A stretch of DNA of 52,847 nucleotides, from the IMG/VR virus record IMGVR_UViG_3300025141_000135, positions 1-52,847 of that record; one strand, given 5' to 3'. The notes below the pieces were generated by a model. The model saw only the letters and a program-made list of their open reading frames with translations, searched no databases and was not told where the DNA came from. Source of the stretch: a virus. Taxonomy: Duplodnaviria; Caudoviricetes. Shown here piece by piece: positions 1-52,847 of the stretch; the first letter of the stretch is position 1; each line of letters starts with the position of its first letter. Made by a program: the position numbers and the translations under genes.

Positions 1-127
1 TCCTTAGTCGCTTTCTGAGCCTCTTTCTTTGCTTCTCGTTCACTTTGCCCTGTCCGTTTTAAAGCGTGTACAGTTGCGCCTTTTATTCTTTTCTCTTCCA
101 AGTACGCATCGTAGAGTCTACCATAAC
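1..127. repeat. 127-bp terminal direct repeat (copy 1); circular assembly overlap
   Basis: Identical to 52721-52847. 127 matches a common assembler k-mer length, and a CDS runs through the junction. Confidence 0.95.
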
Positions 128-197
128 ACATCTTAAGCTCACCGAACGAAGCGCAGTCACTGGCATTCGCTGGAAAATTCCGATAAGGTCGCTTCAA
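1..197 (-). CDS. 5' part of the origin-spanning membrane protein (continues into 52720..52477; about 146 aa)
   Basis: The frame of ORF 52477..52821 stays open across the junction up to TTG at 195-197 (MKRPYRNFPANASDCASFGELKMCYGRLYDAYLEEKRIK...). That TTG overlaps the TGA of the upstream gene and follows GAGGGAGG. Confidence 0.7.
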   Translation of the reverse strand, partial: MKRPYRNFPANASDCASFGELKMCYGRLYDAYLEEKRIKGATVHALKRTGQSEREAKKEAQKATK

Positions 198-463
198 AGA
201 GCCTCCCTCTGGGCATACTCACTATCAGGCAAAAGGACTTTTACTGCTGTCAGCATCTCATCCTTGCGTTCATGGTTAAAGATAGAGTCTGAATCCTTTA
301 GGTATTCATCTATTATGCTTAAGGCGCATAGCCTTTCCGATAGACGCAGGTACGTAGCCTCATTAGAACTGTCGTAGAAGGCATAGATGACCTTGGATTT
401 GAGGATGAAGTGCATTCTACGTTCTGAGCCTTCTTCCATTGCAATGACTGTATCCAGATCCAT
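194..463 (-). CDS. hypothetical protein (89 aa)
   Basis: ORF with strong GGGAGGA RBS, same strand as its neighbours. Confidence 0.7.
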   Translation of the reverse strand: MDLDTVIAMEEGSERRMHFILKSKVIYAFYDSSNEATYLRLSERLCALSIIDEYLKDSDSIFNHERKDEMLTAVKVLLPDSEYAQREAL

Positions 464-499
464 ACGTGTATCCTCCCTATTATTGCATATAATATACGA

Positions 500-685
500 T
501 CATCTGTAGATTCTCGTTTTATCAGTTAGCCATTCATTCGTCCTGTCTACCGATTTCCTAAGAGAATCAATTCGCCTATTTATCCGTTCGATATCGCTCC
601 TTAGCATCAGCAGCAGTACTAAATTGAATGCTACCAGCGTTAAGCCTATGACCGCAAGTCCCGCTTGGATCTCTTTAGCGTCCAC
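500..685 (-). CDS. small membrane protein (one TM helix plus coiled coil; possible lysis accessory)
   Basis: Hydrophobic LAVIGLTLVAFNLVLLLML followed by a heptad-like stretch. Confidence 0.6.
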   Translation of the reverse strand: MDAKEIQAGLAVIGLTLVAFNLVLLLMLRSDIERINRRIDSLRKSVDRTNEWLTDKTRIYR

Positions 686-791
686 GGGTTTTCTTCTTTT
701 TATCGGTAATCAATGCCGCCAGCACTAACGCCACAGCACCTGCGACTATACTACTCGCTAAAATAGCAAACGCGAGATGGCAGTTGGTCAC
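675..791 (-). CDS. 38-aa single-TM peptide (not in ORF track)
   Basis: Manual translation from GTG: MTNCHLAFAILASSIVAGAVALVLAALITDKKKKTRGR. It fills the gap between the fibre gene and the next ORF. Confidence 0.5.
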   Translation of the reverse strand: MTNCHLAFAILASSIVAGAVALVLAALITDKKKKTRGR

Positions 792-795
792 GCTA

Positions 796-3700
796 TTATG
801 CAGCCTCCAGTGCTGCTATTTTTGCCTCTGCCGCTTCGAGTCGAGCCTGTAATTCTTGCACCACCTTGAGGCCGATCTGCGCTAATATTGAGTACTTAGC
901 ACGTTTAGTAACAGTACCCAAATTAACCATTTTATTATGAGTTGCTATAACCCTGTTCCCATCCTCATCAATATTATATGTCTCGTTGCCGTCTGCGTCT
1001 AATATCGGCACGTCTTGGCTGCTATAGTCTGGCGCGTCCTCGACCAACCCCGGAAACACTGTCTCCAATTCCTGCGCCACTACCCCAAATCGCATAGGCG
1101 ATTCTGCATCTTCCGCGACATCCGATTTGAGTCGATATTTACGAAATTTGACAGCTTTGAAATCATCCCAATACGAACGTACATCTGTAATGTCCTGCTT
1201 AAGTTTTAAGTCCGATATTGCGCCGTAACTGTTGTTTGCATTTACAACATCGCCGTCAGTGTGAACTATAAACCGTTCTCCGCTATTGTCGTGAAGATAG
1301 AGGAAATAATACGATGAACTTCCTGTTACGTCTCCGGTCATTTTCATTGACATACCGCGAGGAGCAGAGCCACTGCTATTTATGCAGTCTACCACCGCGC
1401 CATCGCTTCGACTGGACCTGACATCAAATGGCGAAGTTGGCGAGGACGTGCCGATGCCGACATTGCCGTCTTCTTGAATTTTCATTAAAACTGTTGCAGA
1501 TGTTGTGTTGGCATTATGCCCAAAATAATAAGCGCGGTCAGTCTGATCATCATTGGAGTCAATGCTAAAATACATCGACTCAGGAGTGGCAATCAGAGCA
1601 TTGGAGGTATCGTGAACGCCCAGATCCAGTGATGGCGAACCGTTGACGGTGGATATTAATACCGTCCCTCCACTGTTGATTCTCATACGCTCTGTAGCGG
1701 CTGTGCCGAATTTTAGCGCGTTGACCGAATCGTGTTCATATTGTATATATCCCTGATTTGTTGTGTCGGCAGTATCAGTCCAACCCAGAACTCCATTGCC
1801 ATCCGTTGGCGCGTACATAATCACATCTGCATTCGCATTGCCATCGCCTACAACGATAACGTCCGTGTTGCCATCTACAGTTGACGGTGATGCGTTATTG
1901 ACACCAAGTCTCGTCCCATCAAAAATGAGATTGGACTCGGATGTAAGCGCACCTGTTCCGTTGCCTGTTAGTATCTGACTCGTTCCAACGGTAGATAACC
2001 CCGTTCCACCATGCGCCACCCCTACGTCTGTTCCCTGCCAGACTCCAGTGCCTATGGTGCCTACGGTAACAATCGAACTACTGCCAGCAATGGGCGAGTA
2101 GAGCGATCCAAGAGCAGTGCCTCCGAGCGTTATCGCGTCTGCTTCAAGGGTTCCGTTTACGTCTATATCACCATCCAGGTCAATATTCCCAGGTATTGTT
2201 ACGACACTTGCGCTGCCTGCACCTATCGTAGCATCAATACGTCCATCAGCAGACGCAGACCCTGTAACGCTCAACCCCAACGTATTCGTAGCATCATTCT
2301 CCGCGACATAGACACGTAATCCAGCAGCTTCTGACCCATGATCGGCTTCCACTACGTAGGCATCTATATAAGCTAACTTCTCCGCAGCATTATTGCTCGC
2401 ATCTGTACCGAAGAACTCAATCGTCCCCATAACATCATTATCAGCACCTTGACCAGAACCGGGATCTTTTGTAAAGACAAATTTACCAGCAGTAGCATCG
2501 GCATGGGTATTCTTGAGCTCTATCTTGGGAAGATCCGCAGAAGTCGAGGTGGCAGTAAGAGCATCACTTGCAAAAGTCAATGTTGACTCTACAATAGCTG
2601 AAGAACTACTACCGTAAGTAACCATACCATCCGCAGTAGATCCACTAAAGGATATACCTCCTCCAGGAACTGATTCCCATGCAGGTACTGTCCCCGCCCC
2701 TCCAGTAGTTAAAACATAACCATCAGTAGATGCCCCTAGCCGCTCTAAGAAACCGCTTGCGTCACGATAGTAGATATCTCCAGTAGCATCAGATCCTAGA
2801 GTCATAGTAGCAGAGCCATCTATAACTCCAGACCAAGTTCCACTAGTGATTGTACCTACCGTGGCTAAAGATGATGCTGAGGTAATACTATTCTGCGCAG
2901 CGGTAGATATCGTCCCTGCCAGGGTCGAACCAGTAACAGCCCCACTACTAGTAATAGCTCCATCTGCTTGAATAACACCAGCCGTGGAAATCGTTGCTCC
3001 TGTGGACCCATAACCTCCACCAAATGTTGCCCCTGCAGTACACACTAAGCTAGCTAGAGTAGCAGCTCCGGTAGTTCCTAAAGTTCCTCCAATACTTGTA
3101 TTTCCACTACTGTCTATTTCAAGCGCTGGCTGCGCCCCAAGAGATCCAGTCCCATAATTAATAACAAACTTATCACTATCCCCATCTTCCACACCTAAGG
3201 AGTACTGAACAGTTCCACTAAGAGCAAACTGAATAACAGAGTCTCCATCGCTAGCTGTATTATTAATTTGAAGATTAGTTCCGTTAGCGTGAGCTCCAGC
3301 CATCGTCAGCCCTGTATCAGCGACATGAGTTAAGCTAATATCACTATCTGCCCCAAAGTTTAGAACCGCTGAGTCGGAACTAAGACTAACATCATCAGAT
3401 ACTGTCATATCTCCAGTTATTGCAACTCTTCCAACACCAGCAGCCGTGGCTCCTGCAGTGAGAAATTCCGTCATAGTTCCAGCAACAAGAGCTCTTATCC
3501 TAAACTCAGAGTCCTTACTACCTGTAGAAGCATCTGTCAGGACCCAGTCAAGATTTACTAAGTCAGAGGCTGTACCCGCATCATCGTCTGCATAAAGAAC
3601 AAGCCTACCTCCATCGTTATCCGCAGCAGTTCCACTAGCAGGATCCAGACCAAATTCTGCAACTTCCACTATTCCTGCAGCCGCCGCATTAGTCGACTCA

Positions 3701-3900
3701 AATGACTTTTTGCCTGTCATAGTCTGGGCTGTCGACTTGCCCATTATGCCATCTGTGCTAGTTAGGTCTACATTCGCCTCATCTATATTTGTAGACTCTA
3801 AGAAGGTAAGTACATTGTTTAACCAATCTCTTACCTGTTCGGCATCCATCTCATCGCCAGGATCTGGCAGAGGAGTTGATGGACGAGTTACTGTTGCCAT
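796..3900 (-). CDS. tail fibre/receptor-binding protein with C-terminal peptidase S74-type intramolecular chaperone
   Basis: 1034 aa, G/S/T/A-rich. Contains fibre motifs (ERMRINSGG, GNVGIGTSSP) and a C-terminal SDLKLKQDI...FGVVAQELETVFPGLV segment followed by a coiled coil. Confidence 0.9.
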   Translation of the reverse strand: MATVTRPSTPLPDPGDEMDAEQVRDWLNNVLTFLESTNIDEANVDLTSTDGIMGKSTAQTMTGKKSFESTNAAAAGIVEVAEFGLDPASGTAADNDGGRLVLYADDDAGTASDLVNLDWVLTDASTGSKDSEFRIRALVAGTMTEFLTAGATAAGVGRVAITGDMTVSDDVSLSSDSAVLNFGADSDISLTHVADTGLTMAGAHANGTNLQINNTASDGDSVIQFALSGTVQYSLGVEDGDSDKFVINYGTGSLGAQPALEIDSSGNTSIGGTLGTTGAATLASLVCTAGATFGGGYGSTGATISTAGVIQADGAITSSGAVTGSTLAGTISTAAQNSITSASSLATVGTITSGTWSGVIDGSATMTLGSDATGDIYYRDASGFLERLGASTDGYVLTTGGAGTVPAWESVPGGGISFSGSTADGMVTYGSSSSAIVESTLTFASDALTATSTSADLPKIELKNTHADATAGKFVFTKDPGSGQGADNDVMGTIEFFGTDASNNAAEKLAYIDAYVVEADHGSEAAGLRVYVAENDATNTLGLSVTGSASADGRIDATIGAGSASVVTIPGNIDLDGDIDVNGTLEADAITLGGTALGSLYSPIAGSSSIVTVGTIGTGVWQGTDVGVAHGGTGLSTVGTSQILTGNGTGALTSESNLIFDGTRLGVNNASPSTVDGNTDVIVVGDGNANADVIMYAPTDGNGVLGWTDTADTTNQGYIQYEHDSVNALKFGTAATERMRINSGGTVLISTVNGSPSLDLGVHDTSNALIATPESMYFSIDSNDDQTDRAYYFGHNANTTSATVLMKIQEDGNVGIGTSSPTSPFDVRSSRSDGAVVDCINSSGSAPRGMSMKMTGDVTGSSSYYFLYLHDNSGERFIVHTDGDVVNANNSYGAISDLKLKQDITDVRSYWDDFKAVKFRKYRLKSDVAEDAESPMRFGVVAQELETVFPGLVEDAPDYSSQDVPILDADGNETYNIDEDGNRVIATHNKMVNLGTVTKRAKYSILAQIGLKVVQELQARLEAAEAKIAALEAA

Positions 3901-3908
3901 ACGATCAT

Positions 3909-3931
3909 CTCCCTAACAAATTGTTACAGAG
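3909..3931. promoter_or_regulatory. 23-bp palindrome copy 1 (CTCCCTAACAAATTGTTACAGAG)
   Basis: Between the nozzle and fibre genes; its minus-strand GGGAG doubles as the fibre RBS. Confidence 0.85.
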
Positions 3932-3932
3932 T

Positions 3933-5492
3933 TTAGTTTTCTAAAGGTACGTACTCGACAATATATCCTACTATGCTCGCAGGGGAACTAGCTGTCCACT
4001 CTGGAGCTAAAGTCTCGCACATCATATTAACAAAAGTGTTTGCCCTTCTGCTCTCTGCCCCTGGCCACTGCTTTCCAGTATTCCAGCTAACTCCAGTGTT
4101 CCAAGAATACTCAGCGCCTACATTAAAAGAATCAGTTACTGTAGCTCCCCTTCCTTGATCTATATTAACCCGCATTGTAACATCACTAGCTTCTTGGCGT
4201 TTATTAAAGATAGTCTGGATATTAAGTATATGCTTTACCTTTCCTGGAAGGCCCAGATCATTAGGAGCCATCTTTATGCGCCAAGTGTAACCAGTCCCAT
4301 CATCCGTTATAAAATCACTGCTATTCGCCTTATACAAATAACCGTTGACTCCTCCAAACCAATCAAGTTCTGTAGAGCTAAGAGTTATCTCTCTGGCATA
4401 ATTTATAGGATTAGATATCAGATCAAACCATATATCCCCTGTCTCCCAATCCCAAACCATAACTTTGTCATGCCCTGAAGTATTACCAGAACTCGACACT
4501 AAGACTCTAACCTGATGATCTTTTTCTCTAACAAACAACCTTGCGTATTGCATCCTTTCTTGGTTAAGACTAAACCATCCATTCTTAGATCCAAGATCAT
4601 CTAAGTTAACAATACGAAAATTAAGATCAGGAGTAATAACAAATAAGCCTTCCCTTGCAACACCAGCAACAAACTCAGGCCGCACTACAAGACTTTTAGA
4701 AATAGGAGTAAAGCCTCGCCTAGGCTGTCCAAGTTGGAAATCAAAGTGTCCTAGCTGATCATATACTATCTCCCCTGGATAAAGCCCGTCTTCTTTAAAT
4801 ATCAGCGCTATCCCCCAGTTATCACAAGCTGCCACAATCTTAGGACCACCGTCATAGATCTCGTATCTGTTGTCAGCCCTCCAAGTTGTTATATCAACCT
4901 CATAAGTTCTTCTATTAATATCACACCAGCGAACTCTAGTAGGATAATAAGTTCCACTCTCAGTAGTTCCCCAAGATAGCATAAGATTCTTATGAGTAAG
5001 GATTCCCTGACACTTACTCCAAGGCATACCTGTAAGATTAGTAGTATTAGAACTAGTAGACCCTGTCCAAGTACGAACTTGGTCTACAGCATTATTCATA
5101 ATCAATTTATCTTTAAGAAACACAAACTCAAAGATATCATCGTTGCCGCCAGTAAAATCGCTGCCAGTTATATCAGTTCTGGATACTGCTCCTCCAGGAT
5201 CTGAGTAAGCCTTACCAGGAGTAGTAACTACTTGCCTAGTAGTACCATCAGCGAAAGTTCCTTGCCACAAACCTGTAGGCATCTCTCCACCAGGAAGTAT
5301 AGTCGTACTATACTTATTATACCCAAACCGACTCTTTGCTACACCCTCTTCTGATATATTAACATTGGTAAGAACTTCGCAGTTCTCAGGACTCAAGTTA
5401 GGGTTAGGATACCGCCACCTTGATTTTTGCCCTTTAATAAGGAATATACCAGACGTTACTGCTTCTGGTGCAACTCTAAATACTTCAGTCAT
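3933..5492 (-). CDS. putative tail nozzle/stabilisation protein (P22 gp10 / T7 tubular B-like)
   Basis: 519 aa, beta-propeller-like and W-rich, with an N-terminal 'LTNVNISEEGVAKSRFG' segment typical of this class; lies between adaptor and fibre. Confidence 0.65.
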   Translation of the reverse strand: MTEVFRVAPEAVTSGIFLIKGQKSRWRYPNPNLSPENCEVLTNVNISEEGVAKSRFGYNKYSTTILPGGEMPTGLWQGTFADGTTRQVVTTPGKAYSDPGGAVSRTDITGSDFTGGNDDIFEFVFLKDKLIMNNAVDQVRTWTGSTSSNTTNLTGMPWSKCQGILTHKNLMLSWGTTESGTYYPTRVRWCDINRRTYEVDITTWRADNRYEIYDGGPKIVAACDNWGIALIFKEDGLYPGEIVYDQLGHFDFQLGQPRRGFTPISKSLVVRPEFVAGVAREGLFVITPDLNFRIVNLDDLGSKNGWFSLNQERMQYARLFVREKDHQVRVLVSSSGNTSGHDKVMVWDWETGDIWFDLISNPINYAREITLSSTELDWFGGVNGYLYKANSSDFITDDGTGYTWRIKMAPNDLGLPGKVKHILNIQTIFNKRQEASDVTMRVNIDQGRGATVTDSFNVGAEYSWNTGVSWNTGKQWPGAESRRANTFVNMMCETLAPEWTASSPASIVGYIVEYVPLEN

Positions 5493-6490
5493 TAGCTAGC
5501 CAATCCTACGTCTACGCCCTGGATATAAGGAGCCAAAGGCCTATTTCTCATCTGGACTCTATTCTGCACATTGCCAAAGACATATAAGGACGCTGGCTGA
5601 GAATTATTATCCCCAGTGAACTCAAGCATCCTAGCCTCAAAAGTCGCTCGATGCCTGTCAGCCACTCCTGCTTTTCCAAGAGTAGGCAGCAGATCCGCTG
5701 TAACTCCCCAAATTAAAAGATCATGAAAGTCCTGATTAAACTCAGGCCAATCAGTATCATTCACAAGAGGAGGCTTACGCATCTCACAGCGAATAGTGTA
5801 AGTAATTGCGGCAGCTGGAATAGGATCAAACTCTATCCACTGATAGTCTGGAGAGTCCCACCATACAGGGATAACAGCAATAGTATTAGCGTCATCATCC
5901 TTTACTGTTACATTACCAGCAAAAGTAGATCCTGTAGCAGGAACTTTAGTAACTCTTTCTACTCCTAGTTCCGAGTCGTAACTATTAGAGGTATTAACAG
6001 AAGTAGTCCCATTCATTTGAACCTCTTCTGTTACCAAAACACCGCTAGTGTTAAAACCTGTTACTCTGACTTTAAATTTCTCTCCTGCATCATCGCCGCT
6101 ATCACTAGTAAGCGCCAGAGTTCCATCACTATTAGGATATTTCTGAACCCCTCTAACGCCAAAAGGATAAGCGCTCGCTGGCGTAGAGCTATCTGTAGAT
6201 CCTGGATTTCTCTTATCAAAGTCCCTGGCCGTGCTCATAAATACAAAGCGCGGAGTAGTGGGATCTTCTATATTAAGAACTTTTCGTACATAAAGCGGAA
6301 GTCCGTACTTACTAGTTGAAGCAACTGAAGTAAGAGAAAACTCCCTGTGCTCATGAGGCACCTTGCCACTATCAAGAACCCTGCGGTAAGCAAAGTTTAC
6401 TTGATCCTTAACAAGAGCCTCAAATGCCCCTCCTTGTGCCTGCCCAGAATAAGCGAGAATATCAGTAATGATTTCCCGAAAGGTGGACAT
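5492..6490 (-). CDS. putative head-tail adaptor protein
   Basis: N-terminal MSTFREIITDI...VNFAY and C-terminal PEFNQDFHDLLIWG pattern of podophage adaptors; position fits. Confidence 0.6.
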   Translation of the reverse strand: MSTFREIITDILAYSGQAQGGAFEALVKDQVNFAYRRVLDSGKVPHEHREFSLTSVASTSKYGLPLYVRKVLNIEDPTTPRFVFMSTARDFDKRNPGSTDSSTPASAYPFGVRGVQKYPNSDGTLALTSDSGDDAGEKFKVRVTGFNTSGVLVTEEVQMNGTTSVNTSNSYDSELGVERVTKVPATGSTFAGNVTVKDDDANTIAVIPVWWDSPDYQWIEFDPIPAAAITYTIRCEMRKPPLVNDTDWPEFNQDFHDLLIWGVTADLLPTLGKAGVADRHRATFEARMLEFTGDNNSQPASLYVFGNVQNRVQMRNRPLAPYIQGVDVGLAS

Positions 6491-6491
6491 T

Positions 6492-7148
6492 CTACTTCTC
6501 CTTACTGGCCCCTTTAGCCGAGTTGATTACTTGTTCCATAGAAGGAGATCCGTCATCCCCAGCATTCTTCTTAAAGAACTCCATCATCTGCCCAAAGAGC
6601 TCTGCTTGTTGCTCTGTTCCAGCCTGATACATATCAGAAAACGCAGAGTACATATCGGCCTGGCTTGAGGCTCTCTTTTGATCTTCGCTACGGGCCAAGT
6701 TCGCTCTGGCTTCAGGACCGTTAGTTATGAAAGCTTCCTTTACGCGAAAGTTCCATTGCTGAAACACAGGAACATTCTCGCCTGTTTGGTCTGCATAAGC
6801 ATCTACTTCAGCCTCATTCATGGGAGGGCGGCCTGGAAGAATACCCATAAGCCCGTCCATAGTCCCAACAAGAGTTGCATATATTCCATCATCTATTTGC
6901 AGTCCTCGAGGCTCTCCTTCTGTGCCGACTAAAAGCCTTTCCCTCCGATTACCTCCACCTACGTCAGAAGTAACCTGAAAGACCCACTCACCTTCCGGCT
7001 GAAAATCCGCCACCAGGTTATTAGTACTGACATACTTAGTCATCACTACTTCGCCCTTTTGTTCAGGCGTCAGTTGAAGAGGAACACCCTTTTCATAATC
7101 CTTAGTCTCAACTTCAACTTCCTTATTGATATCTAGTAAAACTGGCAT
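6492..7148 (-). CDS. hypothetical protein (218 aa)
   Basis: Long ORF within the late operon, with RBS. Confidence 0.75.
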   Translation of the reverse strand: MPVLLDINKEVEVETKDYEKGVPLQLTPEQKGEVVMTKYVSTNNLVADFQPEGEWVFQVTSDVGGGNRRERLLVGTEGEPRGLQIDDGIYATLVGTMDGLMGILPGRPPMNEAEVDAYADQTGENVPVFQQWNFRVKEAFITNGPEARANLARSEDQKRASSQADMYSAFSDMYQAGTEQQAELFGQMMEFFKKNAGDDGSPSMEQVINSAKGASKEK

Positions 7149-7171
7149 AGCCCTGTTCTCCCTTTAGAGTT

Positions 7172-7828
7172 TTATATACTAAAACCTGCAATGTTTACTT
7201 GACAATCAGAAGTACTTGCTGATATAACAGCGTTAACAGCGTTTCCTGGAGTGCATACCCACATACCACTTTGGGACATCTGGGAAGGACTAGTGTCCTG
7301 TTTATTACTGGAATAACCTATAGAAAGATCTTGGGCAGCTCCGGAGTCATTGCCTGTAGCAGTTGTAGAGGCATAAACAACTCCTAAAGTAAAGAACAGA
7401 GGAACAGGAAAACTCCTACCTACAACCCCATTTGCGGTATTAGGAATTACGTAGTTGGGAACCGTTGTTCCTAAGGTTACGTCTCCAGTAGTGGCAGCAT
7501 CAAAAAGCTGTAAAAAGGCATCAGCCGCTGTAACGTTGTGCATATCTATAGAGTTTATAAGAGTATCACCAGCCCTAAGAAGTATCTTTGTTGCATCTGC
7601 ATCATCATTAAATGATCTAGAAGATGAAGCGCCTCCTCCAAAAGACCACTCTGCTATAGTGCTAGCGCCATCTCTCAGCTGAAGAGTGGCTTCTGTGTCT
7701 GAGTGTCCAGACACATGAGTTATAATATGACTAACTCCTGTGGCTGCAGCATGGGTTGCTACTGCGCCAGCACCTGTTCCAGCTTGGGTCTCAGACCAAG
7801 CTTTATTTAATTCAAACAACGAGGCCAT
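7172..7828 (-). CDS. putative virion structural (decoration-like) protein
   Basis: A/T/S/G-rich, beta-strand pattern, two similar sub-domains. Confidence 0.55.
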   Translation of the reverse strand: MASLFELNKAWSETQAGTGAGAVATHAAATGVSHIITHVSGHSDTEATLQLRDGASTIAEWSFGGGASSSRSFNDDADATKILLRAGDTLINSIDMHNVTAADAFLQLFDAATTGDVTLGTTVPNYVIPNTANGVVGRSFPVPLFFTLGVVYASTTATGNDSGAAQDLSIGYSSNKQDTSPSQMSQSGMWVCTPGNAVNAVISASTSDCQVNIAGFSI

Positions 7829-7830
7829 AT

Positions 7831-8754
7831 CTACACTCCCACTATGTTTAACATCTCGTTAATTCTATGCTCATAAGTATGAGCGCTTCTTACCTTCTCA
7901 TGCCCTGCTTTTGCTATCTTCTCTCGCTCCATAGGATTATCTAAAGCCCACTGAATCTTATCTACCATTTCCTCCTCCCCCTCGTAACCGAGGAAATGTT
8001 CACCTTCTGAAAAGCCCAGATCATCCCAGCCAACTACATCTCTATTAGTAACAAGACAATTACCATAACTAAGAACCTCAAAGAATCTCATATTAAGGTC
8101 ATCTCTAATAGAGATATTAAAGCCAACTCTGGCCCTAGCATATCTCAAAGCAGCTTGATCAAAGAATACATTATAAGCAAACCAACTGTTAGGAAAGTTC
8201 TTAAATATTACATCTAAATAATCTATTCTATTGTTTGATCCTTCTATCTGATTATTACTAGTAGGTAGATGACCAACAAAAGCTACATCATGGAGCTTCT
8301 GAAGTCCATAGGATCCGAAAAATTCTTTAGGTATATCAGCTCTATTATTTTGAAACTCTGCATAGCTAGGATCTACAGGAGGATAACAAGCTAATGGAAG
8401 CCAGTGAACATTCTGTATTCCATCTAACTTCATCTTTGCAACATCAGACTTCTGACATAAGAAAACATGATCAAAGTGCATAGCCCACTTTAACCTAGTT
8501 TCATATCCAAGATGAGTATCCACTAGCCAGCAAGCATTAGGACTAGGAAGATCAGGCATATCAATCTCATCTCTTCCATCATCTATATAAAGCCAAAAGT
8601 CGTGCTTACTAAAATCAGGCTGTACATACCAAGGCCTGTTATAGCGGTCCATACCTGTTTCTTTATACCCCATTCTATATAAAGTATCTGTTACTCTTCT
8701 AGCTGTGCCATTATTTCTAACTTCAGCGTTATAGAGAAGTCCTGGACTTTTCAT
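7831..8754 (-). CDS. glycosyltransferase, CgeB/Glyco_trans_1_2-like (GT-B)
   Basis: DVAFVG...YARARVGFNISIRDDLNMRFFEVLSYG...REKIAKAGHEKVRSAHTYEHRINEML signature. Confidence 0.88.
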   Translation of the reverse strand: MKSPGLLYNAEVRNNGTARRVTDTLYRMGYKETGMDRYNRPWYVQPDFSKHDFWLYIDDGRDEIDMPDLPSPNACWLVDTHLGYETRLKWAMHFDHVFLCQKSDVAKMKLDGIQNVHWLPLACYPPVDPSYAEFQNNRADIPKEFFGSYGLQKLHDVAFVGHLPTSNNQIEGSNNRIDYLDVIFKNFPNSWFAYNVFFDQAALRYARARVGFNISIRDDLNMRFFEVLSYGNCLVTNRDVVGWDDLGFSEGEHFLGYEGEEEMVDKIQWALDNPMEREKIAKAGHEKVRSAHTYEHRINEMLNIVGV

Positions 8755-9998
8755 GCCAAAACCTCCGATACTTTATGACAAACTAACCTAATATTATTAA
8801 GAGTTTCACTTTCTATAGAATCTATATCAAAACCACTAACTTTTACTAGCCGCTCTAAACTATCTTTATTAAAAGCATGAAGATGTGTATAGTCTAATAT
8901 TATAGTATTAGATGTTTCATGGTTAGGAATAGTTAAAAATAACTTTCCTTTGGGAACTAACAATCTATTCCACTCAATCAAAGCAGCAAAAGGGTCTATT
9001 AAATGCTCTAATATATGAGCTGCTACTATATATTCTTGACTCTCATCATCAAGAGGAACACTTGTAGCGTCTGCCTTTATGTCAGTTAATGCCTCTCCTA
9101 ATCTTTCACCTCCCTCACCTAACTCTCCAGCATCTCTTATATCTACTCCTATAGGCCCTTCTAACTTTCTCCCTCCACAACCTATATTAAGACCAGAAGC
9201 CCCATTATAAGGTTTAAGAAGCTCCTTATACCAATCTTCTTCTGTAAGAAGAGGTTTATCCAGATCCCATTCTTTAGGATATTTCCAATGTGCCAAGATA
9301 CATTCTTGCCAAGCTCTCACACCATGCTTAGAAATAAGAGCATTATTAGTAACTTCTTGACTCCAATTAGAATCCCAATCATCTCCATGAACCCTTAATC
9401 CAGTCTGTTGCCCATGATGATGAAGATATGCTCTTCTATCTATTCTTATACTATAACCAGCCTTTATTAAACGAATACTAAGATCTAAATCATCACCTCC
9501 AGGTAACTCAGCATCAAGGCCTCCAATTTCCTTAAATATATCTGTTCTAATAACCATACAAAAGCCTATCAAAAAACTACTATCACAGACTAAAGGAACA
9601 TCAGTACGTTGAATACTTTGATTACCTGCAACAAAGTTACTTCCTGGCCCAACAGCTACCACATTATCTTTTAAGTGCGAAATAAGCTTTGTCCAAAAAT
9701 CCCACTGTGCAGGAATAAAAATAACATCATCATTTAGCAAACAATAGTAAGGAGTCTCAACTGTTTCAAGAGCTAAATTATGTGCCTTCATCCATCCTAA
9801 ATTTTCTTCAGGCTCTATAACTTTTACATACTCTTTAGCTGAGTCAGGCAAAGACTTAGCCACTTCACTTTTTCCTCCATTATCAATTACAATAACTTCA
9901 AAAGGATACTTAGTACTAAGAAAAAGTGACTCTATACATATCTTAAGCATATCAAGATTATTCCAAGTTGGTATAACTATAGTAAGAAGGTTCTTCAT
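8751..9998 (-). CDS. GT2-family glycosyltransferase fused to class I SAM methyltransferase
   Basis: N-terminal TIVIPTWN, VIDNG, LLNDDV, DDLDLSIRL; C-terminal LNIGCG, HILEHL, EWNRLLVPKGKLFLTIPN. Confidence 0.9.
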   Translation of the reverse strand: MKNLLTIVIPTWNNLDMLKICIESLFLSTKYPFEVIVIDNGGKSEVAKSLPDSAKEYVKVIEPEENLGWMKAHNLALETVETPYYCLLNDDVIFIPAQWDFWTKLISHLKDNVVAVGPGSNFVAGNQSIQRTDVPLVCDSSFLIGFCMVIRTDIFKEIGGLDAELPGGDDLDLSIRLIKAGYSIRIDRRAYLHHHGQQTGLRVHGDDWDSNWSQEVTNNALISKHGVRAWQECILAHWKYPKEWDLDKPLLTEEDWYKELLKPYNGASGLNIGCGGRKLEGPIGVDIRDAGELGEGGERLGEALTDIKADATSVPLDDESQEYIVAAHILEHLIDPFAALIEWNRLLVPKGKLFLTIPNHETSNTIILDYTHLHAFNKDSLERLVKVSGFDIDSIESETLNNIRLVCHKVSEVLA

Positions 9999-10876
9999 AC
10001 AGCAACCCCCTTTTCATTAGTCACTACAACTTGTCCATTCCTCATATCTTTTAGCGTATCTCCAAATTCCTTAACATAGTCATCATGATTATGCTGTCTA
10101 TTAGCCCAGTACGCGTCTTCATTACACCACCTAGGTGCATGGTGTAGATGTTCAGTCTTAACTCCAGTATCCATCCATCTCTCTATACTAAACTCTTTGC
10201 ACCTATAACTAAAGAAATAATCTTCTCCACATCCAGTACTGGCAAACCATGGCTTAGGAATTTCTTTAAATATATTCATATTATAAAGACATACAGCTGC
10301 TCCTAATGCAAGCTCCCCTCCTATACTAGAACTTCCAATTAACTGATCTCTAGGATAGTCTAGTAATATCTCATTCTTTTCAACAACCTTAGCATTATTC
10401 GTAATATCCCACTTTTCTGTTAACCGAAAAATAACAGGAAAAATAGGATCTCTAGCACTAAAGGCTAATGCACTTACTACGGGCTTTTGATGCCTCCATA
10501 GGCGAAGAAAAGCATCTTTTTCAAACCTCATATCATCATCCCACCAAAAGAGATAATCAGCATCTATCCCTATAGCTACATCTACTATTCTCTCTCTTGC
10601 CACCCCAACTAACGAAGTACGACTGTAATTTACTATATAGATCTCTAATTTTTCTATATCCTGCCACTCTTCTATTGTAGGATCAGCCAAGCCTTTATCA
10701 TACCCAGTTTCTTCTAAACTAGGAAGAAAATCTAAGTTTTCAATTTTAGGCATCATCTCGTGTACCCATAAACTTCTCTCACGAAGCGCACCAAAGTACA
10801 TCATCATATCAAAATAAAGTGGAAAAGTATTATCATCAGGCCCTGTATACCAAGGCATACCTAACACTAATTTCAT
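9995..10876 (-). CDS. GT-A fold glycosyltransferase
   Basis: ARERIVD...ADYLFWWDDDM (DxD motif), KPWF, GEDYFFSYRC, DTGVKTEH. Confidence 0.8.
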   Translation of the reverse strand: MKLVLGMPWYTGPDDNTFPLYFDMMMYFGALRERSLWVHEMMPKIENLDFLPSLEETGYDKGLADPTIEEWQDIEKLEIYIVNYSRTSLVGVARERIVDVAIGIDADYLFWWDDDMRFEKDAFLRLWRHQKPVVSALAFSARDPIFPVIFRLTEKWDITNNAKVVEKNEILLDYPRDQLIGSSSIGGELALGAAVCLYNMNIFKEIPKPWFASTGCGEDYFFSYRCKEFSIERWMDTGVKTEHLHHAPRWCNEDAYWANRQHNHDDYVKEFGDTLKDMRNGQVVVTNEKGVAV

Positions 10877-11121
10877 TATTTGTCCCTTCTCTCCATTAAG
10901 TCTTTAAGCCGCTCACTTAAAGTTCTATACCTAATAAGCCCTGTTCTCATCTTAAAAAATTCCCACATAGTGCCAGTTTCTACAACCTTAAATTGATGTC
11001 CTATATGATGACGCTTAATATTATTATCTGAACTTAACAGCCACATAATTCGATTACAGGAACATCTAACTAGTTTATCCTTAGTATCTCTTCCATCATG
11101 GGGTTTAAGCCATCCAAACAT
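10876..11121 (-). CDS. hypothetical protein (81 aa)
   Basis: ORF coupled to the next gene (TAATG overlap). Confidence 0.65.
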   Translation of the reverse strand: MFGWLKPHDGRDTKDKLVRCSCNRIMWLLSSDNNIKRHHIGHQFKVVETGTMWEFFKMRTGLIRYRTLSERLKDLMERRDK

Positions 11122-11139
11122 TTCCAGCCCCTTTTAATA

Positions 11140-11186
11140 AATGCAGGAGAGGGTCTTAACCAAAGGAGGCAGTGACCCTCCCCCAC
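11140..11186 (-). terminator. putative hairpin/partial terminator after the capsid genes
   Basis: GGGGAGGGTC...GACCCTCTCC stem followed by an AT-rich run on the minus strand. Confidence 0.45.
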
Positions 11187-11188
11187 AG

Positions 11189-11211
11189 CTCCGTAACAAT
11201 ATGTTACAGAG
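11189..11211. promoter_or_regulatory. 23-bp palindrome copy 2 (CTCCGTAACAATATGTTACAGAG)
   Basis: Intergenic; one core mismatch. Confidence 0.8.
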
Positions 11212-11213
11212 TT

Positions 11214-11708
11214 TTACATAGCCCTAATAAATACATGATCAGCATAAGCCTGACCAGCAGTAGCAATATTAGCACTCAAAAGAGATCCATTACCAGAAGT
11301 TGCTCCACCTCCAATAGTATCCAGAGCAACAATAGGACCATTGAAATCGGCACCAACACTATTCAATCCAAGAGTTGTTAGGTCATAAGTCATTCCATAA
11401 CCAGGACGGATTGTAACAGCTGCAGCAAGAGGAGCAATTAAAGCACTCTCATGGTACCCATACACCTGAGCAATTCCGACATCGTTATTAGCGACATCCT
11501 CATAAGCCAGGCCAATAATATTCCCGCCTCCAAGACCAGCATAACCAAAGGTTGCAGCTTTTGTTGCAGCCTCATTAGTACTTATGCTAGCGGTATTACC
11601 GAGAATTTTAACAACCGGATAATGAGCTGTAATAGTTAAACCATCACTGTTAGTGAAGTTCACCCAAACACGCTCAGTATCCGAACGATTTACAGTCTGC
11701 ATAAACAT
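11214..11708 (-). CDS. putative capsid decoration/cement protein
   Basis: Follows the major capsid gene; IGLAYEDVANNDVGIAQVYG pattern typical of cement-like proteins. Confidence 0.6.
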   Translation of the reverse strand: MFMQTVNRSDTERVWVNFTNSDGLTITAHYPVVKILGNTASISTNEAATKAATFGYAGLGGGNIIGLAYEDVANNDVGIAQVYGYHESALIAPLAAAVTIRPGYGMTYDLTTLGLNSVGADFNGPIVALDTIGGGATSGNGSLLSANIATAGQAYADHVFIRAM

Positions 11709-11723
11709 GAGTATTTTTTCCTC

Positions 11724-12008
11724 CTAAACAAAATCTATTGCAAAACGAAGAGTAGCTGCAGCACCAGTGTCTATAGCTACACTTCCGTTTGTTGCAGTAG
11801 TATCTGCAATTTGATTAATACGAGCTTGAACAGTCGTACCACCAGAAGGAAGATCGCAAGTGAACTGAGCATTCATTATACGGCTTCCAGTACCTAAGAC
11901 TGCAAAAGTCCTTAAAGTAGTGTCAGCCTCTAAAGTCCCAGTTACAACATTACGATTGCCTCTCCTAGTCACAGGACTGGTATCGTAGGTAATATCTCCC
12001 GCTGCCAT
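11724..12008 (-). CDS. small virion structural protein
   Basis: Directly after the major capsid gene; T/A/G-rich with a beta-strand pattern. Confidence 0.55.
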   Translation of the reverse strand: MAAGDITYDTSPVTRRGNRNVVTGTLEADTTLRTFAVLGTGSRIMNAQFTCDLPSGGTTVQARINQIADTTATNGSVAIDTGAAATLRFAIDFV

Positions 12009-12023
12009 TTCTCAGCTCCTTTT

Positions 12024-13007
12024 CTAGGTAATCCCCTGAAGGACGCCGTGGGCACTGCGAAGATTAGTACCCAGATTACCCTGATACAAGATCGGAGCAA
12101 TAAAGGCATCCTGGTTCACCGGGTTCTGCAAGCCACCATCAGCCATAGCGAAATCAGCGTCACGATGGACAAAACCGAAGATATGCTTCGAGTTAAGGAC
12201 ATACAGATAACCCGAGTCAACCTTCGACTCCCAGTTAATGCTAGCGCCACGGAAAGTCGGGCGGCTAGACAGATCACTCGTACCACCGCCAGTATAGCGA
12301 ATAGCAGGAACAACCAAGGATTCCAGGGTCTCAGCAACAGACTGAGTGGTAAAGATACCATCAGGCTCGCCCTCTACACCGGCAACTTCCGTGCAATCGT
12401 TATAGATCGTACGCAAGTTCGGAAGCAAGTTGACAGCGCCATTACCAACAGATAGAACAGCGTTATTCCGCCAAGCACTATTATTAGCGGAGTTAATATC
12501 CCCGTAAGTGCCAGTGGCAGGAGTCCCGTCAACCATAGCCTTAAGGCCCGTAATCTGCTTCGAGCCGTTGGAAGTGCCACCGCTGTAAGCATCCGAAGCC
12601 AAGTTATCCGCCAACGTGGACTCAGCCTGAAAGATTTTGTCTTTCGTCAAGTCACGAATACGACTTTCGCCCTGGTTCGAACGTTTGTCAAGACCAGAAA
12701 TCACGACACTAGTCGCTGCCTGTTTCCAGTTGAAAAAGGCGTTCGTGATTCCTTCGTACCCGGTAGGATCAAGAGCCTCAAGCCCTGAATAGCGCTTGAA
12801 GTTCCCACTACCTTCATACATAACCGGGACTTTAATACGCTCACCACCGGTGAGTCGTTTGATACGGTTGCCTTCCCTGATCCACGACCAGAAAGGGCTA
12901 CGCTTATGTACCTGATCTCGAAGCATCCCCGAGTCCAGGTAATTCATAATTGTCGAGGAAAGTAATGGTCCCCAGACAATCGTAGGTGCGCCATCTCCGA
13001 CAGCCAT
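12024..13007 (-). CDS. major capsid protein (HK97 fold)
   Basis: 327 aa after the scaffold; GGERIKVPVMY, FFNWKQAATSV, ITGLKAMVD, YGDINSANNSAWRN and terminal HGVLQGIT are typical major-capsid motifs. Confidence 0.88.
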   Translation of the reverse strand: MAVGDGAPTIVWGPLLSSTIMNYLDSGMLRDQVHKRSPFWSWIREGNRIKRLTGGERIKVPVMYEGSGNFKRYSGLEALDPTGYEGITNAFFNWKQAATSVVISGLDKRSNQGESRIRDLTKDKIFQAESTLADNLASDAYSGGTSNGSKQITGLKAMVDGTPATGTYGDINSANNSAWRNNAVLSVGNGAVNLLPNLRTIYNDCTEVAGVEGEPDGIFTTQSVAETLESLVVPAIRYTGGGTSDLSSRPTFRGASINWESKVDSGYLYVLNSKHIFGFVHRDADFAMADGGLQNPVNQDAFIAPILYQGNLGTNLRSAHGVLQGIT

Positions 13008-13026
13008 TTTAAATTACCTCTTAAGA

Positions 13027-13896
13027 TTAAGTTAACTCGCGGCGAGCTAAAGCCCACGCACGATCCATAACATCATCAGGGCTAGCTTCACCAGCCCTTA
13101 TATCAACCGCAGCTCCTGGAGTAGAAGCCCCAGTCCTACGAACTACATTAGGAGAAGGTCTGCTGCTACTTCCAGTATTAACCCCATTATTCAGAGTGGT
13201 CCTGCCTCTCGCTCCACCAGCTTCAGGGAACTCCATACGGAACAAGTCCAAAGGCGTAACGCCCCTAGATGGATCTTGCAACATCTGCATACGATTGTCA
13301 AGTCTCCGCTGAATAGCTGGATTCAAGACAAAGCTTCCAGACTCATCCATAGATCCGAACTGCTCTCCATACATATCAACGCCAGCCCTTAGATCCGCAT
13401 TGACAGCAGTTTCCGCAGTTTGTTCCTGGGCTTTAGCTTCCTCCCTTTGGTCTAATTCCTGTCGAGGAATATAACCAAGGCGATCAGCCATAGCCTTAAA
13501 GACTTCCATGTTCCTCTCTGTAACACCCTCAGGAAGAGGCTCCTCCTGGGGAGGTGCTTCCGGCTGTTGAACAGCTTGTTCTCTTTGCGACATCATCTGT
13601 TCCCGCAGGCCCAGAACTTCTGTGCGAAGGTCATGCCATTCGTTGTTGTTTTGGCTCATGCGCCGCTGCATACCTCTCAGGGCTTCAGCGGCCGCAGGAT
13701 CTGAATTATCTAAACGAGCAAGAACCACATCAGTTCCCTCTCGGGAAGCCTGACCAGGGTCTTGCACCTGAGTTCCTTCCAACACTGCATCAATATCAAG
13801 ATCGTCTTCACCAAACTCTTGAGCTTGATCATCAAGGTAAGCGTTAACGCTGCCTTCTTCCATCTGTCCAGTGTCGCCCCGAACTACTTCACTCAT
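13027..13896 (-). CDS. capsid scaffolding protein
   Basis: Acidic coiled-coil protein immediately upstream of the major capsid gene. Confidence 0.7.
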   Translation of the reverse strand: MSEVVRGDTGQMEEGSVNAYLDDQAQEFGEDDLDIDAVLEGTQVQDPGQASREGTDVVLARLDNSDPAAAEALRGMQRRMSQNNNEWHDLRTEVLGLREQMMSQREQAVQQPEAPPQEEPLPEGVTERNMEVFKAMADRLGYIPRQELDQREEAKAQEQTAETAVNADLRAGVDMYGEQFGSMDESGSFVLNPAIQRRLDNRMQMLQDPSRGVTPLDLFRMEFPEAGGARGRTTLNNGVNTGSSSRPSPNVVRRTGASTPGAAVDIRAGEASPDDVMDRAWALARRELT

Positions 13897-13949
13897 CTTT
13901 TCATCCTCCGCTATTTAGTAGGAAGACAATTCTTCCAGCCCTTTTTCTT

Positions 13950-13972
13950 CTCCATAACAATTTGTTACAGAG
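13950..13972. promoter_or_regulatory. 23-bp palindrome copy 3 (CTCCATAACAATTTGTTACAGAG)
   Basis: Intergenic, upstream of scaffold and major capsid genes. Confidence 0.85.
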
Positions 13973-13975
13973 TTC

Positions 13976-14395
13976 CTAATCATACCCTGGAATCTCTCCA
14001 GAAAGCTCTCTGGAAACAGTACGCCCTTCCGCGTCTGAAACCTCTATAACAGCATCATCAAAGGCCTTAGGCATCTTTTTTCGCTTGCCAATCGGCGGCT
14101 GCTTCTTTATCAGGTTAGGATTCTTATCATCGAAAATCCTAGATCCTCCAACTTGGTCTCCAGCCTCAACCACTCCCAGTTGGTTCATAATAGCCTTTTT
14201 ATCACGGGCAGAATAGACATCGCTCCCAAGACCTTCGTCATAGTAAGGCTCAAACGTATCTGCAGTGAAGCGTTCGGGCACTCGGTTCATCCTCTTTCCG
14301 CACGGACATTCGACCGGATTGCCTCTGTCATCCACTTTTCTATATACGTCATCTTTCTTTCCACAATCTAAACATTCAAAACTATAAACAGGCAT
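13976..14395 (-). CDS. FmdB-family zinc-ribbon protein
   Basis: MPVYSFECLDCG...VECPCGKRMNRV. Confidence 0.85.
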   Translation of the reverse strand: MPVYSFECLDCGKKDDVYRKVDDRGNPVECPCGKRMNRVPERFTADTFEPYYDEGLGSDVYSARDKKAIMNQLGVVEAGDQVGGSRIFDDKNPNLIKKQPPIGKRKKMPKAFDDAVIEVSDAEGRTVSRELSGEIPGYD

Positions 14396-17300
14396 CAGAA
14401 ATCATTCCCTCCCAGTTGCCTTCTGCGCCACTCATTGATAACTGACACAGCCTTAGCTCTATTTTTTACTTGTTCTTCTCCTTCTCCCCAAGTCTCAGAC
14501 AAGTCTCCAAAGCCAAGACCATAACCTTCTTCATCCGCACCGAGTAGCTTACTATCCCAATCCTGATTATTCTTAATAAAATCTTGGTTAACTTTTGCAT
14601 AGGCTCTACTATCTGTAGGATAGTTAGGAGCCATATCAGTAACACCAGGAAAATCAATGAAAGTACTAACATACTGCATTAGATTATTTAAAGCTATATC
14701 ATTCCATCGAGGCATTGCAGCATCAAGGTTCTCTACTTCAGGTATTTGATCCCAAAAAGACACATACTCCCTCTGCGTAGTTGCTCCACTTGCCCAGTCT
14801 ATTTCCTGTAGAGGACCTTCCACAGGGTGTCTACCAAACTCATGTATGCCAGCATCAGTTATAGTAGGCCCTACTAAATCAACATGCTCGTCTGATGCCA
14901 TCCAATCAGACACGAGGCTAGCGTTTCTTCGAGCGTCTCGTTGGTACATGTCATCAAGGGTTGTTTGGCTCTGTGCAACTGGATCTTCACCAATGTCCCT
15001 TTGCCCTATCGATCCTTGCGCATCCAAATCAAAAAGAATCGCAGATAATTCCTGAGGAGTTACGGGCGCTCCAGTAGTATTCCCCTGAAGATAAGCATCT
15101 ATTAATCTATCCTGCTCTTCCAAAGAAAAATCTTCAAGGTAAGACCTTATCTCATCTGAAGTCATATGAGCTGAAATGCCCAAGTTGGCAGAGCTTGTCC
15201 CAGCAGAAGGATGTTCTGACAACCTCTCAGCTACTTCATTAAGCCTAAGATCTCTTATCTCTTCCTCCGTCATTTCAGATAACGGTCTACCAAGCTCCTC
15301 AGTTTCTTCTGCTTCTCTGCGTTCCGTGCTCCTCCTATCAGCGTCTGAGAAAGTGGCTTCCAGGCTATCAAAGTCCTCCTGCGTAATGCCTTCCGCGTCT
15401 GCACCAGCACGCTCTCGCTCTAGTTCGTCAGATGATATACGCCCAGCATAATACTGTCTTAGTATCTCCAGATTCTCTGGGTCTACTATCTCCCACCTAT
15501 CTTCCCAATCAGGATGAGATAGTATAGCATTACCAGCTTGCCCAGCAGTATCAAAACCAAGGACATCCTCAGCCGCTAAAGCACCCAGAACATCTATCAT
15601 AGTATAATTCTGAGGAGGCGTTCCAGAAGCTCTTTGTAGTGTCTCTTCTGGACTTTCAGCAGGTAAGCGAGTCGATGGCTCTTCTTGTCTATAATCACTC
15701 CCTGATAGTACCGCTCTAGGCCCTTCATCATTATACTTATCTACCTGCCTTCTTACACTATCAGCGAATCGCCGAAGGGCTCCACCATCTAAATTACTAA
15801 TTATTTCCCTTTGCAGTCTTATCGGATCTCTTATCTCTCTTACAATACCATCTTTAAAGTCTTCAGCTGCAGAGCCTATTAAGAAATCAAGAGCCTCTCC
15901 TACATGCCCTGGATTGTTCATACCCCCACTAACCTTCGTAAGAACATCAAAGGAGTTATCAAGAGTCAACCCAAGATGCTCTCCGATAGCAGGATAATCA
16001 ATTAAAAGTAACTCTCTTAATCTCTGCCTTTTATCGCTAAGCATCCTACCCACAGGATCATAAGGATTTTGCTTAGAAGCTATATCTTCAGCTCTTGCCT
16101 GGTCTAGCTCGTCTAAAATTCTAAGATAGTCTTCTTTGTACTCTTCAAGAAAATCGTCTCGGATTCCTGGCTCCAGATCAGGATTTAATATAGTTCTTAG
16201 GTCTAAAGCCTCTATAGGCCATTCAACATCACTAACTATATTAGGCCCTGTGCTAGTACCTTCCCCTTGTATATACTCCCCCAACAGCGATGATCTCCCC
16301 CCAACGGAAAGATTCCCTCTACCTGACGTTCCTCCACGACCGCCTGCCGCTATACTGGCGTGTGCCCATCCGCTAACAGGAAATCCTCGAGCCGCTCTTT
16401 CGAAGTCCCTATTATACCTAGTTTCTAGGTCTGGGCTAGAAGTACCTGGAATAGCAGTAATAGGAAGCTCCCCACCAGCGCTAGGCCTGGAAGGCATACG
16501 AGAAGCTACAAAGTCTACCTCTTCTTGATGTGTCCTAGTGTTACTACCAAATTCTAGGCTCCTTATAAGCCCAGACACATCGCTTTGATCTCTTCTTAGC
16601 AAAGACCTAGGAGGCTTAGGATCGCTAGTACCAGGATATGAATACTCAAAATCATCTAAAAAAGCACTAATAGCATTAAAGTTATTCCCATCATAAACTA
16701 GCGTCCCCCCAAATAAAGTAGTATTAGGGGCCTTTGAAAGAAGATCCTCTCTTATAAATTCATCTTTAAACAATCTATCAAAAAAGGCAAACTCTTGATC
16801 CCCCAGCCTTTTATACATCCTGTCTTGTCTTGGGATACCTATAGTATCAAGGGCATCATATCCCAAGTAATCCTTGTATTCCATTCTTTCAAGAGGATTA
16901 GCATCTGGATCAAGGTACCCATTCTCTATCTGCCATAAGATAGAACTCCTGTTATATTCCCAAGTCTCTTCTCTAGTAGGACTGACAGTCGTTACCCCAG
17001 GATGCTCTCCTATAGCTGCTACCATAGCAGAGTACTTCGCACTATTTTTTCTCTTATCCCTCTCCCCTTTTTGCCTAAGCCACTTATCCCTCTTTACTAC
17101 ATAACCCTGCCAGTCAGCTGGATCTTTTGGAGGCTCTCCAACAGCCTCATCAAAAGACCTATTATCTTCTTCTATATCCTCTTTAACTCTTTCTTCTCTA
17201 GTCTTTCTAATATCCTTGGTTTTTTTAAGAAGGTCTTTAATGTCGTCACTGGGACCTGTAGGTCCTTCATCTCCTTCACCGGGGCCAGGAGCTCCCCCGC

Positions 17301-18045
17301 GTCTTTCTGGAAGAACTGGATAATCTCCCAACAACCCTTCTACATCCCTAGCACCAGAAAGCCCTGCCGCTGAAACATTAGGATCTGGAACCCCTGCTCT
17401 AACATCCCCGATAATAGTCTTAGCTGCCCTTGACATCTTCGGAACAAAAGGTCCAACCGCTATCTCTGCAGGATGAACTAGACCAAAAGCTCCTCTTTCC
17501 CCTACTTCCTCTCTCAATCCCTCAGCCAAGGCCCCTGCAATCTGCGACCTCTCTTCTTTCGCCCCAGAATAATATTGCTGCCTCTCCGCTAAACTCTTTG
17601 TTCCTGGAAAAGCAACACCCGGAGCCCAAGCCTCCATCTTCATCTGCCTAGCCACAACAGGAGCCAACTGCACAACTGCATCTATAGCTGGCTGAGTGTA
17701 TTTATCCTGCCACTGTTTTCCTTCAGGCCCATATCTTTGACTAGTACTCATCCCTATCCAGTCTACAGCAATTCCCACTAAGCTCGCTATATCCTGTAAT
17801 CCCATTTTCAGGCCTTGAGGACTCTTATAGAAAAAGTCATGGACTATATTAGACTTAGGACTCTCCTTGCTTTTTTGGGAAGACCCAGAAAAAACAGGCG
17901 TAATACTACCTTTTGATAAATCACTTACAAGCATCTCCAGAGCTTTATACTTATCAGGATTCTCAGTCTCTAACTTCGCAAGAAAAGACCCTTTGTCTCC
18001 TGTCATGGCTCTGGAAGTAGCGGAGCTAACATTCACTTGTGTCAT
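14395..18045 (-). CDS. large acidic protein of unknown function (1216 aa), possibly an internal virion protein
   Basis: Long ORF between portal and scaffold; no recognisable motif. Confidence 0.75.
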   Translation of the reverse strand: MTQVNVSSATSRAMTGDKGSFLAKLETENPDKYKALEMLVSDLSKGSITPVFSGSSQKSKESPKSNIVHDFFYKSPQGLKMGLQDIASLVGIAVDWIGMSTSQRYGPEGKQWQDKYTQPAIDAVVQLAPVVARQMKMEAWAPGVAFPGTKSLAERQQYYSGAKEERSQIAGALAEGLREEVGERGAFGLVHPAEIAVGPFVPKMSRAAKTIIGDVRAGVPDPNVSAAGLSGARDVEGLLGDYPVLPERRGGAPGPGEGDEGPTGPSDDIKDLLKKTKDIRKTREERVKEDIEEDNRSFDEAVGEPPKDPADWQGYVVKRDKWLRQKGERDKRKNSAKYSAMVAAIGEHPGVTTVSPTREETWEYNRSSILWQIENGYLDPDANPLERMEYKDYLGYDALDTIGIPRQDRMYKRLGDQEFAFFDRLFKDEFIREDLLSKAPNTTLFGGTLVYDGNNFNAISAFLDDFEYSYPGTSDPKPPRSLLRRDQSDVSGLIRSLEFGSNTRTHQEEVDFVASRMPSRPSAGGELPITAIPGTSSPDLETRYNRDFERAARGFPVSGWAHASIAAGGRGGTSGRGNLSVGGRSSLLGEYIQGEGTSTGPNIVSDVEWPIEALDLRTILNPDLEPGIRDDFLEEYKEDYLRILDELDQARAEDIASKQNPYDPVGRMLSDKRQRLRELLLIDYPAIGEHLGLTLDNSFDVLTKVSGGMNNPGHVGEALDFLIGSAAEDFKDGIVREIRDPIRLQREIISNLDGGALRRFADSVRRQVDKYNDEGPRAVLSGSDYRQEEPSTRLPAESPEETLQRASGTPPQNYTMIDVLGALAAEDVLGFDTAGQAGNAILSHPDWEDRWEIVDPENLEILRQYYAGRISSDELERERAGADAEGITQEDFDSLEATFSDADRRSTERREAEETEELGRPLSEMTEEEIRDLRLNEVAERLSEHPSAGTSSANLGISAHMTSDEIRSYLEDFSLEEQDRLIDAYLQGNTTGAPVTPQELSAILFDLDAQGSIGQRDIGEDPVAQSQTTLDDMYQRDARRNASLVSDWMASDEHVDLVGPTITDAGIHEFGRHPVEGPLQEIDWASGATTQREYVSFWDQIPEVENLDAAMPRWNDIALNNLMQYVSTFIDFPGVTDMAPNYPTDSRAYAKVNQDFIKNNQDWDSKLLGADEEGYGLGFGDLSETWGEGEEQVKNRAKAVSVINEWRRRQLGGNDF

Positions 18046-18239
18046 TTATAAGTTCCTGAGACAATATTATTAGTCATTGGAGGAACCACAATACCCTTAA
18101 TTTTATTCTTCCTTCTCCTACGCCTTTTCTTCTTCTTAGGAGGAGGGTACATCTCAGTAGCGCTCATCGCTGAGTCCCACTGCAAGTCCGGCTGTGCATA
18201 GCCTGGCATCTTAAGGCTCCCAGTCTCCCAGCCGCCCAC
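18042..18239 (-). CDS. small basic protein (true start probably at MPGYAQ)
   Basis: Contains KKKKRRRRRKNKIK; overlaps both neighbours. Confidence 0.55.
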   Translation of the reverse strand: MGGWETGSLKMPGYAQPDLQWDSAMSATEMYPPPKKKKRRRRRKNKIKGIVVPPMTNNIVSGTYK

Positions 18240-19017
18240 GCCTTCTTATTTCATCTTCTACCAATCGTCTCCACAAAGCAATATCTTTAGGTGATGTACC
18301 CATATCAGCTAGAAGAGCATCATGGCCTGGAGAAAGAGAATCTAATAATTCATCCTCACTCATAGTCTTAAGATTCTCAACCTCTGCTGCTAGTCCTTCT
18401 ACCATCTCCTGATCAACTCTATTCTTCCCAGAAGGAGAAGGCATATCCCTAGCCTTCATCCTGGTCTCTGAAGGAAGATCCTTAGTAGCCATAATGTCTG
18501 TAGTTTTCTTTGGAACAGAAGGCTTTGGAACATAAGGCTTTCTTCCTTCTCTTTTCATTTTTCTAATAGCAGCTTTATGCTCATCAGCTTTGGACTTTCT
18601 ACCAAGATCAAAAGTTAAATCCATTACTGCTTCTATAGATTTTTTGGCCTTATCATAAACCTCGTCCGCGTCTGGTTGCTTAGCTATTCTCGCTTTAATA
18701 GCAGCTTTATCTAAATGCTTCCATGCCTCCTTTAAGGTACTTTGGTCAGCTCTAGCCGCAATCTTCATAGCATCTTGTACACTACCAGACTGCACAACCT
18801 CCAAAATAGTTTCTGCTATTTTTCTACTGCCTTCAACCGCCATAGCTCCAGCAGGGAGCATATCAGCGGCAAGGCCGATCTGATCCCAAGTGTCAAATTT
18901 CCTCTTTTTCTGAGCATCGAACTCTTCTCTCGCCGCAGGATCTTCTGGGCCAAGAACCCTTTTCGCTGCAGGAGAAACCACGGCTGTCTTATCTTTAGTC
19001 TCTGGTAAATAAGCCAT
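18211..19017 (-). CDS. hypothetical protein (268 aa)
   Basis: Long ORF in the late operon. Confidence 0.75.
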   Translation of the reverse strand: MAYLPETKDKTAVVSPAAKRVLGPEDPAAREEFDAQKKRKFDTWDQIGLAADMLPAGAMAVEGSRKIAETILEVVQSGSVQDAMKIAARADQSTLKEAWKHLDKAAIKARIAKQPDADEVYDKAKKSIEAVMDLTFDLGRKSKADEHKAAIRKMKREGRKPYVPKPSVPKKTTDIMATKDLPSETRMKARDMPSPSGKNRVDQEMVEGLAAEVENLKTMSEDELLDSLSPGHDALLADMGTSPKDIALWRRLVEDEIRRRGRLGDWEP

Positions 19018-19190
19018 TATGCACTCAATACTTTCTTTGTCTTACGAGAAACTTTTGGAAGCTTTCCACCCTGATCTTCGTCAAGAAACCTCTTAATTAC
19101 ACTAAGCTTCAACCCTAGTTTCTTCCTAAGCTTGGGATCATTCTTAGCGGCATGAAACATCGCCCGCTGATTTTGGCTCTTAAAAGGCAT
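19017..19190 (-). CDS. 57-aa basic protein (MPFKSQNQRAMF... type; not in ORF track)
   Basis: Manual translation. The ATG overlaps the portal stop (TGATG) and the stop overlaps the next ATG (TAATG). Confidence 0.8.
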   Translation of the reverse strand: MPFKSQNQRAMFHAAKNDPKLRKKLGLKLSVIKRFLDEDQGGKLPKVSRKTKKVLSA

Positions 19191-21301
19191 CAGACTGTCA
19201 CCGTCTCTCCAGCCTGCTGACCCTCACTAGGCATATCTCTGTTAAAGCTATCTGCGTCTAAAGGTCCTACCCCCGCGTTCGCCGCTCTCCCATCCTGTAA
19301 GGCCTGCTGAAGCGCTTGGGCCTCTGGATTGGCGAACTCCGAAGTGCCGCCTTCCCCCTGCGTGGCGGCTGCCTGTGCTTGTGCTTGCATCTCTTGAGTC
19401 TGCTTCTCAAGCATCGGCAAAATCTCTTCAACGTCTTTCTCATTAAATCCCCTCACTAGCAATCTACGCGCAAGCTCCGGTATGTTCGGAGGAATACCGT
19501 AGGTTTGAGTGAGAAGAGGCGTAAGCCCTGCGAATAAGTTTAGCAAGTCCATCCACTGACTTCTCTCAACAGCCAATGCAGTGGACTGACTCGAAACATC
19601 CATGGTGAATAAGTACTCGCCTTCAGCAAGCTCCTTACTCAGACTAATAAACTCATTCGCGTTTTTATCCAAGAGAAATAACTTCTCCGGCCTAAATTGC
19701 GAATCAAGTTGGAACATCTTCCTGGCCTTGCGAACCTGAAACTCCGAAAGCAACGCCGAGCGCCGATTCTCCCTTGACGTATTCTTCTTCTCCATGATCG
19801 AAGCTTCTGTTGCCGTTTCAGCAGTCGGAAGCTGCACCGGCTGAGGAGTACCTGCGCTCCTATCGAACATCTGTTGAAGGAGATTCAACATTCCACCTTT
19901 GTCTGAAGGAACAGACAAGAAAGGAAGAGGGATAATAGCATTAGATCCTTGCTCACTAAGACCAGGAACCTCTACAATAGATCCATCTGGAGCATCCAAG
20001 ATATCCTGAAGGATGTCTCTGTCAATACCCGCCGCTGGATCAACAAGCCACAAGTTCTTCTGTTTCCGTATAGTATAAAGGAACGAGTCCATGATCTCAT
20101 TAGTCAAAGCCTGGACAGTGTCCCCACCAGCCATAAGCAACGGCGGCTTGTGAAACCATTGCCTAACACCAGTCTGGAAACTCAAAGTCTCTACCGGATA
20201 GTTATCAACTCTGTCGTAAGGCCACTCCTCTTCATATTGTAAGAACTTCTCACTGCCCTCGGCAATCGTAAAGAACAAATTCCTAAACTTGTTCTTGCCT
20301 ACAGGAAAGTTCCTCGCCCACACTTCCCAACCTCTTACGACATCAAAACCATCAGAGTCAAGATCCGCTTCTTTCTCTGGAGCATCCTTATAACGACTTG
20401 GCTCAAGAGTCTCTATATTCTGATAAGCTGGATTCGCTCTAACTTCATCTATAGGCAACTCCCAACCAAAGGCTATCCACCTTGCATCCATCGGCCCTTC
20501 CAGACTAAAAGCATCTGTTAAGAATAAGTCTGGCTGCCAACGAACAGCATAAGGAGAACCTCTGTGAATATTAGTATTCGCACTAGGAGCTGGCCTATCT
20601 TGAAAAAGCTTATGAAGTCTTATATGATCCATGAAAGACTCTTTGATAAGGGCCTTAAGATCATTATTAACATCTTCTTGTAAAAGAAGTCTCAGTTCAT
20701 TCTGATGTATCTGTATGTGGAAAAGATGATCCTGGCCATCTGCCACCCTCACAGGAATCCCACCCTTAAGGAACGTATTCTCCTCAGATGGATCTTCCAT
20801 ATCCAAGACTGTCATCTCCTGCAACAGCTCTTGCTCTGCTGCATCCACATCCAACTCAAAGCCAATCTTAGCCACACCATAAGGGAATAAGAAAGCGTCA
20901 AGCGCCACACGCTCGTCCACCCTTAACTGATTAGTCTCCCTATAGCGGTAATTAGTTATCTTTGCAACACCATTAGCCAAAGACGGGCTATGCGGATCTT
21001 CAGGATTTACAGTCCTCGCAGCCTCTCGAGTCTCTGGGTAACACTGAAAAGTCGGAGCTCTGTCTAACATATTAGCCAGGCTCTGGTCTATAAAACCATG
21101 AATCAAGCCACTCTTAACACGCCTTACGTGTTCCTCTTCCGCATCTCCCACATCCTGTTCCCGCTCAGTGGTCGCTTCATTATAAAACTGATTTACGAGC
21201 ACATTACAGGCATCGAACAACGGCTTCACTTTCTTCTGCACAAAGCCAATCTGCCCTTGCCAGTACTGTACTCTCAGGTCCTGCGCTGTAGGATATGACA
21301 T
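19190..21301 (-). CDS. portal protein
   Basis: 703 aa directly after TerL; DAFLFPYGVAKIG and TATEASIM patterns of P22/T7-like portals. Confidence 0.85.
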   Translation of the reverse strand: MSYPTAQDLRVQYWQGQIGFVQKKVKPLFDACNVLVNQFYNEATTEREQDVGDAEEEHVRRVKSGLIHGFIDQSLANMLDRAPTFQCYPETREAARTVNPEDPHSPSLANGVAKITNYRYRETNQLRVDERVALDAFLFPYGVAKIGFELDVDAAEQELLQEMTVLDMEDPSEENTFLKGGIPVRVADGQDHLFHIQIHQNELRLLLQEDVNNDLKALIKESFMDHIRLHKLFQDRPAPSANTNIHRGSPYAVRWQPDLFLTDAFSLEGPMDARWIAFGWELPIDEVRANPAYQNIETLEPSRYKDAPEKEADLDSDGFDVVRGWEVWARNFPVGKNKFRNLFFTIAEGSEKFLQYEEEWPYDRVDNYPVETLSFQTGVRQWFHKPPLLMAGGDTVQALTNEIMDSFLYTIRKQKNLWLVDPAAGIDRDILQDILDAPDGSIVEVPGLSEQGSNAIIPLPFLSVPSDKGGMLNLLQQMFDRSAGTPQPVQLPTAETATEASIMEKKNTSRENRRSALLSEFQVRKARKMFQLDSQFRPEKLFLLDKNANEFISLSKELAEGEYLFTMDVSSQSTALAVERSQWMDLLNLFAGLTPLLTQTYGIPPNIPELARRLLVRGFNEKDVEEILPMLEKQTQEMQAQAQAAATQGEGGTSEFANPEAQALQQALQDGRAANAGVGPLDADSFNRDMPSEGQQAGETVTV

Positions 21302-21307
21302 TATCTT

Positions 21308-21330
21308 CTCTATAACAATTTGTTATGGAG
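21308..21330. promoter_or_regulatory. 23-bp palindrome copy 4 (CTCTATAACAATTTGTTATGGAG)
   Basis: Overlaps the TerL stop codon and the portal RBS region. Confidence 0.85.
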
Positions 21331-22960
21331 CGTCAAGGCCCCAGTTATCATCTAACGGACTGGCCTCTGGAAAAGGAACTACAATACCTTCGTTCCGTCT
21401 TGGCATCCCTCTTCTCGCCCTGGTGTTTTTCATAACGTACTCATCGAAGGTACTACTACTTGGAACAATCTTTGTAGGTCCAGTTAACACCTCAGCCGCG
21501 CCTATCGCGCTGCGGAGCTTTGAGAGCTGCATACCTAACAAAGCCAAGCAATCAATCTGATCGTCATACCTAGCATTGGGAAATCTACTTATCTCGTGCT
21601 CAAGCTCTCCCAGCCAAGTAGCATTCTCAGGGACATGAAAGATTCCCATCTGCATTGCCCCTGCTATAGCTCCAGCTCTATTAACTGAATCTTTAGAACC
21701 TCTCCCTATAACACTAACATCCTCTAAGACCGTCCAGCAACCAAGTTCCGCTTTACGCTTCCTAAGAAGAGGCCCAACAACCTTACCCATCATAACACGC
21801 TCATGTAGCCATTTCAAAGGCTTATACTTAAGCATCAACTCACAAGCACTCTCCACCCCATCAAATATCTCCACTTGGTCCCTAAACACCTCAACAAGGT
21901 ATATCATACCTCGCTCATCTATGCCGAAGACCATATGAACAGTGTAGTCTCCAGAACCCTTGGTCAGTGCATAATCACTGGTTCCGTAATAAGTCATATT
22001 TTCAGGAATCTTACTATCAGGAACCTTCTTCATCCAACCAGGCTGAAAAACATCCCCCTCATCGCTGACCGGTTTCTGCTGATGCAAAGCCATAAAAAGG
22101 GACGGATTGCGCGCACGAATAGCGTGGAGCTCCTCAGTTGAGCGCATGTTAGGGCCTTCCGGCAAGAGCGCTTCGCCTGGCGCTCGGCCCAAAGGATCAT
22201 CCGCTTCTGCGAGGGAGGGAAGCCTTATAATGTCCCAATACTCTTCGCCTGCTTCGTTGAGCTTTTCAATCCGTCCCCCCAAGTCATCGTCATGCCACCT
22301 CTGCATGATTAGTATAACAGCACCTGGACCATCCTTATAAGGACGCAGACGGTTGAGCAAAACGCTCGCGTACCAATCCCAAACAGCTCTACGATTATTT
22401 AGACTGAGGGCACTTTCGTAACTCTTGAAAGGGTCATCTATGACAGCTATGTGTGCGTGGAAGCCTATCAGCCCGCCTAGTACACCCTCAGCCTTATACT
22501 CTCCACCCTGATGCGTCTTCCATTCATTCATGCTCTGAGCATCATCAGCGATCTTGATCCCAGGAAACACTAAACGAAAGCGGTCATCTTTTATTATATT
22601 CCTAACATTCCTTCCAAACCCAAAGGCCAGATCTGCTGAATAGCTTGCCTGGATGAACTCCAATGTCGGGTTTCTGCCGAAGAACCAAGAAGGAAATATC
22701 TCACTAGAAATCCTGGATTTACCAATAGCAGGAGGGACAAATATCGCCAGCCGCCGAAGTTTCCCTTGCTCGACAGCTTGCAGCTTCTCGGCTATATGAT
22801 AATGAACCTGGTAAGGATCATAACCATCATCCATGAACTGAGCGTACTTTACCAGACTACCAGCCGCCTGTTTGCGCCTGATAAGCTCTCTGGCAACCTC
22901 AGCTGGATCCTGGGCCTCAGGTGTTAGGGCCACAGGAGTATTGGCGATCAATTCATTCAC
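21323..22960 (-). CDS. terL: terminase large subunit
   Basis: Walker A-like VPPAIGKS, Walker B AVIDDP, MQRWHDDDL; RNase H-like C-terminus (SDYA...GDYT, FPNARYDDQIDCL). Confidence 0.95.
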   Translation of the reverse strand: MNELIANTPVALTPEAQDPAEVARELIRRKQAAGSLVKYAQFMDDGYDPYQVHYHIAEKLQAVEQGKLRRLAIFVPPAIGKSRISSEIFPSWFFGRNPTLEFIQASYSADLAFGFGRNVRNIIKDDRFRLVFPGIKIADDAQSMNEWKTHQGGEYKAEGVLGGLIGFHAHIAVIDDPFKSYESALSLNNRRAVWDWYASVLLNRLRPYKDGPGAVILIMQRWHDDDLGGRIEKLNEAGEEYWDIIRLPSLAEADDPLGRAPGEALLPEGPNMRSTEELHAIRARNPSLFMALHQQKPVSDEGDVFQPGWMKKVPDSKIPENMTYYGTSDYALTKGSGDYTVHMVFGIDERGMIYLVEVFRDQVEIFDGVESACELMLKYKPLKWLHERVMMGKVVGPLLRKRKAELGCWTVLEDVSVIGRGSKDSVNRAGAIAGAMQMGIFHVPENATWLGELEHEISRFPNARYDDQIDCLALLGMQLSKLRSAIGAAEVLTGPTKIVPSSSTFDEYVMKNTRARRGMPRRNEGIVVPFPEASPLDDNWGLDAP

Positions 22961-23583
22961 TGCGTTGCAGCTTCCTCTTTCTTATGATCACTAAGGGCTT
23001 CCCCAAGCACCTTACGCTCTTCATCATCTAAGACAGCAAAATCAGCCTCGATGGCTTCCGGATTAGAAGTCGCCAAACGATCAAGAACTCCCACAAGGGC
23101 CTCTGTAGAAGTCTGATCCACCGAGTGTATAACGTGCTGATCTACTTCCCGCCTCTCTGTATACCCACGATCCTTACCGAGAGTCTGAAGAACTTTCCAG
23201 CTGTAAGCCTTGTCTCCACTCTCAACAGCCCTGAATATGTTGTCCTCAGCTGTGTCGATGATCCTCTCACGTGAATCAGCCATCACTTGCTGCAGTGCCG
23301 GACTGCGAGTGATGTGGTAACGGACTGCTTGAGCAGACCCCATGCCGACCGTGTCAGCGACTTTGCTGAGGACTCCTTTGTTAGCGATGATGGCCTCTGC
23401 AAGGATATTCTCCCGAGCCTTACTCTGACCTTGGAGAGCCACCTTCACATCAACTTCTTCCTTCGCCCTGTTCCGCAAACTCGGCGCTGTGCATCCAATC
23501 TTATCAGCCGCCTCTTCAACTGTCATAGTCTGCTCGAGGGCCTGAATCATCAACGCGGAGTCTATCTCCCTTTTACGTGCCAT
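22957..23583 (-). CDS. terS: putative terminase small subunit with two HTH-like repeats
   Basis: Upstream of TerL; TVEEAADKIGCTAPSLRNR and VLSKVADTVGMGS, plus KTLGKDRGY-like C-terminal motif (QTLGKDRGYTER). Confidence 0.75.
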   Translation of the reverse strand: MARKREIDSALMIQALEQTMTVEEAADKIGCTAPSLRNRAKEEVDVKVALQGQSKARENILAEAIIANKGVLSKVADTVGMGSAQAVRYHITRSPALQQVMADSRERIIDTAEDNIFRAVESGDKAYSWKVLQTLGKDRGYTERREVDQHVIHSVDQTSTEALVGVLDRLATSNPEAIEADFAVLDDEERKVLGEALSDHKKEEAATQ

Positions 23584-23584
23584 G

Positions 23585-23701
23585 TTACTTCTTCCTAGTC
23601 CCAGCCTTCTTCACCTTCTGGCCGGTCTTCTTCGCATAAGTCTTTGCAGCCTTCTGGCCAGACTTTGAATACGAGAATTTCTTTCCTCCAACTTTAGGCA
23701 T
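23585..23701 (-). CDS. 38-aa lysine-rich protein (MPKVGGKKFSYSKSG... type; not in ORF track)
   Basis: Manual translation MPKVGGKKFSYSKSGQKAAKTYAKKTGQKVKKAGTRKK; exactly fills the gap upstream of terS. Confidence 0.75.
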   Translation of the reverse strand: MPKVGGKKFSYSKSGQKAAKTYAKKTGQKVKKAGTRKK

Positions 23702-24371
23702 TTTCAGCCACCTTTCTCAAGGCCACAGCTCCGTTACTTTCTTTGGACTCTGCCTCTATATGCCAATCAGGGACTACGTCTTGTATAGCTTGAGGATAAG
23801 GACGAGTCTCGGAAAGGATTTCTTCCAGCGGATAGTCCACACCGATACTTGTAGTTGTGGCTTCTTTTATCCTTAGGACATCTCCATTCTCAACATAAGA
23901 ACTTTCTATACTGTCTATAGTACTGAAATAACCAAAACTCATAGTTCCATTTCTGTCAGCAAACTCTTCTGTATCATGTATCGCTATAATACCATCATCA
24001 GCCATAACTCTTCTAAGCGCTAAAAGTTCTTTCTCTAAAGTCCAATAGTTATGATCTGTGTCTAGTACACAAAAGTCTATAGAACATTCTTCCATCTTAG
24101 GAAGCTCTACGTAAGACACTCCATATATCCACTCAAGCTGATCATGCTCAAATACTGCTCTTTTTATATCAATGCCACCATCTGGAAGCTCTTGCGTCCA
24201 TGTAGGATATTCAGGACTAATAACTATAAGCTTATACCCCAACTCTTCAGCCAGGTATATAAGATTAATAGTATTCTCTCCTTTGTTAGCTCCCAACTCA
24301 AGCACAGTCTTAGGCTGACGCTCTTTAATAAGAGCTTTCAGATTCAAATGTTTATCAAAGTGTCTGTGCAT
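23694..24371 (-). CDS. class I SAM-dependent methyltransferase (Methyltransf_24-like)
   Basis: PKTVLELGANKG, IDFCVLDTDHNY, GIIAIHD. Confidence 0.85.
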   Translation of the reverse strand: MHRHFDKHLNLKALIKERQPKTVLELGANKGENTINLIYLAEELGYKLIVISPEYPTWTQELPDGGIDIKRAVFEHDQLEWIYGVSYVELPKMEECSIDFCVLDTDHNYWTLEKELLALRRVMADDGIIAIHDTEEFADRNGTMSFGYFSTIDSIESSYVENGDVLRIKEATTTSIGVDYPLEEILSETRPYPQAIQDVVPDWHIEAESKESNGAVALRKVAENA

Positions 24372-24451
24372 ACCTTATAAGGGTACGAGGGAGCTCAATA
24401 GTGCGGAGCAGGGCTGGAAGGGACAGTACACACCACCTCGCTCCCCCGGCC

Positions 24452-24631
24452 CTAAGCTTCTACAGTTTCTTCAATCCCTCTTTTCCGCAAACCCATTCTG
24501 CTCCTAACGATTCTCTGCACCACATCCAGGTCCCAGCCCAACTCTTCAGCGATGCCCAATTCGGACAGGCCGCTGTCAAGAAGCGCGAAGACCTTCCTAT
24601 GCTCACTCCACAAATCGTCTACTCTTATCAT
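24452..24631 (-). CDS. 59-aa helix-turn-helix protein (not in ORF track)
   Basis: Manual translation MIRVDDLWSEHRKVFALLDSGLSELGIAEELGWDLDVVQRIVRSRMGLRKRGIEETVEA; first gene after a sigma70-like promoter. Confidence 0.75.
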   Translation of the reverse strand: MIRVDDLWSEHRKVFALLDSGLSELGIAEELGWDLDVVQRIVRSRMGLRKRGIEETVEA

Positions 24632-24657
24632 CTCGTCCCTAAAACCTTTCTACCATA

Positions 24658-24686
24658 AATGTATATAAGAGAGTGCCACTATGCAA
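24658..24686 (-). promoter_or_regulatory. sigma70-type promoter, leftward (TTGCAT-N17-TACATT)
   Basis: 17-bp spacing; the same hexamers occur in the rightward promoters. Confidence 0.6.
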
Positions 24687-24727
24687 ACCATATTTGCACA
24701 TTCTTTCCCGCCAAGCAAACCCTCCAA

Positions 24728-24750
24728 CTCTGTAACAATTTGTTACGGAG
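24728..24750. promoter_or_regulatory. 23-bp palindrome copy 5 (CTCTGTAACAATTTGTTACGGAG)
   Basis: Non-coding; about 40 bp upstream of the leftward -35. Confidence 0.85.
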
Positions 24751-25234
24751 TTCACAACGCGCCACCAACGAGAAGCCTGTCTTCCCCACCCATCCCCCTT
24801 GACGTTTTGAAAATTAGCTCAGAAATTTTTAGGAGCTGAAATATAATAAACGTGTGCACGCGCGGGATGCCGCGACAACTAGTTTGGCATGCCTAGCATC
24901 CGTTCTGTTGGCAATACTTTTTTCGCCACTATAATGAATATATACATTATAGTAATAAAAAACATAACAACTATTTTATTAGTACTTTCATAAGTATAAT
25001 AAAAACAACTATTTAGATGTTTTGTCAGTGTCAATATGACATATTTTTCTATGCTATTTTGACACTAGTTTACATAACAATTACACTAGGTTGTGTACTT
25101 TCATGACATTTTTTGACATTTCTATGCCAAGTTGTCAATAATATTATCATAACTCGTTTAAAAACAACTAGATACGTCCACTAGTTTAATTCCGATACAT
25201 GAACTAGGCATTTAATTGTATGTAAATATATGTA

Positions 25235-25247
25235 AATAAACGAGTTG
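25235..25247 (+). promoter_or_regulatory. IHF-like site (AATAAACGAGTTG)
   Basis: One mismatch to WATCAANNNNTTR, about -57 to -45 from the predicted sigma54 start. Confidence 0.4.
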
Positions 25248-25264
25248 CACCCAATACTTTTTGT

Positions 25265-25281
25265 TTGGCACGGGATTTGCA
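25265..25281 (+). promoter_or_regulatory. sigma54 (-24/-12) promoter 1: TTGGCACGGGATTTGCA
   Basis: Exact match to YTGGCACG-N4-TTGCW, with GG-N10-GC spacing. Confidence 0.75.
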
Positions 25282-25386
25282 TTGTTTTTTTTTCCAGCGT
25301 TTTTTGTTACACTCGAAAAATAAATTTATTCACATTTTTACGGGAGTATATATATCGACAGGTTCGCATGCTAGAAATACCATAGT

Positions 25387-25568
25387 TCCGTACCATAGAC
25401 AAGTACCGGCCTAGGGCATACGCCTAGGTGAATACCACGCAGGGAGGCTTGCGCGTGGCGGGGAGTACGGATACCAGCACATTGAGACTAGCGACAAAAG
25501 TAGTGGGAGGAGCGGCTCGCGCCATGATCCCAACTCGGTGCTACTCGCGATAACACCTCATACGGTGC
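25387..25568 (+). ncRNA. candidate structured non-coding RNA/leader
   Basis: GC-richer island in AT-rich non-coding DNA with nested helices (see findings); no family recognised. Confidence 0.4.
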
Positions 25569-25616
25569 AAGGATTCAACGCTAGAATGGACACTAGACAA
25601 ATAGTTTTCGGAACTA

Positions 25617-25653
25617 GGGTCTAGTGGGATTCTTGTTGGGGCCATCTAGTTTC
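25617..25653 (+). repeat. 5' arm of a 37-bp long-range inverted repeat
   Basis: Pairs with 26167-26203 (29 Watson-Crick, 7 G-U, 1 U-U). Confidence 0.85.
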
Positions 25654-25684
25654 CCACAACAAAATCTAGGGGAAACAAAGAATC

Positions 25685-26152
25685 ATGGCTAAAAAATTCC
25701 AGAACTTTCTAGTTGAGGATATGAACAAGAAAGTAGTCCACGGTGGACACAAGCATGAATTACGGATAGCGTTTACCGAGGACTTGACCGCGGAGATCGT
25801 GAAAAAGGGATTCCATGACTACTTGATGCGTATGGCCGCTGAGAAGTATCGCAAAATCTCGGGCCAAATCAAGGAATATCAAACTAGTGTCGAGGATCGC
25901 CAGATGGCAAAAGAGATCCATGACACTGGAGTATGGAAGACCACGGACCGGTTCATCCTGGGAACGCTCCGCACATCGGTAGTTGTCGAAAAAGTACCAA
26001 TGACTGCTCAGGAAACGGTTGCCGTCATGACGCTCGAGGAACTCAAGGCCGCGGTGGCTTTGGCCGAACAGGTTGCGAAAGAAAACACAAACGAGGACTC
26101 GGCTGAGGATACAAACGAGGACTCGAATGATATGGAACTCGCTGCTGGATAA
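25685..26152 (+). CDS. early hypothetical protein with acidic repetitive tail (155 aa)
   Basis: RBS GGGGGA; ends in NTNEDSAEDTNEDSND. Confidence 0.8.
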   Translation: MAKKFQNFLVEDMNKKVVHGGHKHELRIAFTEDLTAEIVKKGFHDYLMRMAAEKYRKISGQIKEYQTSVEDRQMAKEIHDTGVWKTTDRFILGTLRTSVVVEKVPMTAQETVAVMTLEELKAAVALAEQVAKENTNEDSAEDTNEDSNDMELAAG

Positions 26153-26166
26153 ATTAGTACACATAT

Positions 26167-26203
26167 GAGACTAGGTGGCCCCAACTAGGATCCTGCTAGG
26201 TCC
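26167..26203 (+). repeat. 3' arm of the 37-bp long-range inverted repeat
   Basis: Pairs with 25617-25653. Confidence 0.85.
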
Positions 26204-26234
26204 GACAATCCTTTCATAAAACTAGGGGATTCTA

Positions 26235-26468
26235 ATGCCTGATAGAATAGATGTGGCCGCAGACGAACTATGGCGAGCGGTGATGGAGAACCTTGGGGAT
26301 TCTATACCATTCCCAGCAAGAGGAGAAAGACCTCACGTTGAGCTAAAGACTGTGAGTATAAAACCCTTTAGCAATGCGGACCTGGAGGATGCGAGGAATA
26401 GCGAGGAGGCTTACCACGGCTTGCACATACACGCTACCGCAAGCATAGATATAAGGAGAAAGATATGA
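26235..26468 (+). CDS. hypothetical protein (77 aa)
   Basis: RBS AGGGGA. Confidence 0.65.
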   Translation: MPDRIDVAADELWRAVMENLGDSIPFPARGERPHVELKTVSIKPFSNADLEDARNSEEAYHGLHIHATASIDIRRKI

Positions 26469-26575
26469 AAGATTCTGGCCGCAAGCGCACTAGGCTGTCG
26501 CGGAAACTTTCGTTCAAGGCCCGTAAAAAGGCCCGCGAGAAGGTTCGAGACAGTAGGCGAAAGAACCGCCGATAG
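26465..26575 (+). CDS. 36-aa Arg/Lys-rich peptide (not in ORF track)
   Basis: AAGGAG RBS and ATGA overlap; MKDSGRKRTRLSRKLSFKARKKAREKVRDSRRKNRR; followed by a terminator. Confidence 0.7.
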   Translation: MKDSGRKRTRLSRKLSFKARKKAREKVRDSRRKNRR

Positions 26576-26582
26576 GCGGAAC

Positions 26583-26622
26583 ATAGGCTCGGGGGTGAGG
26601 ATTCCCTCGGGCCTATTTTTTT
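26583..26622 (+). terminator. intrinsic terminator
   Basis: ATAGGCTCGGGG...CCCTCGGGCCTAT stem followed by a T run. Confidence 0.8.
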
Positions 26623-26651
26623 GCTTGGTTGGGAGAGAAAAAAGCTTTTAG

Positions 26652-26688
26652 AAAAGCTCGCACACAAGATCGTGTGTGGGCTTTTTTT
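26652..26688 (+). terminator. second intrinsic terminator
   Basis: AAAAGCTCGCACAC-loop-GTGTGTGGGCTTTTTTT. Confidence 0.7.
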
Positions 26689-26744
26689 GTGCTTATTCCC
26701 GAGGGTGGAAAACTATTTAATATATTTTAAAAAGTTCGCGCGTA

Positions 26745-26761
26745 TTGGCACGGGTCTTGCT
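26745..26761 (+). promoter_or_regulatory. sigma54 (-24/-12) promoter 2: TTGGCACGGGTCTTGCT
   Basis: Exact match to YTGGCACG-N4-TTGCW. Confidence 0.75.
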
Positions 26762-26947
26762 ATATATAGAACGCGTGTTCATTATATAATACGGAGACAG
26801 GAACAAACAAAAAAGTATTGGGGAGAAAGATACTAGGATACTTTTGTAATTTCCACTCATTCATTTTACATTTTCCTACCGTTCTACTATCCTACCGTAC
26901 CCCCCATTCGACACAATCAAAAAAGGTCCAGGTGAGGTGGTGGTATA

Positions 26948-26993
<46 letters not shown>

Positions 26994-27094
26994 AACAAAC
27001 ACAACTTATTCCAATTTACCGATGGCGGATAGGGGGTGTGGTAGACCTATAGATAGTAGGAAAATGTATTTCTCGCCACTGTTTTACCTATGCT

Positions 27095-27117
27095 CTCCAT
27101 AACAAATTGTTACGGAG
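27095..27117. promoter_or_regulatory. 23-bp palindrome copy 6 (CTCCATAACAAATTGTTACGGAG)
   Basis: Ends 15 bp upstream of a TTGACA -35. Confidence 0.85.
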
Positions 27118-27132
27118 TTGTGAAAAATTAAT

Positions 27133-27161
27133 TTGACAACTCGCAATACATTTATTATATT
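27133..27161 (+). promoter_or_regulatory. sigma70-type promoter TTGACA-N17-TATATT
   Basis: Near-consensus, upstream of 27198. Confidence 0.8.
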
Positions 27162-27197
27162 ATATTATCGTCATTTTACAATCAAACGGAGTTTCTT

Positions 27198-27650
27198 ATG
27201 ACTAGTAAAACTCGTGGTGCAGGACTGAACATTCAGACCTACGTTGATCCTTGTACCGTGGCTAGCCTAGTAAAGTTACTTGCCAGCCGTGGCATTGGTT
27301 TCAATCGGACCTATTCGGGGCTCTTGAAAGCCCTAATGGAAGAAGTTCTTTCCGATGCTCGAATGGAACAATTCGATGAGTTTGTGGATCCTGAATCCGC
27401 CCTGGAGTACCTAGCCACATCAGGTTTTTCTATGAGCCAGGTGTCCGGCTGGAATGAAAAGCGGGTTTTGAATAGTATGAATCGGGCCTCGATGGATGAG
27501 GCTCGACAAGAAACTATTGCCGAGAAAGAAACGATGACTATCGAGGACTCGAAACGAGCCGGAGAAATAGTCATGCGGCAACTGACCGGGGAAGCCACGG
27601 ATGATGAGGTCCAATGGTACTTGGATTATCAGCGGCGAAATAAATTATGA
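27198..27650 (+). CDS. hypothetical protein, possible ribbon-helix-helix N-terminus
   Basis: LNIQTYVD strand, helix, G-turn, then TYSGLLKALMEEVL helix. Confidence 0.7.
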   Translation: MTSKTRGAGLNIQTYVDPCTVASLVKLLASRGIGFNRTYSGLLKALMEEVLSDARMEQFDEFVDPESALEYLATSGFSMSQVSGWNEKRVLNSMNRASMDEARQETIAEKETMTIEDSKRAGEIVMRQLTGEATDDEVQWYLDYQRRNKL

Positions 27651-27659
27651 AAAAGTTAC

Positions 27660-27688
27660 TTGCATACTAGAAACAGTTATGTTATATT
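27660..27688 (+). promoter_or_regulatory. sigma70-type promoter TTGCAT-N17-TATATT (extended -10)
   Basis: 17-bp spacing with TGn before the -10. Confidence 0.65.
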
Positions 27689-27753
27689 ATGTTATGATCA
27701 ATTTTTCAACATCACTAGTTCAATTCCGAACTAGTTTACACTAGGGGGGCAAC

Positions 27754-28104
27754 ATGCCCAGACAAATCAAACTGTCAGACGAAACGTTTGACGCACTGGA
27801 AAAATTAGGGGATGAATTTACTTCTACCCCAGACCAAGATCCTTTCATTCTGGATACTCCAGAAAAAGTCATTGGACACTTGTTGTTCATGGCATTAAGA
27901 AAGGAAGAAAACAACCGTTTTATGACGGTTGGAAAACTCAAACAAGAAATAAGTAATTACCCCGATGATTACAGGATCATGACTTCTCGGGATGTTGGCG
28001 AAGAACAAGTTGAATGGTTAGAAATAACCGGAATGTTTGATGCCAGCGATGAGGACTCGCGGATGGTTCTTCTTTATATAGATCCGATAGCGTCTATATT
28101 ATAG
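27754..28104 (+). CDS. hypothetical protein, possible RHH N-terminus
   Basis: MPRQIKLSDETFDALEKLG. Confidence 0.7.
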   Translation: MPRQIKLSDETFDALEKLGDEFTSTPDQDPFILDTPEKVIGHLLFMALRKEENNRFMTVGKLKQEISNYPDDYRIMTSRDVGEEQVEWLEITGMFDASDEDSRMVLLYIDPIASIL

Positions 28105-28108
28105 TTCT

Positions 28109-28146
28109 AATAACCTAGGGCGGAACATTGCCCTAGGTTATTTTTT
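28109..28146 (+). terminator. intrinsic terminator
   Basis: AATAACCTAGGGC-loop-GCCCTAGGTTATTTTTT. Confidence 0.75.
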
Positions 28147-28163
28147 ATTTACTAGGAGCTATT

Positions 28164-28409
28164 ATGACCATGATAACAAAAACAACTCTCGACAGTGTTA
28201 CTGTCGAGACGGTTAATATTCTCAGCGGAGAAACCGTCAGCCGAACCTTTTCGGTTCCTCCATTTAGGTTCATATCAGACTTCACGGCATGGAAAGGTGG
28301 AAAGCTAATCCAAGATGCTTTTCCATATCTTAGTAGCGCAGATCGTGAGTTCCTAATTTCTGGCCTTGACGAGCAGGCATGGGAAGAAAGCATGGGAGAA
28401 CAGGAATGA
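28164..28409 (+). CDS. small phage protein (GKLIQDAFPYLSSADREFLISG motif)
   Basis: AGGAG RBS; the motif is common in phage early hypothetical proteins. Confidence 0.8.
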   Translation: MTMITKTTLDSVTVETVNILSGETVSRTFSVPPFRFISDFTAWKGGKLIQDAFPYLSSADREFLISGLDEQAWEESMGEQE

Positions 28410-28657
28410 AAAGACTTTATCTTAAAGATGCCCAAAAGATGGACTTAGATAGAAACACTAGCTGGGTTCGTCTTATAGAAATGAAACTCGAGGGGTTAAG
28501 TTTTGGGATCATGATTCAGTTCTTTAGAGACTGGGAAATATACGGTCTCCGAGAAGCACTTATATACCTCAAGGGGTATGAGGATAATGGAGAAGTCCCG
28601 CGAGGGACTTTTGATAGTATTAACGAAGTATCAAAAAAGATAGAGGGAAAAGAATGA
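28406..28657 (+). CDS. hypothetical protein
   Basis: ATGA overlap at both ends; start moved from 28379. Confidence 0.65.
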   Translation: MKRLYLKDAQKMDLDRNTSWVRLIEMKLEGLSFGIMIQFFRDWEIYGLREALIYLKGYEDNGEVPRGTFDSINEVSKKIEGKE

Positions 28658-28851
28658 CTACTTACTATGATGATAACTTCGGTCATTGGACCGACACGGA
28701 TGACCCTGACGTGATGGAGTTTTATAACAGGGTTCAAAGAACTAGCGTAAAGAAGGAATGCCAGGGTTGTGGAAGAAAAGTCCGCATCCAACCTAACTAC
28801 GCTTATTGCAACTCATGTGCAGATAGGCGTGAAAGAGGTATGGACTTCTAA
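28654..28851 (+). CDS. small zinc-finger protein
   Basis: CQGC...YCNSC. Confidence 0.75.
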   Translation: MTTYYDDNFGHWTDTDDPDVMEFYNRVQRTSVKKECQGCGRKVRIQPNYAYCNSCADRRERGMDF

Positions 28852-29054
28852 TGGCGTCTATTTTCTTTCTTAGTGGGGACTCCCTGTCCCTACGGATAAC
28901 AGCCACGTCGAAAGACATTGACATCTTCATCGGACCTCTTTATACTGAAGAAGGCGGCTTTAATTGGAACGCTAAAAAAGTAGGTTCCATTAATCTATCT
29001 GAACAGGACATTGAAGACCTCATATCCAGACTTGCGTTAATGAGGGATGGCTGA
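28851..29054 (+). CDS. hypothetical protein
   Basis: TAATG coupling. Confidence 0.6.
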   Translation: MASIFFLSGDSLSLRITATSKDIDIFIGPLYTEEGGFNWNAKKVGSINLSEQDIEDLISRLALMRDG

Positions 29055-29072
29055 CCCTAGCAGACATCTCTC

Positions 29073-29131
29073 GGAATGGTGGGGGCTTTCCCTACGGCCC
29101 CCACTGTTCCAAACCTTACGGGGAGGTAAGG
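29073..29131 (+). promoter_or_regulatory. two tandem RNA hairpins; the second covers the RBS of 29133
   Basis: 14-bp stem GGAATGGTGGGGGC/GCCCCCACTGTTCC, then CCTTAC-GGGGAG-GTAAGG. Confidence 0.55.
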
Positions 29132-29132
29132 C

Positions 29133-29438
29133 ATGGTAGATGAAAGACTTCTTCGAGACTTACCGTTTAGCCCTCCAAGAGTTTACAACCCTAAGAAGTA
29201 CTGGAGCAGGGGTATGATAGAGTGGGACAGTACTAAGCCAGAAGAACTAGTCGGTCTCGAAATCGAAAGGGCCAGCCCTTTCATAACAGGCAATAGTAAG
29301 AATGATTACGCTTCAGATAGGAGTCTAAACCCCAGGAGCTGGGTTCATTTGCTCCGCAAAGATCGGGGCATCCTGCCTCGATTCAAAGTATCACACATCC
29401 CTTATAAAAGGAGGAGTTACGGATATGAACTATCCTGA
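29133..29438 (+). CDS. hypothetical protein
   Basis: GGAGG RBS. Confidence 0.65.
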   Translation: MVDERLLRDLPFSPPRVYNPKKYWSRGMIEWDSTKPEELVGLEIERASPFITGNSKNDYASDRSLNPRSWVHLLRKDRGILPRFKVSHIPYKRRSYGYELS

Positions 29439-30204
29439 TAACTCGAGGGCGCTTAGCCAAGAAGATTGGCTTCAGCCGCCTGAGGAATACCCAGAGCTAG
29501 AGAATGAGTTCGGCATTATAGATGCTCGAGTGAACTGGATGGAAGAGTGGGGAAGCGATCCAGTCTTAGAAATCCTGGTCGAGAAAGTCTATGATCTTAA
29601 GGACTTTCGTTATGACCTGATTGACAGAGAGCGCTCGGCTTTGTACTTCGGGTATAGAGATGGGCAAGTTTCTTATTTTGTCCATGATAAGAATAATGAG
29701 AGAGGCTTCGGAGGAGCTACTTATATTCTGAACCCAGCAGAGCCAAACAGAAGGATTCCTTATGAAGTAAAGGGACCTTGGGCTTCTCGCTCCAGTGTGA
29801 TGAACAACTTCTTTAAGCACTCACTGGAAGCTAGGCTAATAGATAACGAGGTAGGCTTCGAGAAAGGTTTTACATTTATGGCTGGTGCTGTGTCTATGCC
29901 AATGGCGCTTGAGGCATTAGACCATATTCACGTAAGTACTGGTGAGATCTACGCCCTGGCTTACCACTCCCTGTATGAGGATCTGTCAGAGCTGGAATAC
30001 CAAATAGTCAAGATGGACACCTCCGGTGATGAGCCTGTTCCAGTGTTCAAAGGAAAAGTGCCAGAGGATTACATACTGATTGGGATCTTGAACCCTCTTA
30101 AAGAGGAAGAACAAGATGATGGGGACCGCTGGTATTCCGAGCTACAAGAGAACCAGGACTTCGCTCAGGATGATGAGCTCTCTAATGGAGGTCATGAAAT
30201 ATGA
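29425..30204 (+). CDS. hypothetical protein (259 aa)
   Basis: AGGAGG RBS; long ORF. Confidence 0.8.
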   Translation: MNYPDNSRALSQEDWLQPPEEYPELENEFGIIDARVNWMEEWGSDPVLEILVEKVYDLKDFRYDLIDRERSALYFGYRDGQVSYFVHDKNNERGFGGATYILNPAEPNRRIPYEVKGPWASRSSVMNNFFKHSLEARLIDNEVGFEKGFTFMAGAVSMPMALEALDHIHVSTGEIYALAYHSLYEDLSELEYQIVKMDTSGDEPVPVFKGKVPEDYILIGILNPLKEEEQDDGDRWYSELQENQDFAQDDELSNGGHEI

Positions 30205-30521
30205 AAGGCTGGAAAAAGTACGAATTTGATTCTCTAGTAGACATAGCTAAGCATTTAGGGGTAAAACCAGAAACAGTACTTCATTGGTCTAGGCATGACC
30301 CTAACTGGCCTGTTGAGTTAGTGTTCCTTCATCCACAGAAAAGAATAGGAGAGAAGGTTCCTCTAGATTCTTATGTATTACCTAAAGGATCTATGAATAA
30401 GTTGGCTAGCTTAGGCTACCCAAAGTACGTGCACACTTTGGTGTATAAACTAAGAAAAGAGAATGAGGAACTCAAAGCTCTTTTAGATAAAGAAAAACGG
30501 AACTCTGATGGAAGAGCCTAG
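30201..30521 (+). CDS. HTH-containing protein
   Basis: LVDIAKHLGVKPETVLHWSR. Confidence 0.7.
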   Translation: MKGWKKYEFDSLVDIAKHLGVKPETVLHWSRHDPNWPVELVFLHPQKRIGEKVPLDSYVLPKGSMNKLASLGYPKYVHTLVYKLRKENEELKALLDKEKRNSDGRA

Positions 30522-30837
30522 TAAATTCTATCATCATGAGCCTGTCAGCGAAGGGGCTATCACAGCCCTTCGCACCATTATTTCTCTGGCTGTAGATAAT
30601 GGAATGATAGAGGAGGTTGACGCTGAAAGGGCACTTAAGATCCTCAGTACCAATCCTCATAATCGACTGACAGTCCTGGGCAAGCGTCTTGCTAGACTCC
30701 TAGAATTTGTAGAAGAAATCAAGAGTCTTGACAGTCGCACTGAGGTCATAGCCCAACAGGTTAAAGAAGAGTTCGAGGGACTTAAGACCATAATAGAATG
30801 GAACCCTAAATGGAGAGAAAAGAGGCCCAAAGAATGA
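30508..30837 (+). CDS. hypothetical protein
   Basis: Overlapping ORF in the early operon. Confidence 0.65.
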   Translation: MEEPSKFYHHEPVSEGAITALRTIISLAVDNGMIEEVDAERALKILSTNPHNRLTVLGKRLARLLEFVEEIKSLDSRTEVIAQQVKEEFEGLKTIIEWNPKWREKRPKE

Positions 30838-30916
30838 TAGAGATACTTTCTAATATCTATGTCCTTATGTTGATAGCTCCTATCGTGTATGGAATCCTAG
30901 TCCTGATAATTAGAAT

Positions 30917-31243
30917 ATGGAGAACTGGAAAATGGTAACAGGCCTGGTTATAAAAGTTGATGGAAGCAGAGAAGACAAAGATTGGGAAGAGTTGCCTTCT
31001 TTAGAAGAGATGCAAAAGATAGTCGGGGGCTATATTGAAAGAGTTCTTGTAAACCCTCAGTACTTTTCTGATAAACTAAGAGAGCAACTGCCAGCGGCCA
31101 AGCACGAGATGATAGTTAACGAAGATGGAAGAGCTCTAAACCTGCGTTACAATAGTCCTCTCAGACAGATGACCGGGTACGTTATGTATGGAGATGTTCT
31201 AATCTTTAATGGAACTCCTATGGAGGATGACCCTAATGGTTAG
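30917..31243 (+). CDS. DUF3846-like protein
   Basis: PSLEEMQKIVGGYIERV...IVNEDG...N...GDVL. Confidence 0.8.
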   Translation: MENWKMVTGLVIKVDGSREDKDWEELPSLEEMQKIVGGYIERVLVNPQYFSDKLREQLPAAKHEMIVNEDGRALNLRYNSPLRQMTGYVMYGDVLIFNGTPMEDDPNG

Positions 31244-31475
31244 AAGAAAGAAAGAGCCCTCTCGTGCTCAGGCTTGGGCATCTGCACGTAACAGAGCTAA
31301 AGGCCAAATCGGATTTATGATGGGGACTATTAAGTCTATAAGGAGCCTTAATATATTATCTGAAAAAGAGAAGAGCCAGTTGCAAACTGTCAGGCGTATT
31401 CTTTCCAGTGTAAGAGATGGCTGGGAGGATAAGAGCTCTACCAGCCGTCAAAACTACTTAGACACTTGGGACTAA
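31209..31475 (+). CDS. hypothetical protein (start probably at MVRRK)
   Basis: GGAGG upstream of the internal ATG. Confidence 0.6.
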   Translation: MELLWRMTLMVRRKKEPSRAQAWASARNRAKGQIGFMMGTIKSIRSLNILSEKEKSQLQTVRRILSSVRDGWEDKSSTSRQNYLDTWD

Positions 31476-31669
31476 CCATGACTAGAAAAGATTATAAAAT
31501 CCTTGCAGAGTCTTTGTCTGATAATAAGAGACACTTGAATTTCAAAACCACCAAGTCTGTAGGCCACGTAGTCTGGAAAACTATAGTCGAAGGGCTTGCT
31601 GACTCTCTAAATTCTAACTACGCAAACTTTAATAAGGATAAGTTCCTCGATGCTTGTGGGCACGAATAA
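31466..31669 (+). CDS. small phage protein (MTRKDY...NFNKDKFLDAC type)
   Basis: Recurrent phage motif; true start probably at MTRKDY. Confidence 0.75.
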   Translation: MGLTMTRKDYKILAESLSDNKRHLNFKTTKSVGHVVWKTIVEGLADSLNSNYANFNKDKFLDACGHE

Positions 31670-31707
31670 GCTTTGAAAAATATTTTCACATCTTGTGCAT
31701 TTTTTTC

Positions 31708-31736
31708 TTGACAAGTGGGATAACTATGTTTACATT
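31708..31736 (+). promoter_or_regulatory. sigma70-type promoter TTGACA-N17-TACATT
   Basis: Near-consensus, intergenic. Confidence 0.7.
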
Positions 31737-31768
31737 ATATTATAATAAATTTTTGAAAGCGAAAGCTC

Positions 31769-31981
31769 ATGACAAAACACTCTAAGTACCAAGCAGTAAA
31801 GATTAAGAGAACTCCTGATTCCCACGAGGAGTCTGGGATAGCGAAGTATGAGTGGCAAGAAACAAAACATGGTGAGATACCGAAAGCTGACATTACTATG
31901 TTCGACCTCGCAGGCCGCAGCATTAAAGTTTGCAACGGCTTTTCATTTAGAGCAACTCCCCTGAAAGGAGATCTTAGCTGA
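31769..31981 (+). CDS. hypothetical protein
   Basis: First ORF after the promoter; weak RBS. Confidence 0.45.
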   Translation: MTKHSKYQAVKIKRTPDSHEESGIAKYEWQETKHGEIPKADITMFDLAGRSIKVCNGFSFRATPLKGDLS

Positions 31982-32148
31982 TGAAGTCCTCGAAGATAGG
32001 AAGTCTTTTCTTTAAGGATTTCTACGAAATCTTGAAATTGTTAAGGGATAAGACAAGAACGCCTTGTCTTGGGAGGAATTTAACAATGAAGAGATTAAAG
32101 AAAGCTCGTAGTTACTGGGGAGTGGCTATAGAACTTTCTGCTTTCTAT

Positions 32149-32171
32149 CTTCGTAACAATTTGTTACAGAG
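32149..32171. promoter_or_regulatory. 23-bp palindrome copy 7 (CTTCGTAACAATTTGTTACAGAG)
   Basis: 35 bp upstream of the 32207 start. Confidence 0.8.
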
Positions 32172-32206
32172 TTTTTCAATTAACCTTTTAACTGGGAGAT
32201 AATCCA

Positions 32207-32593
32207 GTGACTGAAGAAACGCAACTTCCGGCAGGCGTAGTTAGTATCGAAGTTAAGAGTCCTAAGACAGATCGTTCGGTTTCCTTTGAGCGTGACTTCG
32301 GGGACACTCTAGAGAAGGCCGCCGAGATGTTCGGCTCTGAAGTAGTCCACAGTATCTTCGTGGCCCAGGCCGTCATTCGCGCTCAAGGTGCAGCTCGCAC
32401 AACCCTGGACAATGGGGATAACTCCTCTGAGCAGGCTGTCGAGTCCGGCCAGTCTTACACCCCTGGAGTAGCTCGCCGCGGTGGTGGTAAGAAGAAGGCC
32501 GACCCCTTCGATCAGTTGGCAGAGAAGGTAAAGAGTGGAGAGATAAGCCAGGAAGATCTGTTGGCCGAACTCCAGAAACGGATGGCAGGATAG
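32207..32593 (+). CDS. hypothetical protein (128 aa)
   Basis: GGGAG RBS, GTG start. Confidence 0.8.
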   Translation: MTEETQLPAGVVSIEVKSPKTDRSVSFERDFGDTLEKAAEMFGSEVVHSIFVAQAVIRAQGAARTTLDNGDNSSEQAVESGQSYTPGVARRGGGKKKADPFDQLAEKVKSGEISQEDLLAELQKRMAG

Positions 32594-32648
32594 TCCTCCC
32601 CAGGACTATGTGGAGGGCCGCTTACACAGGGCCCTCTGCATTATTCTT

Positions 32649-33626
32649 ATGGCAACCTTAGTCAACATAGATGAGCATGATACCTGGAAAGTTCAGGATG
32701 CTACGAAACTCCAGGCATACATGAACTGTCCTCGTAGATACTTCTTTGAGTATGTGCTTGGCTGGCGCTCCGAGATTCCTAATAATCATTTGGAGTTCGG
32801 AACTGCTTGGCACATGGCTATGGAAGTCTTTTATGAGAAGGGCGTCTCATTAGAGAGTGCCGCTGAAGGCTACAAAAAATTCGAGGAGTACTACCGTGAG
32901 CAATTTGACGAGACTTGGGACGAAGGAAACGCTCCGAAGAACCCAGGTAATGCGTTGAGAGCTCTCGCTCAGTATGTCCAAACCTATCAAGATGTTGACG
33001 ACTTTGAAGTCTTGCATATTGAGGTCGCAGGGAGCGTAGCGATAGCTCCAGATAAGCCCATATATTTCAAGACCGATACTATATGTCGAGACGGCTCTGG
33101 CGTCTTTTCCCTCGAGCATAAGACTGGAAGTTACTTTAATACGAAGTGGGCTGCACAGTGGAGACAGAAGATGCAGGTCTCTGTTTACAGCCACGTTCTC
33201 TTCTGTTTATTCGAACCGGAAGAGGTCTATGGAGTGAAGATCAATGGGGTCTTCTTCGCTAATGCTCCTCGCGTTAAAGCTAACGGAGAGCCTTATGCAA
33301 ACTCTCGAGATAACGAGTTCCACCGGGTTCCCGTTAGAAAGAACCTAGCTGCAATGCAAGCTTGGCTAGTTGAAGTCACTCGCTGGTATGATATGATACA
33401 GGATGACTTCAACCGCCTGGCTAGTGCCAAAGAAGAGGACGAGGTCCTAGAGGCTTTTCCTCGTAATACTGAGTCATGTACCCAGTATGGGCCTTGTCCT
33501 TTTCTTGACTATTGCAGTGTCTGGAATAATCCACTTCAGTATGCTGACAGCCCTCCGATAGGCTATCACGTTGAGCACTGGGATCCTCGTAAGATACCTG
33601 GTGTAAGGGAGACAGTAGAGCTATGA
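32649..33626 (+). CDS. PD-(D/E)XK exonuclease, Cas4/AddB-like with four Fe-S cysteines
   Basis: CPRRY...FGTAWH...KTD...LEHKT...C-x5-C-x5-C; start moved from 32610 to MATLV. Confidence 0.85.
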   Translation: MATLVNIDEHDTWKVQDATKLQAYMNCPRRYFFEYVLGWRSEIPNNHLEFGTAWHMAMEVFYEKGVSLESAAEGYKKFEEYYREQFDETWDEGNAPKNPGNALRALAQYVQTYQDVDDFEVLHIEVAGSVAIAPDKPIYFKTDTICRDGSGVFSLEHKTGSYFNTKWAAQWRQKMQVSVYSHVLFCLFEPEEVYGVKINGVFFANAPRVKANGEPYANSRDNEFHRVPVRKNLAAMQAWLVEVTRWYDMIQDDFNRLASAKEEDEVLEAFPRNTESCTQYGPCPFLDYCSVWNNPLQYADSPPIGYHVEHWDPRKIPGVRETVEL

Positions 33627-33832
33627 ATGATGAACTTTATACTCAGAATGATGTATTGCTTAAGATATTCGATGCAATAAATCAACTATCCTTAGCTGTT
33701 AATGAGGCTGCTGTAACAATTTCTGATAGCTTGGATGAGGTAGAAGAAAGACTTAAAAGGATCAATGACTCTATCGAAGCTCACACAGAAGAGACTCGAA
33801 TGATAGACGCTAAGAATAGGACTAGAAACTAA
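33623..33832 (+). CDS. small coiled-coil protein
   Basis: Coupled ORF. Confidence 0.65.
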   Translation: MNDELYTQNDVLLKIFDAINQLSLAVNEAAVTISDSLDEVEERLKRINDSIEAHTEETRMIDAKNRTRN

Positions 33833-34026
33833 TGGCTAAGCGAAACTCTGTGACTATGTTAGCTGAGTCAGTAGAAGTCTCTAAAGGAATTGATGGTCTA
33901 GATATGGTCTTAATAAAGATAAAAAATCCATCTGAGGATGATCTTATAAGACTTATATCAGAGTGCAGTAGCATCCTTGAATGGAGACGTAATAGAAGTG
34001 AGTTACCAGAAGGAGCCAAGGAATGA
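33832..34026 (+). CDS. hypothetical protein
   Basis: Coupled at both ends. Confidence 0.65.
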   Translation: MAKRNSVTMLAESVEVSKGIDGLDMVLIKIKNPSEDDLIRLISECSSILEWRRNRSELPEGAKE

Positions 34027-34838
34027 CTGAGAGTCCTAAGTTCCTCAAAGTCCAAGAGCGTGCGCTCAAGACCCGTGAACGATATGCAGAAAGTGCCAGT
34101 CAGTTCTCTAACTTCCTGGTCTACGGAGACTTTGGAACAGGAAAGACTCAGCTTATATCTACCTGTCCTAAGCCTATATTCATAGACTCTTTTGATCCAG
34201 GCGGAACTAAGACAGCCGCGCTTCAGCCTCTCATTGATAAGGGAGACATAATAGTTGATAACCGCTGGGAAGGAGACTCGTGGAAAGACCCTTACGCATT
34301 TGCTGAGTGGGAAAAGGAGATGCAAGACCGTCAGCGCGATGGCCTCTTTGACCATATTGGTACTTATGCTTTGGACTCCATCACTAAGTGGAGCGATAGT
34401 TTAATGTATGAGATCCTTCGCCGAGGGTCTGGAGGAAAGACTCGCAAGGGTTCCAATCCCCAGCTTCAGGATTATCTCGTTCAGCAACTCACAGCTGTAG
34501 ACTGGCTAGGAGTTCTGATGGGCTATCCCTGCCATGTGTTTGTAACTGGACACATAGGTCTAATGAAGGATGATGTTAGCGGTAAGATGGAAACTGGGCT
34601 CCTGATGTATGGGAAGCTCAGCGAGAAAGTCCCTCTCGTCTTTGATGAGAAGTATGTGACGAGAGTCAAGTCGAGCTCTTCAGGTGTATCTTACGAACTC
34701 CTAACCCGCAATGACGGTTACTACAAAGCCGAAACAAGAATGGGTGGAGGAAAGTTTGACCCTGCAGAGACTCCTAACATCAAAGCCCTGCTTAGAAAAG
34801 CAGGCAGGCCGACAGATGACAGGCCTTCTATCTCTTAA
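34023..34838 (+). CDS. AAA_24/Sak4-like ATPase (ssDNA-annealing recombinase)
   Basis: LVYGDFGTGKT Walker A, ALDSIT Walker B, VFVTGH; lies between exonuclease and SSB. Confidence 0.8.
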   Translation: MTESPKFLKVQERALKTRERYAESASQFSNFLVYGDFGTGKTQLISTCPKPIFIDSFDPGGTKTAALQPLIDKGDIIVDNRWEGDSWKDPYAFAEWEKEMQDRQRDGLFDHIGTYALDSITKWSDSLMYEILRRGSGGKTRKGSNPQLQDYLVQQLTAVDWLGVLMGYPCHVFVTGHIGLMKDDVSGKMETGLLMYGKLSEKVPLVFDEKYVTRVKSSSSGVSYELLTRNDGYYKAETRMGGGKFDPAETPNIKALLRKAGRPTDDRPSIS

Positions 34839-34882
34839 CCCTTTCGGCGTAGCCGTATGGATTAGTCAAGATCCTCATTTTT

Positions 34883-34918
34883 CTAATACTAATGCTAATG
34901 CTAATGCTAACTCTAACA
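34883..34918 (+). repeat. 6 x 6-bp tandem repeat (CTAATA, CTAATG x3, CTAACT, CTAACA)
   Basis: Read directly; abuts the RBS of the putative SSB. Confidence 0.85.
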
Positions 34919-34932
34919 TGGAGAAAACTCCG

Positions 34933-35334
34933 ATGAGCCTTTTAGGATTAAACCTTGATGATCGTGAAGAACTGAAAGTCCTGCCCGACAACCAGGAAGC
35001 AATGCTTCGAGTCAGCCGCGCCGATGTTACGCCGAACAGGAATGACGCCTCGCGGAACAACCTGGCCCTGGTCTTCGATTGTCCTGAGGATCCCCTCGTA
35101 GATGATATTCGAGTCTGGCTTCCGATTCCGAACGAAGATCTCAAGGCTGAAGACCCCAAGCGTTACACCAAGCAGCTCAACAGGATTGCCGGTTTCCTGG
35201 ACGCAGTAGGTGTGAGCGGAGACAACCTGGACACTGATGACCTGCTCGGCAAAGAGTGCTGGGCACTGATCTCCGAGGACGAGTTCGATGGATCTCCTCA
35301 AAACGGAGTACGGCGCTTCATTGTCCGTAAGTAA
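34933..35334 (+). CDS. putative ssDNA-binding protein (DUF669-like OB fold)
   Basis: GGAG RBS before MSLLGLNLDD; DLLGKEC...EDEFDGSPQNGVRRF ending; synteny with the Sak4-like ATPase. Confidence 0.65.
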   Translation: MSLLGLNLDDREELKVLPDNQEAMLRVSRADVTPNRNDASRNNLALVFDCPEDPLVDDIRVWLPIPNEDLKAEDPKRYTKQLNRIAGFLDAVGVSGDNLDTDDLLGKECWALISEDEFDGSPQNGVRRFIVRK

Positions 35335-35354
35335 TTTAACATAAGATTTGAAAT

Positions 35355-35387
35355 GGGAGGCGCGCTTTCATAGGCGTCTCTCTTTTT
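35355..35387 (+). terminator. intrinsic terminator
   Basis: GGGAGGCGC...GCGTCTCTC followed by a T run. Confidence 0.6.
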
Positions 35388-35413
35388 ACTTACTCGTTTA
35401 TGAAAGTTAACTT

Positions 35414-35623
35414 ATGAGACTAACATTTGAAATTGAAGAAGAGGAACATAAGATACTTTGTAAGTACATACCACATGGTATGAGGAAGTACGCTTACCAA
35501 GCTCTTATAAAAGGCTTTACTAAAGAGTTATCGCAAGACCCCGGTCCTACTATGGAAGCTCTTCTAGGCCAGCGGATAAGGGCTGCTGATCTAGTGCAAA
35601 AGGGCGATGACACAACTCCCTAA
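35414..35623 (+). CDS. small protein, possible RHH DNA binder
   Basis: MRLTFEI strand followed by two helices separated by PHG. Confidence 0.65.
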   Translation: MRLTFEIEEEEHKILCKYIPHGMRKYAYQALIKGFTKELSQDPGPTMEALLGQRIRAADLVQKGDDTTP

Positions 35624-35638
35624 CAATTTGTTACGGAG
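35616..35638. promoter_or_regulatory. 23-bp palindrome copy 8 (CTCCCTAACAATTTGTTACGGAG)
   Basis: Overlaps the stop of 35414..35623, about 200 bp upstream of the ParB-MTase gene. Confidence 0.85.
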
Positions 35639-35649
35639 AAGGAGCAGGC

Positions 35650-35850
35650 ATGGCTGATCTTAAAAGCGAACAGTTTGGGATACTTCAAATGGACAGTACC
35701 AAACTGCTTGAACATATAATGGCTGTTCGGACGAGACGCAGGGATCGTTCTAAACCAGCAACTCCCAAAAGAGTAGCTAAGAAGAAGAACCCTCTAGGTA
35801 AAGTCTCTGATGAACAGATACGTAAACTACTGGAGATGACTAGTGAGTGA
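35650..35850 (+). CDS. small basic hypothetical protein
   Basis: AAGGAG RBS. Confidence 0.7.
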   Translation: MADLKSEQFGILQMDSTKLLEHIMAVRTRRRDRSKPATPKRVAKKKNPLGKVSDEQIRKLLEMTSE

Positions 35851-37180
35851 CGTAGAGCTACTAAACATAGACCTACCTGATATAGACTTCGGGGATAGAG
35901 CTAGAAAGAATTATAAAGACTTGGATCTTTTGGCTAAAGACTTCAAAGAGAAAGGCGTAATTTCTCCTATTGCTGTTAAGCGCACATCAGAAGGCGAGAA
36001 GCCTTTTCTTCTTCTAGCCGGTGGTCGCAGGTATTCTGCGGCTGTGTTTGGAGACTTTTCTTCTATTCCTGCCAGAGTCTACCCAGAAGACTTAAGTGAG
36101 CTAGACTATCGAGAGATAGAACTAATGGAAAACGTATCTCGGGCGGACTTAGATTGGAAGGAAGAAGTCTGGCTAACTGAGGAAATCCATCGCCTGAAGG
36201 TTGAGCAACATGGAGAAGCGGCAGGTCCAAGCGAAGGACACTCAGCCGCCGACACTGCTGACCTGATGGGAAAGAGTCCTATGAGTGTATCTCGAGACCG
36301 CCAGCTGGCCGCAGGCCTGGAGAAACATGGTGAAGTACTTGAGGATGCAAAGAACAGAAGCGAAGCTCTGCGGACTCTTAAACGACTAGAAAGAAAAGAA
36401 CAAGAAGCAGTTGTATCTAAGAACATCCAAGCGGAAGTGCTAAAGGACCAAGGAGAATCTCTTAAGGGCGCTTTGGTAAACAGCTACATCCTTGGCGATT
36501 TCTTTGAGGGAATAAAAGGAGTTCCGGACTCTGCTGTCCATGCAGTTGAGATTGATCCTCCTTATGCTATAGACTTAAAGAACATCAAGTACGGTAAGAG
36601 GGACGATCTTGAAACTTACAATGAAGTAGATGAGAAGGACTACCCGGAGTTTTTAGAAAACCTGTTTCAAGAATGCTATAGAGTTATGTTCCCTTCCAGC
36701 TGGCTAATATGTTGGCACGCCATTCAGTACTATCCCCTTATCAAATCCCTTCTTGAAGAAGCTGGATTCTCTGTTGAGAAGATCCCTGCTGTGTGGACTA
36801 AGAATGGCCCTGGGCAAACTCATAACCCAGAGTCTCGCTTAGGTTCTACCTACGAACCTTTTATTTATGCCAAGAAAGGAAACCCTGTTATCTACCAAGC
36901 TGGCCGCTCTAATGTCTTTAATTTCAAGACTATCCACAGCGAACATAAAGTACACCCAACAGAGCGTCCCATTGAGATGATAACTGAAGTGCTTAAAACA
37001 TTCTGTTCTCCTGGCCAGCGAGTCTTAGTTCCCTTTTTAGGAAGCGGGAACACTTTGCTCGCCGCCAGTAACTACGGAATGACGGGCTTTGGTTTTGATC
37101 TAAGTGAGGAATACCGAAACTCTTTTATGGCTAAAGTACAAAACGGAGAACCTAATAACTACTATAGCTACTCTTCTTAG
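35843..37180 (+). CDS. ParB N-terminal (CTPase-like) domain + HTH fused to beta-class amino (N6A/N4C) DNA methyltransferase
   Basis: SPIAVKR...LLAGGRRYSAA...IPARV...ELMENVSRADL; HTH SAADTADLMGKSPMSVSR; DPPY, HPTERP and PFLGSG in catalytic-before-SAM order. Confidence 0.9.
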   Translation: MSDVELLNIDLPDIDFGDRARKNYKDLDLLAKDFKEKGVISPIAVKRTSEGEKPFLLLAGGRRYSAAVFGDFSSIPARVYPEDLSELDYREIELMENVSRADLDWKEEVWLTEEIHRLKVEQHGEAAGPSEGHSAADTADLMGKSPMSVSRDRQLAAGLEKHGEVLEDAKNRSEALRTLKRLERKEQEAVVSKNIQAEVLKDQGESLKGALVNSYILGDFFEGIKGVPDSAVHAVEIDPPYAIDLKNIKYGKRDDLETYNEVDEKDYPEFLENLFQECYRVMFPSSWLICWHAIQYYPLIKSLLEEAGFSVEKIPAVWTKNGPGQTHNPESRLGSTYEPFIYAKKGNPVIYQAGRSNVFNFKTIHSEHKVHPTERPIEMITEVLKTFCSPGQRVLVPFLGSGNTLLAASNYGMTGFGFDLSEEYRNSFMAKVQNGEPNNYYSYSS

Positions 37181-37192
37181 GAAAGGACTATC

Positions 37193-39586
37193 ATGAGTCT
37201 AGCACCTTACTCTTCTGGTAATCCAGAGACAGCCAAGTACGTCATCATTGGCGAAGCTCCTGGAGCAGAAGAAGAACAAAGGGGCGGAGCTTTTATCGGA
37301 GCAGCTGGAAGGCTATTGGACGATCTTCTTAGAAACGCAGGTATTGCGAGGGACGAAGTCTACTTCGACAATGTGTTTCAGTTCAGGCCTACTGGTAATG
37401 ACTTGTCTCCATATATAAAGTTCGCAAAGACAGTAACTGAGACCGATCAATTCATACAGGCCCAATCAGCACTAGCTGCGAGACTGGACGTAACTAGAGC
37501 TAATGTCATTATAACTATGGGGAATGTTCCTACTTATGCTTTGACAGGACTCACTCCTATAACTAAACAAAGAGGTAGTGTTGTATTATCAACTCTTCTA
37601 AAGTATCGAAAGGTTATTCCTTGTATTCATCCAGCTGCTGCTTTAAGAGAGTACCTAGCTCGATATAATATAGTTAATGATCTAAGAAGGGCCAAAGATC
37701 AAGCTGGATTCCCTGAAGTAAAACACCTGACCAGAGACCTTATCCTAAACCCTTCGTTTGCAGATACTATGAGTTTTCTAGATACTTGTAATAAGGCAAA
37801 GGAGGTAGCTTACGACATTGAGATTCGAGGTCAGGAACTGAGCCACATAGCTTTCGCTATAAACCCTAGTGTCGCTATATGTATTCCCTTCGTTGAGGGT
37901 ATGAAAGACTACTGGGCTCCAGACCAAGAAGCGTCTGTCATGTTGAAGATCGCTGAAGTCCTTGAGAACCCGGAGGTCGCTAAGATAGGCCAGAACCTTT
38001 CTTTCGATGCTACTTTTATGTACTACAAATACGGGATTCATGTAGCTCCCCTACAAGACACTATGATCGCTGCAGGAATTTTATTCCCAGACTTTCCCAA
38101 AGGTCTGGACTTTCTTGTGTCTCTCTACTGTGATGGAGAGCCTTACTACAAGGATGATGGAAAGGAATGGTTCAAGAATCCTTTTGCCTCTGAGGAAATC
38201 TTCCGAAGATACAACGCTATGGACGCTGCAGTGCTTATGGAGATCTACCCGAAGCAGGTTAAAGAACTTGAGCGCATGGGGAATAAGATTACTTACGACC
38301 GTCAGAAGTCTCTTCTTCACCCTCTTGTGTATGCTGGCAACAAAGGTATCCGTATGGACACAGAAGGGATGGTAAAAGCTGGCGAAGGCTGCAACGAAAG
38401 AATAGATGGCTTGACTAGAGAGCTGGCTGAAGCATCTGGACGAACGGACCTTAATCCTAATTCCCCAAAACAACTAAAGGAATACTTCTATGTAGATAAG
38501 GGAATCAAACCTTACACTAGAAAGGGCTCGATATCTGTAGACGACAAGGCTCTTAAACGCCTGGCTATGAACGGACATCAAGAGGCTGATATCATACTGA
38601 AACTAAGGCACGAGAGAAAGATGCTCGGGACTTATTACAATATGAAGTTAGACGAAGATGGCAGGATGCGTTGTAGTTTCAATCCAGTAGGAACTGAGCA
38701 AGGACGTATATCTAGCTCGAAGACTATAAGGGGAACTGGGGCGAATCTGCAGAATCAGCCGCCGGAAACTCAGGCCATGATGCTTGCGGATCCTGGATGC
38801 CTCCTGATAAATCAAGACCTAGGCCAGGCCGAGAATCGTGTGGTCGCTTATATCGCTGGCGAACACCGAATGATTAATGCTTTTGAAAAAGGTATAGACA
38901 TTCATAAGCAAACAGGATCCTTAATATCTGAAGTGCCTATAGAAGAAGTAACTGACGACCAAAGGTCTGATGGAAAGAAAGCGAACCATGGTCTTAACTA
39001 TGACTTAGGATACAAGTCCTTTGCTTTGATCTATCAGATGCCTGAGAAGCAAGCGAAATTTATTGTTGACAGGTATCACTCTGTTTATCCTGGAGTACGT
39101 CAATGGCACAACTCTGTGAGAGAAGAACTCAGCCGACAAGCTAGAACCCTCGTGAACTGCTATGGAAGGAAGCGGGTGTTCCTGGACCGTTGGGGACATG
39201 AGCTATTCAAGGTAGCGTATAGCTACTGTCCTCAATCTACAGTGGCCGAGAAGATGAACCAAGATGGCGTCTTATTTATATATGATCGACAAGACTTATT
39301 TCCAGAAGTGCAATTCCTTAACACCATTCATGACTCTATACGCTACCAGGTTCCTTTGTCTGTGGGCTATGAGAGAATCATAGAAGTCATAAAGGCTGTT
39401 AAGGCTAGTCTCGAAAAGCCTATTACCTGGAGGGGACAGTCTTTCTCTATTCCGGCTGACACAGAACTGGGCTTTAGTTATGACAAGAAAACTATGGTCG
39501 AATGGAAAGCCCATTATGTAGACAATACTCATGACGATAAGTTGGCCGAGGAGCTGGAAATTTATGTCAGGGAGCAGGCGGCTTGA
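37193..39586 (+). CDS. polA: family A DNA polymerase with N-terminal uracil-DNA glycosylase-like domain and 3'-5' exonuclease (SPO1-like architecture)
   Basis: UDG: GEAPG...FIGAAG...HPAAALR. Exonuclease: YDIE, QNLSFD, YNAMD. Polymerase motifs A DLGQAENR, B KKANHGLNY, C IHDS. Confidence 0.95.
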   Translation: MSLAPYSSGNPETAKYVIIGEAPGAEEEQRGGAFIGAAGRLLDDLLRNAGIARDEVYFDNVFQFRPTGNDLSPYIKFAKTVTETDQFIQAQSALAARLDVTRANVIITMGNVPTYALTGLTPITKQRGSVVLSTLLKYRKVIPCIHPAAALREYLARYNIVNDLRRAKDQAGFPEVKHLTRDLILNPSFADTMSFLDTCNKAKEVAYDIEIRGQELSHIAFAINPSVAICIPFVEGMKDYWAPDQEASVMLKIAEVLENPEVAKIGQNLSFDATFMYYKYGIHVAPLQDTMIAAGILFPDFPKGLDFLVSLYCDGEPYYKDDGKEWFKNPFASEEIFRRYNAMDAAVLMEIYPKQVKELERMGNKITYDRQKSLLHPLVYAGNKGIRMDTEGMVKAGEGCNERIDGLTRELAEASGRTDLNPNSPKQLKEYFYVDKGIKPYTRKGSISVDDKALKRLAMNGHQEADIILKLRHERKMLGTYYNMKLDEDGRMRCSFNPVGTEQGRISSSKTIRGTGANLQNQPPETQAMMLADPGCLLINQDLGQAENRVVAYIAGEHRMINAFEKGIDIHKQTGSLISEVPIEEVTDDQRSDGKKANHGLNYDLGYKSFALIYQMPEKQAKFIVDRYHSVYPGVRQWHNSVREELSRQARTLVNCYGRKRVFLDRWGHELFKVAYSYCPQSTVAEKMNQDGVLFIYDRQDLFPEVQFLNTIHDSIRYQVPLSVGYERIIEVIKAVKASLEKPITWRGQSFSIPADTELGFSYDKKTMVEWKAHYVDNTHDDKLAEELEIYVREQAA

Positions 39587-40718
39587 TGACTGGATTGAGG
39601 CCTTTGTCAGATATACTGATAATACAGAGCCTCCAGAAAGCTATCGTAGATGGGTGGCGATATCTACAATGGCTAGCGCTCTTCAAAGAAAGTGTAAGCT
39701 TGAGTGGGGGAGCGAAGTATTTTTTCCTAATATGTATATAGTTCTTGTAGGCCCTCCTGCGGCTAGGAAGGGAACTGCGATGAGGACTGGTAAAGACTTA
39801 CTAGACCAGATTGGAATAGCGGTATCTGCAGATGAGAGCTCTAGACAAAAGCTCGTCAAGAGCCTTCAAGAAATGGGAGTCGCTGACCAAGATGATCTAG
39901 GAAGAATAAACTTTCATTCTAGTATGACTTTGTATTCTAGCGAGCTAACGGTCTTTCTGGGATACGGAGCTAAAGAGTTACTAGCAATGCTCTGTAAATG
40001 GTATGACTGTGAGCCGCGCTATGTCTATGACACTATACAAAGAGGTAAGGAGGAAGTTCCAAATGTTTGGTGTAACCTTATGGGGGCGACAACGCCAGGG
40101 CAGCTTCAAGCGTCACTTCCCGAAGATGCTGTTGGCTCTGGGTTTACTAGCCGTGTTGTCTTTGTTTATGAGCAGAATAAAGGCAAGCTTGTTCGGAAGC
40201 CCACACTCGAAGAAGAGCTCTTGGAACCGCTACTCCACGACCTCGGAAGAGTTAGGAACCTAAGTGGAGAATTTTTTGTGCAAGAAGATGCTGAGAATAT
40301 TTACTATAACTGGTATGAGCGTAGCGAAGAGGAATCAATATTCACTGACTACCGTATGGAGTATTATGTACAGCGAAGACCTACTCACTTATTCAAACTT
40401 AGTATGATAATATCAGCAGCTCGCGGAGATGATAAAGTAATAACTCCTATAGACATAAGCGAAGCTATAAGAGTACTAGAAGGCGCAGAAAAGAATATGT
40501 CTCAGGTATTCGCTGGTGTGGGTGCGAATCCTCTAGCGGGTATCCAGTTCCGTATACTGAACATAGTTAGAGAACTAGGACCCACCGAGACAGCTGTTGT
40601 TGCAGAGGCTTTACAAAGTGATGCTAGCTTTAGTCAGTTCGGGGAAGCTATACAATCCCTGGAACAGATGGGGCATATAAAGATAGACATCATTAAGAAG
40701 CTTATAATACCAGTATAA
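39564..40718 (+). CDS. DUF3987/YfjI-like P-loop ATPase (putative replicative helicase)
   Basis: PNMYIVLVGPPAARKGT, LMGATTP, GFTSRVVFV; start moved to the ATG after GAGGAG. Confidence 0.7.
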   Translation: MSGSRRLDDWIEAFVRYTDNTEPPESYRRWVAISTMASALQRKCKLEWGSEVFFPNMYIVLVGPPAARKGTAMRTGKDLLDQIGIAVSADESSRQKLVKSLQEMGVADQDDLGRINFHSSMTLYSSELTVFLGYGAKELLAMLCKWYDCEPRYVYDTIQRGKEEVPNVWCNLMGATTPGQLQASLPEDAVGSGFTSRVVFVYEQNKGKLVRKPTLEEELLEPLLHDLGRVRNLSGEFFVQEDAENIYYNWYERSEEESIFTDYRMEYYVQRRPTHLFKLSMIISAARGDDKVITPIDISEAIRVLEGAEKNMSQVFAGVGANPLAGIQFRILNIVRELGPTETAVVAEALQSDASFSQFGEAIQSLEQMGHIKIDIIKKLIIPV

Positions 40719-40729
40719 GGGGAGATAAA

Positions 40730-40897
40730 ATGGAACCTGAAAGACTTAGTAGAAAAGAGGCGGTTGAAATATTTGACAAGACTATAGAAGATGCTGCTTG
40801 GGGAATAACTAAAGAGCTGTGGCCTTCTTTGTTAGGAGCTATAGAAGTACTAGTTCCAGAAAGTAAATTCTCTAGGAGCTCTCAAGATGCAGAATGA
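40730..40897 (+). CDS. 55-aa hypothetical protein (not in ORF track)
   Basis: GGGGAG RBS; MEPERLSRKEAVEIFDK... Confidence 0.6.
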   Translation: MEPERLSRKEAVEIFDKTIEDAAWGITKELWPSLLGAIEVLVPESKFSRSSQDAE

Positions 40898-41057
40898 TGA
40901 CTATAAGAAGAGAGAAAAAGCTAACCGCTATGGCATCCTGCACCTAGTCGATGACAAGGATTTTATAACCTTCATCACCGACCTAGTACAAGAGCGTCCA
41001 CATAAAGTAAAGAATGATCTAATTATAGCTGTCAATAGGACCAAAGAAAAGGCCTAG
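40887..41057 (+). CDS. 56-aa hypothetical protein (not in ORF track)
   Basis: AGGAG RBS; MQNDDYKKREK...; overlaps the endolysin 3' end convergently. Confidence 0.55.
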   Translation: MQNDDYKKREKANRYGILHLVDDKDFITFITDLVQERPHKVKNDLIIAVNRTKEKA

Positions 41058-41454
41058 GGGCATGGAAGTTATCTTCGCTCTGTATATCATCTAGGTGAAG
41101 AAACCTCTTGTCCCCAGTTTGGGAAACCCCTATACCGGTAAATCCAAGACTGGTAGCTAGAGCAAGGACCGCATAAGCGTCCTCTCCTCTGATAGCTATG
41201 TCAACGGCTCTACCAGTGGAATGAGCACCGGGTCTGGGGTTTCCCTCTGGGTCTTTCTTCTTAGCTTCCACACTATGCTTTGGGGAACGATACCCTGAAG
41301 TTATTATAAGACCCCTTCCGTATTCTGTTCTCAGTTCTTGTAAGCGGTCCATAGTGTCTTCATTTAAAGCACACTCACCTGTCTCTCTGCAAGCCATTTC
41401 ATTAAAGCTAAAGTTAGGCCACCTGTTAGAAGGCCATGTCTCTTTATTATACAT
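41032..41454 (-). CDS. peptidase M15A-type endolysin
   Basis: PNFSFNEMAC, ITSGYRSPKH, HSTGRAVDI, FLHLD zinc-ligand pattern. Confidence 0.9.
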   Translation of the reverse strand: MYNKETWPSNRWPNFSFNEMACRETGECALNEDTMDRLQELRTEYGRGLIITSGYRSPKHSVEAKKKDPEGNPRPGAHSTGRAVDIAIRGEDAYAVLALATSLGFTGIGVSQTGDKRFLHLDDIQSEDNFHAPRPFLWSY

Positions 41455-41457
41455 TTC

Positions 41458-44400
41458 TTAATCTCTTGGTTTTTGTACTGAAGGAAGGGTAGGAGCGTAC
41501 AACTCAGCTGGTGCCTTATACTTAGGCTTACGAGGAAAGAACTTCGCTAACTTTTCGTCTGTCCTGGCTCTTTCTTCAAGCATCTTCATAAACTCTCTTC
41601 CGAACTTTCGCTTCTTGTAAGTCTGTCCTCTGAATATTCTTCGTTCATCTAGCATCCTTAATTTAAAGCCAGCAAGCTCACTGCCTACCTGATAAAGCGT
41701 TGCGGTCTCTCCTTTAGCCTGTGCTTCCAAAAGCCTAGTGAGTTTTCCAAAAGGAGGAAACGCTTTTCCGATAGCCCACTCTGTTTGTTTAGATGGCTGA
41801 GACTCTTCAGGCAACCAAGGAAATAAAGAGATAGGATCTTCTCCTTCATACCTAGTGGGCATCTGTCCTTCCCAGCGACCTATAGCAGTACTTCCCATAA
41901 AAAAGTCCTGGTTTAAGAATAGCTGAAGAGGCCCGCTAATAATAGGATTAGTACTAGACAAAATATCCTTGACATTAAACCTATTAAGCTCTAAAAGAGG
42001 TATATCAATCTGACCGGCCACAGGCATATTATCCTGATTTATATAAGGTACCTGCCAGGCCATTACCTCATCCCAATAGTCTGGGGTTTCGGCTTGTTCA
42101 AACTCAGGGTAAAGGCTCTCAACAGCGGCCTTAGTCTTAGGAATCTGAGCCATACGCCCTGGGTTCTCTAATATAGCCATCATCACTCGAGGGGCGGCAA
42201 ACCTCTGCCAAGCATAAAAAGGAAGGATTCTCTTAAACGTAGTCTTTTCAAAGTCTGTCAGCATCCTATAATCAAAGTGCCACAGTCGAGGCATCTCAGC
42301 TGCCGCCTCTGCAGGCATACCTTTGGCTAAGCTATCTAAGAAAAGCGTCCATCTTCCCTGGTTCTCTACAATCTGAGCAGCGGCTCTATTAACCTTGATA
42401 GGCCAGAACTGTGCACCTCCAATTTTGCTAAGCTTATCCTTTAACGGAAGGTCTTCTTTTGACCCAAAGGCCATCACTTCAGCAACTCGAGGGTCTATTT
42501 TCTGGCTTATTTCTGTAGGCATACCAACTACATCGCTGTTCCAAAGTATATCAGCCGCGCCAGCTTCAGTGTTATAAATTGAGCTGGCTACTTGTGGAAC
42601 TCCAAGATCCTCTCCCATCCTAGCTATCTCAGAATAACTTAAAACCCTACCATCTGCGTCTTTTATTCCTATATCTGGAACGTCATCTAGGCTATCCCAG
42701 CCATACCTACGCGCTATGCTATTAGTTCTTTTCAACATCCAATCTGGAAGCCTTCCTGCACCCTCAGATACTGCCATTAGTTTTACAGCTTGGAGGTTCC
42801 TAAGCATAAACTCGGATAAAGAAAAGCGCCCTTTCTTATTTCTTCCAACCCCAGCCATCCAGTTACTGTTCATTATACTGATGAGATTTCTCGCGTGATA
42901 ACCAGTACCGAATGTAGCCCACCCTTTCCATACGTTAGTAAGGTCATCAAAGGCTTTTCCAAAAGCTGTTATCTGTCTAGAGTCCCCTATTAATTCTTCG
43001 CTTCTAGTTAGAAAGTTGTAAATCTCATTAGGAAGAATATAAGCCCCTATGATTTCTTCTTTGTACTTAGCCCCTTGATCAAAGTCATCGCTTATTTTTA
43101 TCTTTTTCTTTATCTCATAAACCTTCATTCCTTGCCCATCGCCTGAAGGTCCTTCTTTTCCCAGAGGGGTCTCTATAGTTTCCTTAATATCTTTCCATGT
43201 ACTTCCTTCTATAGGAGGCCTTTTAGCGTTAAAGAAAGCAGGGTCAAAATCTATCCTAGTTGCCAGTTCTGGATTAGTAAGAATCGCTTCTCCAAACTGC
43301 CTAGACACCACGTACCTTACGCTATCTACTGCTCGAGTCCTAAGAATATTCCCTATGTCCAGCTCAGTTCCATACTCTACGTCTCCTCGAATCCCAGCTA
43401 AGACCCTGTCAAGTTGGTTAGGATAACTCTTCGCTTGTCCAAACCCAGGTATTGCCTCAGTCCCTGGAAGGATTCCTCCTCCACTTCTTGTCTGCTCAGG
43501 CCTACGACTTTCTGCTACTCTTTCAAATGCTCTAGCCAGCCGAGGATCTTTGGGTGTGGTCCCGTGAAGGTATAAATCACGAAACATACTTGGATCTATT
43601 ACTCCCCCGAGAGGCGCGTTAACCTCAGATGCAAATAGTCTCTTGGTAAAACTACGAATCACCTTTGCATACTCTTTAAGCTTAGGACCGTTTTCAGCTA
43701 TTATCAGCCCTCCTTCTATAAAAGCATCTATCTGGCTCTCCATAAGCTTGGGTTGATCCATTAGAGTTCCCATCAGCCTTCTTTCTCTGGGACTCATCCA
43801 AGTAATCATAGAGTCTATCTCATCTAGCATAGCCACTATTTCATTCTCAGCCTTAGCCCCAAAGCGTCTCTTTATATTAAGTAATGCTTTTCTATGTTCA
43901 GCGGGAAGCTCTGGGTGCATCTTGAACGCCTTGTCCAGTGCCTCTGTAATAGGCTTTCCTGCACGAGTGCCTTTTGCTGCTTTATATATCTTTTGTGGAA
44001 TTGTAGCTAAAGCAGTTCCAGGAATATAATTAAGAGGATCTATAAATATAGTTCCCATAAGGGCTAAAGTCCAGTTAGCCGCTTCAGAGGCTTCCGCTAA
44101 ATTTCCCTCATACTCTTCCAAGATCTCTGGGCTAATACCCAGTCTCCTGGCTTCCGCTTTTTCTTTGCTTGTTACTTTTCTGGGATCAATGTCTAAAAGA
44201 CCATACCTTTGTGCCAGTTCAGATATATCTGTTTGCCTACTCCTTAAGTTCAATCCCAGAGTATAACCTGCTCCGATCTCACTAGCAAAAGCTTTCCAAC
44301 CTTCCCATACAGCACTACCACTTCTAACTGGCCCTTCTATTCCAGTGCTCCTCAGCTTTGAGTCTTCTATCAAAGCATCTTCTATCGCAGCTCCCACTCC

Positions 44401-44865
44401 GTAACTAGGAGCTTGAAGAAGGTTGCTAAGTATGCCGACTACATTACTCATCCTTCTATCTAGAGTACCTAGAAAGCCTACTCTACCTTCAGCTTTAATA
44501 TACTCATCATACTGAGCTAACAAACCCATCTCAGGATAGACCCTATCCATCTCTTCAACTTGTGCTCGTCTCTTATCTACTTCATTACGCACGGCCTTAA
44601 AGGATATTATCTGGTCCTCTGTAACCTCTAGTGAAGTTCCCCAAGTTCCTTCTGGAAGATCTCTTTTGCTAGGCAGATTGAATATAGGAGTCCCAGACAC
44701 AGGAAAGATATCTTCATCATGAGGGTCTACATAGCTTGTATCTATTTTTGCATCTTCGTGGCTTTTCTCTATAAGGGCATTTAGAGAAATATTCTTTCTT
44801 TCTTCTAACCCTTCTTCTATTATAGAGTTTAGACTCCGTCTATTTATTAAATTACGCTCAGTCAT
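41458..44865 (-). CDS. large putative internal virion/DNA-ejection protein (1135 aa)
   Basis: Helical, with GYHARN and HFDY...LTDFEK...ILPFYAW motifs seen in podophage ejection proteins; last of three large genes. Confidence 0.65.
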   Translation of the reverse strand: MTERNLINRRSLNSIIEEGLEERKNISLNALIEKSHEDAKIDTSYVDPHDEDIFPVSGTPIFNLPSKRDLPEGTWGTSLEVTEDQIISFKAVRNEVDKRRAQVEEMDRVYPEMGLLAQYDEYIKAEGRVGFLGTLDRRMSNVVGILSNLLQAPSYGVGAAIEDALIEDSKLRSTGIEGPVRSGSAVWEGWKAFASEIGAGYTLGLNLRSRQTDISELAQRYGLLDIDPRKVTSKEKAEARRLGISPEILEEYEGNLAEASEAANWTLALMGTIFIDPLNYIPGTALATIPQKIYKAAKGTRAGKPITEALDKAFKMHPELPAEHRKALLNIKRRFGAKAENEIVAMLDEIDSMITWMSPRERRLMGTLMDQPKLMESQIDAFIEGGLIIAENGPKLKEYAKVIRSFTKRLFASEVNAPLGGVIDPSMFRDLYLHGTTPKDPRLARAFERVAESRRPEQTRSGGGILPGTEAIPGFGQAKSYPNQLDRVLAGIRGDVEYGTELDIGNILRTRAVDSVRYVVSRQFGEAILTNPELATRIDFDPAFFNAKRPPIEGSTWKDIKETIETPLGKEGPSGDGQGMKVYEIKKKIKISDDFDQGAKYKEEIIGAYILPNEIYNFLTRSEELIGDSRQITAFGKAFDDLTNVWKGWATFGTGYHARNLISIMNSNWMAGVGRNKKGRFSLSEFMLRNLQAVKLMAVSEGAGRLPDWMLKRTNSIARRYGWDSLDDVPDIGIKDADGRVLSYSEIARMGEDLGVPQVASSIYNTEAGAADILWNSDVVGMPTEISQKIDPRVAEVMAFGSKEDLPLKDKLSKIGGAQFWPIKVNRAAAQIVENQGRWTLFLDSLAKGMPAEAAAEMPRLWHFDYRMLTDFEKTTFKRILPFYAWQRFAAPRVMMAILENPGRMAQIPKTKAAVESLYPEFEQAETPDYWDEVMAWQVPYINQDNMPVAGQIDIPLLELNRFNVKDILSSTNPIISGPLQLFLNQDFFMGSTAIGRWEGQMPTRYEGEDPISLFPWLPEESQPSKQTEWAIGKAFPPFGKLTRLLEAQAKGETATLYQVGSELAGFKLRMLDERRIFRGQTYKKRKFGREFMKMLEERARTDEKLAKFFPRKPKYKAPAELYAPTLPSVQKPRD

Positions 44866-44870
44866 TTTTA

Positions 44871-46508
44871 TTACCTAGGCATAAAGGGTAGAGGTTCATT
44901 ATTAGAATTATTAGCTGGCGTTTGATTTGGAGCATCTAACGCAGGGTTTCTATAGGAAGAAATCTTCCTAAAAGTAACACCTTGAAATGAGGGCTGACTG
45001 AGTCCCATATTTTCAAATCCACGCTTGTTAGCCTCCCACATATCATCAGCCCACTCTGGCCGTTCAACCACTTCCCAATGTTTAGCGCGCAAAGCTACTA
45101 TCATTTGTTCAACTTGTTCAGGAGGAGCAGTAGTAATCCAATCAGCCCAAAAGGCTGATGCCTCTTCTACACTTCCCTCTTCCAAAAGTTTTACTATCGC
45201 TCTTGTTTTATCTTCTGGCTCTACGTCTGGGGCTACCAGCCCTGCGATAATATTTAATTGAGCGTCTAAAATATCATCGACTTTTGCTTGGCCACTAACT
45301 GTAGATAGATCAATAGTGTCAGGAATAGCTACTCCATATGTTGATCCCAATGCTTTAAGATAATTAGCAACTGCTTTCTTTTTGTCTCCATAAGTATTCG
45401 CAGCTGCGTTGCCAGCGCCTTCTAAAATACTTTTGGCCAAATCACTTCTATTTTTCCGTACAGCCTCTGATATTCTTCCATCAACTCCGGCTTTAAGAAT
45501 ATCCAAAGTTTCTGAAGGATGTCCTAACTGTCCATATATATCAATAGCTGCTAAGTAACTCTTTCTAGCCCCACTAGGATCAGTAATCGAAAGAATGTCC
45601 CCTTGTTCTTCAAGCATTTCAGCTTGTCTTCGAAGCCTGGCATTAGCTTCTTTCTCTGGATCGGTAAGCCCTGCAGTTCTCTTAGCAGACTCTAACAAAA
45701 GAGATGTATGATTTACCAACTCTGGGTTTCTAATAACTATTGGTTCTGTAAGAACTTGCTCTAGTCCTTCTACGTCACCTTTTAATGCGTTTATAAGAGG
45801 CTTCCAAACTTTAGTCTGTTGTTCCCTTGCTTGCTGATTTAGATCCCTTCTTATAGCGTTACCTTCTGTGGCTTTTCCTGTAGCGCTAACGTAAGAGTTT
45901 ACAATCCCTTCTATTGTTTCCTCATACTCAGGATCATTATAGTTCAGATTACTAGTCTGCTTTAACGTCAAGCTTAAGGCATTTATTGTTCCAGTGGATT
46001 CTGCTAAATAGCTATCTAGTTCTCCCAGCCTGGCAGTCATAGGACCTGTGTCTACAAGTCCTTCTGCTCCTGTAGGCATGGAGGCCAAGGATGTAGTTAT
46101 TCCTCCAGCCCCAGTTCTTACCTTATCTTGATAAGACCTGAGATCTGTTAACCCTTTCCTCATTCCTCCGGCACTGCTGAAGTCTATAGAAGGAGGAGCC
46201 CCGACATTAGCAGCCTGTAAAGATCCTGCAAAATCTGTCTGTACACCTTTCGTGGCAAAGCTTCGTAGAGATGAAGCTAATGCAACATCCCCAAGAGCCT
46301 CTGCTCTAGCAGCCGCTCCGAAGGGGTCTATCTTTGCCATATTCCAGATCATGGCTCTTTCCGCTTGGCCAGCCATCCTTTTTTCTCTAGTAGCCGCCGC
46401 TGTTCTTCTTTGTTTAGCGTCAGCTAGAGCTGCCCCAGTCTTAACTCCAGGGAGAAGGCCTTCTGTAAACCCTTCTGCAAACTCGCCTAATTTCTGTGCA
46501 AATCCCAT
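44871..46508 (-). CDS. putative internal virion/ejection protein (545 aa)
   Basis: Ala-rich and helical, with an amphipathic N-terminus; position fits. Confidence 0.6.
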   Translation of the reverse strand: MGFAQKLGEFAEGFTEGLLPGVKTGAALADAKQRRTAAATREKRMAGQAERAMIWNMAKIDPFGAAARAEALGDVALASSLRSFATKGVQTDFAGSLQAANVGAPPSIDFSSAGGMRKGLTDLRSYQDKVRTGAGGITTSLASMPTGAEGLVDTGPMTARLGELDSYLAESTGTINALSLTLKQTSNLNYNDPEYEETIEGIVNSYVSATGKATEGNAIRRDLNQQAREQQTKVWKPLINALKGDVEGLEQVLTEPIVIRNPELVNHTSLLLESAKRTAGLTDPEKEANARLRRQAEMLEEQGDILSITDPSGARKSYLAAIDIYGQLGHPSETLDILKAGVDGRISEAVRKNRSDLAKSILEGAGNAAANTYGDKKKAVANYLKALGSTYGVAIPDTIDLSTVSGQAKVDDILDAQLNIIAGLVAPDVEPEDKTRAIVKLLEEGSVEEASAFWADWITTAPPEQVEQMIVALRAKHWEVVERPEWADDMWEANKRGFENMGLSQPSFQGVTFRKISSYRNPALDAPNQTPANNSNNEPLPFMPR

Positions 46509-46514
46509 TTTGTT

Positions 46515-46537
46515 CTCCGTAACAATTTGTTATAGAG
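46515..46537. promoter_or_regulatory. 23-bp palindrome copy 9 (CTCCGTAACAATTTGTTATAGAG)
   Basis: Intergenic; the minus-strand GGAG is the RBS of 46508. Confidence 0.85.
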
Positions 46538-46555
46538 TTTAAGAAAATTAGTTAA

Positions 46556-49500
46556 CTATCCTCCAGTAGCCGCTGCGCCTGCGCTTGCTCCAGCTGCTGT
46601 AGCTGCTGGCATCAAATCTGTGTTACCGGTTGCATATGCTAGATACGCGCCTCCTGCTGCTCCAACGCCTATACCAAAAGCCCTACCTATACTAGAAAGA
46701 GCTGACACTCCTCCTGCTTCTCTCTCAGAAGAGAAATTAGACCCAGAAAGAAAACTCATAATAGCAGATTGTGTAGTATCATCTAGATCAGCAAACCAAG
46801 TATCGCTTATATAGCTGATATTAAAAGGACGTGTACCTCCATCATCTAGACGTTCACCTTTTAAAGAGTCAAAATAAGATGTCATATTTCTAAGAAGGGT
46901 TTGGTCATTACCTATCCCTCCTGTTATTGAAGCAAATAAATCATTTACTTGCTGTTTTTGTTCATCTGAAGCATTAGCCACAAAGTCATTAGCGGCAGTT
47001 ACAGAGTTAAATTCATGGCCTGGGACATATAATAAAGCTCCTGCGTTATCTCCGTACACATCTTTAACAGAGTCTTGCAAAGAACCAAGAAAATAATCTC
47101 CCCATTCACCTGACCACTGTATATTATCCCAAACTGGAGGCCTATCTGGATCAGTAAGAGCGTATACAGTTGCTGCAGCTCCAGCAGCGGGGCCTCCTAA
47201 TATGGTGGCTGTGGTTATCTTAAATTTGTTATCCCAGAGCTTACGGAATATTCCTCTTTGTTCTGCATCTGCTGCGTTAAAAGTTGATTCATCTGCGGGA
47301 AGGGCGTCTGGACCTACAGGGGCATATGTCTTTATTTCCTGCCCTCCTTTTATTAGGCTAGCCCAAACATCTAACATATTCTTTTCTGCTTGGTCAGCCT
47401 GTCTATTCGCCCTTGCAAAGGTTTCTCCATCAATACCAAAAGACGTTGCTATAGCTCTTTCCCTATCCCCATAAAGAAGATCATACTGATCTTTTGCCTG
47501 AAGAAATGCCCCTTGCTCTTGTCTCTCTTGGTAACCATGAGATATTATAACATTATTTATAGCATCTTCTCTTTGTTGAATCCTTTGTTCTTCTGTAAGA
47601 TCAGGATTAAAAAACACATCTGTTAGTCTTTGGTCCAGATCCCACATAGCGTTACGAAACTTATTACTATCAAGACCGTACTGCTCAGCTACCTCTAAAT
47701 TTATCCTGTTCCACTCTTTATCCGCTCTCTCTTTAGCGTCATTGAACTTATCTCTATCAAGACCATTCTCTGCCGCTATAGCATCGTACTTAGATATCCT
47801 CTCCATGTTCTGCTGCATGATAGTAGCCGCAAACTCTTTAGCCTTCTGTGTAGGCATATTATCTTCTACATTTATCCTACCATTAGCTATAAGATTATTC
47901 AGCTCTCCATCAGTAATATCCCTGCCAAGCATCGCACTAAAGCTCATCCTTATGGAGTTCTTCATATCTTCGCTTGGAGGCATATAAGGAAACATAGCCC
48001 ACTCAGACTTAGGAATACCCAGATCTTCCAGAGAAAGAAGCCCTCCTGGGACTCCAACATCTCCAGTAACATCTGCCCAAGCCTGACTAATATCTGCTGA
48101 AATAGCCCGAGTATTATTTACAATATCACTATTAATCTTCTTAATGGCCGCTTCAATCTCTGTCTCGCTTAAGCCAAATTCTTTAAGCCTAATAGCAATA
48201 TCGTTATTGAACTGCCGAACAGTTTCCCTAAGCTCTGTGTTAAATTGCCTCTGTTGTTCGTCTAACTGCTCTTCTGCCATCTTACCAGTGGTAATAGTAC
48301 TAAACGCATTTACTAGATTAGTAATAGTACTATCCCTAGCGGCCTGGAGCCTGTCTTGAACCTCAGAATCCAACGCTGCTAAGTCTTGAATCCTTTGATT
48401 CTCCAGAAGCTCAAACTGCCTCTGCGCTCTTCCAGTCTTAGGCCCTCCTGGATCTATAGCAAACTGTCGGCCGAGACGTAACCTGGCATCTCCGTAACGA
48501 TCTTCTATAGCGGTAGTCTGAGAAGCCTTGTACTCTTCCGAGTTAAAGCCCATATCCTGAACTGTGTTTTCTATCTCTGTAGCTATAGTACTTTGAATAC
48601 TCTCGAGGTTAGCTGGGTCTCCAGCGTTACCCATTCCACCTTCCCCTTCTACACTAGTATTCGCATCAGTATTTGCTTGCTGCTCTCTAGCCCACTCGGC
48701 ATAAACCATAGCTTCATGAGGACTCAAAAGAGGATTTCCTTCTGCGTCCACCTGGTCTGTTAACCAGAAGACCCTCTCTAAAATATCTAAGCCTGCTGGA
48801 GGCTCCGGAATCTTTAGAAGGATATCTTCTATACTAATATTCGCTATAGCTGCTTCATACTCAGGAGTTCCAGGAGTGTAAAGAGAATCTACTATAACTT
48901 CATCTCCTGCTTCTGCTCTGTCTCCTTCTCTATCCGCCAGGACTTCTGCGTAGTTAGTCTCCCATTCTTCTAATGTGCCATCCTGGAAAGCCTTAATATA
49001 ACCCGCGAGAGCATCTTCTCCATCAGCATTGAGAACTTCTCCTGCCCTTATTACCTGATCATCATTAAGGCCTAGTAGAGGTTGCTCTATAAGATATTTT
49101 GCTCTTTCTCCATCTAAATAAGGAGATATAGAAGCGTAATCTTCTAAGGATCTCTCAGGGATTACATCTTTCCCTTCTCCCATAATAGAAGCATAATTAT
49201 CTTGTTTACTTTTAATTATATCCTTAAGGAGCGCATTGTAAGCGGCTTCCCCACCTGACCTATACGCCCCTTCTAATAAACTTATCTCTTGGGCTGTGAG
49301 TTCCCTATGTGGAGAACCAGGATCTCCAAGACCTCCTGCTTGGTGGGTCAAAAAGTCCTGGCTTGTCCTTATCTTATTCTGTATTGTCTCTGCTTCGGTG
49401 GGTTCAGTAGGAGTAGTTTCATCTTTCCAAGCCTCGGCAGGATCATCTCTATTCTCTTTTGCCCACTGGTACCATCTAAGAGCATCATCTCCACTAATAG

Positions 49501-52009
49501 TTCCGGCATTAACACTATCCGCCAAAAGCTGAAAAGCATCAAAATTACTCAGATCACTAGGAATAGCAGGGAGTCTAGCTAGAAACGCTTCTAGCGACTC
49601 CTCTTCTTCTAATGTTACATCTAGATCAGTACCAAACTCAGTTAAAGACTCTTCTTCCTCTTCTAAGGTTACATCTAGCTCAGTGCCAACCTCAGTCAAA
49701 GGTTCCTCCACCGGCTCTTCTCCAAGAAAATCAGTTCCTTTTATCTGGTTTAAAACTGATTCAAATCTAACAGGGCCTCCATCATTGAAAGCCTTTCTAA
49801 GTCTGGCTAGCTGCTGAGCGTTTAGCTCCACTCCTGCGTTAGCCACTAAAGAGTCAAAACCTGTTCCTGCTGTAGCATCTATCTCCTCTGTATCTTCTGT
49901 TTCTCCGTCTCCAAGATCCGGCTGTTCAGCATCGTCTGCCACTCTCTTAGTCTCATTAGCCCAACCGAGCCATCTTTGTGCATCTTCTTCTGACACTCCT
50001 TGTTCTATAAGCCAAGTCATTCCAGGAACATTACTCATACTGCTGGGGACTGTTGGAAGTCTAGCTAAAAGAGTTTCTATAGGTTCTACAGGTTCTTCCG
50101 TAGGCGTTCTTTTTGTTTCTCCAGCATTCATTGGCTCGTCTTCATATTTGTACCAAAACCAGAATCTCCACCTCTTTACGTCCTCTTCAGTAACACCCTC
50201 TTGGTCTGATAACCATGCCATAGCTCCATCAAGGTCCAGAGAACCAGGAACAGCAGGCATCCTGCTTAAGAAAGCCTCTCGAGACTCTGCAGCTTTCCAA
50301 GTCCAACTTTCAGGATCAAAAGTCGGCATATCCCAAGAGTAGATAGCCCCAGATCCAGGGATCATCTCTTCTGGCATAGGAGGAGCCAGTTCCCATCTAC
50401 CTGAGGAAGGCCTTTTGTAATAGCCTTCTCTTCCAACATTAGGATCTTCTATACCAGAAGTATCACCGGTTTCAGTGTCAAAACCTGGCGGCAGGCCTGG
50501 CTGTTCTGGCGTAACATCTACATCTACTGTACCCTCATCAACAGGAGGCAGACTACTATCTCCTTCTCCCCCAACACCTGGCGCGGCATCCCACCTCCAA
50601 CTAGCCTGATTCCATGTCGCTCCCTCTCCTTTATCATTAGGGGGAATCTCAGTCCATATTCTAGTGTAAGGATGCTTTGCGTATCCCTCTCTAAAAGCGT
50701 TAGGGTCTGCTTTTATATCCTCTATAGTTGTTTTTCCCTTCTCCCATAATTTTTGTACAAGACTACCAGGGTCTACTGTATGATCCTCTAGTTCTCCTTG
50801 TGTATCCCCTATAATCTCGGTCTCTTCATTTTCTGTTTCTTCTAGCTGCGCTGCTGCATTATTAGCCCTGGTGTTAGATATAAGCTTAAGCAAATCAGTT
50901 TTCTGTTGGGGCGTAAGATTAGGATCTGCGTATATATCATCTCCTATTTCTCCAGAAAGCTCACCTTCACCAATCCTTTGTTGGTACTCTTGAAAAGCAT
51001 AAGGATTATTAGCAGGAGGGAGGGCCGCTTGCGCATTAAGCTTTTTTATCTCTGCTAGCACCCTGTTAAATTCTTCTTCTCCTCCACGCCCAAAAGCTTT
51101 AAACAACTGATCTGTTTGTTCACTGCTTAACTCTATATCAACTCCTTCTATTAATGTAGGAAGAGTTGGCTCAGTAGGGGTTGGAGGATCGTCAGCTACA
51201 GGCTCTACAGGAGGAGGACCCCAAGACTCAGTTTGATAATTAAAAGTCCAGTCTAGACCTCCAGGGTTAGGAGGTATAGGTACCCATGTTAAGCTACTGG
51301 GACTCTGGTAATACCCTTCTCGATTTTCGTTCGGGTCTTTTGTTGGCCCTGTAGCTCCTAAAGTTTCCCTAGTAGACTGACTCACGTTCACGGTAGGAGT
51401 TAAAGCACTTTGGGCTGCAGTAACAAGTCTGTTATGCTCAGGGCTGCTTTTATAATTTGATACTAATCTTTGTACAGCAGGAGTTGTGGCTGCTAGCGCT
51501 TTCCCATCTACTGTGATAACCTTACCTAAAGGATCAGCCTTTATAGCTTCTATATACTTATTAGCAACGTCCTGGTCTGTTTCTACAGGGACTGAAGGAA
51601 CATCAGCTAATGGATCAGAAGAAGAAAATATAAGAGCTGTTTCATCTTCTAATTTTGGAGGTTCTTGGTTAATATTATCAACAGTAACTACTGGAGCGGT
51701 CTGTCCACCAAAGCCGCCAGCAGCGCCGGTGTAAGACTGTCCTATATCCTCTTCTGATTCTAGAGACTCACTATCAGGTGCCAGCTTAGCCCTAGAAGAA
51801 TCTGCGTTAGCCGCTATCCTAGTACTCATTATAAGAGTAAGTAATTCGGATTTTTCTGCAGCGGTAAGAGTAGCGTCTGCGTTTATAGTATCCCCTATCC
51901 CTGTTGTTTCCCCTCCTGTAATTCTTTGTTTGTAAGACTGGAACTTACCATTGTTTGGGTCGACAATACTTGAAGTAGCAGTACTTACTGTAACACCTGA
52001 AAATGCCAT
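46556..52009 (-). CDS. very large acidic repeat-mosaic protein (1817 aa), putative ejection protein
   Basis: Several internal repeat families, central coiled coil (EQQRQFN), C-terminal Gly/Ala zipper. Confidence 0.7.
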   Translation of the reverse strand: MAFSGVTVSTATSSIVDPNNGKFQSYKQRITGGETTGIGDTINADATLTAAEKSELLTLIMSTRIAANADSSRAKLAPDSESLESEEDIGQSYTGAAGGFGGQTAPVVTVDNINQEPPKLEDETALIFSSSDPLADVPSVPVETDQDVANKYIEAIKADPLGKVITVDGKALAATTPAVQRLVSNYKSSPEHNRLVTAAQSALTPTVNVSQSTRETLGATGPTKDPNENREGYYQSPSSLTWVPIPPNPGGLDWTFNYQTESWGPPPVEPVADDPPTPTEPTLPTLIEGVDIELSSEQTDQLFKAFGRGGEEEFNRVLAEIKKLNAQAALPPANNPYAFQEYQQRIGEGELSGEIGDDIYADPNLTPQQKTDLLKLISNTRANNAAAQLEETENEETEIIGDTQGELEDHTVDPGSLVQKLWEKGKTTIEDIKADPNAFREGYAKHPYTRIWTEIPPNDKGEGATWNQASWRWDAAPGVGGEGDSSLPPVDEGTVDVDVTPEQPGLPPGFDTETGDTSGIEDPNVGREGYYKRPSSGRWELAPPMPEEMIPGSGAIYSWDMPTFDPESWTWKAAESREAFLSRMPAVPGSLDLDGAMAWLSDQEGVTEEDVKRWRFWFWYKYEDEPMNAGETKRTPTEEPVEPIETLLARLPTVPSSMSNVPGMTWLIEQGVSEEDAQRWLGWANETKRVADDAEQPDLGDGETEDTEEIDATAGTGFDSLVANAGVELNAQQLARLRKAFNDGGPVRFESVLNQIKGTDFLGEEPVEEPLTEVGTELDVTLEEEEESLTEFGTDLDVTLEEEESLEAFLARLPAIPSDLSNFDAFQLLADSVNAGTISGDDALRWYQWAKENRDDPAEAWKDETTPTEPTEAETIQNKIRTSQDFLTHQAGGLGDPGSPHRELTAQEISLLEGAYRSGGEAAYNALLKDIIKSKQDNYASIMGEGKDVIPERSLEDYASISPYLDGERAKYLIEQPLLGLNDDQVIRAGEVLNADGEDALAGYIKAFQDGTLEEWETNYAEVLADREGDRAEAGDEVIVDSLYTPGTPEYEAAIANISIEDILLKIPEPPAGLDILERVFWLTDQVDAEGNPLLSPHEAMVYAEWAREQQANTDANTSVEGEGGMGNAGDPANLESIQSTIATEIENTVQDMGFNSEEYKASQTTAIEDRYGDARLRLGRQFAIDPGGPKTGRAQRQFELLENQRIQDLAALDSEVQDRLQAARDSTITNLVNAFSTITTGKMAEEQLDEQQRQFNTELRETVRQFNNDIAIRLKEFGLSETEIEAAIKKINSDIVNNTRAISADISQAWADVTGDVGVPGGLLSLEDLGIPKSEWAMFPYMPPSEDMKNSIRMSFSAMLGRDITDGELNNLIANGRINVEDNMPTQKAKEFAATIMQQNMERISKYDAIAAENGLDRDKFNDAKERADKEWNRINLEVAEQYGLDSNKFRNAMWDLDQRLTDVFFNPDLTEEQRIQQREDAINNVIISHGYQERQEQGAFLQAKDQYDLLYGDRERAIATSFGIDGETFARANRQADQAEKNMLDVWASLIKGGQEIKTYAPVGPDALPADESTFNAADAEQRGIFRKLWDNKFKITTATILGGPAAGAAATVYALTDPDRPPVWDNIQWSGEWGDYFLGSLQDSVKDVYGDNAGALLYVPGHEFNSVTAANDFVANASDEQKQQVNDLFASITGGIGNDQTLLRNMTSYFDSLKGERLDDGGTRPFNISYISDTWFADLDDTTQSAIMSFLSGSNFSSEREAGGVSALSSIGRAFGIGVGAAGGAYLAYATGNTDLMPAATAAGASAGAAATGG

Positions 52010-52016
52010 TAGTCAC

Positions 52017-52039
52017 CTCTATAACAAATTGTTATGAAG
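52017..52039. promoter_or_regulatory. 23-bp palindrome copy 10 (CTCTATAACAAATTGTTATGAAG)
   Basis: Overlaps the stop of 52032..52232 and the RBS of 52009. Confidence 0.8.
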
Positions 52040-52232
52040 TTTCAATTTCTTCAGACTCTTCATGCCCATTCTGGACATTCCTAGCAAAGTCTAAAGCGCC
52101 TATTATTTGATGTTGTGCAGCTCTAAGATACACTAATCGTTGCTCAATTTGCTGTATTTCTTTCTCTACAGCTTCTTTTTTCTCTTCATAATCCTTAACG
52201 CTCTCTTCCATATTCTGCTCTACGTTGCTCAT
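52032..52232 (-). CDS. small coiled-coil protein
   Basis: AGGAG RBS; heptad pattern. Confidence 0.7.
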   Translation of the reverse strand: MSNVEQNMEESVKDYEEKKEAVEKEIQQIEQRLVYLRAAQHQIIGALDFARNVQNGHEESEEIETS

Positions 52233-52233
52233 C

Positions 52234-52467
52234 TTACTCTCCTAAGTTAGAAAAAAACTGCCTAATGGAATTAATCGCTACAGTCAGCCCTGCAATAGCA
52301 TAAGGCATCAAGGACGGATCTGTAGCGGCTTCGGGCATATAGCCCAACTTCGATATAATATCAAACGCAACTGCACCTACCCCACCTACCGCAACACTCT
52401 TCCCAGTCTTAGTGGCTTCTTTTTTACCGAAGCCCATCTTAATGTTTTTTCTTAGTATAGCTAACAT
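52234..52467 (-). CDS. holin-like two-TM protein
   Basis: Basic N-terminus, two hydrophobic segments, GGAG RBS. Confidence 0.55.
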   Translation of the reverse strand: MLAILRKNIKMGFGKKEATKTGKSVAVGGVGAVAFDIISKLGYMPEAATDPSLMPYAIAGLTVAINSIRQFFSNLGE

Positions 52468-52476
52468 TTCGTTCTC

Positions 52477-52847
52477 CTATTTTGAGTCAGGATGCGCTGC
52501 TTTATAAGCCCATGCAAAGATAGCCGTCACTAGAAATGTCAAGGTAGATACCATCGCTTCATGCTGCCAGAAACTTTGATACTTATCTCCACCTATCCAA
52601 GTGTTGCCCGCTTTACATAGCTCATAAAACAACGCTACTGTTATCGCTGCCCCGCCTGACCAGTAACCAGCCTTGGATGCTTCATCTCTGGCTTTTTGCT
52701 TGCGCGAGATTGTAACCAGTTCCTTAGTCGCTTTCTGAGCCTCTTTCTTTGCTTCTCGTTCACTTTGCCCTGTCCGTTTTAAAGCGTGTACAGTTGCGCC
52801 TTTTATTCTTTTCTCTTCCAAGTACGCATCGTAGAGTCTACCATAAC
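52477..52847 (-). CDS. 3' part of the origin-spanning two-TM membrane protein (holin-like)
   Basis: Two C-terminal TM segments; the frame continues to position 197. Confidence 0.7.
   Translation of the reverse strand, partial: YGRLYDAYLEEKRIKGATVHALKRTGQSEREAKKEAQKATKELVTISRKQKARDEASKAGYWSGGAAITVALFYELCKAGNTWIGGDKYQSFWQHEAMVSTLTFLVTAIFAWAYKAAHPDSK
52721..52847. repeat. 127-bp terminal direct repeat (copy 2)
   Basis: Identical to 1-127. Confidence 0.95.

Follow-up and report, generated by a model that had tools for sequence, protein, structure and literature searches.

KorB of plasmid RK2 and Noc of Bacillus are CTPase clamps of the ParB family whose palindromic sites, some ten or more in number, are dispersed around the replicon and not clustered as a centromere; parS, NBS and KorB sites are 13-16 bp long. 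A stoperator is an asymmetric site that runs in the direction of transcription and is recognised by a monomeric protein, the immunity repressor of a temperate phage. In the Cluster A mycobacteriophages stoperators are described as many copies of a short site lying in small intergenic gaps and co-evolving with a phage DNA-binding protein (PMC9283540, PMC6550527, PMC4351075). Corndog, a Cluster O mycobacteriophage, carries 34 dispersed 17-bp palindromes of unknown function; according to the available text, the authors predict that a dimeric protein binds them in a process other than transcription initiation, and few, if any, of the repeats are involved in rearrangements between genomes (PMC4351075). 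A 2025 survey reports an enrichment, among phages and prophages, of fusions of the ParB-CTPase fold with N6_N4 methyltransferases, whose role it calls unknown, 'perhaps in anti-defense', and states that the nucleotide is not reliably predicted by sequence or AlphaFold3; its passages on these fusions name no DNA sites, the main text uses 'palindrom' 0 times, and its supplements may list HTH-bearing architectures (PMC12704722). No published link between ParB-methylase fusions and dispersed sites was found in the literature consulted.

Here we analyse a marine phage sequence of 52,847 nucleotides (IMGVR_UViG_3300025141_000135, Caudoviricetes), called the window throughout, which carries ten copies of a 23-bp palindrome and encodes a 445-aa ParB-HTH-methylase fusion. 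It resembles KorB-OB and Noc-NBS in the ParB N-domain plus HTH, its first 200 or so residues matching those proteins in fold, and differs from them in several respects: a CcrM-like methylase in place of the C-terminal dimerisation domain; a 23-bp instead of a 13-16 bp site; the location of the sites at gene junctions inside phage operons; and the genetic setting, since no integrase, lysogeny module or repressor was found among the window ORFs scanned, and no ParA-like gene was seen in this non-exhaustive scan, the binding here being putative. The Pfam pair of the fusion (PF02195 plus PF01555) is that of the fusions in the main text of the survey (PMC12704722). Unlike a common form (Streptococcus phage Javan488: no HTH, no GGRR, no palindromes), the window family has an inserted ParB-type DNA-binding domain. 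Cluster O offers dispersed dyad-symmetric repeats, an AT-rich centre (variable in Cluster O) and no integrase, as here, but its palindrome is unrelated in sequence (TGTTCGGNNNCCGAACA) and, in the text available, about a third of the copies lie inside genes (PMC4351075). The Corndog protein gp90 aligns to Spo0J over the N-domain and HTH, with no methylase domain by Pfam, and the authors, in the same text, draw no link between gp90 and the repeats (PMC4351075). Membership of the stoperator system was considered and rejected: the window sites are symmetric, no consistent orientation emerges from the centre base or from the variants of the arms, and neither integrase nor repressor was found in the scanned ORFs.

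Ten palindromes in the window and their placement

The palindromes follow the consensus CTCYR-TAACAA-W-TTGTTA-YRGAG, and the ten copies are real and non-random. The 13-bp core (TAACAAWTTGTTA), with at most one mismatch allowed, gave 10 matches against 0.06 expected, a count reached by 0 of 100 shuffles, and the full 23-mer with at most three mismatches recovered the same 10 sites, with 0.00 expected (Table 1). The core is exact in 9 of the 10 copies, one mismatch being present in the copy at 11194. A preliminary description of this DNA, made from the sequence alone, had listed the same ten starts and a core exact in nine copies, and both were recovered here.

Table 1 Positions in the window of the ten palindromes and of the genes of the neighbouring cassette.
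Feature	Position	Strand	Core start	Remarks
Palindrome copy 1 (CTCCCTAACAAATTGTTACAGAG)	3909..3931	.	3914	between stop of 519-aa gene and tail-fibre gene start
Palindrome copy 2	11189..11211	.	11194	one core mismatch; 2 nt past 164-aa gene stop
Palindrome copy 3	13950..13972	.	13955	3 nt past 139-aa gene stop
Palindrome copy 4	21308..21330	.	21313	contains large terminase TAA stop; 6 nt ahead of 703-aa gene start
Palindrome copy 5	24728..24750	.	24733	divergent control region between the two arms
Palindrome copy 6	27095..27117	.	27100	15 bp upstream of TTGACA-17-TATATT promoter-like site (27133-27161)
Palindrome copy 7	32149..32171	.	32154	35 nt before 128-aa ORF, which precedes PD-(D/E)XK nuclease gene
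Family A protein, 69 aa, ribbon-helix-helix-like fold	35414..35623	+		alignment, model, VIA-align, co-conservation; rival candidate binder or co-factor
Palindrome copy 8	35616..35638	.	35621	contains TAA stop of ribbon-helix-helix-like gene; ends 205 bp before ParB-methylase start (35843)
ORF, 66 aa, between two cassette genes	35650..35850	+		no family matched
445-aa fusion of ParB N-domain, HTH of ParB type, long helix and DNA methyltransferase of the beta class (DPPY)	35843..37180	+		Pfam, alignment, model, Foldseek, profile against PDB; leading candidate binder
Palindrome copy 9	46515..46537	.	46520	6 nt ahead of 545-aa gene start
Palindrome copy 10	52017..52039	.	52022	contains 66-aa gene TAA stop; 7 nt ahead of 1817-aa gene start

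Same-strand ORFs flank 9 of the 10 sites with tiny gaps, the exception being the divergent control region at 24728, and neighbouring sites are 2367 to 10899 bp apart around the circle; the placement proposed earlier, at junctions or in non-coding DNA on both arms at intervals of 2.4-10.9 kb, thus holds. The evenness of this spacing was compared with that of randomly chosen gene junctions in five genomes, using the coefficient of variation (CV) and the minimum gap as statistics. The sites were spaced more evenly than the random junctions in the window (P 0.004 by CV and 0.001 by minimum gap), in a Desulfofustis phage (0.019 and 0.018) and in the relative G005 (0.001 and 0.004); in two other relatives, G002 and G004, their spacing was no more even than that of the random junctions.

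The sites are closely fitted to the reading frames around them. An upstream stop codon lies inside the palindrome or at most 3 nt away in 6 of the 10 copies, the TAA within TAACAA being itself that stop at 21308, 35616 and 52017, and a start codon is found 6-11 nt past the 3' GAG at 3909, 21308, 35616, 46515 and 52017. A promoter function was rejected given these start codons 6-11 nt after the sites and the ribosome-binding GAG within the site, and no phage RNA polymerase that would use such promoters was found among the large ORFs (1817, 1135, 1216, 703 and 545 aa), none of which matched any family. The idea that the sites are the own target of the methylase was dropped as well, because neither the CAAWTTG count (12 occurrences, 9 inside sites, against 8.7 expected) nor that of GANTC in G004 (189 against 186.9 expected) gave a clear signal.

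Lineage-specific palindromes in relatives of the window

Megablast of 10 kb of the window against 50,697 phage records returned zero matches, and the comparison was made with relatives that share the replication module. These carry 23-bp palindrome families of their own, with 9-15 copies in the five larger genomes: the Desulfofustis phage, whose methylase is 41.6% identical, has 9 copies of CTATGTCCCAANTTGGGACATAG; G002, G004 (two copies within the terminal repeat) and G009 have 10 each; G005 has 15; G008 has 8; G006 and G007 have 5 each; and G003 has 4-5 degenerate copies. CTATGTCCCAANTTGGGACATAG and GTTGTTTAAATNATTTAAACAAC are natural sites that would be non-cognate to the fusion protein of the window. 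A palindrome family of at least three members is present in 29 of 41 further loci of at least 10 kb, giving more than ten distinct half-sites, and the other 12 have no family above the threshold. The related viral contigs number at least 453.

The fusion gene is kept in all 38 loci of relatives found through the methylase or the neighbouring polymerase, and most relatives carry their own diverged palindromes, so the co-occurrence of motif and gene raised in the preliminary description is observed. The structural module of the window and G003 differs from that of the Desulfofustis phage, G002, G004 and G005, all six of which carry sites, and only four protein families are common to the six genomes (PD-(D/E)XK nuclease, AAA_24, ParB-methylase and PolA), indicating that the sites travel with the replication module. 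No palindrome family is present in Javan488, with its ParB_N-methylase devoid of HTH and GGRR, or in Microcystis phage Mel-JY34, in which an HTH-like stretch seems to be kept in the fusion, as judged from a forced and weak alignment.

Candidate readers of the sites

The N-terminal part of the fusion scores above the Pfam cut-off for ParB_N (PF02195, E 1.9e-8) and the C-terminal part matches N6_N4_Mtase (PF01555, E 1.1e-21). In an alignment of 19 sequences, G60, R62, R63, E93, E96, N97 and R100 are invariant; the GGRR and E..EN..R motifs that they form are invariant too, and we take them to be ParB box II (GxxRxxA-like) and box III (ENxxRxxL-like). The HTH reads DTAxLxG-xSxxSVSRDxxLA, and in the methylase motif DPPY residues D238, P239 and P240 do not vary, with Y241 conserved in at least 90% of the 19 sequences. 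The structure model (pLDDT 84.6) places helices at 135-142 and 146-166 in the HTH region. Foldseek matched the N-domain plus DNA-binding domain to Noc (7nfu, E 2e-8, 204 columns), KorB (8qa9, 4.5e-8) and ParB (6t1f, 1.3e-7), the alignments to these C-terminally truncated proteins spanning 176-231 columns, and the methylase domain to CcrM (6pbd, E 4.2e-15); the profile of the fusion aligned to Noc in the PDB over residues 5-195. The protein thus has the N-domain and HTH of the ParB/Noc/KorB family, lacks its C-terminal dimerisation domain, to which residues 215-445 give no match, and over those residues is a beta-class N6-adenine/N4-cytosine methyltransferase by its DPPY motif and SAM-binding fold (predicted activity). 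The gene had been recognised from its ParB motifs, HTH and DPPY methyltransferase in the preliminary description, with copy 8 about 200 bp upstream, and Pfam, alignment, Foldseek and the measured distance all agree with it.

We consider that the palindromes are parS-like docking sites for this fusion, the candidate binder, with a probability somewhat below one half (about 45%). A symmetric dimer from a conserved early cassette would dock on sequence-specific double-stranded DNA sites, the ParB-type HTH reading two half-sites (CTCYRTAAC) that flank an uncontacted AT-rich centre. The fusion may nucleate at the sites, spaced at gene junctions of both arms, may close as an NTP-gated clamp and then spread, and its CcrM-like methylase domain would act along the site-bearing phage DNA, with the ribbon-helix-helix-like neighbour as co-factor or true binder. 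The identity of the binding protein, its NTP dependence, clamp loading, sliding and a purpose in selective self-methylation or anti-restriction, as put forward in the preliminary description, are the parts of this scheme that we infer. A fuller version of it, in which the sites recruit an NTP-gated ParB clamp that is closed by the methyltransferase, slides over kilobases and marks only site-bearing DNA, for instance protecting it from a nuclease of host or phage without methylating the host, with site and reader co-diversifying over the at least 453 contigs, would be an enzyme-delivery device for self-restricted epigenetic marking, and is unlikely.

Several observations speak for the fusion as reader. 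G007 has the HTH fusion and 5 sites with no family A gene (see below) at the syntenic place, and Javan488 has neither HTH nor palindromes. In the window and G008 the same CTCYGTAAC half-site goes with near-identical recognition helices (SVSRDRQLA and SVSRDRYLA); the equally distant L037 group combines the helix SISRDLTLA with CTGTGT half-sites. By analogy, Corndog, with dispersed palindromes and the ParB-like gp90, may represent an independent parallel.

Other observations count against it. Family A is as tightly linked to the sites (40 of 41 loci, 9 of 12 genomes); one half-site, CTtTGTTCAAA, occurs with recognition helices that clearly differ; and Mel-JY34 apparently keeps the HTH-like stretch yet has no palindromes. 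The protein lacks the canonical C-terminal domain through which ParB dimerises, closure of the clamp by the methylase domain being conjectural, and the site is longer than those of parS, NBS and KorB. The 12 loci with no family above threshold and the spacing in G002 and G004, no more even than chance, also count against it. Covariation of site and protein, analysed by partial Mantel tests of protein distance against palindrome distance controlled for methylase-domain distance, gave r values of 0.31 for the HTH, 0.26 for the recognition helix, 0.34 for the ParB N-domain, 0.39 for the rest of the protein and 0.17-0.26 for family A. It gives the HTH no special signal and does not separate the fusion from family A.

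Family A is the small protein encoded next to the fusion gene. Its model (pLDDT 83) consists of an extended N-terminus (residues 1-8) followed by helices 9-18 and 21-41, with an invariant glycine in the inter-helix turn. The best rows of a VIA-align search against 48,161 chains were mostly ribbon-helix-helix proteins, aligned over residues 1-45 at Z of just 2.5-3.7 (matches: RelB, DinJ, ParR pB171, TacA, YiiF, PutA-DNA, NikR, CopA and ParD). Foldseek (no match at E <=0.001), Pfam and PDB profiles gave nothing significant, the best being ParD with E 0.17; among 201 homologues, no Pfam family was present on any of the 120 listed, and the matches in the ESM Atlas are unnamed viral clusters only. 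Complex prediction for family A with ParB(1-230) scored 0.00, which counts neither for nor against binding.

It is unlikely that the sites are operators for this protein, an alternative of the kind that the preliminary description had raised for the small HTH/RHH proteins. The protein would bind as a dimer of dimers and regulate the genome as a whole, or form a transcription roadblock at junctions within operons, in the manner of stoperators apart from the symmetry, with the ParB-methylase as a mere neighbour or recruited partner. For this reading count the ribbon-helix-helix-like topology of the model, the invariant glycine and the co-conservation with the cassette. In addition, the protein is not detected in two palindrome-free relatives, which together with G007 make up the three genomes without it, and a site precedes its start by at most 60 nt in 4 of 25 lineages (about 0.5 expected), its stop codon being inside copy 8 in the window. 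Sites just upstream of family A or just past the methylase are found in 8 of the 25 lineages, enriched and far from universal. Against this reading stand the low Z values and the lack of significant matches, the 5 sites of G007, and a putative DNA-reading strand that is near-constant (RLTFEI, RITFDV, RLTFDI) across lineages with different half-sites; in addition, the ORFs scanned revealed neither an integrase nor a lysogeny module for which genome-wide silencing would be needed.

Less probable still, and improbable as a whole, is that something else binds or uses the sites, be it another, unrecognised phage protein, a factor of the host, or the machinery of recombination, replication or packaging; the sites would then be linked to the cassette solely through common descent of the replication module. 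Few of the early genes can be assigned to a family, and palindrome distance is correlated with each of the protein distances tested, as expected under shared descent; the two arms of a site also tend to differ from each other beyond chance, an outcome that simple homodimer models do not predict. However, half-sites diverge among phages of similar marine samples, so that a phage-encoded, co-evolving reader fits better than a conserved host factor, and only one of the four families common to the six genomes is a DNA-binding protein in which a domain for reading sequence can be recognised. The 20 small early ORFs of the window gave no HTH or RHH family in Pfam and PHROGs. In the available text, the analogous Cluster O repeats are rarely, if ever, found in rearrangements between genomes (PMC4351075).

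Double-stranded DNA sites, RNA hairpins and implications

The arms of the palindromes show no covariation (matched cells: 169 observed, 193.8 +/- 6.9 under the null), being if anything anti-correlated, and in orthologous sites of close relatives the changes fall on one arm only. The sense RNA hairpins of the window sites average -8.3 kcal/mol (range -5.6 to -11.9), and those of G005 average -3.4 kcal/mol, with some sites at 0.0; the terminators of the window phage are far stabler, at -21 to -23 kcal/mol. Site hairpins are equally stable in sense and antisense, and the imperfect arm positions in transcript orientation comprise 7 G-U, 5 C-A or A-C and 3 other mismatches, with no strand bias (hand count, the ambiguous site 24728 left out). 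No T-run follows the window sites, which lack the stable G+C-rich stem and the T-run of intrinsic terminators and the arm covariation of structured RNA processing sites. The independent variation of the two arms and the weakness of the hairpins favour double-stranded DNA sites for a symmetric dimer over RNA structures, as the preliminary description had argued from flank changes that do not preserve G-U pairing.

An action in RNA, as an intercistronic hairpin that works by itself or together with a nuclease or RNA-binding protein of the phage in translational coupling, in masking of the ribosome-binding site or in processing or stabilising the long polycistronic transcripts, would fit the stop codons in or beside 6 of the 10 copies, the 3' arm (GGAG or AGAG) ahead of a start codon in 5 of 10, the Shine-Dalgarno-like run directly after the site in G005 and G002, and the same reading direction relative to transcription of 8 of the 9 G002 sites with same-strand flanking genes. 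Besides the pairing and stability data, the ribosome-binding site is outside the palindrome in most lineages, the asymmetric sites of G008 are split 3 to 3 between the two orientations with respect to transcription, and there are sites with no start codon nearby (11189, 13950, 24728 and 27095 in the window) and one at a convergent junction in G005, all of which makes this reading very improbable.

The fusion family now has a candidate DNA site that is well defined and that each genome carries several to fifteen times, and the natural variants of both the site and the candidate reader across many lineages make the role of the fusion testable. If the small ribbon-helix-helix-like protein binds the sites instead, the outcome would be a family of phage regulators, new and acting genome-wide, a useful if less surprising result. 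If the fusion binds them, the ParB clamp principle would extend from segregation and repression to targeted enzyme delivery, and the dispersed palindromes that lack an assigned reader in other lytic phages, those of Cluster O for example, might find an explanation.

Palindrome families in the window and its relatives

The 13-bp core TAACAAWTTGTTA was matched 10 times in the window, nine times exactly and once with a single mismatch (expected 0.06; 0/100 shuffles gave 10), and a scan with the 23-mer CTCYRTAACAAWTTGTTAYRGAG led back to these 10 places, with at most one mismatch in each (expected 0.00), in exact agreement with the coordinates of the preliminary description. The copy at 24728 sits in a divergent control region and the other nine in tiny gaps separating same-strand ORFs, with circular distances of 2367 to 10899 bp between sites. 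The left-arm TAA is the upstream stop codon at three copies, and the next start codon lies 6-11 nt past the right-arm GAG at five. One other perfect palindrome, TCTCGACAGTGTTACTGTCGAGA with arms of 10 bp, is unrelated to these; it occurs once and adjoins a terminator.

The palindrome system is family-wide and its sites co-diversify. A near relative's 27-kb fragment has 5 copies, and in closer relatives, whose methylase is 80-89% identical, the sites persist at orthologous junctions and differ by single changes confined to one arm, although the coding DNA on either side has diverged at many positions. More distant relatives carry palindromes of different sequence and equivalent 23-bp architecture: CTATGTCCCAANTTGGGACATAG in Desulfofustis phage LS06-2018-MD01 (methylase 41.6% identical; 9 copies) and, in the related genomes, CTATGTAAAAWWWTTTTACATAG (G002, 10 copies), GTTTTGTCAGAWTCTGACAAAAC (G004, 10, two of them in the terminal repeat), GTTGTTTAAATNATTTAAACAAC (G005, 15), CTCCGTAnCAAnnTGTTACGGAG (G008, 8), CTGTATGCAW5TGCATACAG (G009, 10), CTCATGTGAAAWTTTCACRTAAG (G006, 5) and degenerate copies (G003, 4-5). 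All 38 loci recovered via the methylase or via the neighbouring polymerase contain the methylase gene, and most of these relatives have a palindrome family of their own, which bears out the proposed co-occurrence of gene and site. A profile search gave 453 related viral contigs; 29 of the 41 fetched loci (at least 10 kb) have a palindrome family with three or more members, and the half-sites among them are of over ten kinds; no family reached this threshold in the other 12, four of which belong to the L037 group, whose degenerate copies show up with an outer-arm filter. The structural module of the window and G003 is unlike that of Desulfofustis, G002, G004 and G005, and only four protein families, every one in the replication module, are common to all six genomes; therefore, the sites travel with the replication module.

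In the Desulfofustis phage, a TATAAT/TATAGT hexamer lies 5 nt past the palindrome at three sites (L015 245-290, 2230-2270 and 42973-43010), within the conserved flank cgaatTATAATtc, where the palindrome would overlap the -35 region of a promoter. The G005 palindrome centre AATNATT (L062-L063) occurs 18 times, 15 of them within sites (14.7 expected), and is therefore rare elsewhere in that genome.

Form and spacing of the sites

Arm-to-arm matches at variable positions (seven genomes, 71 sites) amounted to 169 cells, below the 193.8 ± 6.9 obtained after shuffling right arms among sites; there is no selection for arm pairing. The imperfect window positions, counted by hand in transcript orientation, comprise 7 G-U, 5 C-A/A-C and 3 other mismatches, so that, in line with the preliminary description, G-U pairing is not consistently preserved. 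Predicted sense hairpins average -8.3 kcal/mol in the window, -5.0 in G002 and -3.4 in G005 (0.0 at some G005 sites), weaker than the phage's own terminators (-21 to -23 kcal/mol) and no more stable than on the antisense strand. The palindrome centre is AT-rich and variable in every family. Low arm matching, mismatch counts, weak hairpins and the variable centre together point to double-stranded DNA, in keeping with the protein-binding type of site suggested earlier, and fit a symmetric dimer that would read two half-sites.

In several lineages, such as G002 (L053-L055), G008 (L071-L072) and G006 (L066-L067), the two half-sites that make up a site tend not to be the same variant; the variants are anti-correlated within a site, a pattern that no model here accounts for. 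Relative to transcription, 8 of the 9 G002 sites that lie between same-strand genes point one way, and those of G008 split 3 and 3.

Compared with random picks among the gene junctions of each genome, spacing was more even in the window (P 0.004 by CV, 0.001 by minimum gap), Desulfofustis (0.019, 0.018) and G005 (0.001, 0.004); it was not more even than such picks in G002 (0.37, 0.15) and G004 (0.09, 0.14). Even spacing fits either a distance-dependent function or one site per gene block.

Two candidate binders

The ParB motifs, HTH and DPPY attributed to the 445-aa fusion protein are upheld by alignment, model and Foldseek alike. Nineteen natural fusions share GGRR(F/Y), IELxENxxR and the HTH GHSxxDTAxLxG-xSxxSVSRDxxLAxGLE, followed by DPPY; the model (pLDDT 84.6) comprises an N-domain, HTH (135-166), long helix (172-202) and methylase domain. 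Foldseek returned CcrM for the methylase domain (E 4.2e-15) and, for residues 1 to ~200, Noc (2e-8), KorB (4.5e-8) and ParB (1.3e-7), these three being C-terminally truncated structures of N-domain plus DNA-binding domain; residues 5-195 also aligned to Noc in a profile search. The fusion lacks the C-terminal dimerisation domain that ParB proteins usually have. One common phage version of ParB_N-methylase, that of Javan488, has neither HTH nor GGRR, and its phage has no palindrome family; palindromes are also absent from a Vibrio phage relative with a degenerate HTH region, and from a Microcystis phage relative that nevertheless seems to keep an HTH-like stretch.

A second candidate binder, the 69-aa family A, is as tightly linked to the sites as the fusion: in 40 of 41 loci its gene lies a short way ahead of that for the fusion, and it is present in 9 of 12 genomes, being missing from the two palindrome-free phages and G007. 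It starts MRLTFEIEEEEH, with an invariant glycine separating two helices (model pLDDT 83; residues 1-8 extended, helices 9-18 and 21-41). Foldseek, Pfam and PDB profiles gave nothing significant, and no Pfam family fell on the 120 homologues listed (201 at E ≤0.001); VIA-align against 48,161 chains placed ribbon-helix-helix proteins in most top rows, at Z of only 2.5-3.7. The preliminary interpretation, a ParB-type methyltransferase loading at the palindromes, is partly supported, in the type of site, the architecture of the protein and the co-occurrence of the two, and has to share its place with this second candidate.

A single comparison favours the fusion over family A: G007 has no family A ORF at the syntenic place and retains 5 sites and an HTH-bearing fusion. 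The half-site CTCYGTAAC is common to the window and G008, whose recognition helices are almost identical, and the L037 group, at an equal distance, differs in half-site and helix alike; in family A, the strand hardly varies among all three. Across 26 lineages all protein segments correlate with palindrome distance; controlling for methylase-domain distance, r is 0.31 for the HTH, 0.39 for the rest of the protein and 0.17-0.26 for family A. Since the HTH shows no advantage over the remainder of the protein, and several different helices accompany one and the same half-site, covariation favours neither candidate.

Genome layout and possible docking

The window is a 52.8 kb phage genome whose minus-strand arms also hold several large proteins without family match. 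No integrase or repressor family was found among the ORFs scanned. The plus strand has a concentration of strong sigma-70-like promoters and intrinsic terminators between 24.9 and 29 kb, and no comparable promoter was seen for the 28-kb minus-strand late arm. The three-part polymerase adjoins the ParB-methylase in all relatives, and the Desulfofustis, Vibrio and Microcystis phages have a syntenic giant ORF after the replication module.

Features of the window
Feature	Position	Strand	Remarks
Palindromes (starts)	3909, 11189, 13950, 21308, 24728, 27095, 32149, 35616, 46515, 52017		
Minus-strand genes	1-24.4 kb, 41.0-52.8 kb	-	Include Mx8-like major head protein, large terminase, tail fibre
Low-GC island	8000-12000		Within structural arm; 35.5-39.4% vs about 45%
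415-aa ORF	8751-9998		Glycosyltransferase + methyltransferase-like; inside island
Giant ORF, 1216 aa	14395-18045	-	No Pfam/PHROG match
Second methyltransferase	23694-24371	-	Methyltransf_24, E 2.6e-9; first large gene of late arm, ~360 bp from palindrome copy 5
Near-consensus sigma-70-like promoters	24908, 25113, 27133, 28918	+	
Early and replication genes	25.7-41.0 kb	+	Replication module: PD-(D/E)XK nuclease, AAA_24 ATPase, fusion, polymerase, DUF3987 protein
Strong intrinsic terminators	26583-26616, 26650-26687, 28109-28142	+	
Unrelated palindrome	28187-28209		
Family A	35414-35623	+	
ParB-HTH-methylase fusion	35843-37180	+	ParB_N + N6_N4_Mtase
DNA polymerase	37193-39586	+	Uracil-DNA-glycosylase-superfamily domain (8-155), 3'-5' exonuclease, family A polymerase (UDG-exonuclease-PolA)
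Giant ORF, 1135 aa	41458-44865	-	No Pfam/PHROG match
Giant ORF, 1817 aa	46556-52009	-	No Pfam/PHROG match

The nearest working models are KorB-OB and Noc-NBS, in which ParB-family proteins, matched in fold here by Foldseek, act at dispersed palindromes. We tentatively take the palindromes to be parS-like sites at which the ParB-HTH-methylase would dock (probability about 0.45), a reading in which its binding, nucleotide gating and sliding, and any purpose of the methylation, are inferences; the small protein may assist docking, and by nucleating at evenly spaced sites the methylase would be able to reach the entire genome. Stoperators, unlike the window sites, are described as asymmetric, oriented and tied to lysogeny (PMC9283540, PMC6550527, PMC4351075). 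A 2025 survey of ParB-CTPase fusions reports that those with N6_N4 methylases are enriched in phages and that their role is unknown, with no mention of palindromes in its main text (PMC12704722), and literature searches, supplements aside, turned up no publication that connects ParB-methylase fusions with dispersed sites. For Cluster O mycobacteriophages, 34 dispersed palindromes of 17 bp are reported, of unknown function (PMC4351075). Corndog gp90 from this cluster (L133 2425-3933 (-)) has a ParB N-domain and HTH without methylase (residues 30-162 align to Spo0J across both, E 8.7e-9), followed by ~340 aa without family match. Independently, this hints at an association between dispersed palindromes and ParB-HTH proteins in lytic phages. 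What is gained over the first reading is a family-wide system with co-diversifying sites, and a second candidate binder that is equally linked to them.

Follow-up and report, generated by a model that had tools for sequence, protein, structure and literature searches.

A conserved glycosyltransferase and methyltransferase cassette in the head gene module of a marine short-tailed phage and its possible role in virion glycosylation

Gene organization of the locus

The DNA analyzed here (the window, 52,847 nucleotides) represents the complete 52.7-kb genome of a short-tailed marine phage that has not been cultured and has a terminal overlap of 127 bp. The late structural operon of this phage contains a cassette of four genes coding for the small protein p81, a GT-A glycosyltransferase, a GT2 glycosyltransferase fused to a methyltransferase (GT2-MTase) and a GT-B glycosyltransferase. 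The slot occupied by the cassette is bordered by the capsid and decoration genes on one side and by an SU10-type adaptor gene (SU10_adaptor, 44 bits against a Pfam cut-off of 27) on the other side. All coordinates are compiled in Table 1.

A preliminary description of this DNA had presented the three transferase genes as translationally coupled within the morphogenesis operon. This is borne out by the stop-to-start gene overlaps, which amount to 1 base between p81 and GT-A and to 4 bases both between GT-A and GT2-MTase and between GT2-MTase and GT-B; 2 bases beyond the GT-B gene follows the reading frame of p218b (218 aa). The same description had placed a Methyltransf_24-like gene just upstream of terS, and we find there a gene that matches the Pfam family with 38.3 bits.

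The intergenic region in front of the cassette can fold into a double hairpin (MFE -41.6 kcal/mol, z -5.8). At the same place a GC-rich hairpin of 12-15 bp, with differing sequences, is present in all of the folded relatives (10/10). Its function may be that of an attenuator, a stabiliser or a site of processing.

Table 1. Features of the cassette and its surroundings (positions in the window)
Feature	Position	Strand	Basis or context
SU10-type head-tail adaptor, bounding the slot downstream	5492..6490	-	PF24175
p218a, conserved, before the adaptor; possible head-completion/connector role, suggested by position only	6492..7148	-	
p218b, modular, Ser/Thr-rich and hypervariable; may be an acceptor or a surface protein	7172..7828	-	3' of cassette
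GT-B glycosyltransferase, 307 aa, Glyco_trans_1_2	7831..8754	-	Pfam PF13524
GT2-MTase, GT2 (residues 1 to ~240) fused to class I SAM methyltransferase (~270-415)	8751..9998	-	Pfam
GT-A fold glycosyltransferase, 293 aa, distantly Anp1/Mnn9-like	9995..10876	-	Motifs and predicted fold
p81, small CxC...HxxH protein, 81 aa, first cassette gene	10876..11121	-	Invariant residues
Intergenic double hairpin, boundary between capsid/decoration genes and cassette	11122..11213	-	Folding
p164, capsid decoration/cement-like, candidate acceptor	11214..11708	-	Foldseek search of the model
p94, small Ser/Thr-rich, possible decoration protein, candidate acceptor	11724..12008	-	3' of capsid gene
Major capsid protein, 327 aa, candidate acceptor	12024..13007	-	phrog_9953
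Methyltransf_24-type methyltransferase, encoded at the start of the late operon, upstream of terS	23694..24371	-	PF13578

Analysis of the cassette proteins

The GT-A protein gave no match in a Pfam scan. Its motifs WWDxDM and GCGED recur without change in all of 10 homologues, the invariant residues being D113-x-D115, G215-x-G217-E218-D219, H243 and H246. The AlphaFold model (pLDDT 66.7) is similar to GT-A enzymes only, with GlfT2, COLGALT1, LH3 and STIV A197 as top Foldseek matches. Comparison by VIA gave Z 12.4 to LH3 (rmsd 3.8, 168 aligned), Z 11.4 to STIV A197 and Z 10.5 to Mnn9. Judged from the model and the motifs, the protein has a Rossmann-like fold of the GT-A type and contains the DxD motif for metal and nucleotide sugar.

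The 66 near homologues of GT-A are all metagenomic and none of them carries a precomputed Pfam domain, whereas a GT-A profile reached 4773 representatives at E<=1e-3. In a sample of 48 distant homologues, picked by hand from 150 listed ones with long proteins favoured, 30 match Anp1 (Pfam PF03452, GT62-type), 13 of these above the cut-off of 28.8 bits, and the matches span the DxD region only. Six of 10 close homologues match Anp1 weakly (best E 0.018). Some distant homologues also carry a fused Methyltransf_24, class I methyltransferase, GT2 or GT-B domain, the fusion to Methyltransf_24 being seen in 3/48 of the hand-picked proteins. These fusions suggest that the respective parts are linked into one pathway.

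The GT2-MTase matches PF00535 with 59.1 bits (cut-off 23.3), and its C-terminal part matches PF08241 (32.2 bits, cut-off 21.2) and PF13489 (29 bits, cut-off 27). In the GT2 domain N89-D90-D91 and G167-G168-D169-D170-x-D172 are invariant among 15 homologues, and the SAM motif I, GLN(I/V)GCG, is kept in the 12 homologues having the methyltransferase domain. This domain is present in 17 and missing from 8 of the 25 contigs that could be judged; its substrate would presumably be a sugar hydroxyl.

A second methyltransferase is connected with the cassette through its relatives. In one relative (L038) a homologue of the Methyltransf_24 protein, 35% identical and also weakly matching RMNT_CmcI, is encoded within the cassette. 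Both this copy and the fusions with GT-A connect the cassette with the remote Methyltransf_24 gene, whose product is probably an accessory sugar O-methyltransferase of the cassette pathway. The extra genes found in the slot of relatives comprise, besides this homologue, an additional GT2, an epimerase/dehydratase and a cytidylyltransferase-methyltransferase.

In p81 the residues C20, C22, W27, H39 and G41 are invariant among 13 homologues and H42 is retained in at least 90% of them. Family searches with p81 returned no match, and by tblastn it is present in 24/28 contigs reaching the slot. p81 is a member of the module and, with its CxC...HxxH pattern, may be Zn-finger-like.

The GT-B protein belongs to Glyco_trans_1_2 (85.3 bits, cut-off 25), the Pfam family PF13524 of which we take CgeB to be a member; a match of the N-terminal part to DUF3880 lies below the cut-off (18.2 versus 25.2 bits). 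An alignment of 12 homologues contains 70 invariant columns. Cellular homologues with 25-35% identity were found at 41 loci of Proteobacteria, Geobacter, Melioribacter, Acidobacteriota and Actinomycetota, Bacillus being absent from these 41 loci. At 15 of them, which come from a few lineages only, a flagellin gene is located at most 8 kb away, and the homologues in these flagellin islands adjoin methyltransferases and TPR-glycosyltransferases. Polysaccharide loci (Wzx, Wzz, FkbM) make up two of the four annotated contexts and contain the two homologues of highest identity (34-35%). In the tree the phage proteins are monophyletic (99/96) and fall outside the flagellin-linked clade (99/97), grouping weakly (86/51) with the clade from polysaccharide contexts. 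The ancestry of the GT-B protein does not discriminate between a protein and a polysaccharide acceptor.

No membrane segment was detected in the cassette proteins (no 19-residue window with a Kyte-Doolittle mean >1.6). We also searched the complete genome for partner genes, covering 45 ORFs by Pfam and 49 by PHROG, with ORFs <75 aa mostly outside the scan. At this sensitivity neither a ThyS-like enzyme nor a TET-type enzyme nor a C5-methylase was found, in agreement with the earlier statement that no base-hydroxymethylase was seen; the short ORFs have little bearing on this result since they are too short for hydroxylated-base enzymes. Likewise there was no family match in the complete genome to a flippase, polymerase, Gtr-type gene, ligase or integrase/lysogeny module, GtrA, Wzx and Wzy included. 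The genome does encode a ParB-N6/N4 DNA methylase.

Capsid protein and putative virion proteins encoded next to the cassette

The capsid protein was assigned to the major head protein family (1.1e-47), and by tblastn it shows 26-30% identity to capsid genes of Mx8, Mx9 and a Bradyrhizobium phage. The genes around the cassette had been described beforehand as coding for Ser/Thr-rich putative decoration proteins, which is correct in part. As compared with a mean of 0.13, the fraction of Ser plus Thr is 0.22 in p94 and 0.23 in p218b, but just 0.15 in p164. The enrichment in these neighbours is modest, and a decoration- or cement-like fold is indicated for p164 only.

The model of p164 is of middling confidence (pLDDT 65). 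Its top Foldseek matches in the PDB are capsid decoration, cement or head-fibre-base proteins, namely of HFTV1 (5e-4), phi29 (gp8.5), T1, E217, Sf11, TW1 and Pam3. A lead from the Atlas to Phage_cement_2 is shared by Pfam for only 1 of 16 members (E 0.012). The protein was found by tblastn in 28/32 distinct contigs and has two variable low-confidence loops rich in G, S, T and A; Ser41 is invariant. p94 is variably present (14/32 distinct contigs by tblastn) and, like p218a, gave no match in family searches.

p218b consists of an N- and C-terminal core and an inserted domain of ~110 aa which is missing from short forms. In one relative (L001) it is 67% identical while the neighbouring genes are 98-100% identical, and searches returned uncharacterised viral look-alikes only. 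The adjoining p218a is found in all 22 slot-spanning contigs with identities of 27-100%.

Conservation of the cassette

Synteny in relatives had been proposed as a check: the cassette is kept in the slot at all 13 loci of capsid-seeded relatives that reach it, and all three transferases are present in each of the 22 contigs spanning the slot. Where the capsid identity drops to 36-42% the transferases are still 43-51% identical. Furthermore, the GC content of the cassette tracks that of each genome (0.36-0.56), which indicates a long residence of the cassette in each lineage. On these sequence comparisons the cassette is part of the core of the structural module rather than a recent insertion.

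Possible function of the cassette

We consider it somewhat better than an even chance that the cassette glycosylates virion proteins, late in infection and in the cytoplasm, with a short and partly O-methylated glycan. This reading is based on the position in the late operon, the coupling, the clade-wide conservation, the soluble enzymes with intact motifs, the tailoring genes, the linkage of the Methyltransf_24 gene to the cassette, the absence of a hydroxylated-base enzyme, and the mycobacteriophage and CgeB precedents described below. Against it speak the split of the cellular GT-B homologues between flagellin and polysaccharide loci, the weak grouping of the phage GT-B with the polysaccharide clade, the lack of BLAST-level similarity to mycobacteriophage genes, the modest Ser/Thr enrichment of the neighbours and the middling confidence of the p164 model. 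The preliminary description had proposed a methylated glycan on the virion. A methylated glycan as the product is well supported, whereas its location on the virion is something we infer, gene adjacency being the sole link of the enzymes to any virion protein.

Apart from the enzyme folds and motifs all steps of the following mechanism are conjectural. One transferase would start the chain at a Ser/Thr in an exposed loop of a protein on the capsid surface, with the decoration-like p164, p94, p218b and the capsid protein as candidate acceptors. The remaining two transferases would lengthen the chain with host nucleotide sugars, and the methyltransferase domain fused to GT2 together with the separate Methyltransf_24 enzyme would cap sugar hydroxyls with methyl groups. 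The modification would take place before or during head assembly on the phage's own surface protein or proteins. Relatives may change the glycan through gain or loss of the extra GT2, the epimerase/dehydratase, the cytidylyltransferase-methyltransferase and the methyltransferase domain.

Alternatively, the enzymes could act at the cytoplasmic face on a host glycan, e.g., on lipopolysaccharide, capsule or exopolysaccharide intermediates. The infected cell or its debris would then present a changed surface, one possible benefit being that progeny do not adsorb to lysed cells. This would agree with the weak grouping of the phage GT-B clade with its kin from polysaccharide loci, with the Wzx-type flippases, Wzz, Poly_export and FkbM methyltransferases adjoining the cellular kin of best identity, and with the fact that GT2 and Anp1-like GT-A enzymes are often polysaccharide builders. 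However, the complete genome is devoid of a recognizable flippase, polymerase, ligase, Gtr-type protein and integrase/lysogeny module, the enzymes lack membrane segments, and the coupling to late structural genes leaves scant time for exporting a surface glycan. Moreover, accessory surface-conversion genes would not be expected to be core-conserved in the head module of every relative, and we regard a host glycan as an unlikely target.

It is likewise improbable that the cassette serves another target during infection, such as a non-virion phage protein (scaffold or internal proteins), a small molecule or a free oligosaccharide aiding assembly. In favour of such a target, no specific acceptor is tied to the enzymes, and NCBIfam shows a weak likeness to the small-molecule transferases MftF (5.5e-15) and MftM (3.9e-6), far below the cut-offs. 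Yet every relative keeps the genes between the capsid/decoration and adaptor genes, the lineage-specific tailoring genes point to a product that is exposed and under pressure to diversify, and genes for the biosynthesis of a small-molecule aglycone were not found in the genome.

Glycosylation of the phage DNA against restriction, late and just before packaging, is very improbable: phage GT-A and GT-B enzymes are described as decorating 5hmC, 5hmU and 5hoC, some of the clusters lying near structural genes (bioRxiv 10.1101/2023.12.21.572611; PMC13326640), the DNA methylase of the genome would fit, and very weak TAGT (PF20691) matches occur (E 0.19 in 1/10 GT-A homologues, E 0.0089 in the relative L041), but these are far under the 27.5-bit cut-off, every known route needs a hydroxylated base, made either by a thymidylate-synthase homologue or by a C5-methylase plus TET-type oxygenase, all of which the complete genome lacks at Pfam/PHROG sensitivity, and sugar O-methylation with epimerase/cytidylyltransferase accessories suits glycan building better.

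Returning to the virion as target, a more far-reaching version can be offered only tentatively, and as a whole we hold it to be less likely than not. In an abundant uncultured marine clade the glycosylation machine of p81, GT-A, GT2-methyltransferase and GT-B would be an independently evolved and essential part of core morphogenesis, and every virion would bear a methylated O-glycan coat on its decoration layer, diversified by swaps of tailoring genes in the manner of O-antigens.

Comparison with known glycosylation systems

To our knowledge actinobacteriophages are the only phages whose particles have been demonstrated to be glycosylated; this was reportedly shown in 2023 by Freeman et al., who saw little evidence elsewhere. 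Cluster O mycobacteriophages are described as carrying genes for an O-methyltransferase and three glycosyltransferases among their head genes, the enzymes not being part of the virion (PMC4351075), and the mycobacteriophage enzymes are stated to modify capsid and tail-tube proteins (PMC11600133, citing Freeman et al.). In Corndog of Cluster O these are gp35 (O-methyltransferase), gp36 and gp37 (glycosyltransferases) and gp38 (GlcNAc-transferase); the marine phage likewise has three transferases and a methyltransferase in its head block. The slot differs, however, extending from portal to protease in the mycobacteriophages and from capsid to adaptor in the marine phage. The marine families (Anp1-like GT-A, GT2-methyltransferase fusion, Glyco_trans_1_2 GT-B) also differ from the mycobacteriophage enzymes, and the marine phage is short-tailed and has the Zn-finger-like p81 in addition, whereas the mycobacteriophages are actinobacterial siphoviruses. 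To look for homology to the Corndog/Che8 enzymes, we compared the three marine transferases by tblastn with 50,697 phage records and obtained 5 (GT-A), 4 (GT2-MTase) and 1 (GT-B) records, none of them a mycobacteriophage. The precedent is therefore one of analogy and not of family membership at the BLAST level. By this analogy the marine cassette would follow the same logic as mycobacteriophage virion glycosylation with non-homologous enzymes, as a conserved part of the head-module core.

The flagellin islands of the Geobacter/Melioribacter type with TPR-GT9 and GT41 proteins hold kin of the phage GT-B, but as N-terminal domains of ~675-aa proteins, fused to GT2 and TPR in the Melioribacter example, and the phage GT-B forms a separate clade. 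The chlorovirus PBCV-1 protein A064R combines two rhamnosyltransferase domains with a methyltransferase domain, is cytoplasmic and acts on the major capsid protein. The marine phage resembles PBCV-1 in encoding a transferase fused to a methyltransferase, but PBCV-1 is a giant virus of eukaryotes and its glycans are N-linked. A further comparison is offered by Bacillus subtilis CgeB, a soluble GT-B of ~310 aa proposed to O-glycosylate exposed Thr of a lattice-forming spore-surface protein, with further transferases proposed to lengthen the chain in the CgeB/CgeA spore crust (PMC13577073). The phage GT-B is likewise soluble and of similar size, but a CgeA-like acceptor was not found in the phage.

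Two other kinds of system were considered and found not to fit. Serotype-converting glycosylation (gtrABC, O-antigen, temperate phages) involves membrane components and a lysogeny module, neither of which was found here by family matches or hydropathy. DNA hypermodification clusters (TET or ThyS with a glycosyltransferase; Pyle et al.), mostly known from metavirome contigs, share with our phage viral GT-A/GT-B enzymes that are related to cellular glycan enzymes, but no partner enzyme for hydroxylated pyrimidines was found among the scanned ORFs. About 65% of the glycosyltransferase-containing contigs are reported to be without such partners and are considered less likely to act on DNA (bioRxiv 10.1101/2023.12.21.572611).

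If the glycan is indeed located on the virion, this would change the picture of marine virus surface chemistry, aggregation, decay and recognition. A coat throughout the marine clade would extend virion glycosylation beyond actinobacteriophages and affect stickiness, decay, grazing or host recognition at sea. With its four to five genes the cassette would then also offer a compact means of glycosylating proteins and methylating sugars in the cytoplasm, and the lineage-specific accessory genes would amount to a natural experiment in viral glycan diversification. A search for cultured relatives of the clade found none. Near-identical sequence occurs in public marine metagenome runs, 12 of which contain half or more of the sampled words.

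Organization of the genome and of the late operon

Bases 1–127 of the window are identical to bases 52721–52847. This exact 127-base terminal overlap shows that the phage genome is contained in the window in full, with a size of about 52.7 kb, and that it is either terminally redundant (direct repeat) or circularly permuted. A minus-strand ORF with an open 5′ end crosses the genome junction. The minus strand is occupied from 24371 down to 796 by a single long late operon whose genes are listed in the table together with the replication genes on the plus strand.

Features of the phage genome, the late operon being given in the order of its genes
Feature	Position	Strand	Remarks
Methyltransf_24 gene	23694–24371	minus	first gene of the late operon, upstream of terS
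terS, terL		minus
703-aa portal-sized ORF, then 268-aa ORF		minus	after terL
1216-aa ORF	14395–18045	minus	between portal-side genes and scaffold; no family match
Zn-ribbon ORF, then scaffold-like ORF		minus	between 1216-aa ORF and capsid gene
Major capsid protein	12024–13007	minus	phrog_9953, 1.1e-47
p94	11724–12008	minus
p164	11214–11708	minus	probable decoration protein
p164–p81 gap	11122–11213		two hairpins
p81	10876–11121	minus	cassette
GT-A	9995–10876	minus	cassette
GT2-MTase	8751–9998	minus	cassette
GT-B	7831–8754	minus	cassette
p218b	7172–7828	minus
p218a	6492–7148	minus
SU10-type adaptor	5492–6490	minus	PF24175, 44 bits
519-aa virion protein, then fibre		minus	downstream of adaptor; fibre with S74 chaperone domain
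PD-(D/E)XK nuclease, Sak4-like ATPase, primase		plus	replication genes
ParB-N6/N4 DNA methylase	35843–37180	plus	replication genes
UDG-PolA fusion	37193–39586	plus	replication genes
M15 peptidase endolysin	41032–41454
1135-, 545- and 1817-aa ORFs	41458–52009	minus	adjoining the endolysin
ORF across genome junction	52477–52845	minus	5′ end open

Among the replication genes the family A DNA polymerase carries a fused N-terminal domain of the uracil-DNA-glycosylase superfamily and lies near a fusion of a ParB N-terminal domain with an N6/N4 DNA methylase. For the three very large ORFs adjoining the endolysin no Pfam or PHROG family was found, the sole weak match (Toprim_Crpt, E 0.008, below the cut-off) being located in the 1817-aa ORF; judged from their position alone, a role inside the head or in ejection is probable. 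The 1216-aa ORF is 87–92% identical in L001, the contig of a relative, compared with 99–100% for its neighbours, and in the relatives L002–L005 it is recognisable over the first 207–210 residues only. It appears to be a fast-evolving or swapped giant of the head module.

No tRNA genes were found in the window and no integrase family was matched. A nucleotide search with positions 7000–13100 against 50,697 GenBank phage records gave no match, and the best identities of the capsid protein are 26–30%, with Mx8, Mx9 and one Bradyrhizobium phage as its nearest matches. To judge from these searches the phage appears to be without a cultured relative. Near-identical DNA occurs in public runs labelled as marine metagenomes, with at least half of the sampled words being present in 12 runs.

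Enzymes of the cassette

The preliminary description had placed three glycosyltransferases, one of them fused to a methyltransferase, as coupled genes within the morphogenesis operon and a further Methyltransf_24 gene upstream of terS, and all of this proved to be correct. The four ORFs of the cassette overlap stop to start, by 1 base for p81 and GT-A and by 4 bases each for GT-A/GT2-MTase and GT2-MTase/GT-B, and p218b starts 2 bases past GT-B. With Pfam, the GT2 domain was assigned to PF00535 (59.1 bits), the class I methyltransferase fused to it to PF08241 (32.2 bits) and PF13489 (29 bits), and GT-B to PF13524 (85.3 bits), to which presumably also CgeB belongs.

The 293-aa GT-A protein, having no Pfam, NCBIfam or PDB sequence match, had to be identified by its motifs and a fold model. 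Neither the protein sequence by itself nor a profile gave a significant match in the PDB; it was placed by structure comparison only. The motifs WWDxDM and GCGED are invariant in an alignment of 10 homologues, and the AlphaFold model built on this alignment (pLDDT 66.7) matches GT-A enzymes only. Foldseek returned GlfT2 (8e-6), COLGALT1, LH3 and STIV A197, and in VIA the Z scores were 12.4 to LH3, 11.4 to A197 (19% identity) and 10.5 to Mnn9. No longer proteins with a p81-like domain were found, a search result that is weak evidence. The GT-A profile detected no relative in the contigs of 185,579 species genomes and thus neither a prophage copy nor a clue to the host.

Conservation of the cassette in related phages

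A capsid-seeded search of IMG/VR yielded 17 loci with 62–99% capsid identity, 4 of which end before the slot between the capsid/decoration genes and the adaptor; p81, GT-A and GT2 are found at the same place in all 13 loci that reach it. More distant phages were added by a second search which was seeded with the GT-A profile and is hence biased to carriers. Both searches together gave 32 distinct contigs, of which 28 reach the slot and 22 span the region from GT-A to the adaptor. GT-A and GT2 are present in 28 of 28 and all three transferases in 22 of 22 of these contigs, so the synteny holds in every relative reaching the slot. Even in the most distant members the transferases are 43–51% identical compared with 36–42% for the capsid protein, and the enzymes are therefore at least as conserved as the capsid. 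By this comparison the cassette belongs to the core of the head module.

The GC content of the window's cassette is 0.35–0.38 versus 0.44, which suggested a recent horizontal insertion (a "moron"). We rejected this possibility because no relative lacks the cassette and because the GC content of the cassette tracks that of the genomes: the relatives range from 0.40 to 0.58, the cassette being 1–7 points lower, which argues that the cassette is ancient in each lineage.

The more distant freshwater phage MW202711.1 has a single GT-A homologue (209 aa, 27% identity, 7905–8534) in the same slot, the gene order being capsid, small ORF, glycosyltransferase and tail tubular protein A. A transferase may thus occupy the slot between capsid and adaptor in further podophage lineages; MW202489.1, a capsid relative, is without any annotated transferase.

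Evidence for a methylated glycan

The slot carries accessory genes in several relatives, namely an extra GT2 in L039 and L040, a cytidylyltransferase-like protein fused to a methyltransferase in L039, an NAD-dependent epimerase/dehydratase (1e-39) in L037, and what appear to be pieces of an epimerase and of a GT2 in L041. The slot of L038 contains a gene which is homologous (35% identity) to the Methyltransf_24 gene of the window and which also shows a weak match to the rhamnosyl O-methyltransferase family RMNT_CmcI. Of the 25 judgeable contigs, 17 have the methyltransferase domain fused to GT2 and 8 lack it, and its SAM motif is conserved where the domain is present.

Among 1.84 billion proteins the GT-A profile found 4773 representatives at E ≤ 1e-3 and 14 at E ≤ 1e-30. 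We inspected 48 of 150 listed homologues for fusions, hand-picked with a bias to long proteins. In this sample 30 match the Pfam family Anp1 (GT62-type mannosyltransferases), 13 of them above the cut-off, and fusions to Methyltransf_24 (three proteins), a class I methyltransferase (four), a separate GT2 domain (at least nine) and a GT-B including Glyco_trans_1_2 (one) were observed. Each part of the system, Methyltransf_24 included, is thus fused somewhere to the GT-A family, and this supports the view that the cassette and the distant Methyltransf_24 gene would form one shared pathway making a methylated glycan.

Flanking proteins and the boundary hairpin

Of the 32 distinct contigs, 28 have p164. 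The model of this protein (pLDDT 65) matches almost only decoration, cement or head-fibre-base proteins of capsids, that is HFTV1 (5e-4), phi29 gp8.5, T1, E217, Sf11, TW1, Pam3 and weakly lambda gpD. A language model gave a lead to Phage_cement_2 with which Pfam barely agrees (1 of 16 homologues, E 0.012), and the p164 profile produced chance-level matches only against the PDB. On the basis of the fold we regard p164 as probably decorating the capsid. p94 and p218b belong to no recognisable family and are rich in Ser/Thr (fractions of 0.22 and 0.23, mean 0.13). p218b is hypervariable, its identity in L001 being only 67% compared with 98–100% for the genes beside it. It is also modular: a short core, which occurs alone (108-aa forms) in other relatives, is interrupted by a central domain of some 110 residues. 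The inserted domain stands alone as a 117-aa ORF in L016.

The gap of about 93 bases between p164 and p81 is predicted to form two strong hairpins (–41.6 kcal/mol, z –5.8). A GC-rich hairpin of 12–15 bp was found at the same place in all ten relatives folded (L003, L005, L008, L013, L015, L016, L022, L030, L036 and L041), the sequences being different and mostly without a U-run after the hairpin. This structure may serve as an attenuator or stabiliser which sets the enzymes apart from the capsid and decoration genes, whose products are needed in abundance; it might also be an RNase site. In four metatranscriptome runs from two studies short contigs with 100% identity cover the scaffold, capsid, p94 and p164 genes (11221–13896), one further contig lies at 7715–7865, and 7866–11220 is devoid of contigs. 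As these are assembled contigs only, with a depth of 2–6 and possible DNA carry-over, the contig-free cassette proves nothing about expression or termination at the hairpin.

Possible acceptors of the glycan

We lean, with somewhat better than even confidence, towards a core system, expressed late, by which surface proteins of the virion would receive a methylated glycan that varies between lineages. The virion is favoured as the target by the position and the coupling of the genes, by their conservation as core genes, by the lytic late context and by precedent. A methylated glycan on the virion had been proposed before, and this proposal is partly supported: the methylated glycan is supported by the fusions, and the virion as its acceptor is argued from context and precedent.

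The closest published system is the glycosylation of mycobacteriophage virions (PMC11600133, citing Freeman et al. 2023), which follows the same logic but has no detectable homology and differs in enzyme families, slot and virus type. By analogy the window's cassette would be an independently arisen variant of phage virion glycosylation. An apt functional analogy for GT-B is CgeB, after which this enzyme had originally been named and for which O-glycosylation of Thr112 in CgeA, a lattice-forming protein of the spore crust, has been proposed (PMC13577073). No description of the clade or the cassette was found in the literature searched, including passages of the aquatic-phage papers PMC12619734, PMC12801897 and PMC9599517.

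Alternatively the cassette could modify a host glycan, which we regard as unlikely given that there is no membrane-like segment in any of the cassette proteins and that no match to a family of flippases, polymerases, Gtr-type proteins or integrases was obtained. The ancestry of GT-B bears on this possibility. A genome scan with GT-B gave 41 cellular loci with 25–35% identity, 15 of which have a flagellin gene within the flank, and one 3-kb "MAG" contig at 50% nested among the phages. Two of the four contexts annotated, those in Geobacter and Melioribacter, represent flagellin islands that encode TPR-GT9 and GT41 proteins, the other two being polysaccharide loci in which Wzx, Wzz, Poly_export and FkbM genes occur. 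In a tree of 53 sequences the flagellin-linked homologues form a clade of their own (99/97) and the phage enzymes another (99/96), which groups weakly (86/51) with homologues from polysaccharide contexts. Because of the separate clades and the weak grouping the ancestry of GT-B leaves the choice between protein and polysaccharide as the acceptor undecided and, if anything, leans slightly against a protein.

That the cassette acts on yet another target is likewise improbable and ranks next. Least probable, and in our opinion very unlikely, is a glycosylation of the phage DNA, since according to bioRxiv 10.1101/2023.12.21.572611 and PMC13326640 all described routes to DNA-linked sugars need a thymidylate-synthase homologue, a TET-type oxygenase or a C5-methylase, and in keeping with what had been noted from the sequence, no such enzyme was found with Pfam and PHROG in the complete genome.

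The 3.2-kb contig at 50% identity (L044), which is filed under a Bacteroidales MAG, lies beside L030 within the phage clade. In all probability a contig of phage origin was assigned to the bacterial MAG during binning, and it hence gives no clue to the host. In Geobacter argillaceus (L076) and a Melioribacter MAG (L048) the GT-B homologues form the N-terminal domains of larger proteins (about 675 aa), the one in Melioribacter being fused to GT2 and TPR parts. They are neighboured by giant TPR-GT9 proteins and flagellin, in Geobacter also by GT41 proteins and a methyltransferase, and the two loci look like uncharacterised flagellin glycosylation islands.

What the first reader, a model, noticed from the sequence alone, without database searches (positions are those of the whole stretch)
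25617..26203. A 37-bp RNA-level duplex clamps an entire gene into a loop
Seen: GGGTCTAGTGGGATTCTTGTTGGGGCCATCTAGTTTC (25617-53) pairs with GAGACTAGGTGGCCCCAACTAGGATCCTGCTAGGTCC (26167-203) through 29 Watson-Crick pairs, 7 G-U pairs and one central U-U. Seven of the eight non-WC positions are wobble pairs only on the + (coding) strand, which points to selection on RNA rather than on a DNA inverted repeat. The 513-nt loop holds the RBS and the whole 155-aa ORF. Known: rRNA precursors are cut from similar long-range stems by RNase III. Inference: the mRNA is excised as an end-paired, stabilised (possibly circularised) unit for high or long-lived expression of this protein.
Basis: partly seen in the sequence, partly recalled or inferred. 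Interest (0 to 1): 0.8.

Follow-up and report, generated by a model that had tools for sequence, protein, structure and literature searches.

The report
RNA stem clamps a phage gene
In an uncultured marine phage, the two untranslated flanks of one small gene pair into a long, evolutionarily conserved RNA double helix, probably so that a host enzyme that cuts double-stranded RNA can excise that message and leave its ends paired, much as ribosomal RNAs are cut from their precursors.

Summary
Arms 25617-25653 and 26167-26203 form 29 Watson-Crick pairs, 7 G-U pairs and 1 U-U on the + strand; on the - strand the 8 non-Watson-Crick positions are all mismatches. It is the best long-range helix in the 52.8-kb phage window, scoring 78 against 41.8 +/- 2.2 in shuffles.

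All 6 loci scanned that hold the whole homologous gene keep the helix. One is L024, where it is 46 bp in the same register. Of 37 pairs, 6 changed on both sides and stayed paired. Non-Watson-Crick positions are G-U at 15 sites and A-C at 1, which points to selection on the + strand RNA.

The ribosome-binding site, the ORF and its stop codon lie free in the loop. L024 and L025 also carry a second 26-bp clamp around an extra 78-aa gene.

The most likely function is a host RNase III processing stem that excises an end-paired monocistronic mRNA. Cleavage, stabilisation and circularisation are all untested; the host is unknown and no RNA data were found. The enclosed protein belongs to a tiny family of unknown function. 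I rate this a new variant of a known kind: rRNA-type stems, T7 RNase III sites and 5'/3'-UTR pairing.

The parts
24908..25142 (+). Three tandem sigma-70-like promoter matches (24908-24935, 25059-25087, 25113-25142) in the AT-rich divergent region upstream of the unit
   Evidence: Consensus scan, 10-11 of 12 hexamer matches each. These are consensus matches only.
25266..25280 (+). Sigma-54-like -24/-12 element TGGCACGGGATTTGC, a candidate promoter of the transcript that carries the clamp
   Evidence: Exact pattern match. The block is invariant in the 4 aligned relatives, while its flanks vary. The pattern TGGCAC-N5-TTGC is also present upstream of the homologous leader in L024 and L025.
25385..25568 (+). 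Conserved structured leader RNA made of two helical domains, upstream of the clamp
   Evidence: RNAalifold on 6 sequences predicts 43 pairs, 17 of them with both-sided changes that keep pairing. No Rfam match at E <= 1 in 24400-27300.
25617..25653 (+). 5' arm of the long-range helix
   Evidence: It is conserved in L013-L017 and L024.
25669..25673 (+). Shine-Dalgarno-like GGGGA, unpaired in the loop, 15 nt after the 5' arm and 11 nt before the ATG
   Evidence: Sequence. The same CTAGGGG context precedes the next gene at 26222-26228.
25685..26152 (+). ORF155, the enclosed protein-coding gene of unknown function
   Evidence: Substitutions against relatives fall mostly on third codon positions, for example 53/31/96 at positions 1/2/3 against L016. 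Eight homologues are aligned in A1. No Pfam, PHROG or PDB match.
26167..26203 (+). 3' arm of the long-range helix, starting 14 nt after the stop codon
26235..26575 (+). Downstream cistrons of the same unit: ORF77 (26235-26468) and an overlapping 36-aa arginine/lysine-rich ORF (26465-26575)
   Evidence: ORF list and sequence. ORF36 has pI 12.0 and 19 K+R of 36 residues. No PHROG hit for ORF36.
26583..26687 (+). Two tandem intrinsic-terminator-like hairpins (26583-26616, 26650-26687) that end the unit
   Evidence: Terminator scan: 13 and 16 pairs, each followed by a T run.

Best explanation
The two arms are the halves of a long-range RNA double helix in the sense transcript of a rightward (presumably early) phage operon.

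Once the 3' arm is transcribed it pairs with the 5' arm and closes a 513-nt loop. The loop contains the ribosome-binding site, the 155-codon ORF and its stop codon, and leaves all three unpaired. The 37-bp helix (46 bp in a relative) is then most likely cut on both strands by the host's RNase III.

That cut would separate three products: the structured leader RNA; a monocistronic ORF155 mRNA whose 5' and 3' ends stay base-paired through the inner part of the helix; and the downstream ORF77/ORF36 message. The end-paired product would be shielded from 5'-end-dependent endonucleases and from 3' exonucleases, so the protein would be made efficiently.

Shown here: the helix, its conservation, its covariation, its strand-specific G-U signature, and its placement clear of the translation signals. 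Inferred: cleavage by RNase III and the stabilising outcome. I put about 0.9 on 'selected RNA-level helix' and about 0.55 on the full RNase III excision model.
For: (1) The helix is exact and is the strongest in the window: score 78 against shuffle maxima of 39-46. It forms in the MFE and centroid folds of 641-nt and 1410-nt transcripts. Its duplex energy is -65.0 kcal/mol, unique among 30 + strand ORFs.

(2) All 6 scanned loci that hold the complete homologous gene keep it (L013-L017; L024). The arms differ at 5 of 74 positions from L016 and L017, while the CDS differs at 39.0%.

(3) On alignment A5 (6 sequences, 37 pairs), 24 pairs are invariant, 7 vary on one side, and 6 changed on both sides and stayed paired. 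98.2% of cells are paired. 0 of 500 shuffles reach the observed value, and all slid controls give 0. One position passes through U-U, A-U and U-A in three lineages.

(4) Strand signature: 15 positions are G-U in at least one lineage and 1 is A-C, counted over this stem and the second stem in L024/L025. P = 2.6e-4 at p = 0.5, and 6.4e-4 if the G+T share at + strand third codon positions (0.533) is used.

(5) The arms stop 15 nt before the SD-like run and start 14 nt after the stop codon, so translation and the helix can coexist.

(6) L024 and L025 carry a second, unrelated 26-bp helix (23 WC + 3 G-U in L024; 22 + 4 in L025). It brackets a 78-aa ORF with similar spacing: 23 nt to the ATG and 19 nt after the stop. 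This shows that the design is reused.

(7) The helix length exceeds the 22-bp idealised E. coli RNase III substrate (PMC3867540, passages). RNase III targets in B. subtilis mRNAs are long-range intramolecular structures spanning hundreds of nucleotides (PMC11780869, abstract and passages).
Against: No RNA evidence exists. No RNA run was listed for this stretch, so no ends, cleavage or abundance could be seen. The host is unknown, so the presence and specificity of its RNase III are assumed.

All six compensatory pairs come from one lineage (L024), that is, from one branch. Coordinated changes would also be expected in a DNA inverted repeat bound by a single protein, so only the G-U/A-C asymmetry separates RNA from DNA.

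That asymmetry could be inflated by a strand-biased mutation spectrum. With an extreme bias of 0.61, P is still 4e-3.

The inner 24 pairs and about 30 nt of outer flank on each side are more conserved than pairing alone requires. Some additional sequence-specific function is therefore likely. RNase III cleavage can also destabilise a message, so the direction of the effect is open.
Confidence: 0.55

Rival explanations
1. RNA clamp without cleavage. The helix forms but is not an RNase III substrate in the host. It acts as a structural insulator or roadblock: it isolates the folding of the ORF from the structured leader and protects the cistron from scanning or exonucleolytic RNases.
For: It rests on the same structural and evolutionary evidence as the main model. 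The translation signals are left free. A 14-bp 5'/3'-UTR interaction that modulates RNase access without RNase III is known for B. subtilis hbs (PMC5737220, abstract). Conservation of specific base pairs in the inner helix could reflect antideterminants that block RNase III (concept from PMC3867540, passages).
Against: A 36-of-37-paired helix of 37 bp, or 46 bp in L024, is much longer than the 22-bp idealised substrate. Escaping a class-1 RNase III would need special features that were not identified here.
Confidence: 0.2
2. RNase III site used for down-regulation or timing. Cleavage in the helix triggers decay of ORF155 mRNA, or uncouples it from the downstream cistrons, and so limits the protein to a short pulse.
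For: The same helix evidence applies. 5'/3'-UTR pairing that creates an RNase III substrate lowers icaR expression in S. aureus (PMC3868564, abstract).
Against: Unlike in icaR, the pairing here does not cover the Shine-Dalgarno region, which lies in the loop 15 nt from the arm. After a staggered cut both new ends would remain in a duplex, and a duplex is a poor entry site for exonucleases (inference).
Confidence: 0.12
3. DNA-level inverted repeat: terminal repeats of a small mobile cassette, or the crossover sites of an invertible segment that switches the gene.
For: The arms are inverted repeats flanking one gene. An extra repeat-flanked gene is present in L024/L025 and absent from the window lineage. 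Coordinated arm changes also fit a protein-bound inverted repeat.
Against: G-U outnumbers A-C by 15 positions to 1. As DNA repeats the arms are only 29 of 37 identical. No recombinase, invertase or transposase family was matched in the 32 ORFs of at least 120 aa scanned with Pfam or PHROGs.

There is a single copy in the window. The arm patterns were found only in the same phage group in viral contigs, and not at all in genome contigs. No joint was seen in contigs of 4 DNA runs, although contigs drop rare variants. No direct repeat flanks the arms. The two clamps have unrelated arm sequences.
Confidence: 0.05
4. Single-stranded DNA hairpin of the + strand, for example during replication, injection or recombination in the manner of integron attC sites. 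G-T pairs are tolerated in such hairpins.
For: The strand-specific G-T signature would also arise from selection on a + strand ssDNA fold.
Against: A 513-nt loop requires more than 580 nt of persistent single strand. The arms are placed precisely with respect to the SD and the stop codon of a sense-strand gene, in two independent clamps, and a DNA fold gives no reason for that. No integrase-type gene was found.
Confidence: 0.03

Closest known systems
RNase III processing stems of bacterial rRNA operons (helices formed by the flanks of 16S and 23S rRNA)
   Same: Sequences hundreds of nucleotides or more apart pair into a long helix that brackets a complete functional RNA inside a longer transcript. 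Cutting both strands would release the enclosed unit. A structured non-coding RNA sits upstream in the same transcript.
   Different: The enclosed unit is a 155-codon mRNA with its own ribosome-binding site, not an rRNA. Cleavage is not shown here. The comparison to rRNA rests on general knowledge (recalled) and on PMC3867540 (passages).
RNase III sites of the phage T7 early region, which cut the polycistronic early RNA into gene-sized messages such as those on either side of gene 0.3 (recalled, not checked in a paper here)
   Same: The first small, acidic-tailed gene lies after tandem strong promoters and a leader. A presumed host RNase III cut on each side would give a discrete message with structured ends.
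   Different: T7 sites are local hairpins, one per intergenic region. Here a single helix is built from the two flanks of the gene, so both cuts would come from one binding event and the product ends would stay paired to each other.
5'/3'-UTR base pairing within one bacterial mRNA: S. aureus icaR (PMC3868564, abstract) and B. subtilis hbs (PMC5737220, abstract)
   Same: An intramolecular pairing between the region upstream and the region downstream of one ORF controls access of ribonucleases. In icaR it creates an RNase III substrate.
   Different: icaR pairing covers the Shine-Dalgarno region and represses translation. The hbs pairing is 14 bp and concerns RNase Y. Here the helix is 37-46 bp, leaves the SD free, and lies inside a polycistronic phage transcript.
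Long-range intramolecular RNase III targets in B. subtilis mRNAs (PMC11780869, abstract and passages)
   Same: Paired cleavage positions lie on opposite sides of stems whose arms are up to hundreds of nucleotides apart in mRNAs.
   Different: Those targets were mapped experimentally in a cellular transcriptome. From the passages read I cannot say whether any of them bracket a whole cistron; the supplementary tables were not available. The present case is a phage element supported by comparative evidence only.

Membership tests
Conserved RNA secondary-structure element (sense strand) | Base pairs maintained through compensatory changes in relatives | tested here: met
   6 of 37 pairs changed on both sides and stayed paired. 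98.2% of cells are paired. 0 of 500 shuffles and 0 slid controls reach this. All six changes are in one lineage (L024).
Conserved RNA secondary-structure element (sense strand) | Strand-specific tolerance of G-U but not A-C | tested here: met
   15 G-U positions against 1 A-C position over two stems and their relatives; P = 2.6e-4 to 4e-3 depending on the assumed bias.
Bacterial class-1 RNase III substrate | About two turns (22 bp) or more of regular double helix | tested here: met
   37 bp with one U-U in the window. 46 bp in L024 and 26 bp for the second clamp. The 22-bp figure comes from PMC3867540 (passage).
Bacterial class-1 RNase III substrate | Cleavage of both strands leaving 2-nt 3' overhangs | not testable with these tools
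   No RNA run was listed for the stretch. Only DNA contigs could be laid.
Bacterial class-1 RNase III substrate | Absence of antideterminant base pairs at the positions read by the host enzyme | not tested
   The host, and therefore the enzyme, is unknown. No close cultured relative was found: the best terminase match is 40.5% identical.
icaR-type 5'/3'-UTR translational repression | The 3' region pairs with the Shine-Dalgarno sequence | tested here: not met
   The SD-like run at 25669-25673 lies in the loop, 15 nt beyond the 5' arm.
Invertible DNA segment (Hin/Gin/Cin type) | A site-specific recombinase gene in the element or genome | tested here: not met
   No recombinase family was matched among the 32 ORFs of at least 120 aa scanned with Pfam or PHROGs. 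ORFs under 120 aa were mostly not scanned.
Invertible DNA segment (Hin/Gin/Cin type) | Both orientations present in DNA populations | tested here: inconclusive
   No joint in contigs of 4 DNA runs. Contigs drop rare variants and raw reads were not available.
Transposon or MITE with terminal inverted repeats | Target-site duplication and multiple copies | tested here: not met
   No direct repeat flanks the arms. There is one copy in the window. The arm patterns occur only at the orthologous site of 3 related viral contigs, and nowhere in genome contigs.
Any Rfam family | Covariance-model match | tested here: not met
   0 matches at gathering score in the whole window. Within 24400-27300 at E <= 1, the only matches are two weak hits on the terminator region.

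The most novel reading that the evidence does not exclude
In this phage group, accessory genes of the first rightward operon are built as portable 'RNA-clamp cassettes': 5' arm, ribosome-binding site, ORF, 3' arm. Each gene would bring its own end-pairing helix of at least 26 bp. The host's RNase III would then dice the polycistronic transcript into gene-sized, end-paired messages, with a structured leader RNA released as a separate product. This would be an mRNA version of the rRNA-operon processing plan. The cassette boundaries would also serve as the units in which genes are gained and lost, as with the 78-aa gene present only in L024/L025.
Probability: 0.2. Interest if true: 0.75.

Novelty: new variant of a known kind. 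Interest (0 to 1): 0.55.

Why it matters
Long-range helices that release a complete RNA are textbook for rRNA. For bacterial and phage mRNAs they are known only as short UTR-UTR contacts or as local hairpins between genes. Here comparative evidence alone shows that a phage maintains a helix of 37-46 bp whose sole visible logic is to bracket one complete, translatable cistron. The same design recurs around a second, unrelated gene in relatives.

If RNase III cuts it as expected, this would be a natural example of excising an end-paired mRNA from an operon. It would give a direct handle on how end pairing affects mRNA life and translation in bacteria. It could also serve as a ready-made natural insulator part for synthetic operons.

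The finding also singles out ORF155, a protein of a tiny unknown family. The phage appears to protect its expression specially, so it is a candidate host-takeover or anti-defence factor.

Tried and rejected
**Protein function**
- No Pfam or PHROG match for ORF155.
- No PDB sequence match for profile A1 at E <= 1.
- ESM Atlas gave only unnamed viral clusters with scores of 0.88-0.89, below the level to trust.
- A profile search of 1.84 billion representatives found only 3 clusters.
- AlphaFold2 on the 8-sequence alignment gave mean pLDDT 40.6, so no fold search was run.
- No PHROG match for the L024 homologue or for the 78-aa ORF.
- An NCBIfam scan failed on a coordinate slip and was not repeated.

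**Relatives**
- blastn of 24500-27500 and tblastn of ORF155 against the phage collection gave no match.
- Genome contigs held no arm pattern and no protein relative.
- A further viral scan with alignment A7 added no new lineage.
- L011 and L012 (32% identity over 59 residues) show no matching ORF and no flanking helix, and were set aside as probably spurious.
- The 78-aa ORF has no homologue in the window or outside L024/L025.

**RNA evidence**
- No RNA holder was listed among 24 runs.

**DNA rearrangement**
- No joints were seen in contigs of 4 DNA runs. These are contigs only, so rare forms could be missed.

**Other**
- Rfam gave nothing relevant.
- The window's own assembly is not held.
- Host identification failed: there are no tRNAs, and the nearest cultured terminase is 40.5% identical.
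- I considered a CTAG-motif explanation for the arms and rejected it. CTAG is dense there, but the outer CTAGs are lost in L024 while pairing is kept.
- I considered an N-terminal extension of the ORF reading through the 5' arm, as in the gene calls P0002 and P0008, and rejected it. The frame is broken by a 1-nt indel between the window and its close relatives.

Full report
**Context.** The window is a phage genome or a near-complete one.
- On the - strand it encodes a large terminase (21323-22960), a major head protein (12024-13007), an SU10-type adaptor and tail proteins.
- On the + strand from about 25.6 kb it encodes a DNA polymerase (37193-39586), a primase, a PD-(D/E)XK nuclease and a ParB-methyltransferase.
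- The finding lies in the divergent region between the two gene blocks, at the head of the first rightward transcription unit.
- No cultured relative is close: the best terminase match is 40.5% identical. The runs that hold the sequence are marine metagenomes. The host is unknown.

**The observation.**
- Arms 25617-25653 and 26167-26203 pair through 29 Watson-Crick pairs, 7 G-U pairs and 1 U-U on the + strand. On the - strand the eight non-Watson-Crick positions are all mismatches.
- In an ungapped scan of all positions up to 3 kb apart, this helix scores 78. The runner-up scores 54 and consists of two copies of a dispersed palindrome. The rest of the 15 listed score 42 or less.
- Twelve dinucleotide-preserving shuffles give maxima of 39-46.
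- The helix is present in the MFE and centroid structures of a 641-nt stretch (z = -4.59) and of a 1410-nt model transcript.
- Of 30 + strand ORFs, only ORF155 has a strong duplex between its own flanks: -65.0 kcal/mol against -9.5 to -35.9 for the others. The one stronger off-diagonal value is an intergenic hairpin region paired with itself.
- The loop (25654-26166) contains a GGGGA Shine-Dalgarno-like run, the ATG at 25685 and the stop at 26150-26152. The arms end 15 nt before the SD and begin 14 nt after the stop.

**The enclosed gene is real.**
- Differences from relatives concentrate on third codon positions. Against L016 the counts are 53/31/96 at positions 1/2/3 of 154 codons.
- Eight homologues share conserved blocks.
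- The family is tiny: 7 clusters in the 90% collection and 3 representatives among 1.84 billion.
- It has no Pfam, PHROG or PDB match. The structure prediction was unusable, with pLDDT 40.6.
- The protein has pI 5.3 and an acidic C-terminal tail.

**Relatives.**
- The homologous gene was found on seven other contigs.
- All six scanned loci that hold the whole gene with both flanks have the helix as their top-scoring long-range pairing: L013 (the same genome), L014, L015, L016, L017 and L024.
- L025 ends inside the gene and shows only the 5' arm.
- A seventh contig matched the arm pattern but was not scanned.
- Against L016/L017 the CDS differs at 39.0% of nucleotides, while the arms differ at 5 of 74. 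All five arm changes keep or improve pairing on the + strand.
- L024 is decisive. Its CDS differs at 42.9% and its arms at 17 of 74. The helix is 46 bp in the same register, and its outer half has a different sequence.

**Covariation count.** This was done on alignment A5 (6 sequences, 37 pairs).
- 24 pairs never vary, 7 vary on one side only, and 6 changed on both sides with pairing kept.
- 98.2% of cells are paired. No shuffle out of 500 and no slid control reaches these values.
- One pair is U-U in the window, A-U in L016/L017 and U-A in L024.
- Caveat: all six double changes lie on the single branch to L024.

**RNA or DNA?** Coordinated changes would also be expected in a protein-bound DNA inverted repeat, so covariation alone does not decide. 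The strand signature does.
- Across lineages, 11 positions of this helix are G-U in at least one sequence and one is A-C.
- A second helix in L024/L025 adds 4 G-U positions and no A-C, making 15 against 1.
- The probability is 2.6e-4 under symmetry. It is 6.4e-4 if the G+T share at third positions of + strand genes (0.533) is used, and 4e-3 with an extreme 0.61.
- A DNA-level element is further disfavoured on several counts. No recombinase or transposase family was matched in the 32 larger ORFs scanned. There is a single copy. No flanking direct repeat is seen. No rearrangement joint appears in contigs of four DNA runs (contigs only).
- In run X3 the contigs break exactly at the arms, and one carries L016-type flanks. 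Co-occurring diverged strains that share the arms would produce that pattern.

**A second clamp.**
- In L024 and L025, a 26-bp helix lies between the homologous leader and the ORF155-type clamp. It has 23 WC + 3 G-U in L024 and 22 + 4 in L025.
- It encloses 279 or 264 nt holding a GGAG ribosome-binding site and a 78-aa ORF. The ATG is 23 nt after the arm and the stop is 19 nt before the other arm.
- The two contigs differ by an in-frame 15-nt indel in this ORF.
- Its arms are unrelated in sequence to the first clamp. The gene has no homologue in the window and none elsewhere in viral contigs.
- The design of flanks pairing around one translatable cistron is therefore used at least twice in this phage group. 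In the window itself it is used once.

**Transcript context.**
- Upstream lie three sigma-70-like promoter matches.
- There is also a sigma-54-like -24/-12 element at 25266-25280. It is invariant in four aligned relatives although its flanks vary, and the pattern is also present in L024/L025. That this is the sigma-54 consensus is recalled, not tested.
- Between the promoter and the clamp lies a structured leader (about 25385-25568). It has 43 predicted pairs, 17 of which show compensatory double changes among six sequences, and it has no Rfam match.
- Downstream follow ORF77, an overlapping 36-aa arginine/lysine-rich ORF and two terminator-like hairpins.

**Mechanism.**
- The best-supported reading is a processing stem for the host's double-strand-specific RNase III.
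- The helix is well above the 22-bp idealised substrate (PMC3867540, passages). RNase III targets in B. subtilis mRNAs are long-range intramolecular stems spanning hundreds of nucleotides (PMC11780869, abstract and passages).
- A staggered double cut would release the leader, an ORF155 message whose ends remain paired, and the downstream message.
- End pairing should shield the message from 5'-end-dependent and 3' exonucleolytic decay. This step is inference.
- Alternatives that share the same RNA helix are an uncut protective or insulating clamp (compare the hbs 14-bp 5'/3'-UTR contact; PMC5737220, abstract) and an RNase III site used to shorten expression (compare icaR; PMC3868564, abstract). 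In icaR, however, the pairing covers the SD, and here it does not.
- The inner 24 pairs and about 30 nt of flank on each side are more conserved than pairing requires. An added sequence-specific reader is therefore plausible: the nuclease itself or an RNA-binding protein.
- Circularisation has no support.

**Novelty.**
- My literature searches were made, over PMC open-access papers and bioRxiv. They found long-range RNase III targets and UTR-UTR contacts. They found no phage or bacterial case in which a conserved helix of this length brackets a whole protein-coding cistron.
- Those searches cannot exclude subscription-journal papers, and the supplementary tables of PMC11780869 were not available.
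- I file this as a new variant of a known kind.

Noticed in passing
window 25385-25568 (+); homologous in L014, L015, L017, L024, L025: A conserved, structured non-coding leader RNA of about 185 nt lies directly upstream of the clamp. RNAalifold predicts 43 pairs, 17 with compensatory double changes among 6 sequences. No Rfam match at E <= 1. It may be a new phage RNA that cleavage in the clamp would release as a separate molecule.
   Followed up: partly
window 25266-25280 and 26746-26760 (+): There are two exact matches to the TGGCAC-N5-TTGC form of sigma-54 promoters. Both are on the + strand and each follows a terminator-like hairpin. The first is invariant in 4 aligned relatives. No enhancer-binding-protein domain was matched in the phage ORFs scanned. 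A phage operon that depends on sigma-54 would be unusual.
   Followed up: partly
window 3909, 11189, 13950, 21308, 24728, 27095, 32149, 35616, 46515, 52017 (each 23 bp): Ten copies of a 23-bp perfect or near-perfect palindrome of the CTCCGTAACAAATTGTTACGGAG type were found; 0 are expected by chance. All are intergenic. At least five sit 7-12 nt upstream of a start codon, so that the terminal GGAG could serve as the ribosome-binding site sequestered in a 10-bp hairpin. They could be a translational operator, a processing site, or the DNA site of a regulator. The palindrome is also present in G001.
   Followed up: partly
window 26892-27044 (+); L014 3708-3845: A 22-bp long-range helix (26892-26913 with 23 to 27044) encloses a genomic poly(A) tract of about 39 nt (26954-26992), downstream of the second sigma-54-like element. 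An independent assembly (L014) has the same helix with a tract of about 28 A. The sister record L013 ends in low-quality sequence just after the tract.
   Followed up: partly
L024 2177-2507; L025 2192-2507: A second gene clamp: a 26-bp helix (3-4 G-U, no mismatch) encloses a GGAG ribosome-binding site and a 78-aa acidic ORF that is absent from the window lineage.
   Followed up: yes
window 26465-26575 (+): A 36-aa ORF overlaps the stop of ORF77 (ATGA). It has pI 12.0 and 19 Lys/Arg of 36 residues, and its start is conserved in G001. It resembles an arginine-rich RNA-binding peptide. No PHROG match.
   Followed up: no
window 24908-25142 (+): Three tandem strong sigma-70-like promoter matches (10-11 of 12) lie in an AT-rich stretch with several short direct repeats, ahead of the leader. 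The layout recalls the tandem early promoters of T7-like phages (recalled).
   Followed up: no
window 25000-26300: CTAG is locally dense here, including 2 copies in the 5' arm and 3 in the 3' arm. Over the whole window it is under-represented: 240 found against 327 expected.
   Followed up: partly
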